64,000 bases of DNA. It comes from an uncultured virus (IMG/VR IMGVR_UViG_3300036766_001722). Its lineage: Duplodnaviria > Heunggongvirae > Uroviricota > Caudoviricetes. The stretch lies in IMG/VR virus record IMGVR_UViG_3300036766_001722. The stretch is one strand, 5' to 3'. Of the stretch, positions 1-64,000 are shown piece after piece. The translations under genes were made by a program, and so were the position numbers. The first letter of the stretch is position 1; each line of letters starts with the position of its first letter. The notes below the pieces were generated by a model. The model was given only the letters and a program-made list of their open reading frames with translations, was not told the origin of the DNA and ran no database searches.

Positions 1-831
1 GATCTCGGGCGCCTACGTCGTGACGATCAGGTGCTGTCCGGTCCCGAGAAAGACCTGTCCGCGTACATGACGCAGGCAGGGGCCGCGCCGGACGTGCTTG
101 CGAAGGGAATGCGTCTCATCGACCCAGCCACGATCTTCGCCTTCCTCGAGCTGCACATCGAGCAGGGCCCCGTCCTCGAACAGAGCGACGTGCCACTTGG
201 TATCGTCACCGGCATCCGCGGGAATGTGCGGCACGAGGTCACGTGCCGCGGCGAGGGCGGGCATTCGGGGACGGTCCCGATGCTGATGCGGCACGACCCC
301 GTCATGGCGGTCGCAGATCTGCTCGCCGTCCTACGCCTGAAGGCGACATCGGCACCCTTCGACGCGGACATGGTGTTCACGGCTGGCCGCTTCCACACGG
401 ACGCCTCCCGTGACGCCGTCTCGATCATTCCGGACGTCGTGAAGTTCAGCTTGGAGTGGCGGAGCCTCGACGGCGAGCTGCTCACGTCGTTCGGCGACAC
501 CGTCGTGAGCGTGGCCGGCGCGATCGCGAAGCGGCACGGGGTGCACTTCTATCTCGGCACCGAGACGCGCACGGAGCCGGGGCAGATGGATTACGTGCTC
601 CGGGACCTGCTCGATCGGCAGTGCCAGAAGCTCGGCGTCGCGCGGCGCGAGATTCCGAGCGGCGCAGGGCACGACGCGGCCGTCTTCGCCCAGGAGGGCG
701 TGCCTACGGCCATGCTGTTCGTCCGCAACCAGAACGGGTCGCACAACCCGAAGGAAGCGATGCGGATGGACGACTTCGAGAAGGGCGTCGAGGTGCTCGA
801 GGCGACTCTCACGGCGTTGGCGGCAAAGTAG
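1..831 (+). CDS. M20-family Zn amidohydrolase (allantoate amidohydrolase / N-carbamoyl-amino-acid hydrolase type), 5' partial
   Basis: Motifs ELHIEQGP, GHSGTVPM, GAGHDA, SHNPKE; frame open to window start. Confidence 0.9.
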   Translation, partial: DLGRLRRDDQVLSGPEKDLSAYMTQAGAAPDVLAKGMRLIDPATIFAFLELHIEQGPVLEQSDVPLGIVTGIRGNVRHEVTCRGEGGHSGTVPMLMRHDPVMAVADLLAVLRLKATSAPFDADMVFTAGRFHTDASRDAVSIIPDVVKFSLEWRSLDGELLTSFGDTVVSVAGAIAKRHGVHFYLGTETRTEPGQMDYVLRDLLDRQCQKLGVARREIPSGAGHDAAVFAQEGVPTAMLFVRNQNGSHNPKEAMRMDDFEKGVEVLEATLTALAAK

Positions 832-1626
832 ATGGAGCGCCCGAAGACCGCGGACGAGATGCGCCAAGCGCTGCGCGCTGCGTTCATGCGCGTGAAGCAC
901 CTCGCCGCGCGCGAGCGCGAGGGCGAACGCTGCACCGGCGAGCTGCGCCAGCTCGTCCTACGCTGAGATTTCTGATGCCGAAGAGAGTAGGACGGATGTC
1001 CGTGCGCTCGCCGCCCCGGCGCGTCTACAACGGCGAGCTACTGCCCGACGCGTTCGAGCGCCCTGAGCCGCTTACGTACCGGTCCACAGGAGAGGCTCCT
1101 GCGCGTCCAATGGCGCGCGTGTGCTGGTGGCACAAGGCGACCTGCCTCGTCATCGGACACAACTGGCTGATCCTCGCGTGGACCGGCCGAGCGATCTGGC
1201 TCGCGCATGCCTCCGCAACCACGGGAACCATCTGCATCTGCCGTCGCTGCCGCTTGTACGTAGACGAACTCGGTCACGACGTCGACCGCAACAACCTCGA
1301 AGAACACCTGCGCAAGGTTACCACCTGCCTCATCTGTGGCGCGTACGGCGACATGCCGTGCGACGCGGGGCTCCACTCGTGAGCGAAGCGACGGGCGAGC
1401 CCCACACCCTGCCGCTGTTCACCGCTATCGGCGCGAGCGGCTCGCGGATTACGCTCATGCTCACCGGCTGGAAAAACGAACGACCCTGCCTCGCGACGAT
1501 CGGATGCGCGTCGTACCTCGCCGACCTGACAACTGGCGTCTGCGACGACGATCGCGGATACCGGCTCGTGCTGACGCCGAATGCGCTCCGCCGGCTCCGC
1601 CGGCTGCGGCAGAAGGGGGAAACAAC

Positions 1627-2208
1627 ATGAGCATCGAAATGAACACGAAGCCGACGCGTGACTATCTGATCGCGATCGCGCGATCGGCTGCCGTCCTGGC
1701 ACAGCGCCACGACTATCTTGGCATCGCCGCGATCTACGACAGCATCGTCCGTCAGGGAGACGAGACGTCGCATCACATCCTTGAGCTGCACGACGTTGCA
1801 CAGGCGTTTCTGCGTGTTGCGTTGCGAGATCACGTCAGCGCTGCGTCCGTCGTCGTCTACCAGTTCCTGATCCAGAATCAGGATGCCGGGTACGATCTCT
1901 TGCGTGCTGCTCTAAGCACTGGTGGGTACCGCCACTCCGGCCCTAACGCTGTCGTCGATGGCCTCGTTCACGCCGGCATTCTTCGTTCGCTAGGGAGTGG
2001 ACGGTACGGCGTGCGGTACGGCGTGATCCCGAGCCTCCGTCCAATGGTCCGAGATCTCGTCGATCCGTATCTCATTCGCGTCTGGGCTAGCGTGAACCGC
2101 GCCAGGGTCGAAGCCAAGGCGGCCGACGAACCCGTATCGCGATTGGCCGGCCTGCTAGGGATGAGCGAGGTCGAAACGCGATACTTCCTCAAACGATTTC
2201 CGCTCTGA
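1627..2208 (+). CDS. hypothetical protein
   Basis: AAGGGGGA RBS before ATG 1627; stop overlaps helicase ATG (TGATG). Confidence 0.6.
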   Translation: MSIEMNTKPTRDYLIAIARSAAVLAQRHDYLGIAAIYDSIVRQGDETSHHILELHDVAQAFLRVALRDHVSAASVVVYQFLIQNQDAGYDLLRAALSTGGYRHSGPNAVVDGLVHAGILRSLGSGRYGVRYGVIPSLRPMVRDLVDPYLIRVWASVNRARVEAKAADEPVSRLAGLLGMSEVETRYFLKRFPL

Positions 2209-3683
2209 TGGCCCGGCGTTTGAAAGAGCGACAGATCGCGCCCCTCAACGAGGAGCAGCTAACGGCCGTCCTCGCGACGGAAGGCCCGGTGCGCGTCGCC
2301 GCGTGCGCCGGGAGCGGCAAGACGACGATGCTCGTCGAGCGGTGCGGGTTCCTCATCGAGGAGAAGAAGGTCGACCCCGACCGCGTCCTGCTCGTCACGT
2401 TCAGCTCCGACGCGAAGATGGAGATGGAGCGGCGGCTCAAAAAGCGCCTGCCGAGCATCGACATGTCGAAGTCCGTGCGGACCGCGCACTCTATCGGGCT
2501 GCAGGTCTACAAGGCCGAGCACAATACGGGCTGGACGATCGACCCGACCGGCAAGCTCTACAAGGGCATCATCCAGCACGTCCTGGCGGAGGACGGGATC
2601 ACCATCCAACGAGACGCGATCGGCGTGAAGAGCTGGACCGCGATGATCTGGGACTTCGCCGAGGTCGTGAAGAGGGAGGTGCTCGGGCATCACGAGATCG
2701 CGGAAGCTTTCGGTGCCGTCGACCCGCGGATGGAAGCGCTCGGCGCCCCGCAAGTGCGTGCCTACTACCGCCGGGTCGAGCAGCTCCGGAAGCAGGGCGT
2801 GACCGTCGATGGCGAGTTCGTGCTGCCCGTCACGTACGACGACATGCTCTACGACACGGCGATCGCATTCCGGGAAGACGGCGTCAAGAAGCGCTGGGCC
2901 GCGCGCTACGACTACGTGCTTCAAGATGAAGGTCAGGACGAAAGCATGGTCCAGCGCACCGTCATCGAGTCGCTCGCGAGCGAGACCGGCAACTACTGCG
3001 TCGTGGGCGACCCGGCGCAGGCCCTGTACTCGTTCCGCGGCGGCAGCGCTGAGGGTCTGCTCCGCTTCGAAGAGCGCTGGCCCAGTGCCCAGACGATCAA
3101 GCTAGTGGGAAACTACCGGTCCGGACATGAGATCATCACGGTCGCGAACCACGTGCTCCGCCGCATGCCTGCGAAGACCGTCATCGACTTGCAGATGGTC
3201 TGCAAGAGAGGGACGCCGTCGGAGGTCACCGGGGCCACGTACCAGAATATCGGCGACGAGGCACGAGCAATCGCGGAGGAGATCTTCTCCATCGGGAAGC
3301 GCGCTGAAGAGCCCGACTGGCGCGAGTTCGCAGTGCTCACCCGGACAAACGAGTCCCTCGCCGTGCTCAGCGAGATGTTCAAGGAAGTGGAACTGCCGCA
3401 CCGAGTCAGCGGCGAGAGCTACCCCAAGGGCGCGCGCAACACCGTCACGCTCTGCACCATCCACGCAGCGAAGGGACGGCAGTGGACGAACGTCTACCTG
3501 GCGCAGGCGTACGACACGAACCACGACTCCACCGAGGAACGGCGCGTCTTCTACGTCGCCGTCACGCGAGCGCGGGACCGGCTCACGATCTCCTACTCCC
3601 ACGAGGGCATCCGCTTCGACGATCAGCGCCCCTTGAAGTTCCTGGCCGAGGCCGGCATCGACATGTACAGCAACGTCGTATGA
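2208..3683 (+). CDS. UvrD/PcrA-like superfamily 1 DNA helicase (compact)
   Basis: LNEEQ, ACAGSGKT, VTFS, DEGQD, VGDPAQALYSFRG, NYRS, TIHAAKG, EERRVFYVAVTRAR. Confidence 0.92.
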   Translation: MARRLKERQIAPLNEEQLTAVLATEGPVRVAACAGSGKTTMLVERCGFLIEEKKVDPDRVLLVTFSSDAKMEMERRLKKRLPSIDMSKSVRTAHSIGLQVYKAEHNTGWTIDPTGKLYKGIIQHVLAEDGITIQRDAIGVKSWTAMIWDFAEVVKREVLGHHEIAEAFGAVDPRMEALGAPQVRAYYRRVEQLRKQGVTVDGEFVLPVTYDDMLYDTAIAFREDGVKKRWAARYDYVLQDEGQDESMVQRTVIESLASETGNYCVVGDPAQALYSFRGGSAEGLLRFEERWPSAQTIKLVGNYRSGHEIITVANHVLRRMPAKTVIDLQMVCKRGTPSEVTGATYQNIGDEARAIAEEIFSIGKRAEEPDWREFAVLTRTNESLAVLSEMFKEVELPHRVSGESYPKGARNTVTLCTIHAAKGRQWTNVYLAQAYDTNHDSTEERRVFYVAVTRARDRLTISYSHEGIRFDDQRPLKFLAEAGIDMYSNVV

Positions 3684-3915
3684 TGCTCACCGACGCCGCG
3701 CTCATTGATTTGATCCGCAAGATGATCGCCGACTTCGGCGACGTGCGGATCATGAAGCAGAGCGCGGCGTTCGCGGAGACGGCTGCGAACCTAGAACACC
3801 GTGCCGCAGTCGAGCGCGACGCGGAGATGCGCGAGAAGCTCGTGAAGCACGCAGCGAGGGCGCGGCACATGGAGCAGATCGCAAAGGACATCGAAGACGG
3901 AAAGCTCTGAGGGCG

Positions 3916-4278
3916 CTAGCGGTACTTTGCATCGGACTCTCGCTTCCACGCGCGACAGGCGTCGCAGCGGCACTTGTGGTGCTGGTACATCTGCGCGCTG
4001 CCGTGCGCTGTTCGACGGGGGCGCTGCCTGAAGCTCTTCCTCCTATGGCACTTGAAGCAGAGCACTTGACACTTCGCCAGCTCAGCGACGCGACGCGGGC
4101 CTGACCATGACCACACGTTATGGGCAACCTTCTGCGACGGATCCACGTGATCGACCTCCAAACGAAGCGGTGATCCGCAGATCTTGCACGGACCGTTAGC
4201 CCTCAGCCACGCACGGCGACGTTTCTGGCGCCACTTGGCCTGGTATGCGCGTTGTGTCGCTGGGTTCGCATATGGCAT
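3916..4278 (-). CDS. HNH endonuclease
   Basis: CxxC...LEVDHVDP...KCQVLCFKCH, C-terminal HG..Y...CRCDAC. Confidence 0.85.
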   Translation of the reverse strand: MPYANPATQRAYQAKWRQKRRRAWLRANGPCKICGSPLRLEVDHVDPSQKVAHNVWSWSGPRRVAELAKCQVLCFKCHRRKSFRQRPRRTAHGSAQMYQHHKCRCDACRAWKRESDAKYR

Positions 4279-4470
4279 CCCTCCGCAGTAGCATGCACTT
4301 GACAGAACGCTACGCGTGGGATACGAATACGCCGTGATCGATCATCTGTCCTATCGCAGCTCATCTTCGCGTTCGAGTCGCTGACTCGTCGCAAGGAAGG
4401 TGAGGTCTGTGTGGACAGACACCGGCTTCGAAACTCAGACACGGCGTGGGAGAAAGGGCCGAGGTTACAC

Positions 4471-4812
4471 ATGACCGAAGACGAGGTCCGTGAGGAGCTA
4501 CTCAAGCTCACGGTCGGCAAGGGCGGCAAGCCGTCGCACCGCAGGCTGACTCCTGAAGCGGAAGTCAGCCTCTTCGAGAGTTCGCGCGAAGGCCAGGACG
4601 AGGGCTTCCCCTACGTTATCGTTTTGCGCTTCGACGCAGCCGGACAGCGCCGCGAGCAGAAGGTTCATCTGCGGCTTGAGCAGGTGTACACGCGCACAAA
4701 GGGCGCGTGGGTCCGCGATTCGGTGTGGCGTCTCACCCCCGAGAGCGCCGCGTCGTTCGCCACGCAGATCACCGCCGTGCTCCGCCGGATCGAACTCGGG
4801 CCGCTCGGCTGA
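4471..4812 (+). CDS. hypothetical protein inside the split tRNA
   Basis: GAGG before ATG 4471; TGATG coupling to next ORF. Confidence 0.55.
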   Translation: MTEDEVREELLKLTVGKGGKPSHRRLTPEAEVSLFESSREGQDEGFPYVIVLRFDAAGQRREQKVHLRLEQVYTRTKGAWVRDSVWRLTPESAASFATQITAVLRRIELGPLG

Positions 4813-5069
4813 TGGCCCAGGACGACGCGACTCCCGTCGAGCGCCCCGCACGCTCAACCTCGCGCGTCGTCGTCTTGTGGGGAGCAATCGAGGTCTGGCT
4901 CGCGCGCGACGAAGGCCGACAACTCGTCTTCGCCATGCCGCCCGGCCGCGGGCTCTCCGTCTACGTCTACCGCTCGGAAGACGACCTCACGCCCGTCGTC
5001 GAGCGCGTCTCCCCCGTCGAAGACCCGCTCACCGCAGCTCTCCGCGCCATCTCCCAAGCCGGCCCGTAA
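4812..5069 (+). CDS. hypothetical protein inside the split tRNA
   Basis: Coupled start MAQDDATP...; ends just before tRNA 3' half. Confidence 0.5.
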   Translation: MAQDDATPVERPARSTSRVVVLWGAIEVWLARDEGRQLVFAMPPGRGLSVYVYRSEDDLTPVVERVSPVEDPLTAALRAISQAGP

Positions 5070-5158
5070 CGGTTACCTCAAAAGACGAAAGCCCCGTCTC
5101 CGGTCGGAGCAGGGGAACCTGTAAGGGTTCGGCGTTCGACTCGTCCACCTTCCACCAC

Positions 5159-5247
5159 GGAGAGTGAATCGGCTATGGAGCCGAGCCCGCGTGCTAAGCG
5201 GTGCGGCGCCCTCGGGCGCTGGGGATCGGGACCTCCTCTCTCCGCCA
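5159..5247 (+). tRNA. tRNA-Ser(GCT), 8/4 type
   Basis: CCGC-GTGCTAA-GCGG arm, long variable arm, 3' GCCA. Confidence 0.75.
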
Positions 5248-5248
5248 C

Positions 5249-5328
5249 GGGTGTGATTGCACTGGGATGCTACGCCGCCTGTAAAGCGGTCGCCTCTGGC
5301 TAGGAAGGTTCGATTCCTTCCACACCCA
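5249..5328 (+). tRNA. tRNA-Tyr(GTA)
   Basis: GGGTGTG/CACACCC, GCCGC-CTGTAAA-GCGGT, GGTTCGATTCC. Confidence 0.85.
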
Positions 5329-5340
5329 CTACGGAAGTAC

Positions 5341-5424
5341 GGAAGATGAACGCGGTGTGGACCGCGGCCTGCTTGGAAAGCGGTGCGAGGCCCCGGCCTT
5401 GGTGTTCGACTCACCCATCTTCCG
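5341..5424 (+). tRNA. tRNA-Ser(GGA), 8/4 type
   Basis: GGAAGATG/CATCTTCC 8 bp, loop TTGGAAA, T-stem GGTG/CACC. Confidence 0.8.
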
Positions 5425-5810
5425 CTACCCGATGACCTTCACGCCGGGCGCCGAGAGCGCCTCGCGGATACCAATGCAGTCGACCGCACACGTCGGCGTC
5501 TGCCCGCACGAGTCACACGGCGGGTACACGTGCGCGCACTCCATGGCGGTGAGAGCGTCCACCGTCCCCTCGGCGCGACAGTAGCGGCAGCGCCACCTCC
5601 GGTTGCTCCTGCCTGGCGGATCGAGTGCCTCTATCCAGTTGTGCGGGTTCATCGCCTGCCTGCCGCCTCGTAGAACGACACGAACACCTTCGAGGGCTTC
5701 TGCCCGACGCGCCAGACGCGATCGGTGTGCCCCTCGTCGCCGGGTGAGCCACGCCTCCGCACGCCGCGCACTTCATGACCACGTAGGCGTGCTACGTGTC
5801 GGACACGATG

Positions 5811-6701
5811 TCAACCGCGCAGCGACACCAAGTGCTGCTGCGCGGCCTCGGGCGTGAAGTACGGGATCTCCCGCGTCGTGTCCTTGTGCATGACGCCCCA
5901 GCCCACGTCCGCGATGCGGATCGTGCCGGAGGCGTCCTTCATCATGTTGGAGGCGTGGAAGTCGAACCAGTCGATGCCGATGTCGTGCAGCTCGCGGACG
6001 GCGACGCCGATGTGGTCGAGCAGCAGCATGGCTCGAGGATAGACGCGCGGGTTCAGTTGCTTCTCCTCGATACGCGCCTTGATCGCCATCTCCCACTTCT
6101 GCCGCATGCCACGGTGGTGCGCCTGCGGGATCTTCATGTCGAACGAGGGGTCGTGGTAGATCGTGTAGAGGATGTTCATCGCCTCGCCCGTCTGACCGTC
6201 GAGCGGCTCAAGGTAGGCGCGGTGCACGACGTACCACGGCACGAGGTCATCATCCTCGTCGTTGTTGCCGATGAAGCTATCTTCGAGCGTCCACACGCCG
6301 AAGATCGGGACGGTGTAGCGCGTCTTTTTCCCGATGAGGTCGAACGATGCGATCGATTCGTACGGATCGCGCGTCAGCTTCAAGACGCTACGGCCAAGCA
6401 GCGATACGTCGTACGCCGCGCCGAAGGAACCGCTGCCGAGCCGCTGTCCGATCGGGTCTTCGAGCCCGAGAACGCGAAAGACATCGCGATGACGACGCAG
6501 CATCGTTCCACGCGTGTGCGACGGGCGCTGCACCCACGTGTCGTGCGAGCCCATCTCGCTGTCTTCGTCACTCGCCGCCTTGACGCGATCTAGGACATCG
6601 AAGATCGCGTCGGGCCGCATCCCCGCGTCATGAAGACGTGCGATGAGCTGCGCGTTCTCGCTGCTCTCACCCGCGGTCAGCACCGCCTTCTCGATGTTCA
6701 C
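5811..6701 (-). CDS. protein kinase-like fold protein
   Basis: LGSGSFGAAY, VLKLT, DFHASNMM, IADVG. Confidence 0.8.
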   Translation of the reverse strand: MNIEKAVLTAGESSENAQLIARLHDAGMRPDAIFDVLDRVKAASDEDSEMGSHDTWVQRPSHTRGTMLRRHRDVFRVLGLEDPIGQRLGSGSFGAAYDVSLLGRSVLKLTRDPYESIASFDLIGKKTRYTVPIFGVWTLEDSFIGNNDEDDDLVPWYVVHRAYLEPLDGQTGEAMNILYTIYHDPSFDMKIPQAHHRGMRQKWEMAIKARIEEKQLNPRVYPRAMLLLDHIGVAVRELHDIGIDWFDFHASNMMKDASGTIRIADVGWGVMHKDTTREIPYFTPEAAQQHLVSLRG

Positions 6702-6751
6702 GCTGGTGAGCGTACTGGTAGACGCTCCCGGCGTCGAGTAGCATGACGATC

Positions 6752-7093
6752 ATGGCAGCCTCAAAGGTCAAAGTACATCGCGTGTACGCACTGGTGCTCC
6801 CGGACGAGGATCCCGATCCGTCGTACCTCGACCAGGAAAGATTTGAGGAGCGACGCGAGGCGTACGAACGCGGCGACTTCCACTTCGTCGGCGTACGTGC
6901 CGTGGCAGACATCGAAGTGGGCGGCGTGAACCAAGAGATCGCCAGCGGCGGCCTCTGGGGCATCGAGTCCGACTCCGGTGACGACTACTTCGCGACCGTG
7001 GCCAAGGACGAGTACGACCAGCTCGTCGACATCCTCGGCGACCTCGGCGTCAAGCACGTGCCGTCGCTGGATAAGAAAGTCCGCCACACGTGA
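6752..7093 (+). CDS. hypothetical acidic protein
   Basis: TAGCAT-N7-ATG start; GTGA overlap with next gene. Confidence 0.6.
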   Translation: MAASKVKVHRVYALVLPDEDPDPSYLDQERFEERREAYERGDFHFVGVRAVADIEVGGVNQEIASGGLWGIESDSGDDYFATVAKDEYDQLVDILGDLGVKHVPSLDKKVRHT

Positions 7094-7377
7094 GCTACCA
7101 CGGCCTCGGTCAACCGGCGCCCACGATCGCGCCAAGCGCGACGATCGCCCCGGCAGCGTCGCACGACGTCGCGACATCGCCGGTCGACATCCTCGCGAAG
7201 CGCCGCGGCTTCGTCGCAGTACCCACGATGGACCTGCGCGACTACGTGCAGGCGCAGGTCGTGACGATGGGCATCGGCTTCATCGTCGGCGTGACCATCG
7301 GCGCAGCGATCGGCAACATCGTGAAGGGCAAGGCCGCGATCACTGCGAACGCGCGGCGCAAGAGGCAGCGCTACTAG
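7090..7377 (+). CDS. small membrane protein, MSY-GLG / TM-NR family
   Basis: MSYHGLGQ...TM...ITANARRKRQRY. Confidence 0.75.
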   Translation: MSYHGLGQPAPTIAPSATIAPAASHDVATSPVDILAKRRGFVAVPTMDLRDYVQAQVVTMGIGFIVGVTIGAAIGNIVKGKAAITANARRKRQRY

Positions 7378-7410
7378 CCTCACGCCACGTCTTCCTGTAC
7401 GCTCCCCAGC

Positions 7411-8724
7411 ATGTCCTACAAGCACAGTGGCCTCGGTCAGGGCAAGTACATTCCCGGCCAAGTCAACTTCCTCATGGCCGGCCGCGGCGGCCGTGAGCCT
7501 GGCTGGCAGCGTCGTTACGAGAGCTACGGCCGCTACTACGGCCTGCTCGGCGACGGCCTCGGCAAGGGCGGCGGTGGAGGCGGCGGCCATCACGGCGGTG
7601 GTGGCCAGCATGGTGGCGGTCACGGTGGCCACCACGGCGGTCACGGTGGGCATGGTGGTCACGGCGGCCGTGGTCGCGGTCGCGGCGGCTGGGGCGGCCA
7701 GTGGGGATGGGGCGGCGGCCCGTGGTGGGGCGGCGACTACTACGACGGCGACTACTACCCGACGGCCACCGTGCCGTACCAGGTGGTCTGCGGCTCGATG
7801 GTCCAGCCGGTCTCCGGCTTCCAGGAAGCCATCCAGGTCGCTCGCGCGATGGGCTCGCCTCCGACGAACCCCTGCCGCATCATGACGCCGGACGGCGCGC
7901 TCGTGGCCACCGTGAGCACCGCGGGCGTCAAGTACGCCCCGAGCGTCGCGGGCCTCGGCGCTGCACCGAGCCCGGGCGGCATCCGCAACCTCGCGCGCGT
8001 CATCTTCCAAGTGATCCCGTCTGGCGGCTCGACCATCCCCATCCTGACGCACGGCATCCGCAGCGCGATCCGCTACGGCAAGTCGCTCGCTCGCTCGGGC
8101 CCGGTGCAGCTCGTCGCCATGAAGGACAGCAGCGGCCGCATGCTCACGCCCCCCGTCGTCGTCGCCACCGTCGATGCCGGTGCTCGCGTCAGCTACGCCC
8201 CGCTCGCCGGTCTCGGCGAGTACTTCGACCAGCCGGTCGCGGGCCTCGGCGTGATGCCGTCCTTCTCAGTGAAGAACCTGAACCGAGTGATCTTCACAGT
8301 CACAGGCGCCGGGATCCCCGCCATCACCCGCGGCATCGCGAGCGCGGTCCGTTACGGCAAGGCTATGTCGCGCAACGGCGTGGCGACGATCGCGGCCGTG
8401 AAGGACGCGAGCGGGCGCACGCTGTCGCCGCCGGTGACGATTGCGGTCGTCACGAGCGGCCGGGTCGCCTACAGCAGCCTGAGCGGCCTCGGGGACAGCA
8501 CGCTCACCGACTACGCGTGCAACGCGACGGCGGCCGTTCAGGACTGGAGGACGCGCCTGAACGATGCGCTGTCCTCGGGCGGCCAGGCCGCGCTGATCGG
8601 CGGCGGCGTCGCCGGTCTCCTCGGCGCGCTGATCGGCCGCCCCATCATCGGCGCTGCGCTCGGCGCCGGAGCTGGCTGGGCGGCACACGCCGTCTGGACG
8701 GCGCCGCTCGCCTCGACAACGTAG
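7411..8724 (+). CDS. GLG-punctuated repeat membrane protein with Gly/His-rich tract
   Basis: MSYKHSGLGQ; repeated domains ending VAGLG/LAGLG/LSGLG; C-terminal Gly-rich TM segments. Confidence 0.8.
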   Translation: MSYKHSGLGQGKYIPGQVNFLMAGRGGREPGWQRRYESYGRYYGLLGDGLGKGGGGGGGHHGGGGQHGGGHGGHHGGHGGHGGHGGRGRGRGGWGGQWGWGGGPWWGGDYYDGDYYPTATVPYQVVCGSMVQPVSGFQEAIQVARAMGSPPTNPCRIMTPDGALVATVSTAGVKYAPSVAGLGAAPSPGGIRNLARVIFQVIPSGGSTIPILTHGIRSAIRYGKSLARSGPVQLVAMKDSSGRMLTPPVVVATVDAGARVSYAPLAGLGEYFDQPVAGLGVMPSFSVKNLNRVIFTVTGAGIPAITRGIASAVRYGKAMSRNGVATIAAVKDASGRTLSPPVTIAVVTSGRVAYSSLSGLGDSTLTDYACNATAAVQDWRTRLNDALSSGGQAALIGGGVAGLLGALIGRPIIGAALGAGAGWAAHAVWTAPLASTT

Positions 8725-8998
8725 AGCTAAGGTACCGTGGGCTTCACGTCTGAGCGCGTCCGCGCCGACCTCGAAGAGGCCGGTGTGCAGGTTTCCGCCG
8801 AAGAGCGCGACGACAAGGAACACGAGACACGGTTCTACGCGTCACACGGCGAGTATCGCGTGATGATCGCCGTGTCCGACGATGGCTACCTCGCGCTCGC
8901 GTTCGAGGGCGGTCGCAGATCGGTGATTCGGTCGATCGAGACCTACGCCAAGCGCGTCGCCCACTTCCTCGCGACGGGCGAAGAGACGTAGCCTCTGC

Positions 8999-9829
8999 CT
9001 AGACGAAGCGCTTGTCGGCCGCAGTGGGCCCGTGCGAAGTGATCGTCACCGGAAGCCCGAGGCTCTGCTCGATGGCGAGGAGTCGCCTCGACGACGCGAC
9101 GTGATGCAGGATCGGCTTGCACCGCAGAAGGTCACGCCCGAGCTGCTCCTGGTACGCGAGATCACCCGGCGGAGCGACCCGCGGCATCCCGCCGTCAGGA
9201 CACATCACAAACCGCTCCTCCGCGTCCTTCGGCACGTCGTAGGTCTGGCAGACGGTCCATTGGGGCAGCTCGGCGACGCGATCGAGACACGTGACGGCGA
9301 TCTCCTTGATGTCCGGGCAGACATCGAGCGCGTAGCTCGTGAGCGGCACGTCGAACCATCCGACGCGGAAGCGCCCCTGCCATCCCGTGTCGGCGTTGTG
9401 GCTATCGCGGAGACGCTCGCCGAGCGCCGCGTCCTCTGTGGGGAATGGCCCCTGCCCGTGCCGCGTCGCGTACGCGCGCACGACGCCGATGCTCCGGACC
9501 GGTCCCTCTCGACCCGCGACTGCGATCATGTCGTTGGCGTTCTTCGTCGTGGTCGTGCTCCACGTCGTGTGCGGATGGAACCCGTGCCATTCGTCGAGGA
9601 GCACGCCCTGCGCCCCCTCGAAGATCACGTGCTCCCACGTCCTCACGGCGTGCTCGACCCTGTCCTGGTCGAAGATCTTGAGCGTCTTGCCGATCTCCGC
9701 GAACCAGTGGACCGTCTGATCGATGACGATCGTGCTCTCGAGCACGTGGATGTCCGCGGCGACGCCTGGGACCGTAGCCTGCCACCCGACGGCGGCTCCG
9801 GTGCGCCGCACCTTGACCTTGAACTTCAT
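8999..9829 (-). pseudogene. adenylosuccinate synthetase-like C-terminal half (N-terminal GDEGKG region absent)
   Basis: IFEGAQGVLLD, TRHGQGPFPTE, FRVGWFD, VTCLD. Confidence 0.75.
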
Positions 9830-10215
9830 CCGTCTCGCTTCGTACGCTTGCGCGGCTTCGCTACCGGCACGGAAGGCACCGGCTCCTTTTTGTCGTACCC
9901 GTAGGCCTCACGCATCATCTTCATGTACGCGTCGCCGAACGCCTGATCTTCTGCGCTGCTCGGGTCGAGCTTGATGCTGACGCGCTTGCCTCGGACCTTG
10001 ACCTTCATCACGGCGCGCCCTTCTTCGCGATGTCCTCGTCGAGGAGCTTCATGATCGCCTCGGCCGTCTTCTCCGTGACGGGGCCGGTGCGGCTGATCTT
10101 GCCGAGCGGCGCCTTCATCACGTGACGGTAATCGAGGTCCAGCTTGAAGAGCGGGTACTGATGCTTCTTCGCGTGGTCCAGCATCTTCTTGTCGTAGGGC
10201 AGCGTCATTCCTGCG

Positions 10216-10244
10216 ACGCTAGTACCTGTCCGACAGGTTGTCAA
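10216..10244 (-). promoter_or_regulatory. sigma70-like promoter with palindromic operator in spacer
   Basis: TTGACA-acctgtcggacaggtac(17)-TAGCGT-N7-ATG(10208). Confidence 0.75.
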
Positions 10245-10465
10245 CCGCCGTCACAGTTCCCACACGTGCGCGGCGATCGCCTCCACGTCACGCTGCCCGG
10301 CCTGCTCGTAGTCGTAGTAGTAGCCGCTCTCCTCGGAGACACAGTCGAGCCACTCCTGCGCCGAGTAGCCGGCGGCGCGCGCCTCCCTCGCGGCGTGCAT
10401 GAGGAAGATCCGCGCCTCGCGTCGTCCCTTGGAGCCTTCGGAGGCCGGCACCTCCCTGTGGTAGC

Positions 10466-11308
10466 ATGCCGTCGTCGATGTCCATCGAGGTGATCATCCC
10501 TCTCTGCCGAACGGCCATCCTCGAGCCCCTGCTCGCGTCGTTCGCGTGGGACCCTCCCGACGTCATCACGCTCGTCACGAACCAGCCGCGCGACATCCTC
10601 GTGCAAAAGGAGAAGCTCCCCTTCGAGCTGCGAGCACTGCGCTTCAAGACGACGGCGTACGCGCAGGGCAAGTACGACGTGGCTCTGCGTCGCAACGTCG
10701 GAGCGCACGCGACCGACACGAAGACACTCTGCTACTTCGACGACGATCAGATCGCATCCATCGGCATGATCAGCGCAGGTAAACGCCTCCTCGCGATGGG
10801 TGACTCCGCCGTCTGGGGCAACTACCGGTTCATCCGGTTCGAGGGCACGGACCTCCGCGAGCTACCACTCCTCGAAGCTCACCACGGTCGCTCGCGAGAG
10901 CGATGCGGGCAGCTATGCCTCTGGAAGAGCGCATTCGGAGGACTGCTCTTCATCGAGCGGGAGACGCTGCTCGACGAGCGCGGCTTCGACATGCTTTTCA
11001 CGCGCGGCAGCGGAGAAGACCAAAACCTTGCGCTGCGACTCGGACAGACGTGGATCGCCATGCACGAGCCCCCGTTCGCGTGGCATCCGGAAGAAAAGCT
11101 CGCCGTGCTTCCAGAGCCGTTGTCGGCGGTCTGTGTCGAGTGTCAGCTCGTAGACGGTGCCGTCGGAAACGTTCCCGCCAAGATCTGCCGCGACTGTCCA
11201 TACATCGAACGCGCCGACCTCAGCACGGACTCAATGCCGAAAACGGGTCCGGTTGTCCCGTTCGATCCAGGCCGCGTCACCAACCACTACGAACGGCTCA
11301 GCGCTTGA
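10466..11308 (+). CDS. glycosyltransferase family 2-like
   Basis: IEVIIP, RRNVGA, YFDDD, RGFD...GED. Confidence 0.75.
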   Translation: MPSSMSIEVIIPLCRTAILEPLLASFAWDPPDVITLVTNQPRDILVQKEKLPFELRALRFKTTAYAQGKYDVALRRNVGAHATDTKTLCYFDDDQIASIGMISAGKRLLAMGDSAVWGNYRFIRFEGTDLRELPLLEAHHGRSRERCGQLCLWKSAFGGLLFIERETLLDERGFDMLFTRGSGEDQNLALRLGQTWIAMHEPPFAWHPEEKLAVLPEPLSAVCVECQLVDGAVGNVPAKICRDCPYIERADLSTDSMPKTGPVVPFDPGRVTNHYERLSA

Positions 11309-11927
11309 AGACAGCGATCAGCCGACGGTAGATCTCAACGCGCAGCGCCGATTCCGGCGGGAACTCGCCGTCGCACCAGTGCTCACCGTTGTCTTGCCCG
11401 ATGACGAGCAGCCCTAGCTCGCTTGCAACGCGCGCCGGATCGAACTCCTTGAGATGCCAGTCTTCGACGATGTAAACGCCTCCCGGCGCGACCATCGTCC
11501 AGCAGACCTGAAACGTCGAAAGCACCGTGTCCGCGCCGTGTCCGCCGTCATCAATCAGAAGGTCAAACACGCCGAGCTGGCGCGCTTCGAGGCTCGGCAT
11601 CTTGAAGAGATGCGTCTCCACGTTCTGTGCCGCGAGCCACGACCGAGTACCTTCGGCGATGTGCTCGAACGTCATGTCGACGCCGACGATGCGGCTCTTT
11701 GGCCACATGGTCCGCCACATCGCGAGGCTGCCGCCCTCACAGATTCCGATTTCCATCACCGATCGCGGCGGGGATCGTCGCCCGAGCACGCTCTGATAGG
11801 CGACTAGCATCTGGCGGTCCTTCTGATGGAGAAGATCTCCCGGCGCTCGCGCTCCGTGCTTGCAGTAGACCAAGCGCTGCCCGCCAATCAGTGTCCGCGG
11901 ATCGCGAAAGTCGCTCGGCCACATCAT
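11298..11927 (-). CDS. class I SAM methyltransferase
   Basis: VMEIGICEGGS, IVGVD, FDLLIDDGGH, PGGVYIVED. Confidence 0.85.
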   Translation of the reverse strand: MMWPSDFRDPRTLIGGQRLVYCKHGARAPGDLLHQKDRQMLVAYQSVLGRRSPPRSVMEIGICEGGSLAMWRTMWPKSRIVGVDMTFEHIAEGTRSWLAAQNVETHLFKMPSLEARQLGVFDLLIDDGGHGADTVLSTFQVCWTMVAPGGVYIVEDWHLKEFDPARVASELGLLVIGQDNGEHWCDGEFPPESALRVEIYRRLIAVFKR

Positions 11928-12601
11928 CGGACGACCTCTGCCAACTCTATCCCTAGGTGCCCCGGGCTCGTCATGTAAAGCGCGAGCTTGCGAAGGACGC
12001 CGATGTCGTACGCAAGATCGAGCGCGAGCCGCACCCCGAAGTCTTCGCTCACCGCGAGCGCATCGTGAAACGCCATGACGGACCCTGGCTTCGTGAACGC
12101 GCGGTACATCATGATGTCGCGCGTCACGCCTGTACGGTGGTGATCCCCGTCGATGAACACCACGTCGAACAGACCAATCTGCTGGTCTGCTAGCCACCGA
12201 AGAGCCTCGTAGCTCATCGAGTCCATCTCTGTCCACGTGATCTGGAACTCTTTGAACCGCTCCGCCTTGAGATCGGCCAAGCCGCTGTGCAGATCGATCG
12301 ACACCATCTTCGAGAACCCAACCTCGTCGTGTAGTACCTTGGTCGTGCCCCCGCTGGCCGACCCGACCTCCAAATACCGAAACGAGTCTTCCCCAGAGAA
12401 GCGACACCTCTCGCGCTTGACCTCACGCAACGCAAGCACGAACGCCGCCAGCTCGTACACGTTCTGCTGTAGATAGTATCCGCCAACTACCCCATGTTCC
12501 TGCCCGAAGGCTTCGCGGCTTCCAGTGCCAAGCGAGGCGATCCGCGCAACCAGCGGCGCCCACTCAGGACTCGCGTGGAACGAATCGATGCCCAGGTTCA
12601 C
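11924..12601 (-). CDS. class I SAM methyltransferase (Methyltransf_24-like)
   Basis: YLEVGSASGGT, FDVVFIDGDH, PGSVMAFHD. Confidence 0.85.
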   Translation of the reverse strand: MNLGIDSFHASPEWAPLVARIASLGTGSREAFGQEHGVVGGYYLQQNVYELAAFVLALREVKRERCRFSGEDSFRYLEVGSASGGTTKVLHDEVGFSKMVSIDLHSGLADLKAERFKEFQITWTEMDSMSYEALRWLADQQIGLFDVVFIDGDHHRTGVTRDIMMYRAFTKPGSVMAFHDALAVSEDFGVRLALDLAYDIGVLRKLALYMTSPGHLGIELAEVVR

Positions 12602-13437
12602 TTCACCCTCAACGGCAGCACGTCGCGGAAGTTGTCGTAGAGGTACTTCGCCGACGCGTGGTGAATCGACACTTCGCCACCGCGCTCCCGAAGCAACGTT
12701 GCGCCTTCAACGTTGTTCGCGGTGAAGCCACTCAGATGATCACTCGCGACCGGGATGTAGTAGTTGTGCATCCCTGCTCGTGCGCACTGGCAAGCGATCG
12801 CCGTGTCGTAGTTGTGATGCGGGAACGGCCACCACTGCCAGCCGTCGATTTGGTCTAGCAGTGCCTGCCGCACGATCAGCGAGTACCCATCGTTTACAGC
12901 CACCCGTTCCACGTTCAGCGCCCGCAACCCGTGCGCCTCGGCCTGGCGCAAGTTGCTGATGAACGTCATGCGGATGAGGTTCGTGATGTCGTAGGGGCGA
13001 TCGTAGAGCCTGTCGACGCCAAGACCGAGCGCTCCCGAGTACCCCGCAAGACCGCACCGGGGCTCCCGGTCGAACACGCCCACCGTCTGCGTGTCCCAAC
13101 CGTCCCCGGAGATGAACGCATCGTCGTGTAGATATGCGATCACGTTGTCACTCGGCGCCACGCTGTCCTCCGCTGCGAAGCGCTGCGCCATCTGCCATAG
13201 CCGATGGAGTGCGAACGGTACGCCTTCGTTCGTCGGATGACTGTCGATGGCGACGCGATGCCAGCCCGTCAGGCACGGCTCGCCGATATGGGCGCGCAGC
13301 TCTGCCTCCGAAAGCCCGTTCCCGAACAGCAGAAGGTCGACGGCGTCCAGCTTAGTCGCATGCTGCACGAGCAACTCCAAGCACTTGACGATCATGCCTG
13401 GGCGGGCGACGGCGATTGCTACCGACAGGCGCGTCAT
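12598..13437 (-). CDS. glycosyltransferase family 2-like
   Basis: IAYLHDD, VAVNDG, HHNYD; ATGA-coupled operon. Confidence 0.75.
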   Translation of the reverse strand: MTRLSVAIAVARPGMIVKCLELLVQHATKLDAVDLLLFGNGLSEAELRAHIGEPCLTGWHRVAIDSHPTNEGVPFALHRLWQMAQRFAAEDSVAPSDNVIAYLHDDAFISGDGWDTQTVGVFDREPRCGLAGYSGALGLGVDRLYDRPYDITNLIRMTFISNLRQAEAHGLRALNVERVAVNDGYSLIVRQALLDQIDGWQWWPFPHHNYDTAIACQCARAGMHNYYIPVASDHLSGFTANNVEGATLLRERGGEVSIHHASAKYLYDNFRDVLPLRVK

Positions 13438-14081
13438 GCCTGCGGCTCCGTGAACGTCTCGTGCCCCGGCGGGCCGCCCCACTTCGCCTTGTAGAAGGTG
13501 GCGAGCGCACGGAAGCGATCGTCATGAGCGCTGCGTTCCGCGGCCGTGTATGCAGCGATCGTCGCGCTCCCATGGTGTGCGTAGCCGACCTGGGCGTAGT
13601 GGTACGGAATCCCCGCCAACTTCATCCGGTAGCCGAAGTCGTTGTCCTCAAAGTACGCCGGAAAGAACCGCTCGTCGAACCAGCCGATCTTCTCGAAGAG
13701 AGAACGGCGTGCGCAGAACACGGTGAAGATGCCGGTCGGATTCTGAAGCGGCACGACGAAGAGCCGCGACGGGTCTTCGAGCGCTACGCGCTCGACTTCG
13801 GCGAGCGTGTCGGTGTTGAAGCGCACGTCGTCGTTCGTCCACACCGTGAGGTCGTCGTTCTCGCGGTAGATGAGGTTCACGGATGCGGCGACGCCAAGGT
13901 TCGCCTCGACACGGTGAATCGTGGTCTTCTGCGCTACCCGCGGGATCTGGCTGTACTCGAGCTTCCGGCCGTTATCGACGATGAAGTACCGGTCAGGAGG
14001 GCGGCTGCCTGACTCAGCGCTGTCGAGCATCTGCACGAGCAGGTCGTACCGGTTGAGAGTGGCGGTGGCGAGGGTCAGCAT
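13434..14081 (-). CDS. glycosyltransferase family 2
   Basis: IVDNG, NLGVAASVN, NDDV, IGWFDERFFPAYFEDNDF. Confidence 0.9.
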   Translation of the reverse strand: MLTLATATLNRYDLLVQMLDSAESGSRPPDRYFIVDNGRKLEYSQIPRVAQKTTIHRVEANLGVAASVNLIYRENDDLTVWTNDDVRFNTDTLAEVERVALEDPSRLFVVPLQNPTGIFTVFCARRSLFEKIGWFDERFFPAYFEDNDFGYRMKLAGIPYHYAQVGYAHHGSATIAAYTAAERSAHDDRFRALATFYKAKWGGPPGHETFTEPQA

Positions 14082-14590
14082 GAAGTGGGCTCCGAGTTTA
14101 CAACGGTCATGTAGATCGTGTCATCAGTCCGGCTGGTTTCTCTGAAGCCACAGCGTTCGTAGAGCCGCACGGCACCCGCATTGGCCACCTTCACGTCCAG
14201 CTCTACGCGACAAAATCCGAACGCCCAGGCGCGTTCCACGGCGCCCCTCGTCGCCTTCTCTCCGTACCCCTTGCCGAGCAAGTCCTCGCGGCCGACCATC
14301 AGGCGACCGAACGTCACCACGTCCTTAGCCGCGTCCGCGCCGTAGAGCGCGACCTGGCCAACAACGCCGACACGGGTGTCACCGAACACCCAGACCGCGT
14401 CACCATCCGGGTTCGGCAGGTAGATGTCCTTGAACCACGCCTGCTGCCGCTCGTGATCGATGACGGAGGAGTCGTGGAACTGCAAGCGGCTTCTTGGCTC
14501 GTTGCGCCACGACCTCACGAGGGGCAGCCACCTCTCTTCGAGAGGAGAGAACCAGAGGTCGTGGGACGAGAATGGGTCGCGGAGGGCCAC
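14075..14590 (-). CDS. GNAT N-acetyltransferase (PseH-like)
   Basis: VRSWRN, LGKGYG, NAGAVRLYERCGF. Confidence 0.85.
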   Translation of the reverse strand: MALRDPFSSHDLWFSPLEERWLPLVRSWRNEPRSRLQFHDSSVIDHERQQAWFKDIYLPNPDGDAVWVFGDTRVGVVGQVALYGADAAKDVVTFGRLMVGREDLLGKGYGEKATRGAVERAWAFGFCRVELDVKVANAGAVRLYERCGFRETSRTDDTIYMTVVNSEPTSC

Positions 14591-14958
14591 TACTGCTTCT
14601 TCTTCTTCCGCGAACGAGGGGGAGGCGAGACGTCATCGTCGTCGTCCATGAGTTTCTCGGCTTCCTCCATCAGGACGAGGTCGAGCGCGGCGTCGATCGC
14701 CGCGTTCGTTTCGAACTCCTTCTGACGGCGACGGTTCATGGTCGCGACGACCTTGGCCGCGACTTCATGCACGGTACCTTCGACCGTCGCGTATCCTTCC
14801 TCCTCACCCATGTCGAGCATCGTGCCGCCCCGTGCCACCGCCACATAAAGGCTGCGAATCCGCTCCGGCAGTACTAGGATCTCGCCAGCAGCTCCAGCCC
14901 CAACGAAATCCAGGCGAGTGAACACATCGTCCACCGTCAGCTCTGGAATTTTGACCAT
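14590..14958 (-). CDS. hypothetical protein
   Basis: GGAGG RBS, within operon. Confidence 0.55.
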   Translation of the reverse strand: MVKIPELTVDDVFTRLDFVGAGAAGEILVLPERIRSLYVAVARGGTMLDMGEEEGYATVEGTVHEVAAKVVATMNRRRQKEFETNAAIDAALDLVLMEEAEKLMDDDDDVSPPPRSRKKKKQ

Positions 14959-14967
14959 CGATGCCTC

Positions 14968-16119
14968 CTACGGCGTCCTCTCGTAGAACGCTATCACCTT
15001 CTTCGCGACGTGTTGCACGTCGTCATGCGACAGCCGGATGTGCACGGGCAGCGAGATCAGTTTCTGGCTCATCTCCCACGCTACCGGACACGTCGCCGTC
15101 GGGTCGGGCTCCCTGTACATTCGGTACGCACGGTTGTCCTTGTAGTGGACGCCTGGATAGATGTCGTTCGCGTTGAGGAACACCATCAAGGCGTCGCGGT
15201 TTTCGGCGGCCATCTGGTAAAGGTGGCGCGACGAGCCGGGGGAGTGTTCGACCGGAGCGACGACGTCGGTGTGTCGGCGGAACGCGTGGTCGTACCACTC
15301 GGCGATCTGCCTCCTGTACGCGTTGTCCTGTTCGAGGTACCGGAGCGCGACGAGCCCCATCGCGGCCATGACGCTGTTGCCGTTGTACTTGTAGCCGATG
15401 CTCTCGACGTCGTACTCCCATCGGTAGCTGCCCGACTGCGCTGTCCTCGCAAACGTGTTCTTGTTGATGCCGAGCCACGAACGCTTCCGCGCTTCCTCAT
15501 CGAGCTTCGGATCGTCAAAGCAGATCATCCCAGAGTCAGCCGTCGGCAGGTTCTTCACTGCCTGGAACGAGAACACCGTCACGTCCGCGCCAGCGCCCAC
15601 GTGCTCGCCATCGATGCGTGACCCGGCCATGTGCGCCGCGTCGAGGATGAGCGCGAGTCCGCGGCTACGACAGATCGCAGCGATCTCCGACAAGTTGGCG
15701 TGGTTGCCGCCCATGCCGACGAACATCACGGCCTTCGTGTGCCCGGTGATCTTCGACGCCACGGACGACGGCGACAGGTTGAGCGACTTGTCGACATCGG
15801 CGAACACGGGCTTGAGACCGGCGTAGAGGATCGCGTGGTTCGTCGACACGAAGGTGATCGGCGTCGTGATTACCTCGTCGCCGTTCACCCAGCCACGCGA
15901 CTCCTTCAGCAGCTCGACCGCGAGATGGAGGCCGGCGGTCGCGGAGTTCAGAAAGTGTGCATGCGGAAACCCCGTGTACTCGCACCACGCCTTCTCGAAC
16001 TCCTCGGTCTTGTACCCGAGACCCGTCCAGCCGCGCTCGAGGCAGGTGCGGATCTCAGCGAGCGTCTCTTCGATCCTGAACGTCGGGACAAAGAGCTGAA
16101 TCTTGCGAGCCTCCGTCAT
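14968..16119 (-). CDS. DegT/DnrJ/EryC1/StrS PLP sugar aminotransferase
   Basis: NSATAGLHLA, LDAAH, FSFQAVKNL. Confidence 0.95.
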   Translation of the reverse strand: MTEARKIQLFVPTFRIEETLAEIRTCLERGWTGLGYKTEEFEKAWCEYTGFPHAHFLNSATAGLHLAVELLKESRGWVNGDEVITTPITFVSTNHAILYAGLKPVFADVDKSLNLSPSSVASKITGHTKAVMFVGMGGNHANLSEIAAICRSRGLALILDAAHMAGSRIDGEHVGAGADVTVFSFQAVKNLPTADSGMICFDDPKLDEEARKRSWLGINKNTFARTAQSGSYRWEYDVESIGYKYNGNSVMAAMGLVALRYLEQDNAYRRQIAEWYDHAFRRHTDVVAPVEHSPGSSRHLYQMAAENRDALMVFLNANDIYPGVHYKDNRAYRMYREPDPTATCPVAWEMSQKLISLPVHIRLSHDDVQHVAKKVIAFYERTP

Positions 16120-16673
16120 GCGTCGTCGTCCAGGTTGATGACAACGCGCGCCGACTCTTTGACCTTCTTCGGGTCCGGCTCTTCGATGTCGCCCGACAGC
16201 TTGATGTAGTTGTGCTCAGCGTCCTCGCGTCCGCAGTTGCCGCGCGTGCTGTGCGCGGCACAGAACTGCGTCACGTACGCCCACATCCCCTCTTCGCGAG
16301 GCAGCGGCCCCTCTCCGTTCGGCGTGTAGGTGTCCTTGAACTGGTAGCGCACGGTAGCCGGCCCGCCGCAGCCGGGCTGCGCACACGCCTTCTCGTCGTC
16401 GTCGATGCGCTTCTCCCACGCCTTCCGATCGAAGCCTTCGGTGTCGCCCTCGAACATGACGCGCATGAGCCACGGCAGGTGGTGGACTGCGTCCTGCGGC
16501 GTGTGGTAGCCGCGCTGGAAGAGGATCGTGCCCTTGCGCCTGATCGTCAGGACGTACGACACGCGCCACTCGTCGCCCGAGAGCCCAGACGTCTTGTAGC
16601 GAAGCTCGGGCTTCAGATCGAAGCCGTCGATGATCTTGTCGTCGTGATGACGGCGGTTGAACGTCTTCTTCAT
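16116..16673 (-). CDS. hypothetical protein with Cys cluster
   Basis: AAGGAG RBS; RYKTSGLSGDEWR motif; ATGA overlap. Confidence 0.6.
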   Translation of the reverse strand: MKKTFNRRHHDDKIIDGFDLKPELRYKTSGLSGDEWRVSYVLTIRRKGTILFQRGYHTPQDAVHHLPWLMRVMFEGDTEGFDRKAWEKRIDDDEKACAQPGCGGPATVRYQFKDTYTPNGEGPLPREEGMWAYVTQFCAAHSTRGNCGREDAEHNYIKLSGDIEEPDPKKVKESARVVINLDDDA

Positions 16674-16707
16674 TGGGCTCCTTGTACGCCTTCTCGAGAC
16701 TCGGGCA

Positions 16708-17388
16708 TCAGCCAGGCGCAGCGGTGAACGCTGCGAAGGCCGCCGCGTCACCGCGGAACCAGGAGTGATCGACGTGACCGTGGATGCCGGGAACCGAGAA
16801 CTTGTCGGTGTTCTGCCAGAGCGACCAGCCGCCGTGCGCCTTCCACGCCTTGCAGATGACGGGCACGGTGGTGTACGCGGGCGTCCAGAGGGGACGCTTC
16901 GCGATCTCCACGACCTCGGCGATCGGCGGATCGACCACCTCCACCGCTGAGGCGAAGAAGAACCCCGCGTACATCATCGTCCGGCACTTGAGCTGGCTCT
17001 CTACGTAGCCGCGCCACGCGACGCACGACGCCGCGATGCGATGCGGGTCGTCCATGCCATCGCTGCGCTCGACGTCGCACGCGGGAGGGAGATCGGCCGT
17101 CGTGAAGCCACCAGCGTGAAGCTGATCGCACGCGACCTTCGCCTGTTCGAGCGGGTCGTGACCGGCGAGGAAGTACTGATAGCTTCCGACGCGCATTCCG
17201 GCGCCGCGCGCGAGGTGCTGGTTCTGAATGAACGTCGAGTCCTTCCCGTACCCCTGACCGATGCGAGAGATCGCACCCGCCACGCCAGCCGTGTGCACGG
17301 CCTTCCAGTCGATGCTGTGCCCCTGATAAAAGCTCACATCCAGTACGGAGGTGCGCGGGCCGGTGAACGGGTCGGGAATGCGGTGCAT
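16708..17388 (-). CDS. GH25 lysozyme/muramidase (endolysin-like)
   Basis: LDVSFYQG, GSYQYF, CDVE, WSLWQ, VPGI.G.VD. Confidence 0.9.
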   Translation of the reverse strand: MHRIPDPFTGPRTSVLDVSFYQGHSIDWKAVHTAGVAGAISRIGQGYGKDSTFIQNQHLARGAGMRVGSYQYFLAGHDPLEQAKVACDQLHAGGFTTADLPPACDVERSDGMDDPHRIAASCVAWRGYVESQLKCRTMMYAGFFFASAVEVVDPPIAEVVEIAKRPLWTPAYTTVPVICKAWKAHGGWSLWQNTDKFSVPGIHGHVDHSWFRGDAAAFAAFTAAPG

Positions 17389-17394
17389 ACTGTG

Positions 17395-17424
17395 ACCCTA
17401 GCCTTCTGTCGGACAGGTTGTCAA
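17395..17424 (-). promoter_or_regulatory. operator-containing leaderless promoter of GH25 gene
   Basis: TTGACA-acctgtccgacagaaggc(18)-TAGGGT-N6-ATG. Confidence 0.7.
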
Positions 17425-17793
17425 CGGCGTTCGCCGAGGAAGAGCGCGTCCGAGGCGCGGACGTCACTCCGTGTCGGCTTCTCGACGAGGCCGTTGCTGA
17501 AGAGATCGCTCAAGTAGTTGCGGAACGTTCCGGACTCCTCCATCTGCGTCTGCTTCGCCAGCTCCGACCGTGAAAGGCTGCGCGGGTAGATCTGCACCAG
17601 CACGTCCAGCATGCGGCGTGCACCAGCGCCGAGGCGCGCGTTCCAGATGGCCACGAGATCGTCCGTCGTGATCGGCAGCGCGTCCACCGGCCCCGCCGCC
17701 TCTTCGCCGTGCTCCGACGCCACGATCTTCTCGCCCTGCTCGGAGATGTACCCGGCGGTCCGCAGGTCGCTCAGGTAGTTCCGGAACGTGCCC
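17421..17793 (-). pseudogene. 5'-truncated fragment with tandem winged-helix repeats
   Basis: GTFRNYLSDL occurs twice; no plausible start. Confidence 0.55.
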
Positions 17794-17955
17794 GGTCGTC
17801 CGCTTGGGCAGTCTCCCATGCGCATCGAGACGCGCGCGGGGCACCAACGGCTGCGGCTGGTTCCGTTCGGTACCGGAGCACCGATCACGGTCGACGTAGA
17901 GGTTCCACGGAACGACTCGACGACCGTCAGCGTTCCCGTTGCGCAGGGAAACTAG
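17794..17955 (+). pseudogene. 5'-truncated PEGA-like domain fragment
   Basis: GRPLGQSPMRIETRAGHQRLRLVPFGTGAPITVDVEV...VSVPV stop. Confidence 0.45.
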
Positions 17956-18416
17956 CGCCGAGAGTGACGTCGCGAACGCGGCTTGTTCGCCGTCGTCGGC
18001 AGTGGCTTCCCGTACCCTTCGGCGAGGGCCACGACAGGCGTGATGACGGGTGCGACTCCTCCCAGCACACCCCAGCCGACGGCCGCGGCCACGGAGCCGT
18101 TGTGTCGCTTGTAGCCATGGATGGCACTCGCGACGATCGACAGGCCCCACAGAGCCACGATAGCGCCCGTCTTAGAGAACACGTACTCGTTTACGTACTG
18201 GCTCACGTACTGGTTCCGGGTGGGCTGAGCGGCGTCCTGTGCCCGCACAGCAGCACCGGTCCACGCGTCTACCTGGGCGTTGGTAGGATTCCAATGTTCC
18301 GGCACGCATTGGTTGGCGCCGATGACTGGCGTCCAGCTCGCGTCTGGACGAATCATCCCAGAAGGACACGGTGTTCCGGCTGGTACCGTCGTCTGGCCAA
18401 GTCCGGTGTAGCTCAT
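17952..18416 (-). CDS. membrane protein, MSY-GLG / TM-NR family
   Basis: MSYTGLGQ...2 TM...TANKPRSRRHSRR; TACGAT-N6-ATG. Confidence 0.8.
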   Translation of the reverse strand: MSYTGLGQTTVPAGTPCPSGMIRPDASWTPVIGANQCVPEHWNPTNAQVDAWTGAAVRAQDAAQPTRNQYVSQYVNEYVFSKTGAIVALWGLSIVASAIHGYKRHNGSVAAAVGWGVLGGVAPVITPVVALAEGYGKPLPTTANKPRSRRHSRR

Positions 18417-18490
18417 GCCAGGATCGTAGCATAAAGCGCCGTAATATGCGTGCACGCAGATCGTGGCCTTGGTAGGATCTGGCCTTCCCA

Positions 18491-19504
18491 ATGCCGCGCG
18501 AGTTCCCCACCAACCTGCTGGAGTTCCAACGCATGTTCCCCGACGAGGAGGCATGCACTGCCTACCTCGAAGAGGTGCGCTGGCCCGACGGTTTCGAGTG
18601 TCGTTTCTGCGGGTGGAAGGGCGAAGCGTGGAAGCTGGCTGCTCACCCTGGGATGCTGCGCTGCCCCAACTGCCGGAAAGACACGTCGCTCACGGCCGGC
18701 ACCATCATGCACCGGACGAAGCAGCCGCTGCACGTCTGGTTCTGGGCGGCGTACCTCGTCACCACGCAGACGCCCGGCATGTCCGCCTTGCAGTTCCAGC
18801 GGCAGCTCGGACTGACGCGGTACGAGACGGCGTTCCAGATGTTCCACAAGCTGCGCGCGGCGATGGTGCGACCAGATCGAGATCGCATCGGGGAAGATTG
18901 GCCCGTGGAGGTCGACGAGACGTACATCGGCGGGAAGACGCGCGGCGAAGGGCGAGGCGTCCACCACATGACGATCGTCGTCGGCGCCGTCGAGGTCCGA
19001 GAGAAGAAGACGCCCAAGGGCCGCCGGTCGATATACGCCGGTCGGCTGCGTATGGGCGTGGTGCCGGACCGTGGCGCGGAGACGCTAGAGACGTTCGTCA
19101 CTGACAACGTGCAGCCCGGCGCAGCGGTCATCACGGATGGGTGGGTCGGCTACGACGGGCTCACGAGCCTCGGCTACCTCCACAAGAAAGCGGTACTCCA
19201 CGGCGACCCCGAGCGCGCAGAAGAGTTCCTGCCGATGGTCCACTTGCTCTTCTCGAACCTGAAGACGTGGCTCCAAGGCACGCACCACGGCGTCAGTCAG
19301 CAGCACTTGCCGGCCTACATCAACGAGTTCGTCTTCCGGTTCAACCGCCGCTTCTATCCGATGACTTCGTTCAACTCGGTGCTCGGCATCGGCATGGACG
19401 TGCCGGCCCCGACGTACGAGGGGCTGTACTCGGGCGAGTGGGTGCATCCGAATCCGCCTGACGATCAGTGGACGCTCCGGCTCCCGGTGGGAGTGTGGGC
19501 ATGA
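18491..19504 (+). mobile_element. IS1595-family DDE transposase (element ends not resolved)
   Basis: FPDEEAC..YL...RWPDGFEC Zn ribbon, VEVDETYIGG, ITDG, HHGVS..HL..Y..EF.FRFNRR. Confidence 0.93.
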
Positions 19505-19914
19505 ATCCGTACAGCGACCTCGCCAACGAACTGGCCGCGCTCATGGGCGACGCGCTCGGTGGCGTACGCGACGAGCGACTGGCGACGGCACGACTGTTCC
19601 AAGCGCTCGTGTTCTGCGAGATGGTGAAAATCGCAGCGGCGTTGCGTGCAACCGACGTAGAAGCCATCGCCCGCGAAGACAGCGGCGAGATCGTGCTCCG
19701 CGTGGCTGGCGTTCATGTGAGGTTGCAACGGCTTCCCGGCCAGGTCGACGTGGTGCTTGAGTTCATCGGCTTCGATTCGCGCGTCGTGCCGCACTCTGGT
19801 ACCAGTCGCAGGCTGTCTGTCCGGGCCCTGCCGTACGACGTAATTCGCAGAGCAGCGGTGGAAATCGCCGCTAAAATTGACCTCCTCCTGCGGCAGGAGT
19901 TCGCCGTCCGATGA
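19501..19914 (+). CDS. hypothetical protein (possible IS passenger)
   Basis: ATGA overlap with transposase stop. Confidence 0.45.
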   Translation: MNPYSDLANELAALMGDALGGVRDERLATARLFQALVFCEMVKIAAALRATDVEAIAREDSGEIVLRVAGVHVRLQRLPGQVDVVLEFIGFDSRVVPHSGTSRRLSVRALPYDVIRRAAVEIAAKIDLLLRQEFAVR

Positions 19915-19922
19915 CGATCAGG

Positions 19923-20153
19923 TCAGTGACCGATGTAGCGGTCGGCGTACTTCTTGACGCCGTAGGCGACCGTCAGGAGCGCGAGCGCGCCACCGGCGAG
20001 CTTGAGTGTCTCGCCCACGGTGGTCGCGCTGACCTTCACCGTGCCGGGCACGGAGAATGTGATTGCGGGATCGTCTCCAAGAAAGCGACGGCTGGGATCG
20101 CCGGCAGGGCCGGACTGCGAACGAAGGAAACGAGGATCGACGTGGTACGACAT
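19923..20153 (-). CDS. small membrane protein, MSY family
   Basis: MSYH...RRFLGD...TM...KK. Confidence 0.6.
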   Translation of the reverse strand: MSYHVDPRFLRSQSGPAGDPSRRFLGDDPAITFSVPGTVKVSATTVGETLKLAGGALALLTVAYGVKKYADRYIGH

Positions 20154-20612
20154 GTGGCACTCCCTGCATGTTCCGCGTCGGTGTTCGGTGGCTTTGAGGC
20201 TGTTACCTCGCTGCCACTGTCCTGTTCGCGGTCCGGCCGTGCTGGCGATCTGCCAAAGCGCGCCGACACCCGATCGATCTGATCGATCGGCGTGGAAGTC
20301 AAGCGCACCGCGATCGTCAACGCGTGCTCGGCGTTACCACCATCGCCGTGGTAGAGTTGGCGCCGTGATGGTAGGGGTGCTGGCAGCGGTGTTCGCGACG
20401 CGCATCGGCAAGCGCCACGCCGAAGAGCTGGCGCGTAACATCGCCCAGGTTCTCGTGTTCGAGCCGCTGTCGGTGCGGTACGTGGTCCGGGAGACGCTGC
20501 GGGGCCGCCGGGCGCGGTTCGGGCTTGGATCGCCGTGGCCGACGTTCACGGACGAGGAGATCCGAGCTTTCGCGGCGGAATGCGAGCGCCGCCTACCCCG
20601 GGCCAGGGGCCG

Positions 20613-21110
20613 CTACCCCTGGTACCAGGTGTAGCCAACCGGATAGGCATGGAATCGACGACCCTGGGCGCGCGATACCGCCGCGCCTGCCCCCCCGCTC
20701 CTCAGGATGCCCGTCTTCGGGTCGACGTAGAGCCCGCCGCGGCTGTCGAGCGTTCCGTCGGACTTGATCATCGGGCTCGTGTCGACGTAACCCCTGCCGC
20801 CGCGACCGAGCCCGGTCGCGTGCTGAAGGATGTGCAACTGCGTCGCCGAACGGAGGTCGAGCTGCGCACGCAGCTCCGAGTAGACCTTCGACCACGGACG
20901 ACCGACCTGGGCGTCGAGCCACCGGTAGAGCGGCTTGAGGTTCTCGTTCAGCTCCTTGCGGTCGTAGACGCGACGCGGGCGCATGCCCTCGTGCTTCGTC
21001 TCGCGCTCGGACCGCACGTCGTCTGTGAGGCGCTTCGTCACCCCTTTGCGCGCACCGTAACCGCCGCGCCGCGGGCGCTCGACGATCACCTTCGCCATGT
21101 CCTCACGCAC
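20613..21110 (-). CDS. hypothetical protein
   Basis: MREDMAKVIVERPR...LNENLKPL...GRPWSKVYSE...LYVDPKTGIL; start 7 nt after -10 box. Confidence 0.65.
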   Translation of the reverse strand: MREDMAKVIVERPRRGGYGARKGVTKRLTDDVRSERETKHEGMRPRRVYDRKELNENLKPLYRWLDAQVGRPWSKVYSELRAQLDLRSATQLHILQHATGLGRGGRGYVDTSPMIKSDGTLDSRGGLYVDPKTGILRSGGAGAAVSRAQGRRFHAYPVGYTWYQG

Positions 21111-21117
21111 AACGTGC

Positions 21118-21146
21118 ATGATGCGACCTGTCCGACAGGTTGTCAA
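21118..21146 (-). promoter_or_regulatory. operator-containing promoter
   Basis: TTGACA-acctgtcggacaggtcg(17)-CATCAT-N7-GTG. Confidence 0.7.
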
Positions 21147-21149
21147 CCC

Positions 21150-21617
21150 TCAACCGCGCGAGCGGATCCGCCACATCAGGCCGCGCTCACCACGATGAAG
21201 CGATACGCGGGTCGTCCGGTCGAGGAGTGCCGAAAGCGTCGCGAGCGTAGCGTCGTCCTCCGCGTCCTCGCCATGCTCGACGTAGAACTTCCCGAACGGA
21301 TCGACGCCGTGCAAGTACACCTTGTGCGGCCAGCCATATTTCATGTCGGCGAGTTCGAGACGCGGGACGCTCACGTCAGCCTGCATCTGCTCAAGCGACG
21401 GCCGCGTCGCGAGGAACTCCTCCGACGACTTGAAGAAAAGACGCTCGTCGAGCGCCAAGAGGTCTGCCGGATGCATCGACCCACAGTAGGAACACGTTCT
21501 CCACGGCGGACGCTTCCCGCCATCAGGATACGCGCCGCCAGGGCCCTGCCACACGATCGGCGCATCCAGATAGCGCGGCGCGTCTGCGTGGGCGCGCGGA
21601 GGGTCTGCCCACGTCAC
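21150..21617 (-). CDS. hypothetical protein
   Basis: RTCSYCGSMHP, ADMKYGWPHKVY; in a run of co-oriented minus-strand ORFs. Confidence 0.6.
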   Translation of the reverse strand: MTWADPPRAHADAPRYLDAPIVWQGPGGAYPDGGKRPPWRTCSYCGSMHPADLLALDERLFFKSSEEFLATRPSLEQMQADVSVPRLELADMKYGWPHKVYLHGVDPFGKFYVEHGEDAEDDATLATLSALLDRTTRVSLHRGERGLMWRIRSRG

Positions 21618-22007
21618 GTCAGTTCACCGTGTTGGTCGGCGTCGTGTTGACGACCGGCTCCACGGTCCCCGGCTCCACCACCTGCGCGCTCCCCGTGCTG
21701 CGAGCGTACGCCGTCGCGTGGTCTTTCAGCCCGGCGCGTAGCCGAGCGACAAGGTGAGCCGGCACGTGCACCCAGGAGTCGTCACCGCCGCGGATGACGA
21801 CCGACCGCCCGTACGGCTGCCGAGAGAGCCACTCGACGGCCTTGCCGAGCTTCGCGGTCTTGATCCTCACCTCGCGCTTCGTGTTCGTGTGAACCGTCAC
21901 GAGGAGGAAGCCGGGGCGCGTCGCGAACTCGATCGAGTCGTGCAAGAGCCAGCCGACGACCGCGATCTTCGCGCCTAGCACTAGATGCCAGAGCCGAACG
22001 AGCCAGC

Positions 22008-22763
22008 TCACGACCCGATCCCGAACGTGATCGTACCGATGACGTCGTCCTTGCCGAGGGCCAGCTTCGGCAGATCTTTCGTCTTGGGACCACCCATGAT
22101 GATGATCCCAGGCTGCTTCTTCCTGGCTTCCTTCGTCATCTTCGCGTGCGCTTCGCGATAGCGCTTCAACCACTCCGCCACGACGTCGCTCGGGGCGAAG
22201 CAGAGCCCTTCGAAGGCGAGGTCGCCCATCTCGTGGCCCCACACAAGGCGTCCACGAGCACGGTTGACGAGACCAGTGCGGAACCCGGCCTCCTTCTTCG
22301 AGACCTTGCCGTCGTCGATGGCCTCCTGCCACTGCTCGCCAGCGGTCGGCGCCTTCTTCTTGCCCACCTTCCTCCACTCCGCGTCGTCGCGCTTGTAGAC
22401 GTCGGCGTAGAGGTCGTGCGCGATGCCGAACACGTCGCCAAAGCGCTTCGACGACACCTGGACGACGCGCGACTGCTTCTCGCTCAAGTAGGCGCTGATC
22501 TCGACCGCGACGTTGATCGTCTTGCCCGGAGGGCGCTTCCAGTCCTTCCTCACACGGCCGCGGCCGAAGCAGTCTTCGAGCCCCTCGGGCGTACTCGACC
22601 CGCGCGGACCGGTCGCGTGCAGCACGTCAGCGAGGTCCGAGTTCCAGTGCGGGCTCCACCACTGCGCATAGACCTCACGGAGCTTCGATCCCTTGTAGAA
22701 CGCGACCACGGGAGGTACCCACGGCGTCTCGTGCCACGTCACGCGCTTCCGCGTCTTCTTCAC
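22008..22763 (-). CDS. hypothetical protein
   Basis: GTGA-coupled ORF with natural composition. Confidence 0.6.
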   Translation of the reverse strand: MKKTRKRVTWHETPWVPPVVAFYKGSKLREVYAQWWSPHWNSDLADVLHATGPRGSSTPEGLEDCFGRGRVRKDWKRPPGKTINVAVEISAYLSEKQSRVVQVSSKRFGDVFGIAHDLYADVYKRDDAEWRKVGKKKAPTAGEQWQEAIDDGKVSKKEAGFRTGLVNRARGRLVWGHEMGDLAFEGLCFAPSDVVAEWLKRYREAHAKMTKEARKKQPGIIIMGGPKTKDLPKLALGKDDVIGTITFGIGS

Positions 22764-23129
22764 GGCTCACCGCCTCGCGCCGCGCGGGCCGCCCTGCAGA
22801 CCGCCTCGATCTCATCGAGCGCAGCCGGGTCCGCGACGATCATGTTCTCGACGAGCTTGCGGATGAGATCGAGAGGCGAGCCCATCTTCTGGCGCTGCAT
22901 CGCAACGAGCAGCTCCTTGATCTCGCGGAGTTCGCGCGCGAGCGCGTCCGGCTCCATGCGTAGCCGTTCGAGAGCGCGCTGTAGCGCGTCGTCCGGCATT
23001 GGAGGTTGGTACGGATAGATCGGACCACGAGGCGAGACCAGCGGGTCGATCCCCGCGCCGTACGCCACGACCTGTGCACCCATGGGAAAGGTGGCCGGGC
23101 CACCACTCGTCATGTCGTCGCTCATGGGA

Positions 23130-23663
23130 TCACTCGCTCTTCCTGGGCTCGAGGCCCTCGACATCGGCGTCTCCCGCGGGCGCCGGGGCCGCGACGCCGG
23201 CCACCGTCGTCGCGCCGCGAGGGTCGAGGGTCGAACCGGGGAGGATCGCTCCCATGAACTCCTCCTTCACCGTCTCGACGGCGATCTTCGTCATGTCGCG
23301 CACGTCCGCACGGCGTTCCGCACGAGCGACCTCGGCAGCGGGCACGAAGTCGTGGTCCACCATGAAGTCGTGCGCCATGATCGTTGGGCTGTGGCACTTC
23401 GGGCACTTGCCGCCGACCTCCGGCCACCGGCGGACGTCCTTGTCGGGACACGCCTCCATCTCTTCCACCGTGAACTGCAGCGTCGCCTTCCACCCGCACG
23501 CGATGCAGTGGAAGAGCGCCTCGTCGGGCGAGCGCTTGCCGGAGAACTTGAGCGCGTAGCGCTTCGCGTCGTCCTGCGTCGTGATGAGCGCGCCGGTGAT
23601 CGGTACGTCCGGCACGACGCCGGGGTCCGCAGGGGGAGCGTACTTCTTGGTGTCGTCGGTCAT
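23130..23663 (-). CDS. hypothetical Zn-finger protein
   Basis: CIACG...CPKC. Confidence 0.6.
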   Translation of the reverse strand: MTDDTKKYAPPADPGVVPDVPITGALITTQDDAKRYALKFSGKRSPDEALFHCIACGWKATLQFTVEEMEACPDKDVRRWPEVGGKCPKCHSPTIMAHDFMVDHDFVPAAEVARAERRADVRDMTKIAVETVKEEFMGAILPGSTLDPRGATTVAGVAAPAPAGDADVEGLEPRKSE

Positions 23664-23905
23664 CGCTTGCCGTTGCCCTTCGCGGTGAGGTACTTGACTG
23701 CGTCTCGCTGCGCCTTGTCTCGAAGGCTCCGATCGATCTTGTCTTCGTCGAACTGATCGATCAAGTAGGTCACGGCCGCCGAGAGGTTCGGCTCACCCGC
23801 AGCGTTCATCCACTCGTTCTGACGAGCGATCGCGAACAGCTTCACGAGCGCTGCGACTTGCCCGCGAAACGTGACGCGGACTGAACGTGCGGAGCCGCTC
23901 GTCAT
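23660..23905 (-). CDS. small protein, possible ribbon-helix-helix regulator
   Basis: VRVTF strand followed by helices and NLSAAVTYLI. Confidence 0.35.
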   Translation of the reverse strand: MTSGSARSVRVTFRGQVAALVKLFAIARQNEWMNAAGEPNLSAAVTYLIDQFDEDKIDRSLRDKAQRDAVKYLTAKGNGKR

Positions 23906-24304
23906 CAGGCCACCCGCGAGAGTGCCTTGACCGACAGGATGTCGATGCCGCGCCAGTAGAGAAGAGCGACGACCTTCGCGCCATTCTGCTCATCGACGAC
24001 GCGGAACTCCCAGAGGTCCGTGCCCTCACCGACCTCACGGCACGACTGCGCCATGAACGTCATCAGCGCCGGTGCCGGCACCGTCGCGTTCTTGCCGTCT
24101 GGCGTCTGGAACATCTGGACGGCGAAGTCCTGCCGATCCGTCTGCACCTGAAACGCCTCCTGCCCCATCAGCCGGAGAACCGGCCCCATGCTCTGTCGCT
24201 TCTCACTCATGTCGTTTCCTCGCGTTCATGAAGCACTTCTTCCGCGGCCGTCCGGAGATCGGCGGCACGGTTCGTCGTGTAGAACTCACCCTCGCTGTCG
24301 CTTG

Positions 24305-25372
24305 TCACGCCGTCTCCTTGAGCCACTGCTGCGCCCACTCGACCCACGAGTCGAGCACTGCATTCCAGGTCCACCGGCGCGCGATCGAGCGCGACTCGCT
24401 GTTGCCGCGGCGCATGATCCACAGTCCGTTTGCAGAGAGCCCGGTGGCAAGCGTCAACGCGAGCGTTTCCGGATCGACAACCGGCGCGAGCCCTTCTTCC
24501 CCAGCCATCAGGTCGAGACCACCGATCGGCACGCCGAGCCACCCGGGCGTCTTCAGCATGAAGTCGCGCTGCCCCGTGACCGGCGTCGCGATGAGTGGTA
24601 CGCCCGCCACGAGGGCCGCGAGGAACATCATCCCAAAGCCCTCACAGCGAGACGGCTGCACAACGGCCACCGCCTTCGCCATATGCGCAGCCAGGGCGGC
24701 GTCCGTGCTCCCGCGTCCCTCCGCGACCTCGACGACCACCGAACGCATGAGGCCGAGGTCGGCGAGCTTCGCCTGCAGCGTCGCTTCGAGAGCCTGCGGC
24801 ACGTGCAGGTGCAGCACGTACGCGCGCTCGAAGAGATCTTTCTTGAGCGCGATCTTCCACGCTTCGAGCAGCTCCTCGGTCCCCTTGCGTCCCGGCCACC
24901 ACTGGTCGGTGGAAAAGTGGTAGACGCTGTTGCTGGACGCGCCCTCTTTGACGTCGAGGTTCACGTAGACGTCGTCCACGCCGAGCGCGAGACGCACGAT
25001 CTCTCCCGGCGTCGAACAGAGCCGGACGGTGTCCTCGCACCACGTCGATGGCACGATGGCCACGCCGAACTTCGTGCACGTCTCCGCGTACTCCTTGCTG
25101 AGGCTGTCCGTGTTCGGACAGGCGAAGATCGCGGACCGGTCCCTGCCATACTCCGCGACGAACGCGTCGAAGTAGTGGCGCGGCGTCGACATGACGATCA
25201 CGTGCGTACCCGGCGTGCCCCCTGTCGCTAGGTCGCGATGAGCTTCCGCCCACCGGTCGTCCAGGTTGACGACCTGACCGAGCAGCCCTTCCTGTCGAAG
25301 TCGGCGCGCGAGGACGCTCGCTACGGTGGCGTAGCTGAACGTGCTCCCGAAGTGACCGACGACGTTGATCAT
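24305..25372 (-). CDS. glycosyltransferase family 4
   Basis: RKGTEELL, PSRCEGFGM, AGVPLIAT. Confidence 0.9.
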   Translation of the reverse strand: MINVVGHFGSTFSYATVASVLARRLRQEGLLGQVVNLDDRWAEAHRDLATGGTPGTHVIVMSTPRHYFDAFVAEYGRDRSAIFACPNTDSLSKEYAETCTKFGVAIVPSTWCEDTVRLCSTPGEIVRLALGVDDVYVNLDVKEGASSNSVYHFSTDQWWPGRKGTEELLEAWKIALKKDLFERAYVLHLHVPQALEATLQAKLADLGLMRSVVVEVAEGRGSTDAALAAHMAKAVAVVQPSRCEGFGMMFLAALVAGVPLIATPVTGQRDFMLKTPGWLGVPIGGLDLMAGEEGLAPVVDPETLALTLATGLSANGLWIMRRGNSESRSIARRWTWNAVLDSWVEWAQQWLKETA

Positions 25373-26700
25373 GGCGGCGAGAGCGTCAGCTCGTTCAGGT
25401 CGATGAGGAGCCCTAGTTGCTCCTTCACCCTCGCCTTAGCGGAGGTCAGCCCGTACTTCTCCACGACCAGCGCCGCGCCCGTCTTGTCCTCGACGCGTCC
25501 GCGCTCGAAGGCGCGCGCCATCGCCTTGCCAAGGTCCGCGGCGTCGTAGACGCCCCACTTCGTCTCGACGCCGAACATGGCGTTGGCGGAGAAGATCTCC
25601 GGATCGACATCCTCCATCCGGTGCGGCACCAGTGTCTCGTTGTCCGTGTCAGACCCGGCGCGAATCATGTCGCCGAGCGCGCCGAAGCCGGTGGCGATGA
25701 CGGGCACGCCCATGCCCTTCGCCCAGATAGCCGGGATGCCGAGCCCTTCGCCGTGAGACGGCGCGACGTAGCAGTCGAGGTTCCCGATCCACTCGATCAG
25801 CTCCTCGTCGCTCTTGTCCGTACCAAGTTCCAGCTCGATGCGCGGCATCTTCTTCGACGCCGGGTAGTCCATGTCACCGAACTCGGCGGCCACCTTCCGG
25901 AGATCAGCAATCACGCTCGCCTGGAAGATGCGAATCGTGTCGTTCGCCTTCATCGAACTCGTGTGGATCCGAAGCACGACGTTCTGGTCGCGACGGAAGC
26001 TCCCGAAGTACGCGCGCGCGAGATCGAGCAGGCCCTTGCGCTTCTGCCACGTGCCGACCGTGCCGAACACGAACGGCCCGTCTGCCCGAGCGACGCGCGT
26101 GCGTGCTTCCGGCCACGGGCCACCGAAGAGCACAGGCGGCACCGTCACCACGCGCCCTTCCGGCACGCCAGCGTTGAGAAACGCGCTGCGGACGAAGTCG
26201 CTCACGACCCAGATCTCACGGAAGACCTCCTCGTTCCTGCACATGCGTGCGGTCGACTTGGAGACCACGTCGCCCTCGAACGCGCAGTACGGCACGAGCA
26301 CGCCGACCGCGGACCGCATCCCTTGAGCGTGGTGCGGCGGATGTGACGCGAAGCAGAGCTGCGCCTTGCCCACCGCGCCCTTCGTCCAGCGCAAGAACAG
26401 CTCGCTCCTGTCCTTCGGGAACCGATCGATGTCGACCTCGCCGAATCGATGCGGGATGAGCTGCGTTCGGTAGCCGAGCGCGTCGAGCGTCGAATGCAGC
26501 GACAGCGCCTGTGCCGTGTATCCGGTGCGCCCGTGCGCGTCGAACGTGTGCCAGAGGCCCTTCGTGTCGTGGCCTGGCGCCGGAGGCGCTACGTATCCAG
26601 GTCCACGAATCGGAGTGCGCTGCACTGTATCGCGCAGTGCATCCAACTCCGGCTCCGTACGATCACTATACTCGGGGAAGGCGTCTTTGGTGTCCGACAT
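25369..26700 (-). CDS. glycosyltransferase family 4
   Basis: RKGLLDL, PSHGEGLGIP, GVPVIAT. Confidence 0.9.
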   Translation of the reverse strand: MSDTKDAFPEYSDRTEPELDALRDTVQRTPIRGPGYVAPPAPGHDTKGLWHTFDAHGRTGYTAQALSLHSTLDALGYRTQLIPHRFGEVDIDRFPKDRSELFLRWTKGAVGKAQLCFASHPPHHAQGMRSAVGVLVPYCAFEGDVVSKSTARMCRNEEVFREIWVVSDFVRSAFLNAGVPEGRVVTVPPVLFGGPWPEARTRVARADGPFVFGTVGTWQKRKGLLDLARAYFGSFRRDQNVVLRIHTSSMKANDTIRIFQASVIADLRKVAAEFGDMDYPASKKMPRIELELGTDKSDEELIEWIGNLDCYVAPSHGEGLGIPAIWAKGMGVPVIATGFGALGDMIRAGSDTDNETLVPHRMEDVDPEIFSANAMFGVETKWGVYDAADLGKAMARAFERGRVEDKTGAALVVEKYGLTSAKARVKEQLGLLIDLNELTLSPP

Positions 26701-27038
26701 GTTGTGTCTTGCTGTCGGACACTATCTCGGTCTCGGCGCGAGCGCAAGCGCCGATAGCTAGACCGCGAACTCTCGCCTCTGACGCGCTCTCGATTCCTCA
26801 AGTCCAAACGGATGAGGATTCGGGCCAGTGTAGTTCGCGTGGAAGCTACACCAGCCATCTGACCACATCCTGCACGCGCCGGTCTCGCCATCGCAGACGA
26901 GGTCGCCACCCTTGTTCCCGCAGCGACGACACGTGAGCGAGGTCCAGCCGCCAAGGTGCCCCGGCGCGACCTCCATGCGCCCCTCGCTCCGCGGCAGGCG
27001 ACCGCACCGAGGACACCAGAACTCCTCGGTCGTGATGA

Positions 27039-27413
27039 TCATCGGCGCGTGTAGGCGGCGAGCGACCGGAGAACCTCCGGGTCCACGTCGCCGCGACGCT
27101 CGAGCCGGCTGTGCAGCATCGACGCCAGCTCACTCGTCGAGAGCTGCTGGCGGACCGGGTTCCGCGAGACGGGCTGGAAACGCTTCACCAGCTCGCTCAC
27201 GATCCACAGGAGCACCAGCGCCACGACGAGCCCGATGACGACCTTTGCGGCAGGGCTCAGGCCGGTGGATAGCGTCGTCGGCGTCTGACCGAACGGCGCC
27301 ATCGAGACGACCGGCGGAGGCGGCAGCGCGAACACATACGCGCCGTCGTCACCGAGCGGGTTGGCGATCAGGTTCGCGCTACGCGCATCCGTCCGATGAT
27401 AGTTGCCGGCCAT
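27039..27413 (-). CDS. membrane protein related to GLG / TM-N family
   Basis: PLGD, PFGQ, TM, VSRNP. Confidence 0.6.
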   Translation of the reverse strand: MAGNYHRTDARSANLIANPLGDDGAYVFALPPPPVVSMAPFGQTPTTLSTGLSPAAKVVIGLVVALVLLWIVSELVKRFQPVSRNPVRQQLSTSELASMLHSRLERRGDVDPEVLRSLAAYTRR

Positions 27414-28648
27414 GGTGTGCCTCTCAGAGGTCGAACTTCGTGGGCGTATCGATCACCGGCACGTCGCGCCCGGTGCTCATGTCGATGTTCACGCGACGCA
27501 CGCGCGACATGTCCGGCACGGCGACCCCGGCCGTGACGCGTACGCCCCAGGAGTGGCAGTAGTCGCAGAGCCACGGCTCGGCGGAAGAGACGACGGGGAC
27601 CTTCATCTCCTCGCTCACGCGACGGCCACGCGTAAGAACGTGCTCAGAGAATCGCTGACGCAGGAACTTCGGCGCCTGGCGATACGGCACGTACTGAACC
27701 GTCATCTCCTTGTTGTCCTCGCGTACGATGAACGTCTCACCGCAGAGAGGGCACATGCCGTGGAGCATCCCCACGCCTTCCGAGGCGTCGGAGTGGCGAG
27801 CCTGCACGTACAGCTCGCACTCGATGATGTGCTGCTCCTCGCCCTTGTTGTTGACGCACGAGATCCACGTCTTCGGCGCCATGTCCTCGGCGTTGAACGA
27901 GTGACGCGTCAGCCGTCCGACCTGACCGGTGCGCTGCCACATCGCGCGACCGACGTTGATCTGCTCGTGCGACATCTTGACGAGATCGCGTTTCGAAACC
28001 TGCCCCGTAACCGTGCTCAAGCTGCATTCTCCTGCGCGCCCCGCGCGCTCATCAGCAGTGCCAGTGCACTGTCGAAAGCTTCGACGATCGCCTGGTCCAC
28101 GATGACCGACGCGTTGTAGCCCACGTTGAAGCCGCGAGCGGTAGCGCCGTCGCCTTCGCCATGGGCCATCCCTTCGATCACCGACACCATCCCCGCGCCG
28201 AGCATTCTTTGCGCGACGCCCGTGATCTCACTCTTCGCGTTCTGTAGCGCACGCCTGTTTCGCTCCATCGCGAGGCCGCAGCAGACTACGCGCCTCTGCG
28301 CATCAGCAAGTCCGTGCCACGTGGCGGCGTTTTCCCCGTCGAGGACGGAGCACGCCGCCTCACCTGCGGCGACGATCGCGTTGTTCACGGCCTCGTTCAG
28401 AGCCACCCCGGCGCTAATCGCCGTCATGAGCGGCTCAGTCGATGCCATGGCCTCGTTGACGGCGGCGTCGCCGTGGCGAACGCGCGCGCCAGACAGCTCG
28501 GCCTCCATGAACATCCTCATCGCCGACGCGCTGCCCGCGGCATGCGCCCCGTCGACGGCCACGTCAGCGAGCATGTCGGCCACGACGACGTCGATCGCCA
28601 TCGACACGACCCGCTTGACCGGCTCGTCGAACTGGACCCAGTCCTGCA

Positions 28649-29077
28649 TCAGCGACGGCTCCGACGACGGCGGCGCGGGTTCTTGCTCATCCCGCCGAAG
28701 ATGACGAGGCCCGTGATGAGCGCCGCGGTGAGCCCGAGGCCAGCGACGATGCCACCGGCACCGCCCGGCGCATCGTCGAGCCCGGCGATCGTGACCGGCA
28801 CGTTGTGCGCCACATGAGAGAGGCACGCGCCCTTGTTCGCCACGCCCTGGCACGCCGCGGCGCGGCGCTTCCAGTAGGCCTTGAAGGAGGGGCTACCCGG
28901 GGGGAGGAACGTAGTCCCGAGGCCGCTGATCGTCACGGGCACGTGGCGCGCGACCTGCGCGAGGCACGTCCCCTCGTCCGCCATGTTGATGCACTGCCGC
29001 GCCTTGGCGTCCCAGAACGCCTTGTAGCCTGGGCTCCCAGGCGGAGCGAAGACGGTTCCGATTCCTGCGTAGCTCAT
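28649..29077 (-). CDS. two-repeat membrane protein, MSY-GLG / TM-NR family
   Basis: MSYAGIG-repeat-ISGLG-repeat-IAGLD-TM-KNPRRRRRSRR. Confidence 0.8.
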   Translation of the reverse strand: MSYAGIGTVFAPPGSPGYKAFWDAKARQCINMADEGTCLAQVARHVPVTISGLGTTFLPPGSPSFKAYWKRRAAACQGVANKGACLSHVAHNVPVTIAGLDDAPGGAGGIVAGLGLTAALITGLVIFGGMSKNPRRRRRSRR

Positions 29078-29367
29078 CAGTGGCTCCTGCGGCGAGAACG
29101 ACGGCGGTTGGCGCTCACGGCCTTCGGCCTGCGCAGTAGCCAGCCGAGCGCGAGACCGGCGACGCCTGCGGCGGCGACCTGGTACTTCAAGCTCGTCAGC
29201 GCCTCCGCGGTGGAGATCGTGGGCGCCGGGCGACCGTCCTTCGCGATCGAGAAGAGGAAGAGCGGATCGCCGCCGCTACTCGTGTCGGGCCACGCGCCCC
29301 ACGAGAGGATCACCCGCTTGATCGGGTTGCTCTCGATCATCGCCGTCGAGCCGAGCGCGTAGCTCAT
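29077..29367 (-). CDS. membrane protein, MSY / TM-NR family
   Basis: MSYALGS...TM...VSANRRRSRRRSH. Confidence 0.75.
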   Translation of the reverse strand: MSYALGSTAMIESNPIKRVILSWGAWPDTSSGGDPLFLFSIAKDGRPAPTISTAEALTSLKYQVAAAGVAGLALGWLLRRPKAVSANRRRSRRRSH

Positions 29368-30110
29368 CGATGACTCTTGCGGTGAGAACGACGACGGTTG
29401 CCACGCAACCCTGAACCGTGCTCGCGAGCACACATGACCTCGTCGCCGACCTTGTACTTGCCCTTCTTCACGATCATCGAATGGCCGCACGAAAGAACAG
29501 CAGTCACGTGCTGCCCCCGTAGCTTTCCACTAGGGCCGAAGGACCGGCGCAGGTCTGTGATGCGCGACTTCGACCACGATCCGATATTTCGACGCATGCG
29601 ACGACGGTTCGCCGTCACGCTCTTCTTGCCGACGACCGCCTTGAGCGCCGAGTAGCTGTAGAAGGCCGAGATGCCCACGCCGACGTAGAGCAGCGCCAGT
29701 GCCGGGGCGAAGTACTTCCACAGGTACGGCGCGATGTGGGATGCCATCGCATCGGTCATCGGACCGAGCAGGTACTTGTCGGTCGCCGCCACGATGGCCG
29801 GACCCTTCGCTCGAAGGGTCGCGTCCGGGTTCGAGAAGATCTGCGACAGCGTATCGGCGACGTCCATCACCTGCTGCGGCGTCACGTCGGCGCCGACTCC
29901 GAGCAGCGGCACGTTCTCGTAGTTGCCGTACTGCATCGAGGCCATGCCCGGCTTGTCGCCCCAGAGGTTCAGGTACTGCTCGCCCCAGACGAGGTTCTGC
30001 GCGTCGTACCCGGCACCAGGGATCGGCGTGACCGTCGTGTGCGGGTACGATCGATACCTACCGAGATTGCGCCGCAAATAGAGCGCGGGCGTGTAGGGGG
30101 CGAGAGCCAT
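29364..30110 (-). CDS. membrane protein, TM-NR family, with extra C-terminal module
   Basis: LLGVG; TM; VTANRRRMRRN; LSCGH module; LRGNRRRSHRK; TACCCT-N6-ATG. Confidence 0.7.
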   Translation of the reverse strand: MALAPYTPALYLRRNLGRYRSYPHTTVTPIPGAGYDAQNLVWGEQYLNLWGDKPGMASMQYGNYENVPLLGVGADVTPQQVMDVADTLSQIFSNPDATLRAKGPAIVAATDKYLLGPMTDAMASHIAPYLWKYFAPALALLYVGVGISAFYSYSALKAVVGKKSVTANRRRMRRNIGSWSKSRITDLRRSFGPSGKLRGQHVTAVLSCGHSMIVKKGKYKVGDEVMCAREHGSGLRGNRRRSHRKSHR

Positions 30111-30153
30111 GCAGGCAGGGTAGCCGAATTCGAGCTGGACCGCGAGCCCGTCT

Positions 30154-30624
30154 TTACCAACGCGATCGCGCCGGTTTTCGACTTCCACGGCCGCGTCCGT
30201 CCGTCTCTGCACGCGCCGACCGACGAGCCGCCCGCTCCGCCTTCTTCGTCTGCACCTGGCCGACGAACATTTCGAGCGCGAGCGCCTTCGCGCGGCGGGC
30301 GACACGTGGCGACGTCGTCCGACCACTGCCGGAGCCCACGACGCCTACGGTGCGATAGCTCGGGTCGAGCACGACAAAGATCGCCGCTCCTCGCGGGAGC
30401 TGCCGAGCGTCGTACTGCGCCTGGCGAAGAGCGCCCTGACGATCATGCACCGGCGTGATTAGGACGTGCGCGACTTGCCTGTCGATACCACCATCAGCGC
30501 CTTCACCGAGCCGGACGATTCGGAAGGCGGAGCGCTCATCGCGCTGCTCGGCGGCTGGTCCTGCGACAGCGCCGGACTCGATGACGGCGTCGACGTCGAC
30601 GACTGCAGCTTGCTCGGGCCCCAT
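30154..30624 (-). CDS. hypothetical protein whose 5' part is duplicated upstream of TnpB
   Basis: All 3 differences between the duplicate copies are synonymous in this frame. Confidence 0.6.
   Translation of the reverse strand: MGPEQAAVVDVDAVIESGAVAGPAAEQRDERSAFRIVRLGEGADGGIDRQVAHVLITPVHDRQGALRQAQYDARQLPRGAAIFVVLDPSYRTVGVVGSGSGRTTSPRVARRAKALALEMFVGQVQTKKAERAARRSARAETDGRGRGSRKPARSRW
30455..30595. repeat. 141-bp direct repeat copy 1
   Basis: 138/141 identical to 32003-32143. Confidence 0.95.
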
Positions 30625-30713
30625 TGCCGCGGACCATACCCCAAGCCCTGCATCGGGAGCAAGTGAACCACCCCGGCCTTCCTACCGTGGCTTCTCGGCG
30701 CCCGCGTGACTGA

Positions 30714-31955
30714 TCACGCGACCCCCCGAGCTACATGCCTGGGTTCCCCCGGAACTACCTGGCTCCTGCTGCCTCTCCGCGGCCGAGTCTCTCCAGGATA
30801 CTTACGATGCGGCGCCGCAAACGTCACGCGCCTCGGCACGTCGTCCGCCGACAGCACCATGCTGCCGTGGATGCCAATCCTGCGAATGTTCGTCAGCCCA
30901 ACGACGTCCCTCGGGGCCGAGAATCCGCAATCGCACCGATAAATTCGCCTACAGCGGCGACGCTCCCCGCACACCGGACAGGTCTGCGAGGTGTAGTGCT
31001 CTTCGACTTCTGTCACGCCGCCCGCTAGCTTGTAAGCGAGCAGCGCGATGATCTTCCTGTTGCACGCCTGCGACACCTGCTGCGCCTGCTTACGTCCCAT
31101 CTTCTGGGCCGCGTCGTTGAACGGCTTCCCGACGACCGCCTTGGCGTTCGGAAACGCATCGGCGACGATGCGCGTCGCCTTGTGCGTGATGTCGCGAATG
31201 CGATTCCGCGTCTTATCGAGAACGCGATGCTTCCGACGTTGCATCCGACACCACCGACGCGAACCCTTCGCCTTCGTCGACTGCGCAGCCGACAACTCAG
31301 CGAGACGCTTCGCTCGCCACTGGACAGTCGCCTTCACCTCGCGCCCACTTACAAGCACAGCGTGTTCGCCATCGCCCGCCGCGATGAGCGTGTTGACGCC
31401 GAGGTCGACGCCGATGGTAACCGCGGGCTCGGTCATGGCGACATCGTCGAGCTTGCAGACGAGGCGGACCCTGCCGAAAGCCAGGCGGACCTCCATGAGA
31501 CGACCGGGCAGCGCGAGACCCCGCGGCATCTTCACGCGCAGCGTGCCAGCAGCACCGTTCGGAAGGAGCAGGAAGCCGTTGCGGATGCGCGCACCCTGGT
31601 TGGTGTACGTGACGTCGCCGTAGCGCGGTGTCTTCCACGGATAGCGCGCCTCGGCGTGGCCGCGCTTGTGAAGCTGCCGCGTCGAGTTCACAGCTTCCAG
31701 GAATTCAAAGACCGACTGCTGCGCCGACTGTGCGGAGAGGCTCGGATAGCGTCGCTTCACCCACGTCATCCAGCGCGACTTCGACGGCCACTTGAACTTG
31801 TACCGGCCGCTGAGGTGCCCGCCAAGTCTGCGAATACGAGCGTGCCGACGCACAAGGTCGGCCCAGAGCTTGCCGGCAGCGAGGCGCGCCGCCGTGAGCG
31901 TCGCCCATTCGGCGCCCGAGCGAGGGAGCCAGGCGATTTCTACGACGCGGTGCAC
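30714..31955 (-). CDS. tnpB: TnpB RNA-guided nuclease with rearranged RuvC-II; no transposase nearby
   Basis: IGVDLGVN, VVGKP (Gly at usual Glu), VEEHYTSQTCPVCG, CDCG..PRD; right end ...GGGGTGGTTCAC at 30663. Confidence 0.9.
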   Translation of the reverse strand: MHRVVEIAWLPRSGAEWATLTAARLAAGKLWADLVRRHARIRRLGGHLSGRYKFKWPSKSRWMTWVKRRYPSLSAQSAQQSVFEFLEAVNSTRQLHKRGHAEARYPWKTPRYGDVTYTNQGARIRNGFLLLPNGAAGTLRVKMPRGLALPGRLMEVRLAFGRVRLVCKLDDVAMTEPAVTIGVDLGVNTLIAAGDGEHAVLVSGREVKATVQWRAKRLAELSAAQSTKAKGSRRWCRMQRRKHRVLDKTRNRIRDITHKATRIVADAFPNAKAVVGKPFNDAAQKMGRKQAQQVSQACNRKIIALLAYKLAGGVTEVEEHYTSQTCPVCGERRRCRRIYRCDCGFSAPRDVVGLTNIRRIGIHGSMVLSADDVPRRVTFAAPHRKYPGETRPRRGSRSQVVPGEPRHVARGVA

Positions 31956-32002
31956 GTGGCGATCATAGTAGCAGCGAAGCCCGCAGGGCGAAGGAACCCG
32001 GT

Positions 32003-32143
32003 GTGATCAGGACGTGCGCGACTTGCCTGTCGATACCACCATCAGCGCCTTCACCGAGCCGGACGATTCGGAAGGCGGAGCGCTCATCGCGCTGCTCGGC
32101 GGCTGGTCCTGCGACAGCACCGGATTCGATGACGGCGTCGACG
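32003..32143. repeat. 141-bp direct repeat copy 2
   Basis: Matches 30455-30595. Confidence 0.95.
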
Positions 32144-32675
32144 GCTTGCTCGAACCGCACGGAAGCAGGTAGATGTGGTCCTTCGTCGTCCAGAGCGGGT
32201 AGGCCGTCTTCAAGTCCTGCGAGATGTACCAGCGGTGCCCCGGGTGAAGCCACGCATGCGGCGTGTACCAGGGCGGCACGACCACGAAGACCTTGTCAGC
32301 GGCGCGGCGCCATTCGGCGAGCGCGAGGTCGGGGCGTTCGAGATGTTCAAGGACGTGCGATGCGACCACCGCGCCGAAGTGCCCGTCGGGCCACTCGCGG
32401 AGATCGTAGGCGTCGCCGTACGAGACGTTGTGCCGACCATGCGGGATGCGAATCCCCGCCTTGTCGATGTTCACGTCGCCCCAGAGCGTTGGACCCAGCA
32501 CGAATGCGCGCAGCGACGTGCTCGGCGTGCCAGCACCGATGTTGAGGAGCGGCTTGCCGACCCGATCGCAGTAGCCGCGAGCGAGCGCCGCGACTTGGTT
32601 CGGTCTGACGATCACGTCGTTCGCGTACGATCCGAGCGCGTACGTCGCCGCTGCCTTGAAAAGCTTACCGAGCAC
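32007..32675 (-). CDS. class I SAM methyltransferase (type 11-like)
   Basis: LLNIGAG, NID, SHVLEHLERP; TACACT-N7-GTG start. Confidence 0.8.
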   Translation of the reverse strand: MLGKLFKAAATYALGSYANDVIVRPNQVAALARGYCDRVGKPLLNIGAGTPSTSLRAFVLGPTLWGDVNIDKAGIRIPHGRHNVSYGDAYDLREWPDGHFGAVVASHVLEHLERPDLALAEWRRAADKVFVVVPPWYTPHAWLHPGHRWYISQDLKTAYPLWTTKDHIYLLPCGSSKPSTPSSNPVLSQDQPPSSAMSAPPSESSGSVKALMVVSTGKSRTS

Positions 32676-32692
32676 GGTGTACAGTGTACCCC

Positions 32693-33184
32693 ATGAGCTA
32701 CGCACGGACCCCTCGTTCCAGCCTTGGGCAGACGACGCAGCCATCGTGCCCGCCGGGACAGAGCTACGTGATGGGCACGTGTGTGTGCCCGTCGGAAGCC
32801 CCGTCCCTGCCGAAGCCGGCGTGCTGCGTTCCCGGGCCGCCAACCGATGCGTGCGGGCACCGTGACTACGACTGCTCGTCGTGCCCTCCGACCACGCCGA
32901 CGAGAACGAACGCCTGGCCGCTTCTCGTGTGCCCTCCTGGCTACACTAGAAACCCGACCACTCACTTCTGCGACATGAACCCGGACGTTCAGGCCGCCAT
33001 CACCCGCAAGAAGGCGATCAGCGAGGTTCTCATCGGGGCCGCGCCGATCGTGGCTCTCGGCGGAGCCGCGTGGTGGATCGCCAAAGGACGAAGCACGCCC
33101 GTCGCGGTGAAGATCGCCACGCCTGCCGCATTCGCAGCCATCGCCTGGTACGGGCTCCTGCTCACGGCGGGCTTCAGCAAGTGA
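32693..33184 (+). CDS. Cys-rich membrane protein, MSY-LGQ family
   Basis: MSYARTPRSSLGQ, CPPG repeats, 2 C-terminal TM. Confidence 0.7.
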   Translation: MSYARTPRSSLGQTTQPSCPPGQSYVMGTCVCPSEAPSLPKPACCVPGPPTDACGHRDYDCSSCPPTTPTRTNAWPLLVCPPGYTRNPTTHFCDMNPDVQAAITRKKAISEVLIGAAPIVALGGAAWWIAKGRSTPVAVKIATPAAFAAIAWYGLLLTAGFSK

Positions 33185-33225
33185 TGCTCTCGCCTCCGTG
33201 AGCGGTTCGAGTTAGAGTCTGGGTC

Positions 33226-33504
33226 ATGTACACCAACGTCAACGGGATGCGTTCTGCTCGCTTCCCTCTTCAGGGCCTCGACGGCGACGGGATGTTCCGC
33301 GCCGACATCTTCGGCCAGCAGACCGGGCCGCTCGGCTGCAACTGCACGCCGATGGGCGGCTTCGGTCAGACTCCGGTGCCCGGTGCGAGCACGGTCGGGG
33401 CGATGCTGCCGATCCTTGCGCTCGGTGCGCTCGTCATCGGCGTCGGTGTGATGGCGAGCGGTGGCAGCAAGCGCGTCGCGGCGAATCGCCGCCGTCGTCG
33501 CTAG
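33226..33504 (+). CDS. small membrane protein, TM-NR family
   Basis: LQGLD, MGGFGQ, TM, VAANRRRRR. Confidence 0.75.
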   Translation: MYTNVNGMRSARFPLQGLDGDGMFRADIFGQQTGPLGCNCTPMGGFGQTPVPGASTVGAMLPILALGALVIGVGVMASGGSKRVAANRRRRR

Positions 33505-33924
33505 CGGCGTGCGACAGAGATCGGCCGGTTCGCTCTGAAGACCGCTACGAATAGCTTCCCGTTCTGAGCGCCGCGCCCGATCCATGTCTCCACGCCACAC
33601 GAGCAGTCCCGCGGCTCAAGTTTCTTGGGCGGCTTGTGCGCGGTGAGACGCCACGACTTGTCGGTGAGCCTCAACTCCTCCCCGCAGAGCGGGCAGTCAA
33701 CCTTCTCCGAATCGATGCGCGGAAACCTCACCGTGCGGGCTTCGGCGCTTTGGGGGAGACGAACTCCCAGTCGTTCAGCAGCTCGTCCACGTCGACGTAC
33801 GTCATGCCGCGGCACGGACCCGGCCCGGACATCCCGATCGTGTCGAGCGAGATGGTCGCGACGTACCACGTGACGTGCTCGCCCTTCGGCTTCCAGCGCT
33901 GACCGTGCTCGATCACCTGCGACG

Positions 33925-34179
33925 TCACTGCCGCCCCGTAGCGTCTTCCGGGCACAGCTCGTTCGCGTCCTCGATCACCGTCGCGTTACAGTCCGCCCGA
34001 TGGCCGCGCGCGAAACAGCCGCGAAGCGTTCCGTTGCTCGACGGGCACCAGGCGCACGGTGCCATCGCGACACACTGCCCGCAGTTCGGTTTCGACGGAC
34101 ACACGGAACCAGTGGGCGGTTCGACGCGAATCGGACAGCCCGACGCGAGGACCAGCAGGAAGACGATCAAGTAGCGCAT
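33925..34179 (-). CDS. small Cys-rich lipoprotein (PSI-like pattern)
   Basis: Lipobox LASGC; C..C....CAWC...C. Confidence 0.6.
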   Translation of the reverse strand: MRYLIVFLLVLASGCPIRVEPPTGSVCPSKPNCGQCVAMAPCAWCPSSNGTLRGCFARGHRADCNATVIEDANELCPEDATGRQ

Positions 34180-34616
34180 GACGATCTCCTAGACCTCGTG
34201 CCCGAGCACACGTTCGAGCTGCTCATCGGCGGCGATCGGCAGGAGCTGGTGCAGCGCCGCCTTGCGCGTGCCGCGATTCACTGTCACGCGACTGCCAACC
34301 AGCCGAACGTCGGAAGGTAGCGCGATGGGCGGAAGCCCCGAGAAGTCGTACGTACCAGCGGGCAAAACGATGACGTTCATCATGACGATCTCCTAGTTGC
34401 TCGGACGCGTTCCCTGAAAGGGCTTCTCTCGCTTCTGCTCGTCTTCCCACTGGCGCACCGCGTCGCTCTCGGCGCTCTCGCGTGTCGTGCCAGAGCCGAG
34501 AAGGACGAACGGCGGAACCCCGATCGGTCCATTGAGGACGATCGACACGGAGATCACTCCGTTCGTGTTCTTCGCGTAGGTCACGCACCGAACGTGATCG
34601 AGAATCTCGTCGACCG

Positions 34617-35585
34617 TCACGGCTTCGTGATCCAGTCGAGGTCACGCCCGAACGCCGCGAGCACGCCAGTGAGCGGCCCGAGTCCGGGGACCTGCTTGCC
34701 CATCTTGTCGGCGATCGCCGCCACGCGCAGGGCGGCCTGCGCCGTCAGCGTCGCGGGCCACGTCGTGTCCGGCTCGTCGACCTTCTGGAACTCCGCGCGC
34801 GTGTGCACGGTCCAGTGCTCGTCTGCGCGCTGATCGTACTTCCATACGTCGAGGACGTGCGGGAAGACGTCGATCCCGTAGTCGAGGTTGCCCTCGTAGA
34901 CCTGCGTCTCCGTCGCGAACGGGGTCGGCTCGAACCACGTCGGACGCTTCTCGATCGGGAAGCCCACCGGCGAGACGAAGTCCACGATCGGAGCCCCCGT
35001 CGCCATACCGACCTCGATGCGGTAGGCCACCGGCTTGCCGTCCTCGCCGATGTGCGTCTCGACGGCGACCGCGGCGAAGCGCGCCCCGTAGAGACGGGCG
35101 GGCGTGATCTTCTGCACGGTCGCGACCTTCGCCTCGGCCGCCTTGCGGCACGCGGCGGCGTAGTCGGGACGACTCTCGGTGAGCTTGTCGGCGAGCGCCA
35201 CGAGTCCGGCGCGCGTGCGCTGCATGGCCATCGCCTTCGTCCAGCGGAGCGAGTCGCCAGCGAACACGATCCCGATCGTCGTCGAGACGTCCATCTGCGT
35301 CTCCGGCACGCGGATGCGCACCATCGGGACGACGCCGGTGAACTTGTGGACGCCGGGACGTTCGTGCGTCGCGCTGATCTTCCAGTAGTCGAGGATGTAG
35401 TCCTGGTCGACCTCGGGGAACGTCGTCCCCTCGATGGCACCGATCACCTCGCCGACGAGCGACTTCTGCACGTCCTCCGGCAGCGCACGCGCGACGGCCA
35501 TGACGAACTCGTCAGGGAACACGGCGCGCGGATCGGGGATGGTCGCGTGCAAGAGCGAACGGAGCTGCCCGAGGTCGATCGTCAC
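34617..35585 (-). CDS. hypothetical protein
   Basis: GTGA-coupled, natural composition. Confidence 0.6.
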   Translation of the reverse strand: MTIDLGQLRSLLHATIPDPRAVFPDEFVMAVARALPEDVQKSLVGEVIGAIEGTTFPEVDQDYILDYWKISATHERPGVHKFTGVVPMVRIRVPETQMDVSTTIGIVFAGDSLRWTKAMAMQRTRAGLVALADKLTESRPDYAAACRKAAEAKVATVQKITPARLYGARFAAVAVETHIGEDGKPVAYRIEVGMATGAPIVDFVSPVGFPIEKRPTWFEPTPFATETQVYEGNLDYGIDVFPHVLDVWKYDQRADEHWTVHTRAEFQKVDEPDTTWPATLTAQAALRVAAIADKMGKQVPGLGPLTGVLAAFGRDLDWITKP

Positions 35586-36442
35586 GACGCATCTCCCGAC
35601 GGAGGGGGAGGCAGCAGATCTGCGGGCGGCGGCGCGACAGGCGTCACTCGCTCGCTCGCGAGACGCACGCTGCGGGTCCGTGGCGATTCGAGGAAGTACG
35701 CGACGGCGACCCACACGATCCCGTTCGCGCCAACGAGGTGCACCTTGATGTCCGGCGGACCCCACAGGAGGATCGCCGTGAAGCACACGCCGCCCGTGAT
35801 CAGCACCGCGGCGAACGGCCACGGCATCGCCTTGAGCTTGTCCATGTTCATGCTGACGATCATCGCAAACATCGGGCGCAGAAACAACCCTCCGGGTGCT
35901 CTTCCGCTCGCGGCGTCGTCCCTTCGCAGCGCACGCAGCGCATCAGCGTCAGCTCCGGCTGCAGCTTGCTGAACGGCGTGCCGTACATCGGGCCGCCGCA
36001 GACAGCGCACTTCCACTTGCTGAGCGCGGCGGCAATGTCTTCGGCCTCTTCACGATCGGTCATGCTCTTCTCGGCCGCTTCGACAAGCGCTCGATTATTC
36101 TGCGCGCGTCCTGCGTCGCCCGTGTAAGCCGTCTGAGATCGCGATCGTTGGCTGTCTTCTGGACGATCTTGTCCAAGGCTGCCCGGAGACTTTTGGCCGC
36201 GCATACCTTGTCGCACGTGTTGACGAGCGGACTGCTCCGTTCAGGCAAAAGCTTCCGACACCAGCAACAGTGGGCGGCCCCGCATGCAATAGCGACGTCC
36301 CGCGCCTCTTCTTGATCGTCAGCCTGGTCACTCATTCCCGACCCCGAAGAACTTCGGCATGGACATTCGAACGGCGAGCTTCGTCGCGGCCAGCTCCCGC
36401 GTCTCACGCGCCTGGCGCTCTTTGAGCGCGTCGCGACTGTAA

Positions 36443-37701
36443 CGGGTAGTGGGTCACTCTGACCCTCCGGTCCTAGCTCACGCTTGCCGTGGGCATCGGT
36501 ACCGCGCTCCTACCGAGCGCCAGAACATTCTTCGCCGCGTTCACGTCACGGTCCTCGACGTAGCCGCATGGGCACGCGTGAACCCGGACGCTCAAGTCCT
36601 TGCTCACCGTGCAGCCGCATGCGCTGCATCGCTGACTCGTACCGCGTGGATCTACCGGTACCGCCCATCGCCCAGCTTCTTCCGCTTTGGCTTGGAGGCA
36701 CCGGATGAACTGCGCCCACCCGGCATCGTGAATCGACTTCGCCATCCGCCCGCGGACCATTCCACGGACGTTCAGATCTTCGTACGCCACGAGGTCGTAC
36801 TTCGCGAACAGCAGCACCGCGAGCTTCCGGTGGAAGTCGAGGCGCTGGTTGCGGACGTGCTCGTGCGCTCGTGCGACGACCTGGCGCTGCTTGCGGCGCG
36901 ACTTGCTGCCCTTCTTCTTGAGTGCGAGAGCGCGCTGATGATCAGCGAGCCGCCCTTCGGCGCGACGCAGGAGTTTGGGTGCGTCGACCGTGGTGCCGTC
37001 GGAAGTCGCGAGGAAGGACGTGAGGCCGAGGTCGATGCCGGTAGCGCTACGGACTGCCACCGGCTTCGGCGGGGGCGCGCCCAGGTCGCACGAAACACAG
37101 ACCTGCCAACCTTTTGCGGTGCGACGGATCTCCACGTTACGGATAGCACCCTTCAAGTCGCGATACGCGTTGAAGCGCACCGGCCCGAGCTTCGGCACGG
37201 ACACCTGGCCCCACCGGCCGGGTATCGAGACCTTCACGCGACCGACCCCGAAACTGTCGTACCGGTCACGACTGCGGAAGCGCGGGTAGCCGGGCGTCTC
37301 CCCAGACTTCACACGGCGGAAGAACGCCTTGAACGCACCGTCGAGGCGGCGCAGGGCGGAGCGTGTGACTTCGATCGGGACAGCGGCGAGCGCCCCGTCG
37401 GCGAACCGGATGGCCGTCAGCTCAACCGTCTGGTCGTTGTAGCCGGGCGTTTTACCGTGCTTGCGTGCAACGCCACGGTCCTCTGCCGCCTGCCGCTGCG
37501 CGCGCTCGTATCGCCACGCGCCGCGACGATGTTCCAGCGCGGCGTTGTAGAGCGCACAGCACGCGGTGAGCCAGGACTTCAGGATGGCTTCCTGGACCTT
37601 GGTCGGGTGCAGCGGGTAGCGGAAGGTGCGGATCACGGTACCTGTGACGCGCTTGGACGGCCGGACTGACGAACGATTCACTTAGACTGGCCCACTACGG
37701 A
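36443..37701 (-). mobile_element. non-autonomous TnpB element with subterminal inverted repeats and flanking TAA/TAA
   Basis: GTAGTGGGTCACTCT vs GTAGTGGGCCAGTCT inverted; TAA at 36440-36442 and 37702-37704. Confidence 0.7.
36473..37636 (-). CDS. tnpB: TnpB (IS605 OrfB type) with intact D-E-D
   Basis: TFRYPLHPT, PGYPRFRS, GIDLGL, YEDLNV, TSQRCSACG, DRDVNAAKN. Confidence 0.95.
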   Translation of the reverse strand: MIRTFRYPLHPTKVQEAILKSWLTACCALYNAALEHRRGAWRYERAQRQAAEDRGVARKHGKTPGYNDQTVELTAIRFADGALAAVPIEVTRSALRRLDGAFKAFFRRVKSGETPGYPRFRSRDRYDSFGVGRVKVSIPGRWGQVSVPKLGPVRFNAYRDLKGAIRNVEIRRTAKGWQVCVSCDLGAPPPKPVAVRSATGIDLGLTSFLATSDGTTVDAPKLLRRAEGRLADHQRALALKKKGSKSRRKQRQVVARAHEHVRNQRLDFHRKLAVLLFAKYDLVAYEDLNVRGMVRGRMAKSIHDAGWAQFIRCLQAKAEEAGRWAVPVDPRGTSQRCSACGCTVSKDLSVRVHACPCGYVEDRDVNAAKNVLALGRSAVPMPTASVS

Positions 37702-37807
37702 TAATCGCGAGGCACCAGCATGAACAGCCAGTCGATCCCGGTGCGTACAGCGTCGCACACGGCGCACTGCCGAGCCCCGAACGCGGCGGCGATGTCCTCA
37801 GCCTCGC

Positions 37808-38320
37808 TCACGCCGCTCTCCGACGTCCCGACGGGCGCATCTTCACGCCACGCTTCACGAGGAGGCGCTGCACGCGCTTCGGAGTGGTGCCGTACTCCAC
37901 GGCGATATCCCTGAGAGGCGCGTGGCCCTCCTCGTAGAGCCGCGCCATACGGCCGACGTCGGATTCGGTGATCTCCCGGATGATCTTCTCCCGGTTGACG
38001 CTGAGCCCGTGCTTCTTGCTCACACGGTAGACGGTCCGTACCGTGACACCCATCGCCGCGGCGATCTCAGGCCCGGCCTTGCCCTCCGCCGCGAGTCGCT
38101 TTAGCTCATCGACGGGCGTCTGGTAAACGGTGAAGACAGGCGCCGGACGCGGCGGCAGCTTCACGCCCTGCCCGAGGAGCGTCTGGCGGCGTTGCCGCAC
38201 GTACTCGTGCGACACCCCGGCCTCGGCCGCGATGGCGCGCAGCGACCGGTCGTTCTGCACGAGCGTATCCACACGATCGCGCGTCGCCTTGTCGACCGTT
38301 CGGACGACGATGCCCGTCAC
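37808..38320 (-). CDS. multi-HTH DNA-binding protein
   Basis: SLRAIAAEAGVSHEYVRQ, EIAAAMGVTVRTVYR, LRDIAVEYGTT. Confidence 0.8.
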   Translation of the reverse strand: MTGIVVRTVDKATRDRVDTLVQNDRSLRAIAAEAGVSHEYVRQRRQTLLGQGVKLPPRPAPVFTVYQTPVDELKRLAAEGKAGPEIAAAMGVTVRTVYRVSKKHGLSVNREKIIREITESDVGRMARLYEEGHAPLRDIAVEYGTTPKRVQRLLVKRGVKMRPSGRRRAA

Positions 38321-38628
38321 ATCGTCTCGCGACGCGGGAGCCACGACCAGTCGTTCGCGAGAATGTCGGCCTGCAACGGCTCCCAGTCGTTCGCCTCGGC
38401 CGCGCTCCCGCGCTTCGTGTCCTTCACGAAGAAGAGCGCGCGAGCGGGACCGTCCCATACGCCACGTCCACGAGGCAGCTCGAGTTCACGCGCCGTGATC
38501 GCGACGACATAGTGGTCGTCCCCCTCGATTCGATCGCAGCCGCTCCTGTACTCCTCCGACGTCCAGTACGCGCGTGTGATGCGCCCGCCGTCAGCGATCA
38601 GCTTCTGAAACGCCTCTGAGTAGTTCAT
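38317..38628 (-). CDS. DUF2829 / Tad2-like protein
   Basis: MNYSEA...G.RITRAYW and WEPLQADILANDW. Confidence 0.7.
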   Translation of the reverse strand: MNYSEAFQKLIADGGRITRAYWTSEEYRSGCDRIEGDDHYVVAITARELELPRGRGVWDGPARALFFVKDTKRGSAAEANDWEPLQADILANDWSWLPRRETM

Positions 38629-41600
38629 CTCGTTCCTCCGCCCGGCTTCCCGGCTTCGACCACTGCCTTCCACCGCTCGCGCTCGTGACGAATCGCGTCG
38701 TTGAGTTCGGTGCGCGCTTCCAACGACGGCCTGTCCGCCTGGGCTCTCGCGTACTCCTCAGGGCGGTCGAGCGACCACAAGAACTCCGCCGCCGCGAAGT
38801 ACACGCTCGACAGAGACAACGACGCGGCGTTCAAGCGCCCGACTCCGTCGAGCAGCTCTGGATCACGCCGCATCAGACTGGGGAGCCTGCGCAGGCACTC
38901 GTCGCACGTGATCTTCTTATCTATGCCAGCGCCGGAGCCCCAGAGCCGCTCCGTGCGACAGAGCGCGCCCCACCACAGGATGTGCGGCCAGCAGATGTGC
39001 GTGTCCTGCGGGAGGTCGTCGTCGACGTCGTAGCCAACGTCCATCCCAAGCGCAGCACAGAACTTGACCTCCTCTTCCGTGAGGACGCGCGGGCCCGGGA
39101 CGTACTCGACAGTTCGCACCTCGACGACATCGGTAAGGAGGACGCCCTCCGCGACGAGACGCGCTGCCTCGACGTCGACGAAGCCAGGCTCGTGAGTGGC
39201 AAGCGACCACGTGCGCGTCCTGCCGTTGCCGTTCGTGCCGATCACCATCAGGCGGCGGTCCTCGAACTCCCAGGTCTGCCCGGCGCGAAGGATCGTCATG
39301 CTCCGCTCTCCATGCTCCCGTTCTCGGCGAGCGACGCCGCCCACGCGTCCCACGCCGTTGGGTCAGCGTAGACGCACGGGGCGCACGGACACAGGAGGCG
39401 CGTGTCGCAGACCTCGTCCCACACCACCACGTCGCAGTAGACGAGGCCGGCCGTAGCGCAGTGCTGGCTCGCGGCGTGGCCGCAGTTCACGCAGACTGGT
39501 TCACCCATCAGCGCCTCCACCAGAGCACCCATCGCACCGTCGCACGCCACCGCTCACGCCACTTCACGTAGCGAAGCCACGCGCGCTCGTCGCTTCCCGC
39601 CAGCATGGTGCACGCCACGACCTTCACGGTCCTGCCGTCAACGCGCACGATCGGCACTCCGTCGTTGACGTCTCCGATGTGGATGCCGCAGTACCCTCCC
39701 CGGAACTCGCTGTCGAGGATGTTGGCCGTCACGCCCGGATCCAAGGAGATGCAGGTGCGATCGGAGCCCTCAGCGTAGACACGGACTCCGCTAAAATCGA
39801 GACTGATCGGCTCGTCGGTCATCATGTCACCTTGCAGCATGGTCGTTCCCTCCTTCACTTCGCGCCTCCGCTCTTCACCGGACACGGCGTGCCAACCACG
39901 CGGCACGGTTGCGACTGCACGTGCGCCGGGTCGCCGTAGCCCTCGATGCAGTAGCAGGGGCGCTCCGGCGAGTCGTCCGCGAGGCACTGCTCGTGCGGGT
40001 CTTCGGCGAAACAGTTAAGGCAATATGCGCCCGGCCAGCCGGACCACCGATGTCCCTCAGCAGAAGTTGCTTCATCAGTAGCCGTGCCGCCGGGTAGCGC
40101 CCGCGCTTCTTCGATGTGCGACGCCGGAGACGGCACAGGAGCCGGCCGCCAGCGCCCCAGGAAGGCCGCCACCACCTTGTCGGAGGAGCCCTCGGCCGTG
40201 TCGGCGGAGTCCTCCCATTCGAGCGCGTACAGCGCCTCGGAGAGCATTTGCAACGGCTCTTGCAGCGGATGCCCCGGGCGCCTCTTCTCCAGCTCGTGTC
40301 GCGCAGAGTCGATCGCCTGGTACGCGTAGTTGTATGCGCCGCCGCTCACGCTCTCATCCTCCACGCCGCGACCAGCTTCGTGACGATCATCTCGCGGCCC
40401 GCGCCGCCGATGCCGCACCGATCGACCGCGTGCTTCGCGACCTGGGTCTCGTCGACGTCCTCGTCGTACAGCGTCGAGACGATCAGCCCCGCCAGAAACG
40501 TGTTGGCGAGATTTACACCCTGCACCATGCCCGTGTCCTTCCAGACGGCCGAGGCGAGACGCATCACGACCGCAATGCGCTTCTTCTGCGCGGCATCGGT
40601 GAACAGCTTGTCGGCGATGGTCATCGTCACACCATCTCGATGCAGGTACGGCAGATCGTGCAGATCCGGCCGTTGTACTCGAAACCTGGCTCGTCGCGGA
40701 AGACCGGATGGGTGCAGCCATGCATCAGCTCGTCGAGCCTTTTCTTGGCCTTGCGGACGATCTCCTTCGTGTCCTCGATCTCATTCTTCATCGCCTGCTG
40801 CTCTGCGGTGAGGCTCGTCACCGGATCCGGCTTCCGGCTCGTCGTTCGATCGAAGACCGCTCCCAGCGTGTAGCCGATGATCGGATTGCTCATCGCTGTT
40901 CCTCGACGTTCTCGTTGTTGAACGTTCCCGAGCACCCGCATTCGCACACCCGAGAGCCACCGGCCATCCAGTGACACTGCTTGACCGACACGAACCGGGT
41001 GATGCATGCCCTCTCGCACAGAACGACATCCTGCTCATGCGTGAGCGCGTGCTGTTCGTGCGTCTCCACGGAGCGCGGCGCCGCGCGCACCATCACCTTC
41101 ACGACGCGCGCCTCGCCCGGTCCCCTGATGATCGTCGCCGTGACGCCGAGGATCGTCGCCTGTAGCACGAGGATTGCGACGGCAGACCACGGCGAGATCG
41201 AGTAGACGACGCGCGTGAGCTTCGCCACTCCCGGCGACGCCTCTCCATCGCGGTACGGACCTCCGGTCACGTGACCCTCTCCGGCATCAGCGGCAGCGAA
41301 AACGCTCCCGTGCTCGTGGCCGTCCACTCGCCCCACATCACGCGGACGAGTTCCTGGTTGTACTCGAACACCAGCGCGTCGCGCGGCGACTTGCTCTCGT
41401 ACGCGGCGCACGCCTTCCACGCCTTCTCGAAACACTGGCGAGAGCAGACCGACGGGTACTCGACGAAGTCGACGATCTTCCCGTCGGAGACCTTCAGCTT
41501 CACGTCGGACGGCATCCGGCGCGACAGCACGACCGCGGCGAACGGCACGTTCGTCGCAGCACGGCCGGCTTCGTCGTACCGAAAGAGGTGAGCGCCACAG

Positions 41601-42581
41601 CCGAAGCAGGTGCAGTCGCGTACGGCGCTGTAGTCGGGGGCTTCCATCACTTGCTCTCCAGGTCGAAGCTCATCTGGTTCAGGTGCTCGTCGTCGTCGAT
41701 GATCGTCATGACCTTGCGGAGCGACGGGCGCGCCGCGAGCACGCGCCGCCCGACTTCCAGCAGGCTGCGCACGGCGACGCCGTTCTCCGGCGACTTCACG
41801 GAGATCGACCCGTCGTCGATCCCGCGCTCCACCAGCTTCACCGCGTCCGCGAGTCTCATCGAGTCGCTCCGTAGTTCTCGTCGAGCATGGAGAGCATCGT
41901 GCGGCTCTTGCCCAGCTCTCGCTCGATGCCCTCCATCAGCACGCTGAGTGCGTCCATCTCCTCGCCCACCGTCTTCCGCCGCTCTTCGAGAGCCGCCACC
42001 TTCTTCCGAAGCACTTCCCGCCCCTGCGCCGCCCACTCGTCGTCTTCCGTCGTGATGTTGCCCGGTCGCCGTCCCGCTCCGTTCGCGGGCTTTGCGGGTG
42101 CCGGAACGGAAGCCGGCCTCGGCTTCGGCGGCGACGCGGCGGCCGGTGGGCTCACGACCGGCTTCTGCGCGAGGAGCGCGAGCGCCGACTCGACCACACC
42201 GGGTTCATCGAACTTGCCTGCGAACGGCGACTGCGTGAGCGACGGCGGAGCGAGCGGCTCGACCGGCTCCGGCCGTTGGTTGCGCCGTTCCCACTTCTTC
42301 CTCGTCGGACTGTTCTCGGGCTGTATCTCGGGCGGCATCAGTTCCAGCTCATTGAAGTGCACCGTCGCCACCCCGGGCTTCCTTCCTTCGATGTTGTCGA
42401 TCACCAACGCCTTCCGCATCACATCAACGACGCGCGCCTTCGCTCGCTTGATCGTCTCTCCCGTCGCCCCGAACCTCGACACCAACCAAATCCAATCGCC
42501 CTTCACCACCTCGCCTTGCTGTGGATGTCGTACCCCGGGGACCGCCATGCGTTCACCTCCTTGATGGACTACGTGTCGGAC

Positions 42582-42610
42582 ACGTTATCCGCCAGTTCCG
42601 TGCCTGTCAA
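42582..42610 (-). promoter_or_regulatory. promoter with operator over -10/TSS
   Basis: TTGACA-N17-TAACGT; ACGTGTCGGACACGT palindrome at 42571-42585. Confidence 0.7.
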
Positions 42611-42659
42611 GCCCTATGGCGCGCTACCCAGCGGCGCGCCTCCGTGGTATCTTCGCGCC

Positions 42660-43088
42660 ATGCCCAAGAACGACCTCACGCTCATCGGAACCACCGGCGA
42701 CAAGGACGCGATCACCTACGGCGGCGGCGTGGTCTACACGCGCAACAACTACGAGCCCGTGTGGGAGTGGATCGACGAGGGTTTCAACGAGCCCGAGACC
42801 GACGAGGACGGCGAGGAGATCGAGAGCGGCGAGGAACAACCGCTCTACCGCGAGACCGTACCCGAGGACGTCTTCGCGGAGCACGACTGGGCGAAGCCGA
42901 CCGAGATGGCCACGAGTCTCGGCACGTCCGTGAAGGAACTGATTCGTCTCGGCCGCGGCGAGGTGATGGAGCGCGTGGAAGCTCTCACCGCCATCGTAGC
43001 CTACTACGGCTCGCACGAGCTGGACGGCTACCCGCTGATGATCACGCGCTCCGGCCTTGAGAAACGCTGGGGCGAAATCCTTCCCTGA
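42660..43088 (+). CDS. hypothetical acidic protein
   Basis: TATCTT-N6-ATG; GDKDAITYGGG. Confidence 0.6.
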   Translation: MPKNDLTLIGTTGDKDAITYGGGVVYTRNNYEPVWEWIDEGFNEPETDEDGEEIESGEEQPLYRETVPEDVFAEHDWAKPTEMATSLGTSVKELIRLGRGEVMERVEALTAIVAYYGSHELDGYPLMITRSGLEKRWGEILP

Positions 43089-43957
43089 AAGCCGAACGCC
43101 CCGGATTTCTCCGAGGCGTCGGTCGCCGGGCGCGGTCTGCGCTCAATGGCTCCGCGCGTATACCGGCGCGTGCGGTGTGCGAGGCGAACCCCGCTTGCCC
43201 TGGCTCACCAGGACACCCAGCCGCCCGTACGCTTCTTCGGTGCGACGTCGTCCCAGCGTGCCTCACGCAGGAGCTGCGAGCAGCGCGCTCGGTATAGCCG
43301 CTGCGTCTGCTTCCGCGCCCACTGCTTCTCCTTGCTGTAGTTGACGCAGTGTCCCTTCGTCTTCCATGAACGAGCCATGCAGTCCTCCGGCCCGGCTGAT
43401 GCCGGTACCTAGAAGACCGCTTGCCTCTCGATGACGATCACTTCTCCTCCTCATCGGGAGCGCAGTCCTCGCACGCGCCGCTCTCGTAGATGCTCGGCCG
43501 GCCGCAGCCGCACTGCGGACCGCCAGGCGCGAGGGGACGATGACCACCGTGCGACTTGCCGCAGCGACACGGCAGAGTCCACTCGTCGGTCTTCTCGTCG
43601 TCGTCCTCGAAGTCCGTGGCGATCAGACGAGCGTCAGGTCTTGCAGCCGGACGCTGTGCTTCGCGGTGCCCTTGCCGACGAGGATCGTAACGGGGACGAG
43701 CACGGCACGGCTGCCCTTCTTCTTGGTGAAGCCGGACTTGCTCGCGTAAACGGCCTTCATCATGCCTGTGAGGCGCGCCCTCGACTCACGCTCGAGCCAG
43801 GCAGGGACGCGAACCTCGACGTCCACCTTCTTGCCCTTCGCGTTTTCGACCGCGCTCACCAGTTCGCTCATCTTCATTTTGTCGTTCCGATCTCCTGTTG
43901 CAATAACAATGTGTCGGACATCTTCTCAGTCGTCAAGAGCCAAGTACACTATGTGGA

Positions 43958-44983
43958 GTGACCCTACATGCGCTGCCACCGCCCGCTGTACCCGGCGCTC
44001 CCCGTGATCCACGCGTCGAACGCGCGATGCGAGTCAAGCTCGCGATCCACGCCTTCCTCGCTCAGCATGGAGTGCACACGCGCAGAGCGTACCGCGACTC
44101 CATCCGGCAGTTCTTCGAGATGTTCGAGTGGGTCGATCCCGCTGACGTCACGCTGCCGCACGCGGTGAGCTTCAAGCGGCGCCTCATCGACACCGGCCGC
44201 AGCGATGCGACGGTCTACGCGCGCATCAGCGCCCTCGCCTCGCTCTTCACGTTCCTCGGCAAGCCGCAGTTCGGCGGCAAGCCGATGGTCACCACGAACC
44301 CGTTCACCGGCGTGAACCGGTCGGACGTGAAGCCGACACCGTACGGCCGAGCACGCGTCGCGGACTGGGTGACCTTCCAGAAGCTAATCGACGCGATTCC
44401 CTCGACGCCGCTCGGCTTCCGCGACAAGGCCATCCTGCTCTTCCTCGCCGCCACCGGACGACGCCGCTCCGAGGTCGCGAACCTCCGCATCCGCGACCTC
44501 GACCTGCGCGGCGCGGCGCCACGCTACACAGTCCGCATGAAGGGCAACCGCATCGCGACCTTCGAGCTGCCAACGATTGTGCTCGAAGCGCTCACGGCGT
44601 ATTGGACGGCCGCGGGACGTAGCGGCTCAATGAGACCCGACAGCGGCGTCTTCACCGCGTGGCGAGGCAGCGCAATCACCGAGCACCATGACGAGCACGC
44701 ACCGATCGACCCACGCTCGATCAACCACATCCTCAGACGCTGGGCGCTACGGGCGAACATCAAGCCCGAGACGATCCCGGTCCACTCGCTCCGCCACATG
44801 GCGGCCCACGATCTCGACGCCGCTAACATGCGCATCCAGGACATCCAGCAGTTCCTCGGGCAGATCCATTTGAACAGCACGGCGATCTACGTGAACCGTC
44901 TGAACTCGGTCGGGCCGGCACACGAAGAAGTCCTCACGCGAGCCCGCGAGCGCGTGCTCGAAGCGGCTCGACGCGCTCGCTGA
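43958..44983 (+). CDS. tyrosine recombinase/integrase
   Basis: TRRAY, RDKAIL...TGRRRSEV, KG, HSLRH, FLGQ...TAIY. Confidence 0.92.
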   Translation: MTLHALPPPAVPGAPRDPRVERAMRVKLAIHAFLAQHGVHTRRAYRDSIRQFFEMFEWVDPADVTLPHAVSFKRRLIDTGRSDATVYARISALASLFTFLGKPQFGGKPMVTTNPFTGVNRSDVKPTPYGRARVADWVTFQKLIDAIPSTPLGFRDKAILLFLAATGRRRSEVANLRIRDLDLRGAAPRYTVRMKGNRIATFELPTIVLEALTAYWTAAGRSGSMRPDSGVFTAWRGSAITEHHDEHAPIDPRSINHILRRWALRANIKPETIPVHSLRHMAAHDLDAANMRIQDIQQFLGQIHLNSTAIYVNRLNSVGPAHEEVLTRARERVLEAARRAR

Positions 44984-44994
44984 ACTATCAGCCG

Positions 44995-45021
44995 GCTATC
45001 AACCCGTGACGGATTGATAGC
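44995..45021. terminator. hairpin between convergent integrase and tRNA array
   Basis: GCTATCAA.CCG-TGA-CGG.TTGATAGC. Confidence 0.5.
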
Positions 45022-45024
45022 TCG

Positions 45025-45100
45025 TGGTTCGGGGAGCCGGATTCGAACCGGCATCGTCTCGATTCAAAGTCGAGCAGACCTACCGTTAGTCGATCCCCGA
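45025..45100 (-). tRNA. tRNA-Gln(TTG)
   Basis: Loop CTTTGAA, CCA. Confidence 0.9.
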
Positions 45101-45101
45101 G

Positions 45102-45174
45102 CACTGCCGACGGGAGTCGAACCCGCGAACCCCGCCTTGAAAGAGCGGTGACCTTGCCTCCGGTCTACGGCAGC
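45102..45174 (-). tRNA. tRNA-Glu(TTC)
   Basis: Loop CTTTCAA. Confidence 0.85.
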
Positions 45175-45175
45175 A

Positions 45176-45251
45176 TGGAGCCCTCGGCCGGAACCGACCC
45201 GGCAACCTCCGGCTTACGAAACCGGCGCTCTTCCAGTTGAGCTACGAGGAC
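45176..45251 (-). tRNA. tRNA-Thr(CGT)
   Basis: Loop TTCGTAA, CCA. Confidence 0.85.
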
Positions 45252-45252
45252 G

Positions 45253-45323
45253 TGGAGCCGGCTGCGAGAATCGAACTCGCTGCGCCATCCTTACAGGGGA
45301 CGGCTGCCACCATGGCCACCGGC
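45253..45323 (-). tRNA. tRNA-Thr(TGT)
   Basis: Loop CCTGTAA, short D-arm, CCA. Confidence 0.75.
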
Positions 45324-45340
45324 GAACAGGATTCCCTTCG
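45324..45340. repeat. 17-bp inverted repeat arm (partner 48614-48630)
   Basis: GAACAGGATTCCCTTCG is the exact reverse complement of CGAAGGGAATCCTGTTC. Confidence 0.9.
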
Positions 45341-45341
45341 A

Positions 45342-45417
45342 TGGAGCAGACGGCGGGGCTCGAACCCGCGACCTCCGGACTGGCAGACCGGCATTCTTCC
45401 AACTGAACTACGCCTGC
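45342..45417 (-). tRNA. tRNA-Gly(GCC)
   Basis: Loop CTGCCAG, CCA. Confidence 0.9.
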
Positions 45418-45424
45418 GTGATAG

Positions 45425-45496
45425 TCGGGATGACAGGGATCGAACCTGCGACCTCTCGTCCCCCAGACGAGCGCGCTTCCACTGCGCTACACCCCG
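45425..45496 (-). tRNA. tRNA-Pro(GGG)
   Basis: Loop CTGGGGG. Confidence 0.9.
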
Positions 45497-45548
45497 ATGC
45501 GACCGCCGCCCCGGGCGCGGCGGGATCAGACGCGCCCGGGGCTGACGA

Positions 45549-46079
45549 TCAAGAGCCCTCGTCGAGGGCCACGTTCCAGAACACCCAGCTCACCCACGCG
45601 TCAGGTACCGACCCCGTGTCGAAGCGCATCGTGATCACCGGCAAGAACGTTGGCTTCACGGGCGCCCTGCGGAGCTTCATGCCTGCCTCCGCCGGTGTCC
45701 GGTCTGCCTTGTGCTCGTTGCACGGGTAGCAGCTCATCACAATGTTTTCCCACGTCGTGCGCCCGCCCTGCGACCGCGGCTTGACGTGATCGTAGGTGAG
45801 CTTCGAGAGCGACTTCTTCACGCCGCAGTACTGGCACGTGTAGTCGTCGCGCGTCGCGACGTTGATGCGGCTGAACTTCACCGCCCGCTTAGTGCCGCGG
45901 ATCCTGTGCAGAAGCCGGACTACAGCCGGCATCTTGATGGAGAACGAGACGCTGCGGATCTCTTCATCGTACGACTCGAGAATTTCGATCTTCTCGTCGA
46001 ACCACATGCACACCGCGCGCTGCCAGCTCACCACGCGGTGAGGCTGGTAACCTTGGTCCAGGACTAGCACTCTATTCAC
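45549..46079 (-). CDS. HNH endonuclease
   Basis: RDDYTCQYCG...LTYDHVKPRSQGG...WENIV.SC..CN..K. Confidence 0.93.
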   Translation of the reverse strand: MNRVLVLDQGYQPHRVVSWQRAVCMWFDEKIEILESYDEEIRSVSFSIKMPAVVRLLHRIRGTKRAVKFSRINVATRDDYTCQYCGVKKSLSKLTYDHVKPRSQGGRTTWENIVMSCYPCNEHKADRTPAEAGMKLRRAPVKPTFLPVITMRFDTGSVPDAWVSWVFWNVALDEGS

Positions 46080-46690
46080 GGATCACCTGCCTTCCCACGC
46101 ACAATCTGGGCGTGCGTCCACCCATGGTAGTATCTTCTGTATAGCGTTCGTGTGCTCTGTCCAGTAATCTCTGCCCATTCCGCAAGCGGCCGTGAGATAC
46201 CATCTACCGTCAGAGCGATCGACGTACGCTTGTTTCTTTGCTGGACTGACGACGTAGTCCATCGACAGTTATCTGGCGCGTATCCCAGGTCATTGTTGAT
46301 GCGATCGAGGCTATGGCGACGGCTCGGTCGGCGTCCCATGTCGTAAAGAAAGTTCTTGTAGCCATCAGTGCCAAGCCACCGATCGCAGACGTCTATCCCA
46401 CGACCACCATACATTTCGTTGCTCTTGTCACGGCACCGGCGCGTCATATTTGCCCAGACGTAGTACTCCGGAGTTCGACTGGCTTCTCCGTGCTTCGTGT
46501 TTTCACTCATACGAAGCGATGCCGCACGCCTAGCGCACTCGCCACACTGCTTGGCGCGACCATGACGTAGTCGTGAAACAATAATGTCGCATTCATATCC
46601 GCATACACACCTGACGCGAGCCATCCGGTGCCCCCATTTACCGATGCCAGCGTCAGCCACCACCGTCCATGAACCGAATACATTGGTCAC
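46076..46690 (-). CDS. HNH homing endonuclease-like protein
   Basis: CVCG, YGGRGIDVCDRW, SLDRINNDLGYAPDNCRW. Confidence 0.88.
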   Translation of the reverse strand: MTNVFGSWTVVADAGIGKWGHRMARVRCVCGYECDIIVSRLRHGRAKQCGECARRAASLRMSENTKHGEASRTPEYYVWANMTRRCRDKSNEMYGGRGIDVCDRWLGTDGYKNFLYDMGRRPSRRHSLDRINNDLGYAPDNCRWTTSSVQQRNKRTSIALTVDGISRPLAEWAEITGQSTRTLYRRYYHGWTHAQIVRGKAGDP

Positions 46691-46733
46691 ACGATCATGC
46701 CTACCACAGCGTGGCCATTCTGTCTAGCAGCGG

Positions 46734-46807
46734 TGCGAGCGGCGGGAGTCGAACCCGCAACTTCCTGCTCTTGAGACAGGCGCGTCTGCCAGTTGCGCCA
46801 CGCTCGC
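46734..46807 (-). tRNA. tRNA-Leu(CAA), short variable arm
   Basis: Loop CTCAAGA. Confidence 0.8.
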
Positions 46808-46809
46808 GT

Positions 46810-46884
46810 TGGTACCCGGTGAGAATTACGATATCTCGACCCTCCGCTTGTAGGGCGGATGCTCTGCCTCTGAGCTAACCGGGC
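46810..46884 (-). tRNA. tRNA-Val(TAC)
   Basis: Loop CCTACAA, CCA. Confidence 0.85.
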
Positions 46885-46885
46885 A

Positions 46886-46960
46886 TGGTCTGAGTGACTG
46901 GAATCGAACCAGCAATCCCTCCGCCCCAAACGGAGTGCGATACCGCTTCGCTACACTCAG
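46886..46960 (-). tRNA. tRNA-Pro(TGG)
   Basis: Loop TTTGGGG, CCA. Confidence 0.9.
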
Positions 46961-46961
46961 A

Positions 46962-47038
46962 TGGTCGGGGTAGTGGGCTTCGCTCCCACGGCCTTCCGGT
47001 CCCGGACCGGACGCTCTTCTGGACTGAGCTATACCCCG
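46962..47038 (-). tRNA. tRNA-Pro(CGG)
   Basis: Loop TCCGGGA, CCA. Confidence 0.85.
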
Positions 47039-47142
47039 GTGACTCGGATGGCAGCCCTGCAGGACTGACACTTTTCTTCCCAGCAGCACCGGTCTGCCGC
47101 TGCGTACGCATCGAGCTGCCTGTCACAGCCTCTCGACGTGGA

Positions 47143-47215
47143 TGGTCCCTCCGCACGGAATCGAACCGCGCGCAACGGGCTCATGAAACCCATGGCCTAG
47201 TCCATAGGCGGAGGG
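47143..47215 (-). tRNA. tRNA-CAT (Met or Ile2)
   Basis: Loop TTCATGA, CCA. Confidence 0.75.
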
Positions 47216-47217
47216 AT

Positions 47218-47294
47218 TGGTTGCGGGGGATGGAATCGAACCACCGTCAGAGCAGGGTTATGAGCCCTGTCCGGGAGCCAGCACCCTCCCCGCG
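47218..47294 (-). tRNA. tRNA-fMet(CAT)
   Basis: C1:A72 mismatch, GGG/CCC anticodon stem, loop CTCATAA. Confidence 0.85.
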
Positions 47295-47295
47295 G

Positions 47296-47367
47296 CGCCT
47301 TCAGCAAGATTCGAACTTGCAATCCGACCTTCGGAGGGTCGTGTGATATCCGTTTCACTATGAAGGC
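47296..47367 (-). tRNA. tRNA-Arg(CCG)
   Basis: Loop CTCCGAA. Confidence 0.88.
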
Positions 47368-47369
47368 AG

Positions 47370-47444
47370 TGGCGGTCTCGGAGGGATTTGAACCCCCATA
47401 GCTCGCTCCGTAGGCGAGTGCCCTATCCATTGGACGACGAGACC
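47370..47444 (-). tRNA. tRNA-Arg(ACG)
   Basis: Loop CTACGGA, CCA. Confidence 0.9.
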
Positions 47445-47460
47445 ATGTGTTACTCCTTAG

Positions 47461-47535
47461 CGCGATCGGCGGGACTCGAACCCGCATCATCCGATTACGG
47501 TACACAGGTTTAGAAGGCCCGGCCGATACGATCGC
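47461..47535 (-). tRNA. atypical tRNA, probably Arg(TCT), reduced D-arm
   Basis: GCGATCG/CGATCGC acceptor, GCGGGTTCGAGTCCCGC, loop CTTCTAA. Confidence 0.55.
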
Positions 47536-47536
47536 A

Positions 47537-47611
47537 TGGAGACGCGAGCCAGAATCGAACTGGTCCACAACTGCTTTTGCAGAGCAGTGCCATCCCCAGA
47601 TGGATCGCGTC
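47537..47611 (-). tRNA. tRNA-Cys(GCA)
   Basis: Loop CTGCAAA, U73, CCA. Confidence 0.88.
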
Positions 47612-47612
47612 A

Positions 47613-47686
47613 TGGAGCGGGTGACCCGAATCGAACGGGCATTCTAAGGTTGGAAGCCTCACGTCTTGCCATTAGACGACACCCGC
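47613..47686 (-). tRNA. tRNA-Gly(TCC)
   Basis: Loop CTTCCAA, CCA. Confidence 0.9.
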
Positions 47687-47687
47687 A

Positions 47688-47762
47688 TGGAGCTGCTGCC
47701 GGTGCTCGCACCCGGCTCTCTCCCTTACCGAGGGAGTGCGTCGCTTTCAACGCTTCAGCAGC
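47688..47762 (-). tRNA. tRNA-Thr(GGT)
   Basis: Loop TCGGTAA, CCA. Confidence 0.85.
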
Positions 47763-47763
47763 A

Positions 47764-47838
47764 TGGTGGAGCCGGCGAGAATCGAACTCGCATCTCTGCG
47801 GTGCAAGCGCAGTGTCTTCCCGTTAGACAGACGGCCCC
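47764..47838 (-). tRNA. tRNA-Ala(TGC)
   Basis: G3:U70, loop CTTGCAC, CCA. Confidence 0.9.
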
Positions 47839-47839
47839 G

Positions 47840-47916
47840 TGGTGGGCGCAGTCGGGATTGAACCGACGACCTCTCGATTATCGATCGAGTGCTCTCCCTA
47901 GCTGAGCTATGCGCCC
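47840..47916 (-). tRNA. tRNA-Ile(GAT)
   Basis: Loop TCGATAA, CCA. Confidence 0.9.
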
Positions 47917-47924
47917 ATGCGATT

Positions 47925-48001
47925 TGGGGTGACCGACGGGATACGATCCCGCAACCTCCCGGGCCACATCCGGGCGCTCTTCCAGTTGAGCTACGGCCAC
48001 C
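47925..48001 (-). tRNA. tRNA-His(GTG)
   Basis: G-1, loop ATGTGGC, CCA. Confidence 0.88.
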
Positions 48002-48012
48002 ATGATGATCAG

Positions 48013-48085
48013 CGCCCTCCCCCCGAGTCGAACGGAGACCTTGTCGTTCAGGAAACGACTGCTCTATCCATTGAGCTAGAAGGGC
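48013..48085 (-). tRNA. tRNA-Arg(CCT)
   Basis: Loop TTCCTGA. Confidence 0.88.
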
Positions 48086-48089
48086 TTAG

Positions 48090-48162
48090 CGTCGCTACGG
48101 CGACTTGAACGCCGGTTCCCGCCGTGAGAGAGCGGTGTCCTTGGCCACTAGACGATAGCGAC
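48090..48162 (-). tRNA. tRNA-Glu(CTC)
   Basis: Loop CTCTCAC. Confidence 0.88.
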
Positions 48163-48164
48163 AA

Positions 48165-48240
48165 TGGTGGACGGACCCGGAATTGAACCTGGTTCTCACG
48201 CTCTTCAGGCGCGCGCTATGACCACACTAGCTCTCCGTCC
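48165..48240 (-). tRNA. tRNA-Phe(GAA)
   Basis: Loop CTGAAGA, CCA. Confidence 0.9.
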
Positions 48241-48309
48241 TTGGAGCCCCGGTCCCTCACGGGCCGAGGCGCCCCGTTGCTGTGAGCATCAGCTTTCTAG
48301 CCCAGAGGG

Positions 48310-48381
48310 CGCGACGTACGGGAATCGAACCCGTCTCACTCGATCGACAATCGAGCTGCGACGCCAGTCGCATCACGTCGC
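48310..48381 (-). tRNA. tRNA-Asp(GTC)
   Basis: Loop TTGTCGA. Confidence 0.88.
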
Positions 48382-48394
48382 ATGACGATCACGT

Positions 48395-48466
48395 TGGCAG
48401 GCCGGGAAGGAATCGAACCCTCTCGCGGGGACTTGGAAACCCCGCCGCTACCATCGCGTCCGACCT
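48395..48466 (-). tRNA. tRNA-Trp(CCA)
   Basis: Loop TTCCAAG, CCA. Confidence 0.8.
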
Positions 48467-48467
48467 A

Positions 48468-48543
48468 TGGCTGCACGAGCAAGACTCGAACTTGCGACTT
48501 TCTCCTTAACGGGGAGCCACTCTACCATCTGAGTTATCGTGCA
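48468..48543 (-). tRNA. tRNA-Asn(GTT)
   Basis: Loop CCGTTAA, CCA. Confidence 0.88.
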
Positions 48544-48613
48544 ATACCGCCGCGGGCCGCATGCGTTTGGGACGCGCACGCGTGCTCCGCGACCGGCAGC
48601 TCCGCAGAGCTGC

Positions 48614-48645
48614 CGAAGGGAATCCTGTTCAGTTGTCAGAGAGCG
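48614..48645 (-). promoter_or_regulatory. boxA-like antitermination motif followed by 5' arm of long-range stem
   Basis: CGCTCTCTGACAACTGAACAGGATTCCCTTCG resembles rrn boxA (TGCTCTTTAACA). Confidence 0.55.
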
Positions 48646-48652
48646 GTACTAC

Positions 48653-48727
48653 TGGTTCCCAGCCGAGGATTCGAACCTCGAATTTCTCGGTTCAGAGCCG
48701 AGCGTCCTACCGTTAGACGAGCCGGGA
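48653..48727 (-). tRNA. tRNA-Gln(CTG)
   Basis: Loop CTCTGAA, CCA. Confidence 0.9.
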
Positions 48728-48740
48728 ATGCTTCTTCGTG

Positions 48741-48815
48741 TGGTGCCTCGCCACAGAATCGAACTGTGATCGTTCGGGTAAGAACCGAATATGTGAACCG
48801 TTACACCAGCGAGGC
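48741..48815 (-). tRNA. tRNA-Lys(CTT)
   Basis: Loop TTCTTAC, CCA. Confidence 0.88.
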
Positions 48816-48821
48816 GTTCAG

Positions 48822-48894
48822 TGGGAGCGACAGGACTCGAACCTGCTCAGTCCGGCTTAAAGGGCCGGTGCCCGTCCAGTCGGGCGCCACTCCC
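48822..48894 (-). tRNA. tRNA-Lys(TTT)
   Basis: Loop CCTTTAA. Confidence 0.85.
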
Positions 48895-48964
48895 GCGTAG
48901 GGGGGGGGGTGGCCTTGCGTTTGATCGTCATCGCGCTGCGTGGTCCTTTCTCGTCCAGAAACGG

Positions 48965-48996
48965 AAAAGGCCGCCCGGGGGGTTCCCTGGGCGGCC
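48965..48996 (-). terminator. intrinsic terminator in tRNA-array leader
   Basis: GGCCGCCC...GGGCGGCC-TTTT. Confidence 0.75.
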
Positions 48997-49036
48997 TGAG
49001 TCTGCATCCACGTGTCGTGGGATGTGAGGTCTCAGG

Positions 49037-49180
49037 TCACCCGGTAGTACCGCGCTGGTGGCGGATGGCGGGCGCGAAGCAATCCATCGGCTTCCCGACG
49101 ATCACCAAGGCGCACCACGCCGTATTCGGCTTTTCGGCCGAGCACGTCGTCATGGGTTGCCTGATGGTTCTGGAAAGCAT
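49037..49180 (-). CDS. putative 47-aa leader peptide
   Basis: MLSRTIRQPMTTCSAEKPNTAWCALVIVGKPMDCFAPAIRHQRGTTG between promoter and terminator. Confidence 0.5.
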   Translation of the reverse strand: MLSRTIRQPMTTCSAEKPNTAWCALVIVGKPMDCFAPAIRHQRGTTG

Positions 49181-49218
49181 CGCTCGCTCGTGAGGTGGCC
49201 GCGTTGGCCTACCCTCGC

Positions 49219-49247
49219 ACCCTGACCCCGGCGCCAGGGCCTGTCAA
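49219..49247 (-). promoter_or_regulatory. putative promoter of tRNA array
   Basis: TTGACA-N17-CAGGGT. Confidence 0.55.
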
Positions 49248-49549
49248 GAGCTTTTTTCGACTGCCATCACGAGGGCAGAATCGCGTCCTCGTCATCCGAC
49301 AGCACGGCTTCCACGACGTGGCCCGTGCGCGCCGCGAGAATGTCCGCGTCGACGCGCGGGCCGGGGCCGAACTTCTTTCGGTTCTCGTCGTACGTCCTGT
49401 CGACGCACGCGATGACCTCGTCTGCATTCGGGTAGAGCAGCTTCACGAGCGTGAGCGCGTTCGCCGAGCAGAGACGCCGATCGTCCCAGAAGATACGCGT
49501 GGCCGTCCTGTCGATGTCCGTCTCGCCCATGGCGAGGAGTCTACGGCAA

Positions 49550-49888
49550 CTAGCGGAGCAGCGGGAGCGAGCTGAGATCGCGCCAGTACGACGGGCCGCA
49601 CGCGATGGCCGTCAGCTCATCGTCGAGGTCGGGCTCGTGGAACGCGATGAGCTGCTGCCCGTCGTGGTCGGCCAGCACTGCGAGCCAGCTCTCGAGCTTG
49701 TCCTCGTTCTCGACAACGAGGACGATCAGGTTCTCCGGCGGCTTGCCGAAGCGCAGCGTCCACTCGATCAGCGCGTGGCCAACCTGCGCGGTCCGAAGCC
49801 CGACCGGCAGATCGCGACGCGTGATCGCGAAGAGCCGGTCGGGCCTGGAGCGCGGAGAGGGACTTGAACCCTCGACCTCCCGAATCAT
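49550..49888 (-). CDS. peptidyl-tRNA hydrolase 2-like protein
   Basis: LFAITRRDL..G...AQVGHA, LIVL, FHEPDLDDELTAIA...LSSLPL. Confidence 0.8.
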   Translation of the reverse strand: MIREVEGSSPSPRSRPDRLFAITRRDLPVGLRTAQVGHALIEWTLRFGKPPENLIVLVVENEDKLESWLAVLADHDGQQLIAFHEPDLDDELTAIACGPSYWRDLSSLPLLR

Positions 49889-49926
49889 CACTTCGGGTGC
49901 TCTACCTAGATCTGAGCTATCCGCGC
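49846..49926 (-). ncRNA. tRNA-like element, 6-bp anticodon stem, loop GTGATGA
   Basis: GCGCGGA/TCCGCGC acceptor, GGTTCAAGTCC, CCA. Confidence 0.75.
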
Positions 49927-49932
49927 AGACAG

Positions 49933-50006
49933 TGGGCGATGCGGGACTCGGACCCGCCTCTTCGAGATCATCAGTCTCGACGTCTTCCCAGGAAGACCTC
50001 TCGCCC
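49933..50006 (-). ncRNA. tRNA-like element, 6-bp anticodon stem, loop CTGATGA
   Basis: GGGCGA/TCGCCC acceptor, GCGGGTCCGAGTCCCGC. Confidence 0.65.
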
Positions 50007-50007
50007 T

Positions 50008-50092
50008 TGGGGGCTCGGGGAGGTGCTGCCCCTCCTACCTCCACGCGACCCTTGACGGGCAACATGGTGCTCTGCTGTTGAGCTACCGAGCC
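50008..50092 (-). ncRNA. tRNA-like element with extended anticodon arm
   Basis: GGCTCGG/CCGAGCC, TAGCTCAA..AGAGC D-arm, CCA. Confidence 0.65.
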
Positions 50093-52057
50093 AGAAAAGA
50101 CTGCACCCCGCTCGGAGTCCAGCCCCGACGAGGTGATGATGTCCGAGCTTCCAGCCGTCGGACCCGGCAACTCGCGGACGAACCGCGAGGGATGAGTTTC
50201 GTCAGACGCGTTGCCCGAAGGCTGACGGTCAATGGGACGAGGTCATGGGCTCCATGTTAGTCAGCGCCGATCGACTGTCAAGAGAGAAAAGACGGCTCGT
50301 GTCTTCACAACGCATTCCGCGTGTCGTCCTGCGCCCTACCGTTCACACGACGTTCACACCTCGGTGCGCAGACCACATTTCGCCAGCCGCCATGGCGTGA
50401 ACGCCCGGGCACCACACCCCGAACGCATCATCTAGTTCGCATCCTCCGACTTCGCGACGATCGGTGTCTTGGCGGCTGCCTGCTTGCGCAGCTCGAAGAC
50501 GACCGACCCCATGCAGGAGAGGAAGAGGTTGCCCTCCTCCGGCACGAAGTTCGTCGTGATCGTACCGTCCTTCCAGGACAGCTTCGCGTGCTTCGTGTAC
50601 TTGATGCTGCGCCCGTCGCTGCGGGCGATCTCCGTGGGCGTGAACGCCTCGTGCTTGACCTCGAACTCCTCGACGGCGCGCACGAGCGCCTCGGCGAGCG
50701 CCGACGGGTCCGGCTGCTCGACCAGCGACAGCGTGTACGTGAAGTCCACGCGGCTGTTCGTCACGAGGAACCAGACGCCGATCGTCGCCTTGTCAGCGGT
50801 CAGCTCGCCCCACAGCGCCAAGATCTTCTTCGCGGCGGCGTGCTTCTCCACGTCCCCATACTCGACGAGGTCCGTCGTCGAGAACATCCGCGACGCGATC
50901 TTCATCCCAAGCTTGTCGCGCTCATCAGCCATGAGGCACCTCCCTCTCGCCGAGTGCGGCCACGATCAACGCAGCGAACGACCGCGCATCTTCGACCGAG
51001 CACGCGAACGACCGCTTCTCTCCGGATGGCTGCACCACGTCGAACCCGCAACCATCGCCGATGCGCTTCACCTTCACCCGGCAGCCTTGCTCGGTCGTCA
51101 GCTCATGCTCAGCCACGGACATTCTCGCCCTCGATCAGCGATGCCGCGTAGCGCACGCCAGCATCATGCTCCGTGCTCTTGCCGGTCACAGCAGCACGCA
51201 GCGTCGCGACCAACCGAGCGCGCTCGGCGGCGCGAATCGCGGCGTCATGCTCTGAGTTCGGATCGTGGTCGTGCCGCGACGCGACCGCTGCGTCGCGGAG
51301 TGCGTGCTTCCGCTCGCGCCCTTCCATCGAGTAGCGGCGCTCATGCTCAATGCCGTCGTAGCCGACGTACGCGTAGACGACGTCGTCACCGTCAATCCTC
51401 ACCGGACGGCCGGTGCGCGAACAGATCGCGTTGACGAGCACCTCTTCCTCTTCCGTCCAAGAAGACGGCACGCCGTGCACCTTGCAGTCGAGGTTCATCA
51501 CGAACTGCCCGTCGCCGAAGCCAGCGCCGTGATGATTGTCGATCACCGGACACGAGCAGCCGGCCGCGATCGCGGCTCTCGACCCCGGGGCGAGCACCTC
51601 AACCACCTGACGCCTCGACGCACGCGAGAGCATGCTCCATCGCCTCGATCTCGACGGCCGTCTCTTCACGTACCTTTGCCGCCGCGGCCTCGTACTGCTG
51701 CCGATCGGCGTAAGACGCACGCTGCCGAGCCAGCGCCTCATGGTCCGGCGACGCGCTCTTCGCTTCCAGGTCACGGATCCGGCGCTTGAGCCAGAAAATG
51801 GCGCGCTCCTTCTTGATCGTCATCGCGCGTCTCCTGTACGCGACAGAGCGAGTGCCGCGCCCCATCCGCGAAGCTTGTCGTGCGGATGCAGCTTCCGCGG
51901 CTCCATGTCGATGATCGGCCCGAGCCCATTCTTCGGCGTCGCGCCGCAGCGCTCGCAGTGGGGAACAGGCGGAAGCACGCTCATCCAGGCGGCTGGCACG
52001 GTGACCGGTCCGCCGCAGAGGGAGCAGGCGCCGACGAGATGCTTGGACATTGCGGCC

Positions 52058-52086
52058 ATGGTGCAAGGTGTCCGACAGGTTGTCAA
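52058..52086 (-). promoter_or_regulatory. operator-containing leaderless promoter
   Basis: TTGACA-acctgtcggacaccttg(17)-CACCAT-N7-ATG(52050). Confidence 0.7.
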
Positions 52087-52346
52087 GCGTCGCGCGTGCC
52101 GTTCTTCTTCCGGATCGCGTAGAGCACCGTCATCCCTAGCGACACCGAGCTGCTTGCCACCAGCGACGACGTCACGAGCTTCGAGCCGCGGACGCCCACG
52201 AGAGCGAGGCCTGGCGCGATGATCAAGGACCGGAGCAATGTCAGCCCAGCGACACGCCAGGCTGCTCCGGGAACTCCGTTCACCAGGTCGGCGATCGCAT
52301 AGTCGGACGGTGGCGCGTTCGCGGTGAGAAGAGGGTCTGCTGCCAT
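52083..52346 (-). CDS. small membrane protein
   Basis: Two hydrophobic segments, RKKN tail; TACGCT-N6-ATG. Confidence 0.6.
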   Translation of the reverse strand: MAADPLLTANAPPSDYAIADLVNGVPGAAWRVAGLTLLRSLIIAPGLALVGVRGSKLVTSSLVASSSVSLGMTVLYAIRKKNGTRDA

Positions 52347-52379
52347 GAACGAAGCGTACCACCGTGGTAGGCTCGCACC

Positions 52380-52802
52380 ATGAGCTACACGACGCGCCAG
52401 GCAAGAGCCATGTCATCACGGCGTCCTGCTCTCGGCCAAGAACTAGACGCCGCGACGTCAAGCGCCATCGTCTCTGCAGCGCAAGCGAATGCGATCACGG
52501 GCGCCACCCCGACGCAGGCGAACGCACAGGTCACGGCAGCGAACGCAGCTCGCCAGGCTGCGATGATTCGTCCCATTGCTATTGGCGCTGGCGCGCTCGC
52601 TCTTTTCATCGGCGGCTCGTGGGCACTCAATCTGGTCGCAAAACGTGCAGCGGGCATCGACGGATCTGTGTGGAGTGCCACCGGCAAGCAACAACTGATC
52701 TACACCGGACTTTCGCTCGGAGTCGTTTTCCCCGTCGCGCTCGCCATGAAAGCGTCCGGTGTTGACACCGCGATCTTGAACGCGACGAGGTCGCAGACCT
52801 GA
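52380..52802 (+). CDS. membrane protein, MSY-LGQ family
   Basis: MSYTT...PALGQ, 2 TM; TAGGCT-N6-ATG. Confidence 0.7.
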   Translation: MSYTTRQARAMSSRRPALGQELDAATSSAIVSAAQANAITGATPTQANAQVTAANAARQAAMIRPIAIGAGALALFIGGSWALNLVAKRAAGIDGSVWSATGKQQLIYTGLSLGVVFPVALAMKASGVDTAILNATRSQT

Positions 52803-52834
52803 TCGTCAACGGGTGACGTGTTACGCTCCACGTC

Positions 52835-53668
52835 ATGAGCTACACGGCCGTCTGCCCGCCAGGGCGCTTCCGCCTGATCGTGGACGGCGTCGACGGCGGA
52901 TGCCGTGTCGGAATCGCTCCGTGCCGTCCGCCAGCGGACTGTTCTGGACGGGCCGTCATCAGTCTGCGTACGGGCCTCGGCACGGCCCCCGTGTCCGCGC
53001 CGACGATGAACGACCAGGCCGATCAGGCGCTCGCCGATCAGGTCGGCATCACGGTCCCGTTTCTGCGCGCCGTACGCAAGATCGAATCAGGCGGCAGCCC
53101 GACTTCGCTCCGCTTCGAGCCGAACAAGTTCCGCGATGCGACGCGGCACCGATTCGACTCGCAGATTCCCTACACACCGAGCAGCGGCACCGGGGGGCCC
53201 TCCCACGTTCCGTCCGAGACCAACAAGGCAGCGTTTCAGCGAGCCTACGCCCTCGATCCGGCCAGTGCCGTCGCCGCCGCGTCGTGGGGACTGTACCAAG
53301 AAATGGGCAGCACTCTGCTCGGCCTCTTCGGAGGAGATCCGGCCACCGCCATCGCCGGGTTTTACGCCGACCCGGCAGGCGTGAGCGACAGGCTGCTGCT
53401 CGCATGGATGAGAGCGCGCCCGGCCGCGCTGGCCGCTGCCCGAGCGCTCGACTTCGCGACCTTCGCCCACCTCTACAACGGCGCCCCGCTACCGAACGCC
53501 ACGCCCTACAGCACGCGGCTTCGCGCCGCCTACGACTCTGCGCTCACGACATGGACCGGCATCTCTCCCGGAATCCAGTGGGTGCCGATCGCCATCGGCG
53601 CCACCGCGGTCGCCGCCAGCGCCGGGTTCGCGTTCTGGGCGTGGCGCCGGTCACGCCGCAAGAAATAA
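52835..53668 (+). CDS. membrane-anchored N-acetylmuramidase (DUF3380-like) with MSY-GLG leader
   Basis: LRAVRKIESGG, RFEP..F, ASWGLYQ.MG, FAHLYNG, Y..RL..AY; LRTGLG; TM + RRSRRKK. Confidence 0.8.
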   Translation: MSYTAVCPPGRFRLIVDGVDGGCRVGIAPCRPPADCSGRAVISLRTGLGTAPVSAPTMNDQADQALADQVGITVPFLRAVRKIESGGSPTSLRFEPNKFRDATRHRFDSQIPYTPSSGTGGPSHVPSETNKAAFQRAYALDPASAVAAASWGLYQEMGSTLLGLFGGDPATAIAGFYADPAGVSDRLLLAWMRARPAALAAARALDFATFAHLYNGAPLPNATPYSTRLRAAYDSALTTWTGISPGIQWVPIAIGATAVAASAGFAFWAWRRSRRKK

Positions 53669-54398
53669 ATCGGCCTCCTAGGCTGGTACCCCAGGAGGCC
53701 GGCCCCGCGGCGCCGCAAGTCGCGCACCCCGCGATTACTTCGACGATGGCACGACCTGACGATCAGGACAAGATGCAACGGCCGCCAGTGGATGCTGGCG
53801 GCCGCTGGGGGATTGATTGGCGTTAGAGCGAGCTGTACCGCCTAGGAACGGCCATCTCTCGAAGTCGCAAGCGTCTTCGTCTAACGCCACCACGCATTCG
53901 CCCGGGCTCCTGCGCGGCGGAACCACCATCCCATTTCATCGTTGACCTGTCAATAGGAACATGTCAGACACGTACCCATGCCGCCGAAGAACAACGACCA
54001 GGGCCGCCCGAAGATGCGAAGCCGCGACATCAGCCTCCCTCCTGGGCTCAAGGGCGCCGTGTGCAGCGCGATCTTCTCGCGCACCCTGTGCTGTCCCCGC
54101 TGCCGTCAGAACGTGCGCCGTCACGACTTCGAGCGCCACATCGGCTCGTGCGGCAGCTCTAACGGTCCGCGCGTGCCCGAGGCAGCGTGAACCGCGACGA
54201 CTTCGAGGAGTGGGTCAACGACCACCTGAGCGAAGCGTTCGAAGAACTCCGCGACATCGAGTGCTCGAACAGAAGGTGGATCGTGATGTTCAGCGACTCC
54301 CTGCTCGCCATCGCCAAACGCGAAGAGAGCGAAGGCGAGCCCGACAACGACGACGTCGATGACGACCTCGTTCTCGCTGGCGGCGACGAGGACGAGGC

Positions 54399-55265
54399 AT
54401 GATCCGCTTCCGTCACGCCGATGACGAGAAGCGCTACATCGCACTCCGCTCCGAGCTGTTTCGCGTCATCGCAAGCAGGCTCTCCCCCGAGCATGCCACC
54501 GCCGCCATGCGTGATCTCGGCAAGCTCGAGAGCCTCCTCTTCTACGAGGGCACGCGGCAGGGGTTCGCGTGCGCCGCGCTCGCCGGTCTCGGCACCGGCC
54601 TGCCCGCCATCCAGGAGATGAAGTATCCACAGGCACTCGCACACGTATACGGCTCGGCGGATACGCCGCTCGCTGCCATCGAGCAGGAGCACCTCGATCG
54701 CCTCGGTCCGACCGCGCGCTCGGCGGCTGCGCAACATCCGTGGCTCTCCGACACGCCGATGCGCTACGCCCCGAGCACCTATGCGGAGTTCGTGGGGATG
54801 CAAGAAGCGCCTCCACCCATGATTCGCGTCGACGCGCCCGGACCGCCGATTCCTATCGTCAAGCGTCAGCAAGATGCTGCGCCTACGCCGCCTGCGCTTC
54901 AGGAAGCCGCTGAACGCGAGCACGATGTCTCCCCCGGAGACGTCGAGAAGCTCATCGCAATCTTCGAGAGCGACGACGCGATGGGACCGTCGATCCAGTC
55001 GCCTGAGATGATCGAGCGCGCTCGCGACTCCATCGCGATGCTGACCAAGGCGGGCGTGAAGTTCGAGTCGTGGGTCGCTCTCGTGCTGCGATTGCAGCGT
55101 GAAACGGGAATGAATGCGCACGAGATCGACGACGTGCTCGGGAGTCCCTCGGGCATCACCATGCTGACGCAGATGAACATCGGCGTCCGCCCGGCGCCGT
55201 CAGTCACGGTGGACGACATCGTCATCCCTGGCGAAGGCGTGCTCCTCACGGGACCGCAGGGCTGA
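54399..55265 (+). CDS. hypothetical protein
   Basis: ATGA-coupled, natural composition. Confidence 0.6.
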   Translation: MIRFRHADDEKRYIALRSELFRVIASRLSPEHATAAMRDLGKLESLLFYEGTRQGFACAALAGLGTGLPAIQEMKYPQALAHVYGSADTPLAAIEQEHLDRLGPTARSAAAQHPWLSDTPMRYAPSTYAEFVGMQEAPPPMIRVDAPGPPIPIVKRQQDAAPTPPALQEAAEREHDVSPGDVEKLIAIFESDDAMGPSIQSPEMIERARDSIAMLTKAGVKFESWVALVLRLQRETGMNAHEIDDVLGSPSGITMLTQMNIGVRPAPSVTVDDIVIPGEGVLLTGPQG

Positions 55266-55562
55266 TGCCGCTCTGGGCGCAGATCGCGATCCCCGCGTAC
55301 ATCCTGCCGGCGATCGGATACTCGTTCTGGATCGCCCACGAGGTCGCGGACAAGGGGACGTTCTCGGTGCAGGGACCGGCCAACGTCTCTCCCGAACGGA
55401 AAGCGGAACTCGAGCGCGAGATGAAGGCCGGCATGCAAATCGGCATGTACCTGATGGTGATCATCGCCGGACTCGCCTGGCCAATCGTCGCGATCCACTT
55501 CGTCTACACCAAGCTCCGCTACGGAAACGACGACGAAGGCGACGACGACGACGACGTGCCGT

Positions 55563-56192
55563 CTACTTAGCCCACGCCCTGACAATCATCGTGAGGCCGG
55601 CGAGGCCGACGACCACACCAGCCGCGATCCCCACGGCCGTCCAGTCAGTCTTGCCAGGGGAGAGGCCCTTCTTCCGCCGCGTCCATTCGGCGTAGACATT
55701 GTTCGCCCACGACTGACCGAGCCCACTCGACGCCACGAAGTGCACGCAGTCAGGCGTCCGTCCGGCACAGTTCGGCGCCGTGTACGACCGGCTGTCGATG
55801 TACCGCGACCCGAACACCTGCCTGAACATCGGTGCCGTCGCGTTCACACGTGCCGTGAGATTCGCGCTCGCGTAGGAAGGCGCTCCGATGAACCACGTCT
55901 CGGGTCCGACGTCACGTAGCGCCGTGGCAGCGGGTGCCGTGCGATCGGCCCGGTAGATGTCGTTCGTGCCGAGGATGTAGAAGACGTAGTCCGGAGGCGG
56001 GGAGCCGTGCACGATCCCGAGCACCTGGTTCCACGGGTAGCCATCGTTCGCCGCGTTGCCGACCCACCGGTCTGCGGTCCAGCCCACGTTCCCGAGGAGA
56101 TCGACCTGCGCGCCCTGCGCTTCGAAGAGCTGCTTGAGCCGTTGCCCCATGGGGCCCGCGGCTTGGCTGTCGCCTACGATCAGGACGCGCAC
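55563..56192 (-). CDS. SGNH/GDSL hydrolase with C-terminal TM anchor
   Basis: VLIVGDS, LGTND, DCVH; C-terminal TM. Confidence 0.85.
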   Translation of the reverse strand: MRVLIVGDSQAAGPMGQRLKQLFEAQGAQVDLLGNVGWTADRWVGNAANDGYPWNQVLGIVHGSPPPDYVFYILGTNDIYRADRTAPAATALRDVGPETWFIGAPSYASANLTARVNATAPMFRQVFGSRYIDSRSYTAPNCAGRTPDCVHFVASSGLGQSWANNVYAEWTRRKKGLSPGKTDWTAVGIAAGVVVGLAGLTMIVRAWAK

Positions 56193-56626
56193 CGAGCGCG
56201 CTTCCTGTTCTTCGCCACCGGCCTCTTCTTCAGCAGGGCGACCGTCATCAGCGCCACGATCCCGATGCCAGCCGCTGCGGCGACCGGAATCGCCCAGCCC
56301 GGCAGCGCCGAACTCGGAGCCGTCGCGTCCGGCGTGATGAAGGACGGCACGGTGCTGAACGCCGGATCTTCGGCGGGGCCTGTGCCGCCGCCCGTTCGCG
56401 CATCCGCACCCCTCACCAGGCCGCCGATCAGCGCGCCACCGGCGCTGATCAGGCCGGTCATGAGCGCTCCCGATCCCGAACCCGCGCTCGTGCCGCCCGA
56501 AGTCGACGACGGCTTCGCACCGCCCGTGTAGCCCTGGTCCTTGCGCAACGACGAGATCATCGACTGGAACGCAGCATCGTCCGCCGCGTCTCCAAGCACG
56601 CGCGCATGGTGACCGTGATAGCTCAC
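56180..56626 (-). CDS. membrane protein, MSY / TM-NR family
   Basis: (M)SYHGHHARVLGD...TM...VAKNRKRAR. Confidence 0.75.
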   Translation of the reverse strand: MSYHGHHARVLGDAADDAAFQSMISSLRKDQGYTGGAKPSSTSGGTSAGSGSGALMTGLISAGGALIGGLVRGADARTGGGTGPAEDPAFSTVPSFITPDATAPSSALPGWAIPVAAAAGIGIVALMTVALLKKRPVAKNRKRARCAS

Positions 56627-56633
56627 GACGATC

Positions 56634-58469
56634 TCACACGTGCGGGTGCGAGTGACGGCGAGGCGCCGCGCGACGGCGGCGAGCGCGGGCACGGTTCGAG
56701 GTGACCTTCTTCTCCGGCTTGAAGAGGAACCACCCGAGCCCAGCCACGCCAGCGACTCCGACACCGACCCAGACCCACGGCACCTGCGATGGGGCGGACA
56801 CCGACGGCCCAGTAGGCGCCGGGATCACGAAGCCACCATCGGGCGTCGTCCCGGGGACCGTTCCATCGGGCGTCGTCGCGCCCGGAGGCGGCTGCGCACC
56901 CGGAGGCGGCGCGCTCGCGACGATCGCGTTCTTGGCGGTCGTCGCCGCGTTCGTGATGTCGGTCACAGCCTGCGTCGCCACGGACTGCAATGCGTCGATC
57001 GACGGCACGTTCGTCGTGGCGGTCAGCCCCGGCGGCAGCGGGTTGTGCAGGTCTAGGTCTAGGTCTAGGCCGAGACCGCCCAGCATGCGCTGGATCCACG
57101 ACTTGCGACGCGGGCGGTACCCGCTCAGTCCGGCGAAGCCGCTGAGCGCCGTGCTCTGCGCCGACGTCGCGAGCTGCGACGCGAGAGTTCGCGCGATGCC
57201 CGCGTTGTTCATGAGCGCTGCGTACGCAGGAGTCGCGGCGCCCTTGATCGCCATCAGCACCTGGCACTTCACGGCGTTCTTCGCGATCTCGAACCGCGCA
57301 CTGTCCATCGCAGCCTGCACGCTCGGCGTGATCGCCATCCCGAGGATGGAATCGGCGGTGAACTGCGTCGCTGCCGACGCCGCCGCGCGCCCAAGCTGCG
57401 TGGCGACGTCGGTCGCCGTCGTGATCGCAGTCGACCACGCCGGGATGCTTGCCGTCAGCGCGGCGATCTGCTGCTGCGCCGCCGCCGCTGCTGCGTCCAC
57501 CGACGCCTGGTCGGTGGCGGCCGACATGGTCTGCTTCGCGGCGGACACGATGCCCGGAATCGATTGCGCAGCGCGCACCGCTGCGGTTCTCGCCGCGGTA
57601 ACGGTCGACAGTGCTGCCTGCCCTTGCGTGACGAGACGCGCGAGGTTGGCGGCGGCCTGCTGGATCGCCGCAGCGGGAGCGCCGACGTTCGGCGTCATCG
57701 TCATCGAGAGCGCAGCGGAGAGGCTCGCGAAGCTACCCTCGACCATCAGCACGGACCGCAGGATCTGCGCATTCGCGCGTGGCCAGTTGTCCGCGAACGC
57801 CGTCCAGTCCGGCACCGCCGGAAGTGCGGACGCCGAGAACGGCGCCACTGCCGGAAGCCCCACGCCGAGGCTGACCGGAAGCGCCCCACCCGTACCCAGC
57901 GGCCCCGAGGCTACCGCTGCCATCGCTGCCGTTCGGATTGCATTCGCGACGGCCGACGCGGGAGCCGAGCCGTTCTTCACGAACATGAGGGCCCACGCCA
58001 CGCCCTTGCTGGCCGACGGGTTGTTCTCCGGACGCGGGATGAATCCAGCGAGCGCCACGCTCTGCGCTGCCTGCATTCGCTGGACCCACGTCTTCATCGG
58101 TCCGACGTCAACGGAAGCGCCTCCGACCATCGGGACGGGCATGCCTCCGTACGAGTACCCTCCGCCGCTGGCTGACGACTGCGGCGGCTGGGCCGGCACG
58201 ATCACGGCCGCTCTCGGCTGCCACGTCACGAGCGGCCACACGTACGCAAGCACCATCCCCTCATCCAGGGTGCTCGGAGGCGCCGCGTACATCACCGGCG
58301 GCTGACAGTCACGCGGAACAAGGGCGTCAAGCGCCGAGACGCCGACCAGCGACGCGACGTCACCGCCGCCGCTGCTACCGCCGCCGCCGCCGGTCACCCC
58401 TGCCCTCATGGCAATGTCGCGTCCCGTGAAGACCATCGGGCCTTGGCCCATGCCGTGGTGGTAACTCAT
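56634..58469 (-). CDS. large Ala-rich membrane protein, MSY / TM-NR family
   Basis: MSYHHGMGQ; LGGLG; TM; VTSNRARARRRR; TAGGAT-N6-ATG. Confidence 0.8.
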   Translation of the reverse strand: MSYHHGMGQGPMVFTGRDIAMRAGVTGGGGGSSGGGDVASLVGVSALDALVPRDCQPPVMYAAPPSTLDEGMVLAYVWPLVTWQPRAAVIVPAQPPQSSASGGGYSYGGMPVPMVGGASVDVGPMKTWVQRMQAAQSVALAGFIPRPENNPSASKGVAWALMFVKNGSAPASAVANAIRTAAMAAVASGPLGTGGALPVSLGVGLPAVAPFSASALPAVPDWTAFADNWPRANAQILRSVLMVEGSFASLSAALSMTMTPNVGAPAAAIQQAAANLARLVTQGQAALSTVTAARTAAVRAAQSIPGIVSAAKQTMSAATDQASVDAAAAAAQQQIAALTASIPAWSTAITTATDVATQLGRAAASAATQFTADSILGMAITPSVQAAMDSARFEIAKNAVKCQVLMAIKGAATPAYAALMNNAGIARTLASQLATSAQSTALSGFAGLSGYRPRRKSWIQRMLGGLGLDLDLDLHNPLPPGLTATTNVPSIDALQSVATQAVTDITNAATTAKNAIVASAPPPGAQPPPGATTPDGTVPGTTPDGGFVIPAPTGPSVSAPSQVPWVWVGVGVAGVAGLGWFLFKPEKKVTSNRARARRRRAAPRRHSHPHV

Positions 58470-58483
58470 GACGTGATCCTATC

Positions 58484-58759
58484 CTATCGGCGACGGTTCG
58501 TCACTACCGAGCCGGCCTTGCGCCGCATCTTGCGGACGACGAAGAACGCGCCCACGCCGAGACCGACGAGAGCCACTCCTCCTGCGGCGTACGCCATCCA
58601 GTGCGAGCCTCCCGACACCAGAGCCGGACTCTGCGTCGATGCCGGAGGCGTCGACAGCACCGGCATCAAAGTCGGCGCGTCGTACGTCTGCCGGAAGGTC
58701 GCCACCGGAAGAAGCGCTTCCGAGGTAAGCTGTCCCACTCCACCGTCGTGATAGCTCAT
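58484..58759 (-). CDS. membrane protein, MSY / TM-NR family
   Basis: MSYHDGGVGQ...TM...VVTNRRR. Confidence 0.75.
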   Translation of the reverse strand: MSYHDGGVGQLTSEALLPVATFRQTYDAPTLMPVLSTPPASTQSPALVSGGSHWMAYAAGGVALVGLGVGAFFVVRKMRRKAGSVVTNRRR

Positions 58760-59487
58760 CTCGTTCTCCTTGTGCGGCGGCGGCGGTTTGCCTTCACGGC
58801 AGGCGCTGCTGCCGTCGTGGCACGATGCCCGCCCTTCAAGATCAGCGCGGCGACGAGCAGCGACAGCACTCCGCCGCCCGCTGCGAACACGACGATCTTG
58901 TTCTTTGCGAACCAGCTCGCGCTCTTCGCGCCGAGCGCGTACGCCTTGGCCGCTTCGTAGTCGACCGTCAACTGCGCGAGCTTCGGAACGCCGTTCGCAT
59001 CGGGGGTCATGTCGATCCGCCCCGGCGGCGTCGCGAGCTGTTGCATCGCGCACGTGACGCAGTCCTGGCGCTGGCTGTCGTCGAGCGCGCCGGTGTCGAT
59101 CAACTGGTTACACGCAACCTTTGCCTGAACGTTCCCGACGAGCGCGTCGCCAGACAGCACCTGCGCTGACTCGGTACAGAACCTCTGCGCCACCAGATCG
59201 GACGGGAATAGCTGGGCGCACGCCACCTGACTCGCCGCTCCTGCGGCAGCCGCCTGCTGAACCGCAGCCTGCTGTGCCTGCGCGGTCGGCGACGCTGACT
59301 GACGCAGCGACGTAAACCGCGCGGCTCCTGCCTGCTGGATTGCCTTCTGAGCGATCGCGGTGATGATCTGCACCGACGGCGCGCCGCTGCCGGGCAACCC
59401 GCCCGAGATCGTGCTCGACGGCGTTCCGGTAGAGGTGCTCTCCGTAACCGCGTCGCCAAGCGCGTGGCCCCGACGGTAGTAACTCAC
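58756..59487 (-). CDS. membrane protein, MSY / TM-NR family
   Basis: (M)SYYRRGHALGD...TM...VKANRRRRTRRTR. Confidence 0.8.
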   Translation of the reverse strand: MSYYRRGHALGDAVTESTSTGTPSSTISGGLPGSGAPSVQIITAIAQKAIQQAGAARFTSLRQSASPTAQAQQAAVQQAAAAGAASQVACAQLFPSDLVAQRFCTESAQVLSGDALVGNVQAKVACNQLIDTGALDDSQRQDCVTCAMQQLATPPGRIDMTPDANGVPKLAQLTVDYEAAKAYALGAKSASWFAKNKIVVFAAGGGVLSLLVAALILKGGHRATTAAAPAVKANRRRRTRRTR

Positions 59488-61334
59488 GCAGACCTCTTCT
59501 CGCGGCGACGACGAACGATAGCAGCACCGAGGCCTGCCAGCGACACACCGCCGATCGTCCATAGCGCGAGCTTCCACGTCTTCGTCCGGCCGTTCATGCC
59601 GTTGCCGTTCATGCCGTCTGTGTACGCGCTACTGATCCTCGAGATCGTTCCAGCCCTGCTCTTCGCCGTAAACTTGATCTGCTGGAAGTAGGCCGTGATG
59701 TCCGCAATCGTAGCGAGCCGCAGTTCGGCACCGTTGCAGTGGTCGAGCACGCGGTACCACAGCGGCGGCGGCGCCCACGCCTGAGCGTGGATGAGGCCCG
59801 AGAAGATCTGAATGAGCGCCCCGATGCCCGCGATCACGCCACCGATCACAGTGCCCACCCCAGGGATTAGCGCGACGGCCGCGCCCACGCCCTCCGTGAC
59901 CTGCGCTGCCATCACGACGCCCGACTGCGCTCCTGCGTCTGCGGCGGCAGCAAGCTGGTCCGCACTCGCCCCCGCGACGGCAACGTTCTCCGGCAGGCGG
60001 AGGAACGCCGCGTACTGCGTCAGCGCGGTTGCCTGGAGCCGCATGAACTCCGTATCCGCCATCTCCTGCATCCGCGCACGAATGCCGGCACACATCATTG
60101 CACCCGTCGCAGCGGTTCCCGTCTGCCAGTAGGTGCTTCCCAGCATGCTCGCGACTCCCGCAAGCGGATTGGTCGGGTTCGAAAAGAGCGACTGGTAGAA
60201 GATCGCGACAGGTTCGCTGGTGTTTCCCAGTTCGGTGCCAGCATCGCGCAGGCCAACGTAGACGTTGACCGGATCCGTGCTCGTCTGGCTCCACAGCCAG
60301 TCATGATCGTCATCAGAGCGCGATCCGTTCGCGAACGCGTTCATTGCGGTGTCATCAGCCGGCAGCCCGAGACCCGCACGCGCCGCCTTGAACGCGGCGT
60401 ACATCACGTCCTGCCAGTGCCAGGTGATGTCACCCGAGTTCATGCACGCAGCAGGATTGATCTTCGGGTTCGACGGCGTGACGCGTTGACCAGTGAGGTT
60501 GCCGCGGTTCTTGCTAAACGGCGTGCGCGTGCCGCAATTGTAGATGACGGACGACGGGTCCTGGTTGTGCTCACGCAGCCACGAGTCGATCTTCGTCTCG
60601 TACTTCGGGAGAGCGAAGGTCGCCCAGATGGGCATGCCGAAGTACTGCTCGTCGGGTCCCGCCATCGGCCACGCGAGGTTCGGGTTCTCGTAGCCGTCTG
60701 GCACGTTGAAGTCCGACGTGAAGCCGAAGAAATCCCACGGCGTGCCTCTCACCGTCGTCGTCGCGAACCCCAACGTCTGCAACGTCGAGATCGACCGGAA
60801 GAGATTCTGTCCGTCCGACTTCTCAGGGAAAGGCGCCACGTTCGTGGGCTGCATGTGCAAGAGGCGCCACTCGGCCATCGACGAGCGGAAGGTGCCGCCA
60901 CGGATGCTGGTCGAGCGACACCAGATCTCCATCCACGCCTGGGCGGCGTCGTACCAGATCTTCTGCTCGAAGCCCTGCGGGCTATACGCGAGGAGCCGCT
61001 TGAGCGCTGCGCGAGCCGTCTCGTAGAGATCGACGAGAAAGATCTTCTTGAAGACGTCCCCGCACGTCCCCGCCATCTCCATCTGGGACATGATGAGGAG
61101 GTCGGCGTTCGGGTAGATGATCGTGCCACTCGTCTCGTAGTTGTTCAGCGCGTTCAACTCGGCCAGCGGGTAGCGCAGAACCTGCTGAGCGATCGCGATG
61201 TTGTAGCCCGGTGGCAGCGACGGAGCCTGCGTAGCGCCAACCACCGCGCCGCCACGCGAGACAACGGAAACCGCGCCGGGGGCCTGTCCAAGGCCGCGGC
61301 TACGACGAGCGAGACTATTGGCGTGGTAGGCCAC
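59484..61334 (-). CDS. large membrane protein, GLGQ family
   Basis: MAYH...RGLGQ; hydrophobic hairpin IPGVG; TM + RRRREKR. Confidence 0.8.
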   Translation of the reverse strand: MAYHANSLARRSRGLGQAPGAVSVVSRGGAVVGATQAPSLPPGYNIAIAQQVLRYPLAELNALNNYETSGTIIYPNADLLIMSQMEMAGTCGDVFKKIFLVDLYETARAALKRLLAYSPQGFEQKIWYDAAQAWMEIWCRSTSIRGGTFRSSMAEWRLLHMQPTNVAPFPEKSDGQNLFRSISTLQTLGFATTTVRGTPWDFFGFTSDFNVPDGYENPNLAWPMAGPDEQYFGMPIWATFALPKYETKIDSWLREHNQDPSSVIYNCGTRTPFSKNRGNLTGQRVTPSNPKINPAACMNSGDITWHWQDVMYAAFKAARAGLGLPADDTAMNAFANGSRSDDDHDWLWSQTSTDPVNVYVGLRDAGTELGNTSEPVAIFYQSLFSNPTNPLAGVASMLGSTYWQTGTAATGAMMCAGIRARMQEMADTEFMRLQATALTQYAAFLRLPENVAVAGASADQLAAAADAGAQSGVVMAAQVTEGVGAAVALIPGVGTVIGGVIAGIGALIQIFSGLIHAQAWAPPPLWYRVLDHCNGAELRLATIADITAYFQQIKFTAKSRAGTISRISSAYTDGMNGNGMNGRTKTWKLALWTIGGVSLAGLGAAIVRRRREKRSA

Positions 61335-61343
61335 TCTTGATCG

Positions 61344-61832
61344 TCAGGCGTAGTACCAGTAGCGGTTGCGACGGAGTCCGCGGGAGCGACGACGGTTCAC
61401 CGTCGTCTTCTTCGGGCTCACGAACCAGAAGATGCCAGCCGCGAGGACCGCGACGGCGGCCCAGCCAGCGACGGCGGTCGAGCGATCTGCCGTCTGCCCG
61501 AGACCATCGACCGAGACGAACGTACGCCGCCGCGACGACGACGGCGCGTGATGAGAATCTCTACGCCACGGCTGCGTGATGTCGCTCCACGACGGTTCGT
61601 AGAGCATGGGTGCGAACAGCCGGCGTTCTTCCGGCGTCGAGGCGGCGATCACTCTGACCGCGCCACGATGCCCGGCCGGCGCAGCTCTCACGACCACAGC
61701 GCCACGCGAACCGCTCTCTGGTACGCGTGCGACCGGCGCGGCCTTGCCGCCCGACTTTCTGCTGGACGGCTTGCCGCGCGGCGCAGACAGCTTCACGGCA
61801 CCACTCGAACGGTAGACAGGCTTGGGCGGCAT
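61344..61832 (-). CDS. membrane protein, GLG / TM-NR family
   Basis: VDGLGQ-TM-TTVNRRRSRGLRRN. Confidence 0.75.
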   Translation of the reverse strand: MPPKPVYRSSGAVKLSAPRGKPSSRKSGGKAAPVARVPESGSRGAVVVRAAPAGHRGAVRVIAASTPEERRLFAPMLYEPSWSDITQPWRRDSHHAPSSSRRRTFVSVDGLGQTADRSTAVAGWAAVAVLAAGIFWFVSPKKTTVNRRRSRGLRRNRYWYYA

Positions 61833-61834
61833 GT

Positions 61835-62689
61835 TCAGTCTCCCCGGTTTTTGCTCAGCTTGGCGAGCGAGTCAGCCCAGTGTCGCGCCTGGAACAGGAT
61901 CCACCTCTCCGGCTGCTCAGACAGCACGTGAGCTGCGATGTGTAGGGTACGCGTGTGCGGGTCGCCGTGGATGGCGTACTTCGACTCGGGCACTATCTTG
62001 ACCTTGATGCCGAGGCCTTCTGCGTCGATCGCATCTTGGAGACGCTGTCTCGCCTCGCCCTCGCTCAGCTCCCACAGTCGTTTCACCGAGGGCGCATTTC
62101 TCCGTACGCGGCCGTTGACCGCGACAGAAGCGCTCGGGCGCTTGTGCTTCGCTCTCCGCTGCTTCTCGCGCTCGAGCTTCGCGGCATCGCCCTTCATCAA
62201 GGTGTGCCGCCTCGCCAAGAGACTGGCGAGGTAGTCATCGGAGAGCGTGCGCACCGGCGGGATGTGATGTCCGACCTTGCGCAGTCGATGCTGGTGCCGC
62301 AGCTTCTTCTTGTTCGCCCACACGACTTTCTCCGGGTTCACCGTGAACCAGAAGAGGCCGATCGCGATCACCGCGACGGCGCCCCAGCCGATCTTCAAGC
62401 CGGTCGAGAGTCCCGAGTCCTGTACCGGCGGCGGGCTCAGCGACGCATCGGTCGTCGGTGGCGGCGTCTGGCCGAGCTGACCCGGCAGGCGAGCCGGGAA
62501 GTTCGCACGCGGGAAGCCAGCTCCCGCGGTCTGGTAACGCATCGGGCGAGACCCGGTCGCCGTCGCGCCGAGGCCCGACATCGCGGCCTGCGTCACGTGC
62601 GAGAGCACGGCACGGTGATGATCCTGCCGCGCACCCGCGTAGGGATCGGTCACGCGCGAAGACGTTCCGGGTTTGTTGTGATAGGTCAT
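61835..62689 (-). CDS. membrane protein, GLG / TM-N family, with C-terminal modules
   Basis: MTYH, MSGLG, QLGQ, TM, WANKKK, VRRN. Confidence 0.75.
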   Translation of the reverse strand: MTYHNKPGTSSRVTDPYAGARQDHHRAVLSHVTQAAMSGLGATATGSRPMRYQTAGAGFPRANFPARLPGQLGQTPPPTTDASLSPPPVQDSGLSTGLKIGWGAVAVIAIGLFWFTVNPEKVVWANKKKLRHQHRLRKVGHHIPPVRTLSDDYLASLLARRHTLMKGDAAKLEREKQRRAKHKRPSASVAVNGRVRRNAPSVKRLWELSEGEARQRLQDAIDAEGLGIKVKIVPESKYAIHGDPHTRTLHIAAHVLSEQPERWILFQARHWADSLAKLSKNRGD

Positions 62690-62692
62690 CGA

Positions 62693-63460
62693 TCACCGCC
62701 TCGCCGAAGTGCTGCCCGCCACAGACTCATACTCGCGACCATTCCACACTTGGAGATTGCTCCGTGAAACAGGCCCATTCGTGCTGCGTTTCGCTTCCCG
62801 CAGTGCGTCGTCGTCGTCGTTTGCACAGATTTCAATCCAGCCGTACGGACCACGATAGCGGTAGCTAACCCAGCCTGCGCTGCACGGGGCACGCAGGTCG
62901 CGGATGAGAATGAAGCGATTCGTTCCGGATGCATCGAGACCGCGCGCCCTCGCAGCATCGTAGATGCGATCGATCTGCGCGGGCGTGTAACCCTCCGCGT
63001 CGATTGTTACCTCTCGTCTCCTAGCTTTCACTTGATCCAGAATTTGATCCAGCCTCGTCTCACGACGACGACGCGTGTTTTTCTCCGCCGTCGCCGCCTT
63101 CCCCATCATCCAGAAGATGGCGATCGTGCCCAGCACGATGGCGACGCCGCCGACCCTCGTGATCGTCTCGGGGCTCGCGCTCGGGATCGTGGTCTGCCCG
63201 ACGCCGCCGCCGTGTCCTGCGAACGTGACGCGACCATCGACGCCCACGGTCGCGACGAGCGGCCACGCTCCCGTCAGCCGATGCCCTCGACCATCATCCT
63301 GCGCCGTGATCTCGACGGGCGGCGGCTTCCGCGCCCGTCGCGCCGCTGCAATCGCCGGACGGATCCCTTTGACGAGCCACGGCGCGAAGAGCAGGATGCC
63401 CCTCTGGCTGAGGCTGAACGTGGCCCTGTTCAGGTCGATGTCGTGGCCGTTGACGATCAT
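62693..63460 (-). CDS. membrane protein, GVGQ / TM-NR family, with C-terminal modules
   Basis: GGVGQ-TM-EKNTRRRR then further domains. Confidence 0.7.
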   Translation of the reverse strand: MIVNGHDIDLNRATFSLSQRGILLFAPWLVKGIRPAIAAARRARKPPPVEITAQDDGRGHRLTGAWPLVATVGVDGRVTFAGHGGGVGQTTIPSASPETITRVGGVAIVLGTIAIFWMMGKAATAEKNTRRRRETRLDQILDQVKARRREVTIDAEGYTPAQIDRIYDAARARGLDASGTNRFILIRDLRAPCSAGWVSYRYRGPYGWIEICANDDDDALREAKRSTNGPVSRSNLQVWNGREYESVAGSTSARR

Positions 63461-64000
63461 CAGAGCTGCCTCAGGGACTGCGGCACCACGGCGTAGACCC
63501 CGCCGCGTTCATCTTCCAGCACGGTGTGCTTCTGCCCGTCGATGGAGCGTGAGCCGATCTCCTTCGCGAGAACCGTGACCATCGACTCCACCCAGTCGTC
63601 GCTCGGGGCCGTACGCCACCGGCCTTTCGGTCCCGTGTACTCGAAGGCGTAGCCCTCGATCTCGTGCCATGGATCGCGCCCGTTCCACGCGAGCTGCCGA
63701 GCGCTGACGCTCGACCCGCGACCGTGACGCTCGTACTTCCACGTCTGGCGGTTGAACTTGGCGACGTAGCACCCAGCGATTCGCGCCGGGATGCCGTCGA
63801 TCGTGGTGCGCACGATCGCGCGATCGGCTTCGGCCGCGCTCGGCCCCGTCCAGACGATGGTGTCGCTACCGCAGAGGACCGCGAACGGCTTCGGGATGGC
63901 GCGCGCCTTCTCGCCCTGGTTGCGACGCAGTGGCTTCAGACCGCTGCCACCAGCGCGGCGAACCGAGACCTTCCTGTCGCTGTAGTAGGGATGGCCCTTG
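63460..64000 (-). CDS. hypothetical protein, 5' partial, with LRRN linker
   Basis: Frame of the 63460-63813 ORF stays open to the window end. Confidence 0.55.
   Translation of the reverse strand, partial: KGHPYYSDRKVSVRRAGGSGLKPLRRNQGEKARAIPKPFAVLCGSDTIVWTGPSAAEADRAIVRTTIDGIPARIAGCYVAKFNRQTWKYERHGRGSSVSARQLAWNGRDPWHEIEGYAFEYTGPKGRWRTAPSDDWVESMVTVLAKEIGSRSIDGQKHTVLEDERGGVYAVVPQSLRQL

Follow-up and report, generated by a model that had tools for sequence, protein, structure and literature searches.

Shared end-tags on some 20 membrane proteins with unrelated bodies in a large virus-like element

Several described systems mark many proteins of one genome with a common terminal signal. The LPXTG, PEP-CTERM, MYXO-CTERM, GlyGly-CTERM and PGF-CTERM signals, served by sortases, exosortases, rhombosortase and archaeosortases, place a C-terminal helix and a basic cluster on unrelated bodies; in signals of the sortase/exosortase type, the signature motif precedes the helix, on its outer side, and the proteins carry an N-terminal Sec signal. 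A Gly-X-Gly-type motif is found on many structural proteins in the case of the adenovirus and poxvirus/asfarvirus core proteases, and in poxviruses one membrane protein is trimmed at both ends. The inner-membrane phages PRD1 and PM2 encode sets of small virion membrane proteins in adjacent genes, and we know of no common end-tags in either. The coat proteins of the filamentous phages Pf3 and M13 (g8p in M13) are small and have an N-out, C-in orientation, and their basic C-terminal tail contacts DNA in the particle. Head proteins of T4 and of giant phages, such as the substrates of SPN3US gp245, likewise carry a short N-terminal element with a motif common to many proteins: N-terminal propeptides common to several SPN3US proteins, with a common cleavage motif, and T4 propeptides that target proteins into the prohead have been described (PMC10052503).

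The proteins considered here are encoded in a 64,000-nt stretch of DNA (the window) belonging, as had been supposed, to a mobile, virus-like element. This element is at least 165 kb long and carries an array of 29 tRNAs, an integrase, and genes for replication and for cell-wall hydrolases. Its lineage is widespread, consisting of uncultured elements of 157–171 kb with no recognisable capsid, portal or terminase of the tailed-phage type. The preliminary description of the window had reported about 20 membrane proteins with a common two-part signature on unrelated bodies, and this was borne out: the translations show the tags (Table 1), and in all-against-all BLASTP the similarity of the tagged proteins is confined to their ends. 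The M[SAT]Y start ascribed to most of them is present in 15 genes and is absent from those listed at 27413, 30110, 33226, 61832 and 63460, which show the other features; the positions by which the genes had been identified are mostly minus-strand starts, with 32693 belonging to a plus-strand gene (32693–33184).

Table 1 Tagged and neighbouring genes of the window; members with one tag missing are marked as such
Coordinates	Strand	Length (aa)	Features
5811..6701	-		Protein-kinase-like gene; divergent from the 6743/7090/7411 operon
7090..7377	+	95	Minimal member; GTG start, MSYHGLGQ, Pro/Thr/Ala linker, helix at residues 52-80, tail ITANARRKRQRY; all three features
7411..8724	+	437	MSYKHSGLGQ, Gly/His-rich stretch, C-terminal helix; no basic tail
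17952..18416	-	154	MSYTGLGQ, two helices, tail TTANKPRSRRHSRR
19923..20153	-	76	MSYH start and C-terminal helix only
27039..27413	-	124	Diverged member; MAGNYH start, central helix, degenerate VSRNPVRQQ, additional C-terminal domain
27424..28020	-	198	Cys4 zinc-ribbon protein; between tagged genes in window and G001
28649..29077	-	142	MSYAGIGT, two Cys-pair repeats bounded by VTI(S/A)GL(G/D), helix, tail MSKNPRRRRRSRR
29077..29367	-	96	MSYALGS, helix, tail VSANRRRSRRRSH
29364..30110	-	248	Helix, mid-protein VTANRRRMRRN, basic domain, C-terminal second tail copy LRGNRRRSHRKSHR
32693..33184	+	163	MSYARTPRSSLGQT, two helices; no basic (Asn-Arg) tail
33226..33504	+	92	MYTNVNGMRSARFP, GFGQTP directly before helix, tail VAANRRRRR
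52380..52802	+	140	MSYTT...ALGQ, two helices; no basic tail
52835..53668	+	277	MSYTAV, N-acetylmuramidase body (Pfam PF11860, E 6e-13), C-terminal helix; RRSRRKK tail without Asn
55563..56192	-	209	SGNH/GDSL-like hydrolase; GLGQ at residue 157, C-terminal helix; no MSY start, no Asn tail (borderline member)
56180..56626	-	148	GTG start, MSYHGHHARVLGD, helix, tail VAKNRKRARCAS
56634..58469	-	611	MSYHHGMGQ, long Ala/Ser/Thr-rich body, helix, tail VTSNRARARRRR
58484..58759	-	91	Minimal member; MSYHDGGVGQ, linker, helix, tail VVTNRRR
58756..59487	-	243	GTG start, MSYYRRGHALGD, Cys-containing body, helix, tail VKANRRRRTRRTR
59484..61334	-	616	GTG start, MAYHANSLARRSRGLGQ, large globular body, Gly-rich hydrophobic hairpin, last helix; RRRREKRSA tail without Asn
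61344..61832	-	162	Second layout (P0009); basic N-terminal region, VSVDGLGQT directly before helix, tail TTVNRRRSRGLRRNRYWYYA
61835..62689	-	284	MTYHNKPG, QLGQTPPP, helix, VWANKKKLRHQ, 160-aa cytoplasmic-side domain
62693..63460	-	255	P0010; GGGVGQTT, helix, AEKNTRRRRE, 125-aa domain

The end-tag pattern is real and far above chance. Among the 103 curated genes of the window, 15 begin with M[SAT]Y against 0.64 expected (P = 2e-16), 13 of them with MSY (0.16 expected); G[LIVMF]GQ is found in 10 genes, and a helix followed by an N-basic tail (Asn no more than about 25 residues past the membrane helix, with at least three Arg/Lys among the next five residues) in 13. At least one of these features was present in 20 genes, at least two in 14 and all three in 4. 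The MxY start and the tail coincide in nine genes (Fisher 1e-6), GhGQ and the tail in seven (Fisher 9e-6), and a hydrophobic helix is present in every one of the 15 MxY proteins, compared with 34/103 overall. G[LIVMF]GQ occurs 10 times in the 4,663 aa of the 21 candidates and never in the 13,290 aa of the remaining 82 proteins; shuffled candidates contained it 0.5 times on average and at most 5 times (2000 shuffles). The candidates were picked partly on this motif, and the co-occurrence tests therefore weigh more. A six-frame scan for helix plus N-basic gave 11 matches, every one in the coding frame of a tagged gene.

Selection acts at the peptide level, as codon variety and the retention of both ends by orthologues demonstrate. 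The Ser of MSY is encoded by AGC/AGT in some genes and by TCC/TCG in the rest, and different CGN codons make up the Arg runs; therefore, the signal resides in the peptide. Orthologues with about 80% overall identity kept 16/17 first and 39/43 last residues, and P0006 and P0007, 77–78% identical to 58756..59487, start with ATG and MSYYRR and retain both ends.

The signature recurs well beyond the window. Run against 1.84 billion representatives, the module profile, whose top self-match is the protein of 56634..58469 (P0008), matched 55 proteins with E <= 1e-3, four being the window's own; the other 51, from metagenomes, include 23 with an M[ST][YFW] start, 35 with the strict tail motif and 4 with the tail at least twice. 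In a complete 159,872-bp relative, G001, the profile matched 11 places, clustered at 48–56 kb in genes with high codon bias. Counterparts of individual members were found in G001 at 86848-87699 (MTYHLGQ, 43% identical to 7090..7377), 78715-79089 (relative of 27039..27413, starting MSYHLPAQ), 77440-78126 (of 29364..30110) and 148102-148713 (of the SGNH/GDSL-like 55563..56192). Additionally, P0013, P0020 and P0049, relatives of 33226..33504, retain G-x-GQ and V-S-x-N-R-R-R, and P0011 and P0057 are relatives of 61835..62689 and 62693..63460, respectively. The invariant core in the relatives is L-G-Q, the first Gly often being absent (MSYSLGQ, MTYHLGQ).

The tagged genes encode membrane proteins, mostly single-pass with a few two- or three-pass, on one common frame: Met-Ser-Tyr, then [G/S]-[L/M/V/F]-G-Q within about 5–20 residues, a Pro/Thr/Ala-rich linker or any inserted body, one transmembrane helix and, a few residues past it, [V/L/M]-[S/T/A]-[A/S/P]-Asn with 3–10 Arg/Lys. 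The shortest members (91–96 aa) consist of the bare frame. The larger ones carry inserts before the helix, such as a muramidase, a globular body of 440 aa or repeats with Cys pairs, or they carry domains after the tail, and in these a second tail copy often closes the protein. A somewhat unlikely explanation dispenses with any dedicated system: a paralogous family would have expanded from one small membrane protein, its bodies inserted or diverged past recognition and its ends kept by Met removal before Ser, a positive-inside anchor and an Asn capping the helix for the Arg run. The bare-frame members at 7090 and 58484, the tandem gene cluster at 56180-63460 and the alignment of the modules from GLGQ to the tail as a single homologous unit are all consistent with such an expansion, and no enzyme or receptor reading the tags was found. 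However, general constraints of this type leave unexplained the tail Asn, invariant in 13/13 aligned modules and kept within the strict motif in 35/51 relatives, and the Tyr at position 3, and the ends are kept between elements only 30–50% identical elsewhere. Nor do they account for the tail copies that close added cytoplasmic domains, or for the tail of one G001 protein that lacks a helix and ends LTANRRRR, which shows that the tail does not strictly require a membrane anchor beside it.

The two sides of the helix differ sharply. In 57 members, mean charge is -0.44 in the 15 residues before the helix and +8.05 in the 20 after it, the flank after the helix being the more positive in 56; the parts preceding the helix are neutral, and those following it have +37 per 100 aa, with a net charge that reaches +90. 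Cysteine occurs 41 times in 6,114 pre-helix residues, in even number in 13/16 Cys-bearing proteins, and 9 times in 4,309 post-helix residues. Peptidoglycan-directed domains always precede the helix (the muramidase of 52835, and PG_binding in two G001 members and P0031). Charge, cysteine content and these domains together point to an N-terminus outside and a tail inside. The strongly basic N-terminal regions (+13, +9) of 61344-61832 and its relative P0017 conflict with this simple topology. At the same time, none of the 50 members with a helix past residue 45 has a signal-peptide-like N-terminus, in agreement with the earlier remark that no Sec signal was obvious, and the known bacterial insertion routes do not readily explain how bodies as long as about 560 aa would cross a membrane with no signal peptide.

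Unlike in sortase-type signals, the conserved V-S-A-N-R-R-R follows the helix and sits on its positive side, and the Sec-like N-terminus is absent (0/50). The earlier view that known sorting tags lack this signature was upheld: no NCBIfam sorting-signal model matched at its cut-off, the best being GG_III-CTERM (15.5 bits vs 22) in one of ten members tested, and the Pfam matches of the window and G001 included no sortase-type enzyme.

It had also been proposed that the element encodes an enzyme processing these proteins. A protease would cut at G-L-G/L-G-Q, trimming an N-terminal targeting leader and splitting domains at internal motifs, and a further cut at Asn might free Arg-rich peptides, on the model of the propeptides of giant-phage head proteins or of adenovirus/poxvirus core proteins. 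The SPN3US propeptides offer a precedent (PMC10052503). The motif stands at every domain boundary of 28649-29077 (MSYAGIG / VTISGLG / VTIAGLD) and of 7411-8724, whose repeated domains have (V/K)(S/A)Y..GLG at each boundary, with three internal copies; in the second layout (61344, 62693, 33226) it is found immediately outside the helix, and tail motifs recur within the long basic extensions and at the extreme end of P0030, P0034, P0036 and P0047. However, tandem duplication of a motif-plus-domain unit accounts for the internal copies without cleavage, the position following G is variable (Q, D, E, T, A), and relatives can do without the first G. The suggested match to the adenovirus protease consensus (M/I/L)XGX-G gained no support: only 11/37 G[LIVMF]G sites fit, four of the 11 inside hydrophobic helices, and 0/7 N-terminal sites. 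No protease family was found in the window (Pfam, 103 proteins at E 0.01; 53 unknowns at E 0.5) or in G001; Peptidase_C48 gave no match in the latter, and the Pfam matches of both include neither a C5 nor a C57 family. An element-encoded processing enzyme is therefore hypothetical. The T4 and giant-phage substrates, moreover, are soluble proteins of the head, and the prohead protease that cuts them is recognisable, whereas the carriers here are membrane proteins with another motif. We consider this processing unlikely, cleavage at GLG and Arg-peptide release at Asn being possible by analogy.

Capsid, portal and terminase are likewise not recognisable in the complete G001, and no FtsK-type match was found. 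The best structural candidate, a hyper-conserved 260-aa protein of G001, gave a mediocre model (pLDDT 58.8) with weak, non-specific beta-sandwich matches, and its profile comparison with PM2 P2 yielded a probability of 0.5%. It is very improbable that the tagged proteins are packaged in a proteinaceous capsid, ejected on infection and then inserted in the new host's envelope, with MSY..LGQ as a capsid-targeting sequence and the Arg tail riding on DNA. T4 capsid-targeting sequences (PMC10052503) and giant-phage ejection proteins (PMC7411985) supply the analogy, and one member does carry a cell-wall hydrolase, but the prohead protease too is unrecognisable in G001, and the helices, being strongly hydrophobic and flanked by +8, should enter the producer's membrane.

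Our preferred reading, tentative and at somewhat less than even confidence, is that the tagged proteins belong to the membrane of the element's particle or to a host-membrane assembly site, with cell-wall-active heads, tethering tails and recruitment tags. The N-terminus and body would face away from the cytoplasm, the outer domains binding and cutting peptidoglycan, and the cytoplasmic poly-Arg tails would link DNA or an acidic partner to the membrane. Both end-tags would act as common recognition signals, presumably read by some machinery, so that unrelated bodies are inserted in one orientation and recruited together. Location in the particle is suggested by context; against it, no particle protein was identified. 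The reading is also weakened by members with one tag missing: 7411, 52380 and 32693 have lost the basic tail, and in 52835 and 59484 the basic tail has no Asn. Compared with this element, PRD1 and PM2 have genomes of 10–15 kb, a double-jelly-roll capsid protein and a packaging ATPase; in record NC_000867, PM2 P5, annotated as an endolysin, is given as a structural protein and assigned a putative transmembrane domain. Pf3 and M13 g8p are single coat species of 44–50 aa in ssDNA phages, whereas about 20 species, the longest 616 aa, are present here, marked by an N-terminal tag and an invariant Asn. The Halorubrum plasmid pR1SE, a mobile element spreading capsid-less in self-encoded membrane vesicles, is archaeal and is likened to our element by description, not sequence; the available part of its report mentions no tags of this kind (PMC10818511).

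Action in the infected cell's membrane instead of the particle, in lysis, egress, a cell-wall-remodelling complex or superinfection exclusion, with tags serving insertion and mutual assembly, is quite improbable. The muramidase, SGNH hydrolase and PG-binding bodies would suit it, as would the endolysin-type genes nearby (GH25 at 16708-17337), and basic C-terminal tails are common in holin-like proteins. However, about 20 members per genome, some longer than 600 aa, far exceed known lysis cassettes, and extensions of +60 to +90 net charge suggest nucleic-acid binding over lysis timing.

Two neighbouring genes accompany the tagged genes in both genomes. The zinc-ribbon protein of 27424..28020 is 50% identical to its G001 copy, making it the best conserved of the unknown proteins. 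The product of 5811..6701 shows GSGSFG, VLKLTR, DFHASNM and IADVG in alignment, with matches to Pfam Pkinase (E 0.024, below the cut-off) and Bud32 (E 0.0024); it is 36% identical to that of G001 87768-88649, adjoins a tagged gene in both genomes and is a candidate partner of the tagged proteins. A TACGCT hexamer lies 8 nt upstream of the ATG of 7411.

The motifs at the two ends of the membrane proteins encoded in the window were far more frequent than expected by chance. Genes were called with our own codon model and later curated to 103 (gene calling and hydropathy analysis used our own simple scripts), and three features were scored independently over this set: an M-[S/A/T]-Y start, the G-[LIVMF]-G-Q motif, and a helix followed by Asn with at least three Arg or Lys among the next five residues. 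The M-[S/A/T]-Y start was present in 15 genes against 0.64 expected (P = 2e-16), 13 of them beginning with MSY (0.16 expected), and the helix with its Asn-basic tail in 13. G-[LIVMF]-G-Q occurred in 10 genes against a mean of 0.5 in shuffled candidate proteins, which was the comparison named in the preliminary description, and it was absent from the 82 other window proteins (13,290 aa). Co-occurrence also exceeded chance, both for the M-[S/A/T]-Y start and the tail (nine genes, Fisher 1e-6) and for G-[LIVMF]-G-Q and the tail (seven genes, Fisher 9e-6). A hydrophobic helix was found in 15/15 proteins with the M-[S/A/T]-Y start versus 34/103 overall, and the 11 matches to the helix-Asn-basic pattern in a six-frame scan all lay in the coding frames of tagged genes. 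The preliminary description had placed the tags on proteins with otherwise unrelated bodies, and this was confirmed: translation at its coordinates made the tags visible, and the similarity detected by all-against-all BLASTP among the members was confined to the N-terminal tag and the helix-tail module.

The constraint acts on the peptide. An RNA-level start context as the origin of Met-Ser-Tyr was dropped since the Ser codons differ, being AGC/AGT in some genes and TCC/TCG in others. Shine-Dalgarno sequences were likewise dropped as the source of the Arg tail, because AGGAG makes up only the final codons of some genes and the Asn-Arg cores consist of varied CGN codons; in only a few genes do the last codons also serve as the Shine-Dalgarno site of the gene that follows. 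The GTG start assigned to the 243-aa protein of the window is supported by two relatives (77-78% identical), which carry ATG at the same place (MSYYRR.HALGD) and keep 16/17 of the first and 39/43 of the last residues.

The 13 modules aligned (alignment A3) form one homologous unit, with Asn invariant in all of them and Arg nearly so. The unit begins with a short beta-strand-like (V/M)-(S/T)-(Y/I/F), followed by G-h-G-Q, a Pro/Thr/Ala-rich linker, a helix that often has G-x-F-W-F at its end, a Lys-containing spacer and, finally, (V/T)-(S/T/A)-(A/S)-Asn-Arg-Arg-Arg. GLGQ and the helix are separated by anything from about 7 to more than 500 residues, and the conserved columns are those after the helix. 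Two layouts were distinguished. In the first (7090, 58484, 56634, 59484 and others, named by start coordinate), the tag forms the extreme N-terminus, with a body of between 0 and about 550 residues placed ahead of the helix; in the second (61344, 62693 and 33226), a domain comes first, and the tag lies just outside the helix. Three proteins (29364, 61835 and 62693) have a further domain after the tail, and 29364 carries a second copy of the tail at the protein end. Moreover, in 7411-8724 and 28649-29077 the tag is repeated at every boundary of the internal repeats. Plain paralogue expansion, in which nothing reads the tags, is an alternative that we consider rather unlikely.

The signature was also found in 51 proteins beyond the window's own. 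In a search of 1.84 billion representative proteins, a profile built from the 13 modules matched 55 (E <= 1e-3), four of which were encoded in the window. An M-[S/T]-[Y/F/W] start was present in 23/51 of the others, a G-h-G motif within the first 45 residues in 25/51, and the strict tail motif in 35/51 (twice or more in 4/51); some of these matches, namely the very long multi-stretch ones, are probably false. Five proteins (P0019, P0027, P0061, P0022 and P0055) were matched via the helix and tail only, yet start with MSY or MTY, so the N-terminal tag constitutes independent evidence. The source of all ten relatives looked up was a metagenome. A second N-terminal class, GGIF..N(I/L)F.G, was also seen among the relatives, including P0038 and P0042, and the similar C-terminal words of two proteins of the relative G001 (see the table) make it a third shared short motif.

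G001, a 159,872-bp element from IMG/VR (classed there as 100% complete, with direct terminal repeats), was reached via a small tagged protein of the 33226 type and is the one complete relative that was read whole. Its G+C content is 62.5%, and 16 of the 103 window proteins have counterparts in it, with identities of 28-68% (mostly 30-50%) and in conserved order. The module profile matched 11 places in it. A tagged cluster is located at 48-56 kb (MSYYLRKGPIGS, MTYGVMGLGLD, MSYKVNRALGF, MTYYATAGLGYG, MSYLSGYGG.. and MSYHGLGQASTT), within a long same-strand block of high codon bias (43-69 kb), and other tagged genes lie elsewhere in the genome; only the helix-bearing ones are counted, because our start-picking favoured MSY/MTY-type starts. 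One G001 protein without a helix ends in LTANRRRR.

The orientation of the members was examined for the 57 with a detectable helix-tail, comprising 13/21 window candidates and 44/46 relatives, the latter kept after five long multi-stretch matches and a duplicate of one window protein had been removed. The mean net charge of the flanks was -0.44 before the helix (15 residues) and +8.05 after it (20 residues), the more positive flank being the one after the helix in 56/57 members. Per 100 aa, the net charge was 0.02 before the helix versus +37 after it, reaching +90 net in P0030. According to the well-established positive-inside rule, the members would therefore be oriented with the N-terminus out and the tail in; 61344 and its relative P0017, with basic N-terminal regions, are exceptions to the simple charge pattern. 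Cysteines numbered 41 in 6,114 pre-helix residues versus 9 in 4,309 post-helix residues, and their count was even in 13/16 proteins having pre-helix cysteines. The recognisable body domains all lie before the helix and are of cell-wall or periplasmic type: a muramidase in the window, PG_binding in two G001 members and P0031, and TPR in P0029 and P0044. No Pfam family was matched by the post-helix domains of 36 relatives.

Our preferred, though tentative, reading of these data is that the members may be membrane proteins of a particle or of its assembly site, with wall-active heads outside, poly-Arg tails tethering DNA or a partner inside, and two shared tags serving recruitment. A role in lysis or remodelling of the host membrane seems improbable, and we regard packaged ejection proteins as very improbable.

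The tags were then compared with described sorting signals. None of the NCBIfam sorting-domain models (LPXTG, PEP-CTERM, MYXO-CTERM, GlyGly-CTERM and others) reached its cut-off when 45 proteins were searched at E 0.01 and 10 members at E 10; the best match was to GG_III-CTERM in 1/10 members, whose 15.5 bits fell short of the cut-off of 22, the rest being weaker or absent. The likeness to a known family that had been named as able to overturn the proposal was thus not found. In sortase- and exosortase-type signals (LPXTG, PEP), the signature precedes the helix on its outer side, whereas here the conserved motif follows the helix on the opposite side. Substrates of those enzymes also carry an N-terminal Sec signal; in contrast, a signal-like hydrophobic N-terminus (12-mer, mean hydropathy >=2.0) was present in 0/50 members by a simple measure of our own rather than a trained predictor, in agreement with the earlier remark that no obvious Sec signal peptide is visible. 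No sortase-type cognate enzyme was present among the Pfam matches of the window or G001. Tat and class III pilin-like signals have a twin-Arg or G-cleavage site and then a hydrophobic stretch, whereas Pro/Thr/Ala-rich or polar sequence follows the tag here. Narrow keyword searches of the literature found no published description of a GLGQ-type tag or an arginine-rich tail on phage virion membrane proteins.

Proteolytic processing at the tags would suit the position of the motif at domain boundaries, and a giant-phage report provides a precedent for cleavage at shared tags (PMC10052503). A processing protease was found neither in the window (Pfam) nor in G001 (PHROGs, Pfam): peptidases C5, C57 and C48 are missing from the Pfam matches of both, and Peptidase_C48 gave no match in G001 even at E <= 1. 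The sole peptidase match of G001, an M23 domain, was rejected as a candidate, being of the cell-wall endopeptidase/endolysin type. Co-occurrence of the tags with a recognisable protease gene was not observed in the window or G001. The suggested link to the adenovirus protease was not supported either, since the consensus (M/I/L)XGX-G or (M/I/L)XGG-X fits 11/37 G[LIVMF]G sites, four of these 11 inside hydrophobic helices, and 0/7 sites within the first 30 residues. On balance, processing is unlikely. A link to a Gln-methyltransferase via 32007-32675 was dropped as well, the NPPY-type motif being absent by eye.

Two neighbours of the tagged genes are conserved in both genomes and, by position only, are candidate partners of the tags. 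The protein-kinase-like protein is 36% identical to G001 87768-88649 and is encoded divergently from the adjoining tagged gene in both genomes; its AlphaFold model from a two-sequence alignment (pLDDT 44.4) was too poor for use. The gene for the 198-aa zinc-ribbon protein lies amid tagged genes in both genomes.

The gene content of G001 bears on the kind of particle. PHROGs was run on 214/220 gene calls at 1e-5 and then on 30, further or again, at 0.05, and Pfam on 107 at 1e-3. No capsid, portal, terminase, prohead protease or tail protein was recognisable by these scans, in which divergence beyond detection is possible, and TerL_ATPase gave no match even at E <= 1. Nor did FtsK_SpoIIIE, searched for as the type of packaging ATPase of inner-membrane double-jelly-roll phages (Tectiviridae/Corticoviridae-like), at the same threshold, further ATPase families falling under the general scans. 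At the same time, helicases, an archaeo-eukaryotic-type primase, exonucleases, thymidylate synthase, ParB proteins, Mu Gam, endonuclease VII and an integrase were found, together with PcfJ-like, DUF932 and ART-PolyVal domains, an amidase and the M23 peptidase. Three large G001 proteins matched nothing among PDB sequences below E 0.1. The element could be a virus whose structural genes escape recognition, or else a transmissible element that lacks a capsid. A bolder and doubtful proposal is that of a widespread lineage of bacterial viruses or vesicle-spread virus-like elements of 157-171 kb without HK97 capsid, portal and terminase, in which the DNA would be enclosed by a lipid-bounded particle of about 20 N-out/C-in tagged proteins in place of a capsid. 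The poly-Arg tails and extensions of +60 to +90 would condense and tether the genome, the outer domains would bind and cut the wall of the next host, and the two signals for incorporation would be MSY..LGQ and V-S-A-N-R-R-R, possibly read by the adjoining kinase-like enzyme or trimmed by an unrecognised protease.

A candidate for the major structural protein is the 260-aa protein encoded in the same 43-69 kb block of G001; this protein is a marker for the whole lineage. It has 252 homologue clusters, with identities of 72% or more for all 120 listed, and the contigs concerned reach 171 kb; a contig size of 81,589 nt was recorded for both one of its homologues and the tagged P0030. It had no match by tblastn in the phages and plasmids of GenBank, and its profile found no match in 4 genomes and 401 sampled genomes of one phylum in the host search. 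Its mediocre model (pLDDT 58.8) had no significant structural match (Foldseek best E 0.067, BFVD best E 0.039), and a VIA comparison (Z <= 5.0) weakly listed jelly-roll capsids among generic beta-sandwiches. In the ESM Atlas, the nearest Pfam-bearing clusters were PM2 P2_N/P2_C at 0.76, a lead only, to which profile comparison with PM2 P2 gave no support (hhalign, probability 0.5%).

Other features of the two elements
Feature	Coordinates	Strand	Remarks
Peptidase_M20-family gene	1-831	+	E 3e-15; window opens inside the gene; may belong to the element or to a flank of host DNA
tRNA genes	5249-5425		two more; 31 in the window, three tRNA-Ile(GAT) copies
tRNA genes	45025-50006	-	array of 29, interrupted by HNH gene 45549-46070 and small ORFs
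Protein-kinase-like gene	5811-6701	-	Gly-rich loop GSGSFG, VLKLTR, DFHASNM (D-x-H-x-x-N), IADVG; Pkinase E 0.024, below Pfam cut-off
PurZ-like adenylosuccinate synthetase	8999-9829	-	profile positions 175-411 of 416, phrog_1211 (2-aminoadenine pathway)
Sugar-modification set	10466-16673, 24305-26700		several glycosyltransferases, two methyltransferases, GNAT acetyltransferase, DegT-type aminotransferase
IS1595-family transposase and two TnpB genes	18491-19504, 30714-31955, 36473-37636		inside the element
198-aa Cys4 zinc-ribbon protein	27424-28020	-	CPxCG...CDYC; G001 78143-78715, 50% identical; no family match
84-aa protein	33925-34179	-	classical lipoprotein-type signal (MRYLIVFLLVLASGC), many cysteines
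Tad2-like (anti-Thoeris) domain	38317-38628	-	Pfam PF11195, E 6e-9
First-pass ORF	56163-56531	+	overlaps tagged 56180-56626 (-); probably spurious
856-aa and 232-aa proteins	G001 60201-62771 and 62867-63565		both end in KGYAGGLFARNLF(A/S)GM
260-aa protein	G001 63747-64529		top codon bias; no Pfam or PHROG family

Cells and viruses direct proteins to a common destination by short end-tags that otherwise unrelated proteins share, and, to our knowledge, every new tag has brought a new machine to light (sortases, exosortases, prohead proteases). The present signature is unusual in that its conserved C-terminal motif would lie on the cytoplasmic side of the helix, in that this motif is paired with a non-hydrophobic N-terminal tag, and in that roughly one gene in ten carries the tags in an element that is large, widespread and uncultured and has no recognisable standard virion genes. 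If the tags are incorporation signals, they would provide a simple sequence rule to list the structural membrane proteome of the lineage from metagenomes and a handle for finding the tag reader; if the particle is membrane-bounded and has no conventional capsid, it would widen the range of forms known for large bacterial viruses.

The remaining gene content of the window is largely anonymous, with about two thirds of its proteins matching nothing in Pfam or PHROGs, neither of which recognised any capsid, portal, terminase or tail family. Names were obtained for a UvrD-type helicase (31% identity or less to any phage), a GH25 endolysin-type hydrolase, an N-acetylmuramidase, an SGNH hydrolase, a tyrosine integrase and an HNH nuclease. 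The PurZ-like ORF corresponds to the C-terminal half of the enzyme, the N-terminal half being missing or split. Within the sugar-modification set, the GT4 gene at 25369-26700 sits among tagged genes and has 44% identity to G001 80392-81717; the Ser/Thr/Pro-rich linkers of the tagged proteins could be glycosylated. Because the 84-aa protein carries a lipoprotein-type signal, the element also uses ordinary Sec/lipoprotein signals.

Further searches returned few relatives. Neither the 322-aa protein (34617-35585) in known phages, nor 56000-63999 by blastn against phages, nor the window end sequence among viral contigs gave a match, and no relatives were retrieved for the 616-aa protein from collections of metagenomes, viruses or genomes; in the ESM Atlas it was placed at 0.85 to a viral cluster, which is a lead only. 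A further search retrieved only G001 again and a near-identical 1.2-kb contig. The contig recorded for the window's proteins is 164,952 nt long, and the window's DNA was found in four sediment metagenomes and no RNA run among the runs listed, the contigs from the sediment runs being short, low-depth, near-identical pieces without usable variation.

The G+C content of the window is about 65% overall (59-70% in 2-kb windows). At 14 start codons without a Shine-Dalgarno sequence, a TAnnnT hexamer (often TACGCT) is found 5-9 nt upstream, eight of these codons belonging to tagged genes (the hexamer-bearing genes include 7411, 18416, 32693, 33226, 52380, 52835, 58469, 6701 and 10208), and operon-internal genes have AGGAG-type sites in its place. 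This spacing is the arrangement expected for leaderless mRNAs and gives a weak hint of the host. Additionally, the second TnpB has its closest genomic copies in Rubrobacteraceae MAGs (44%), Meiothermus (42%) and Streptomyces (34-42%); relatives in Actinomycetota and Deinococcota at no more than 44% identity are likewise a weak host hint.
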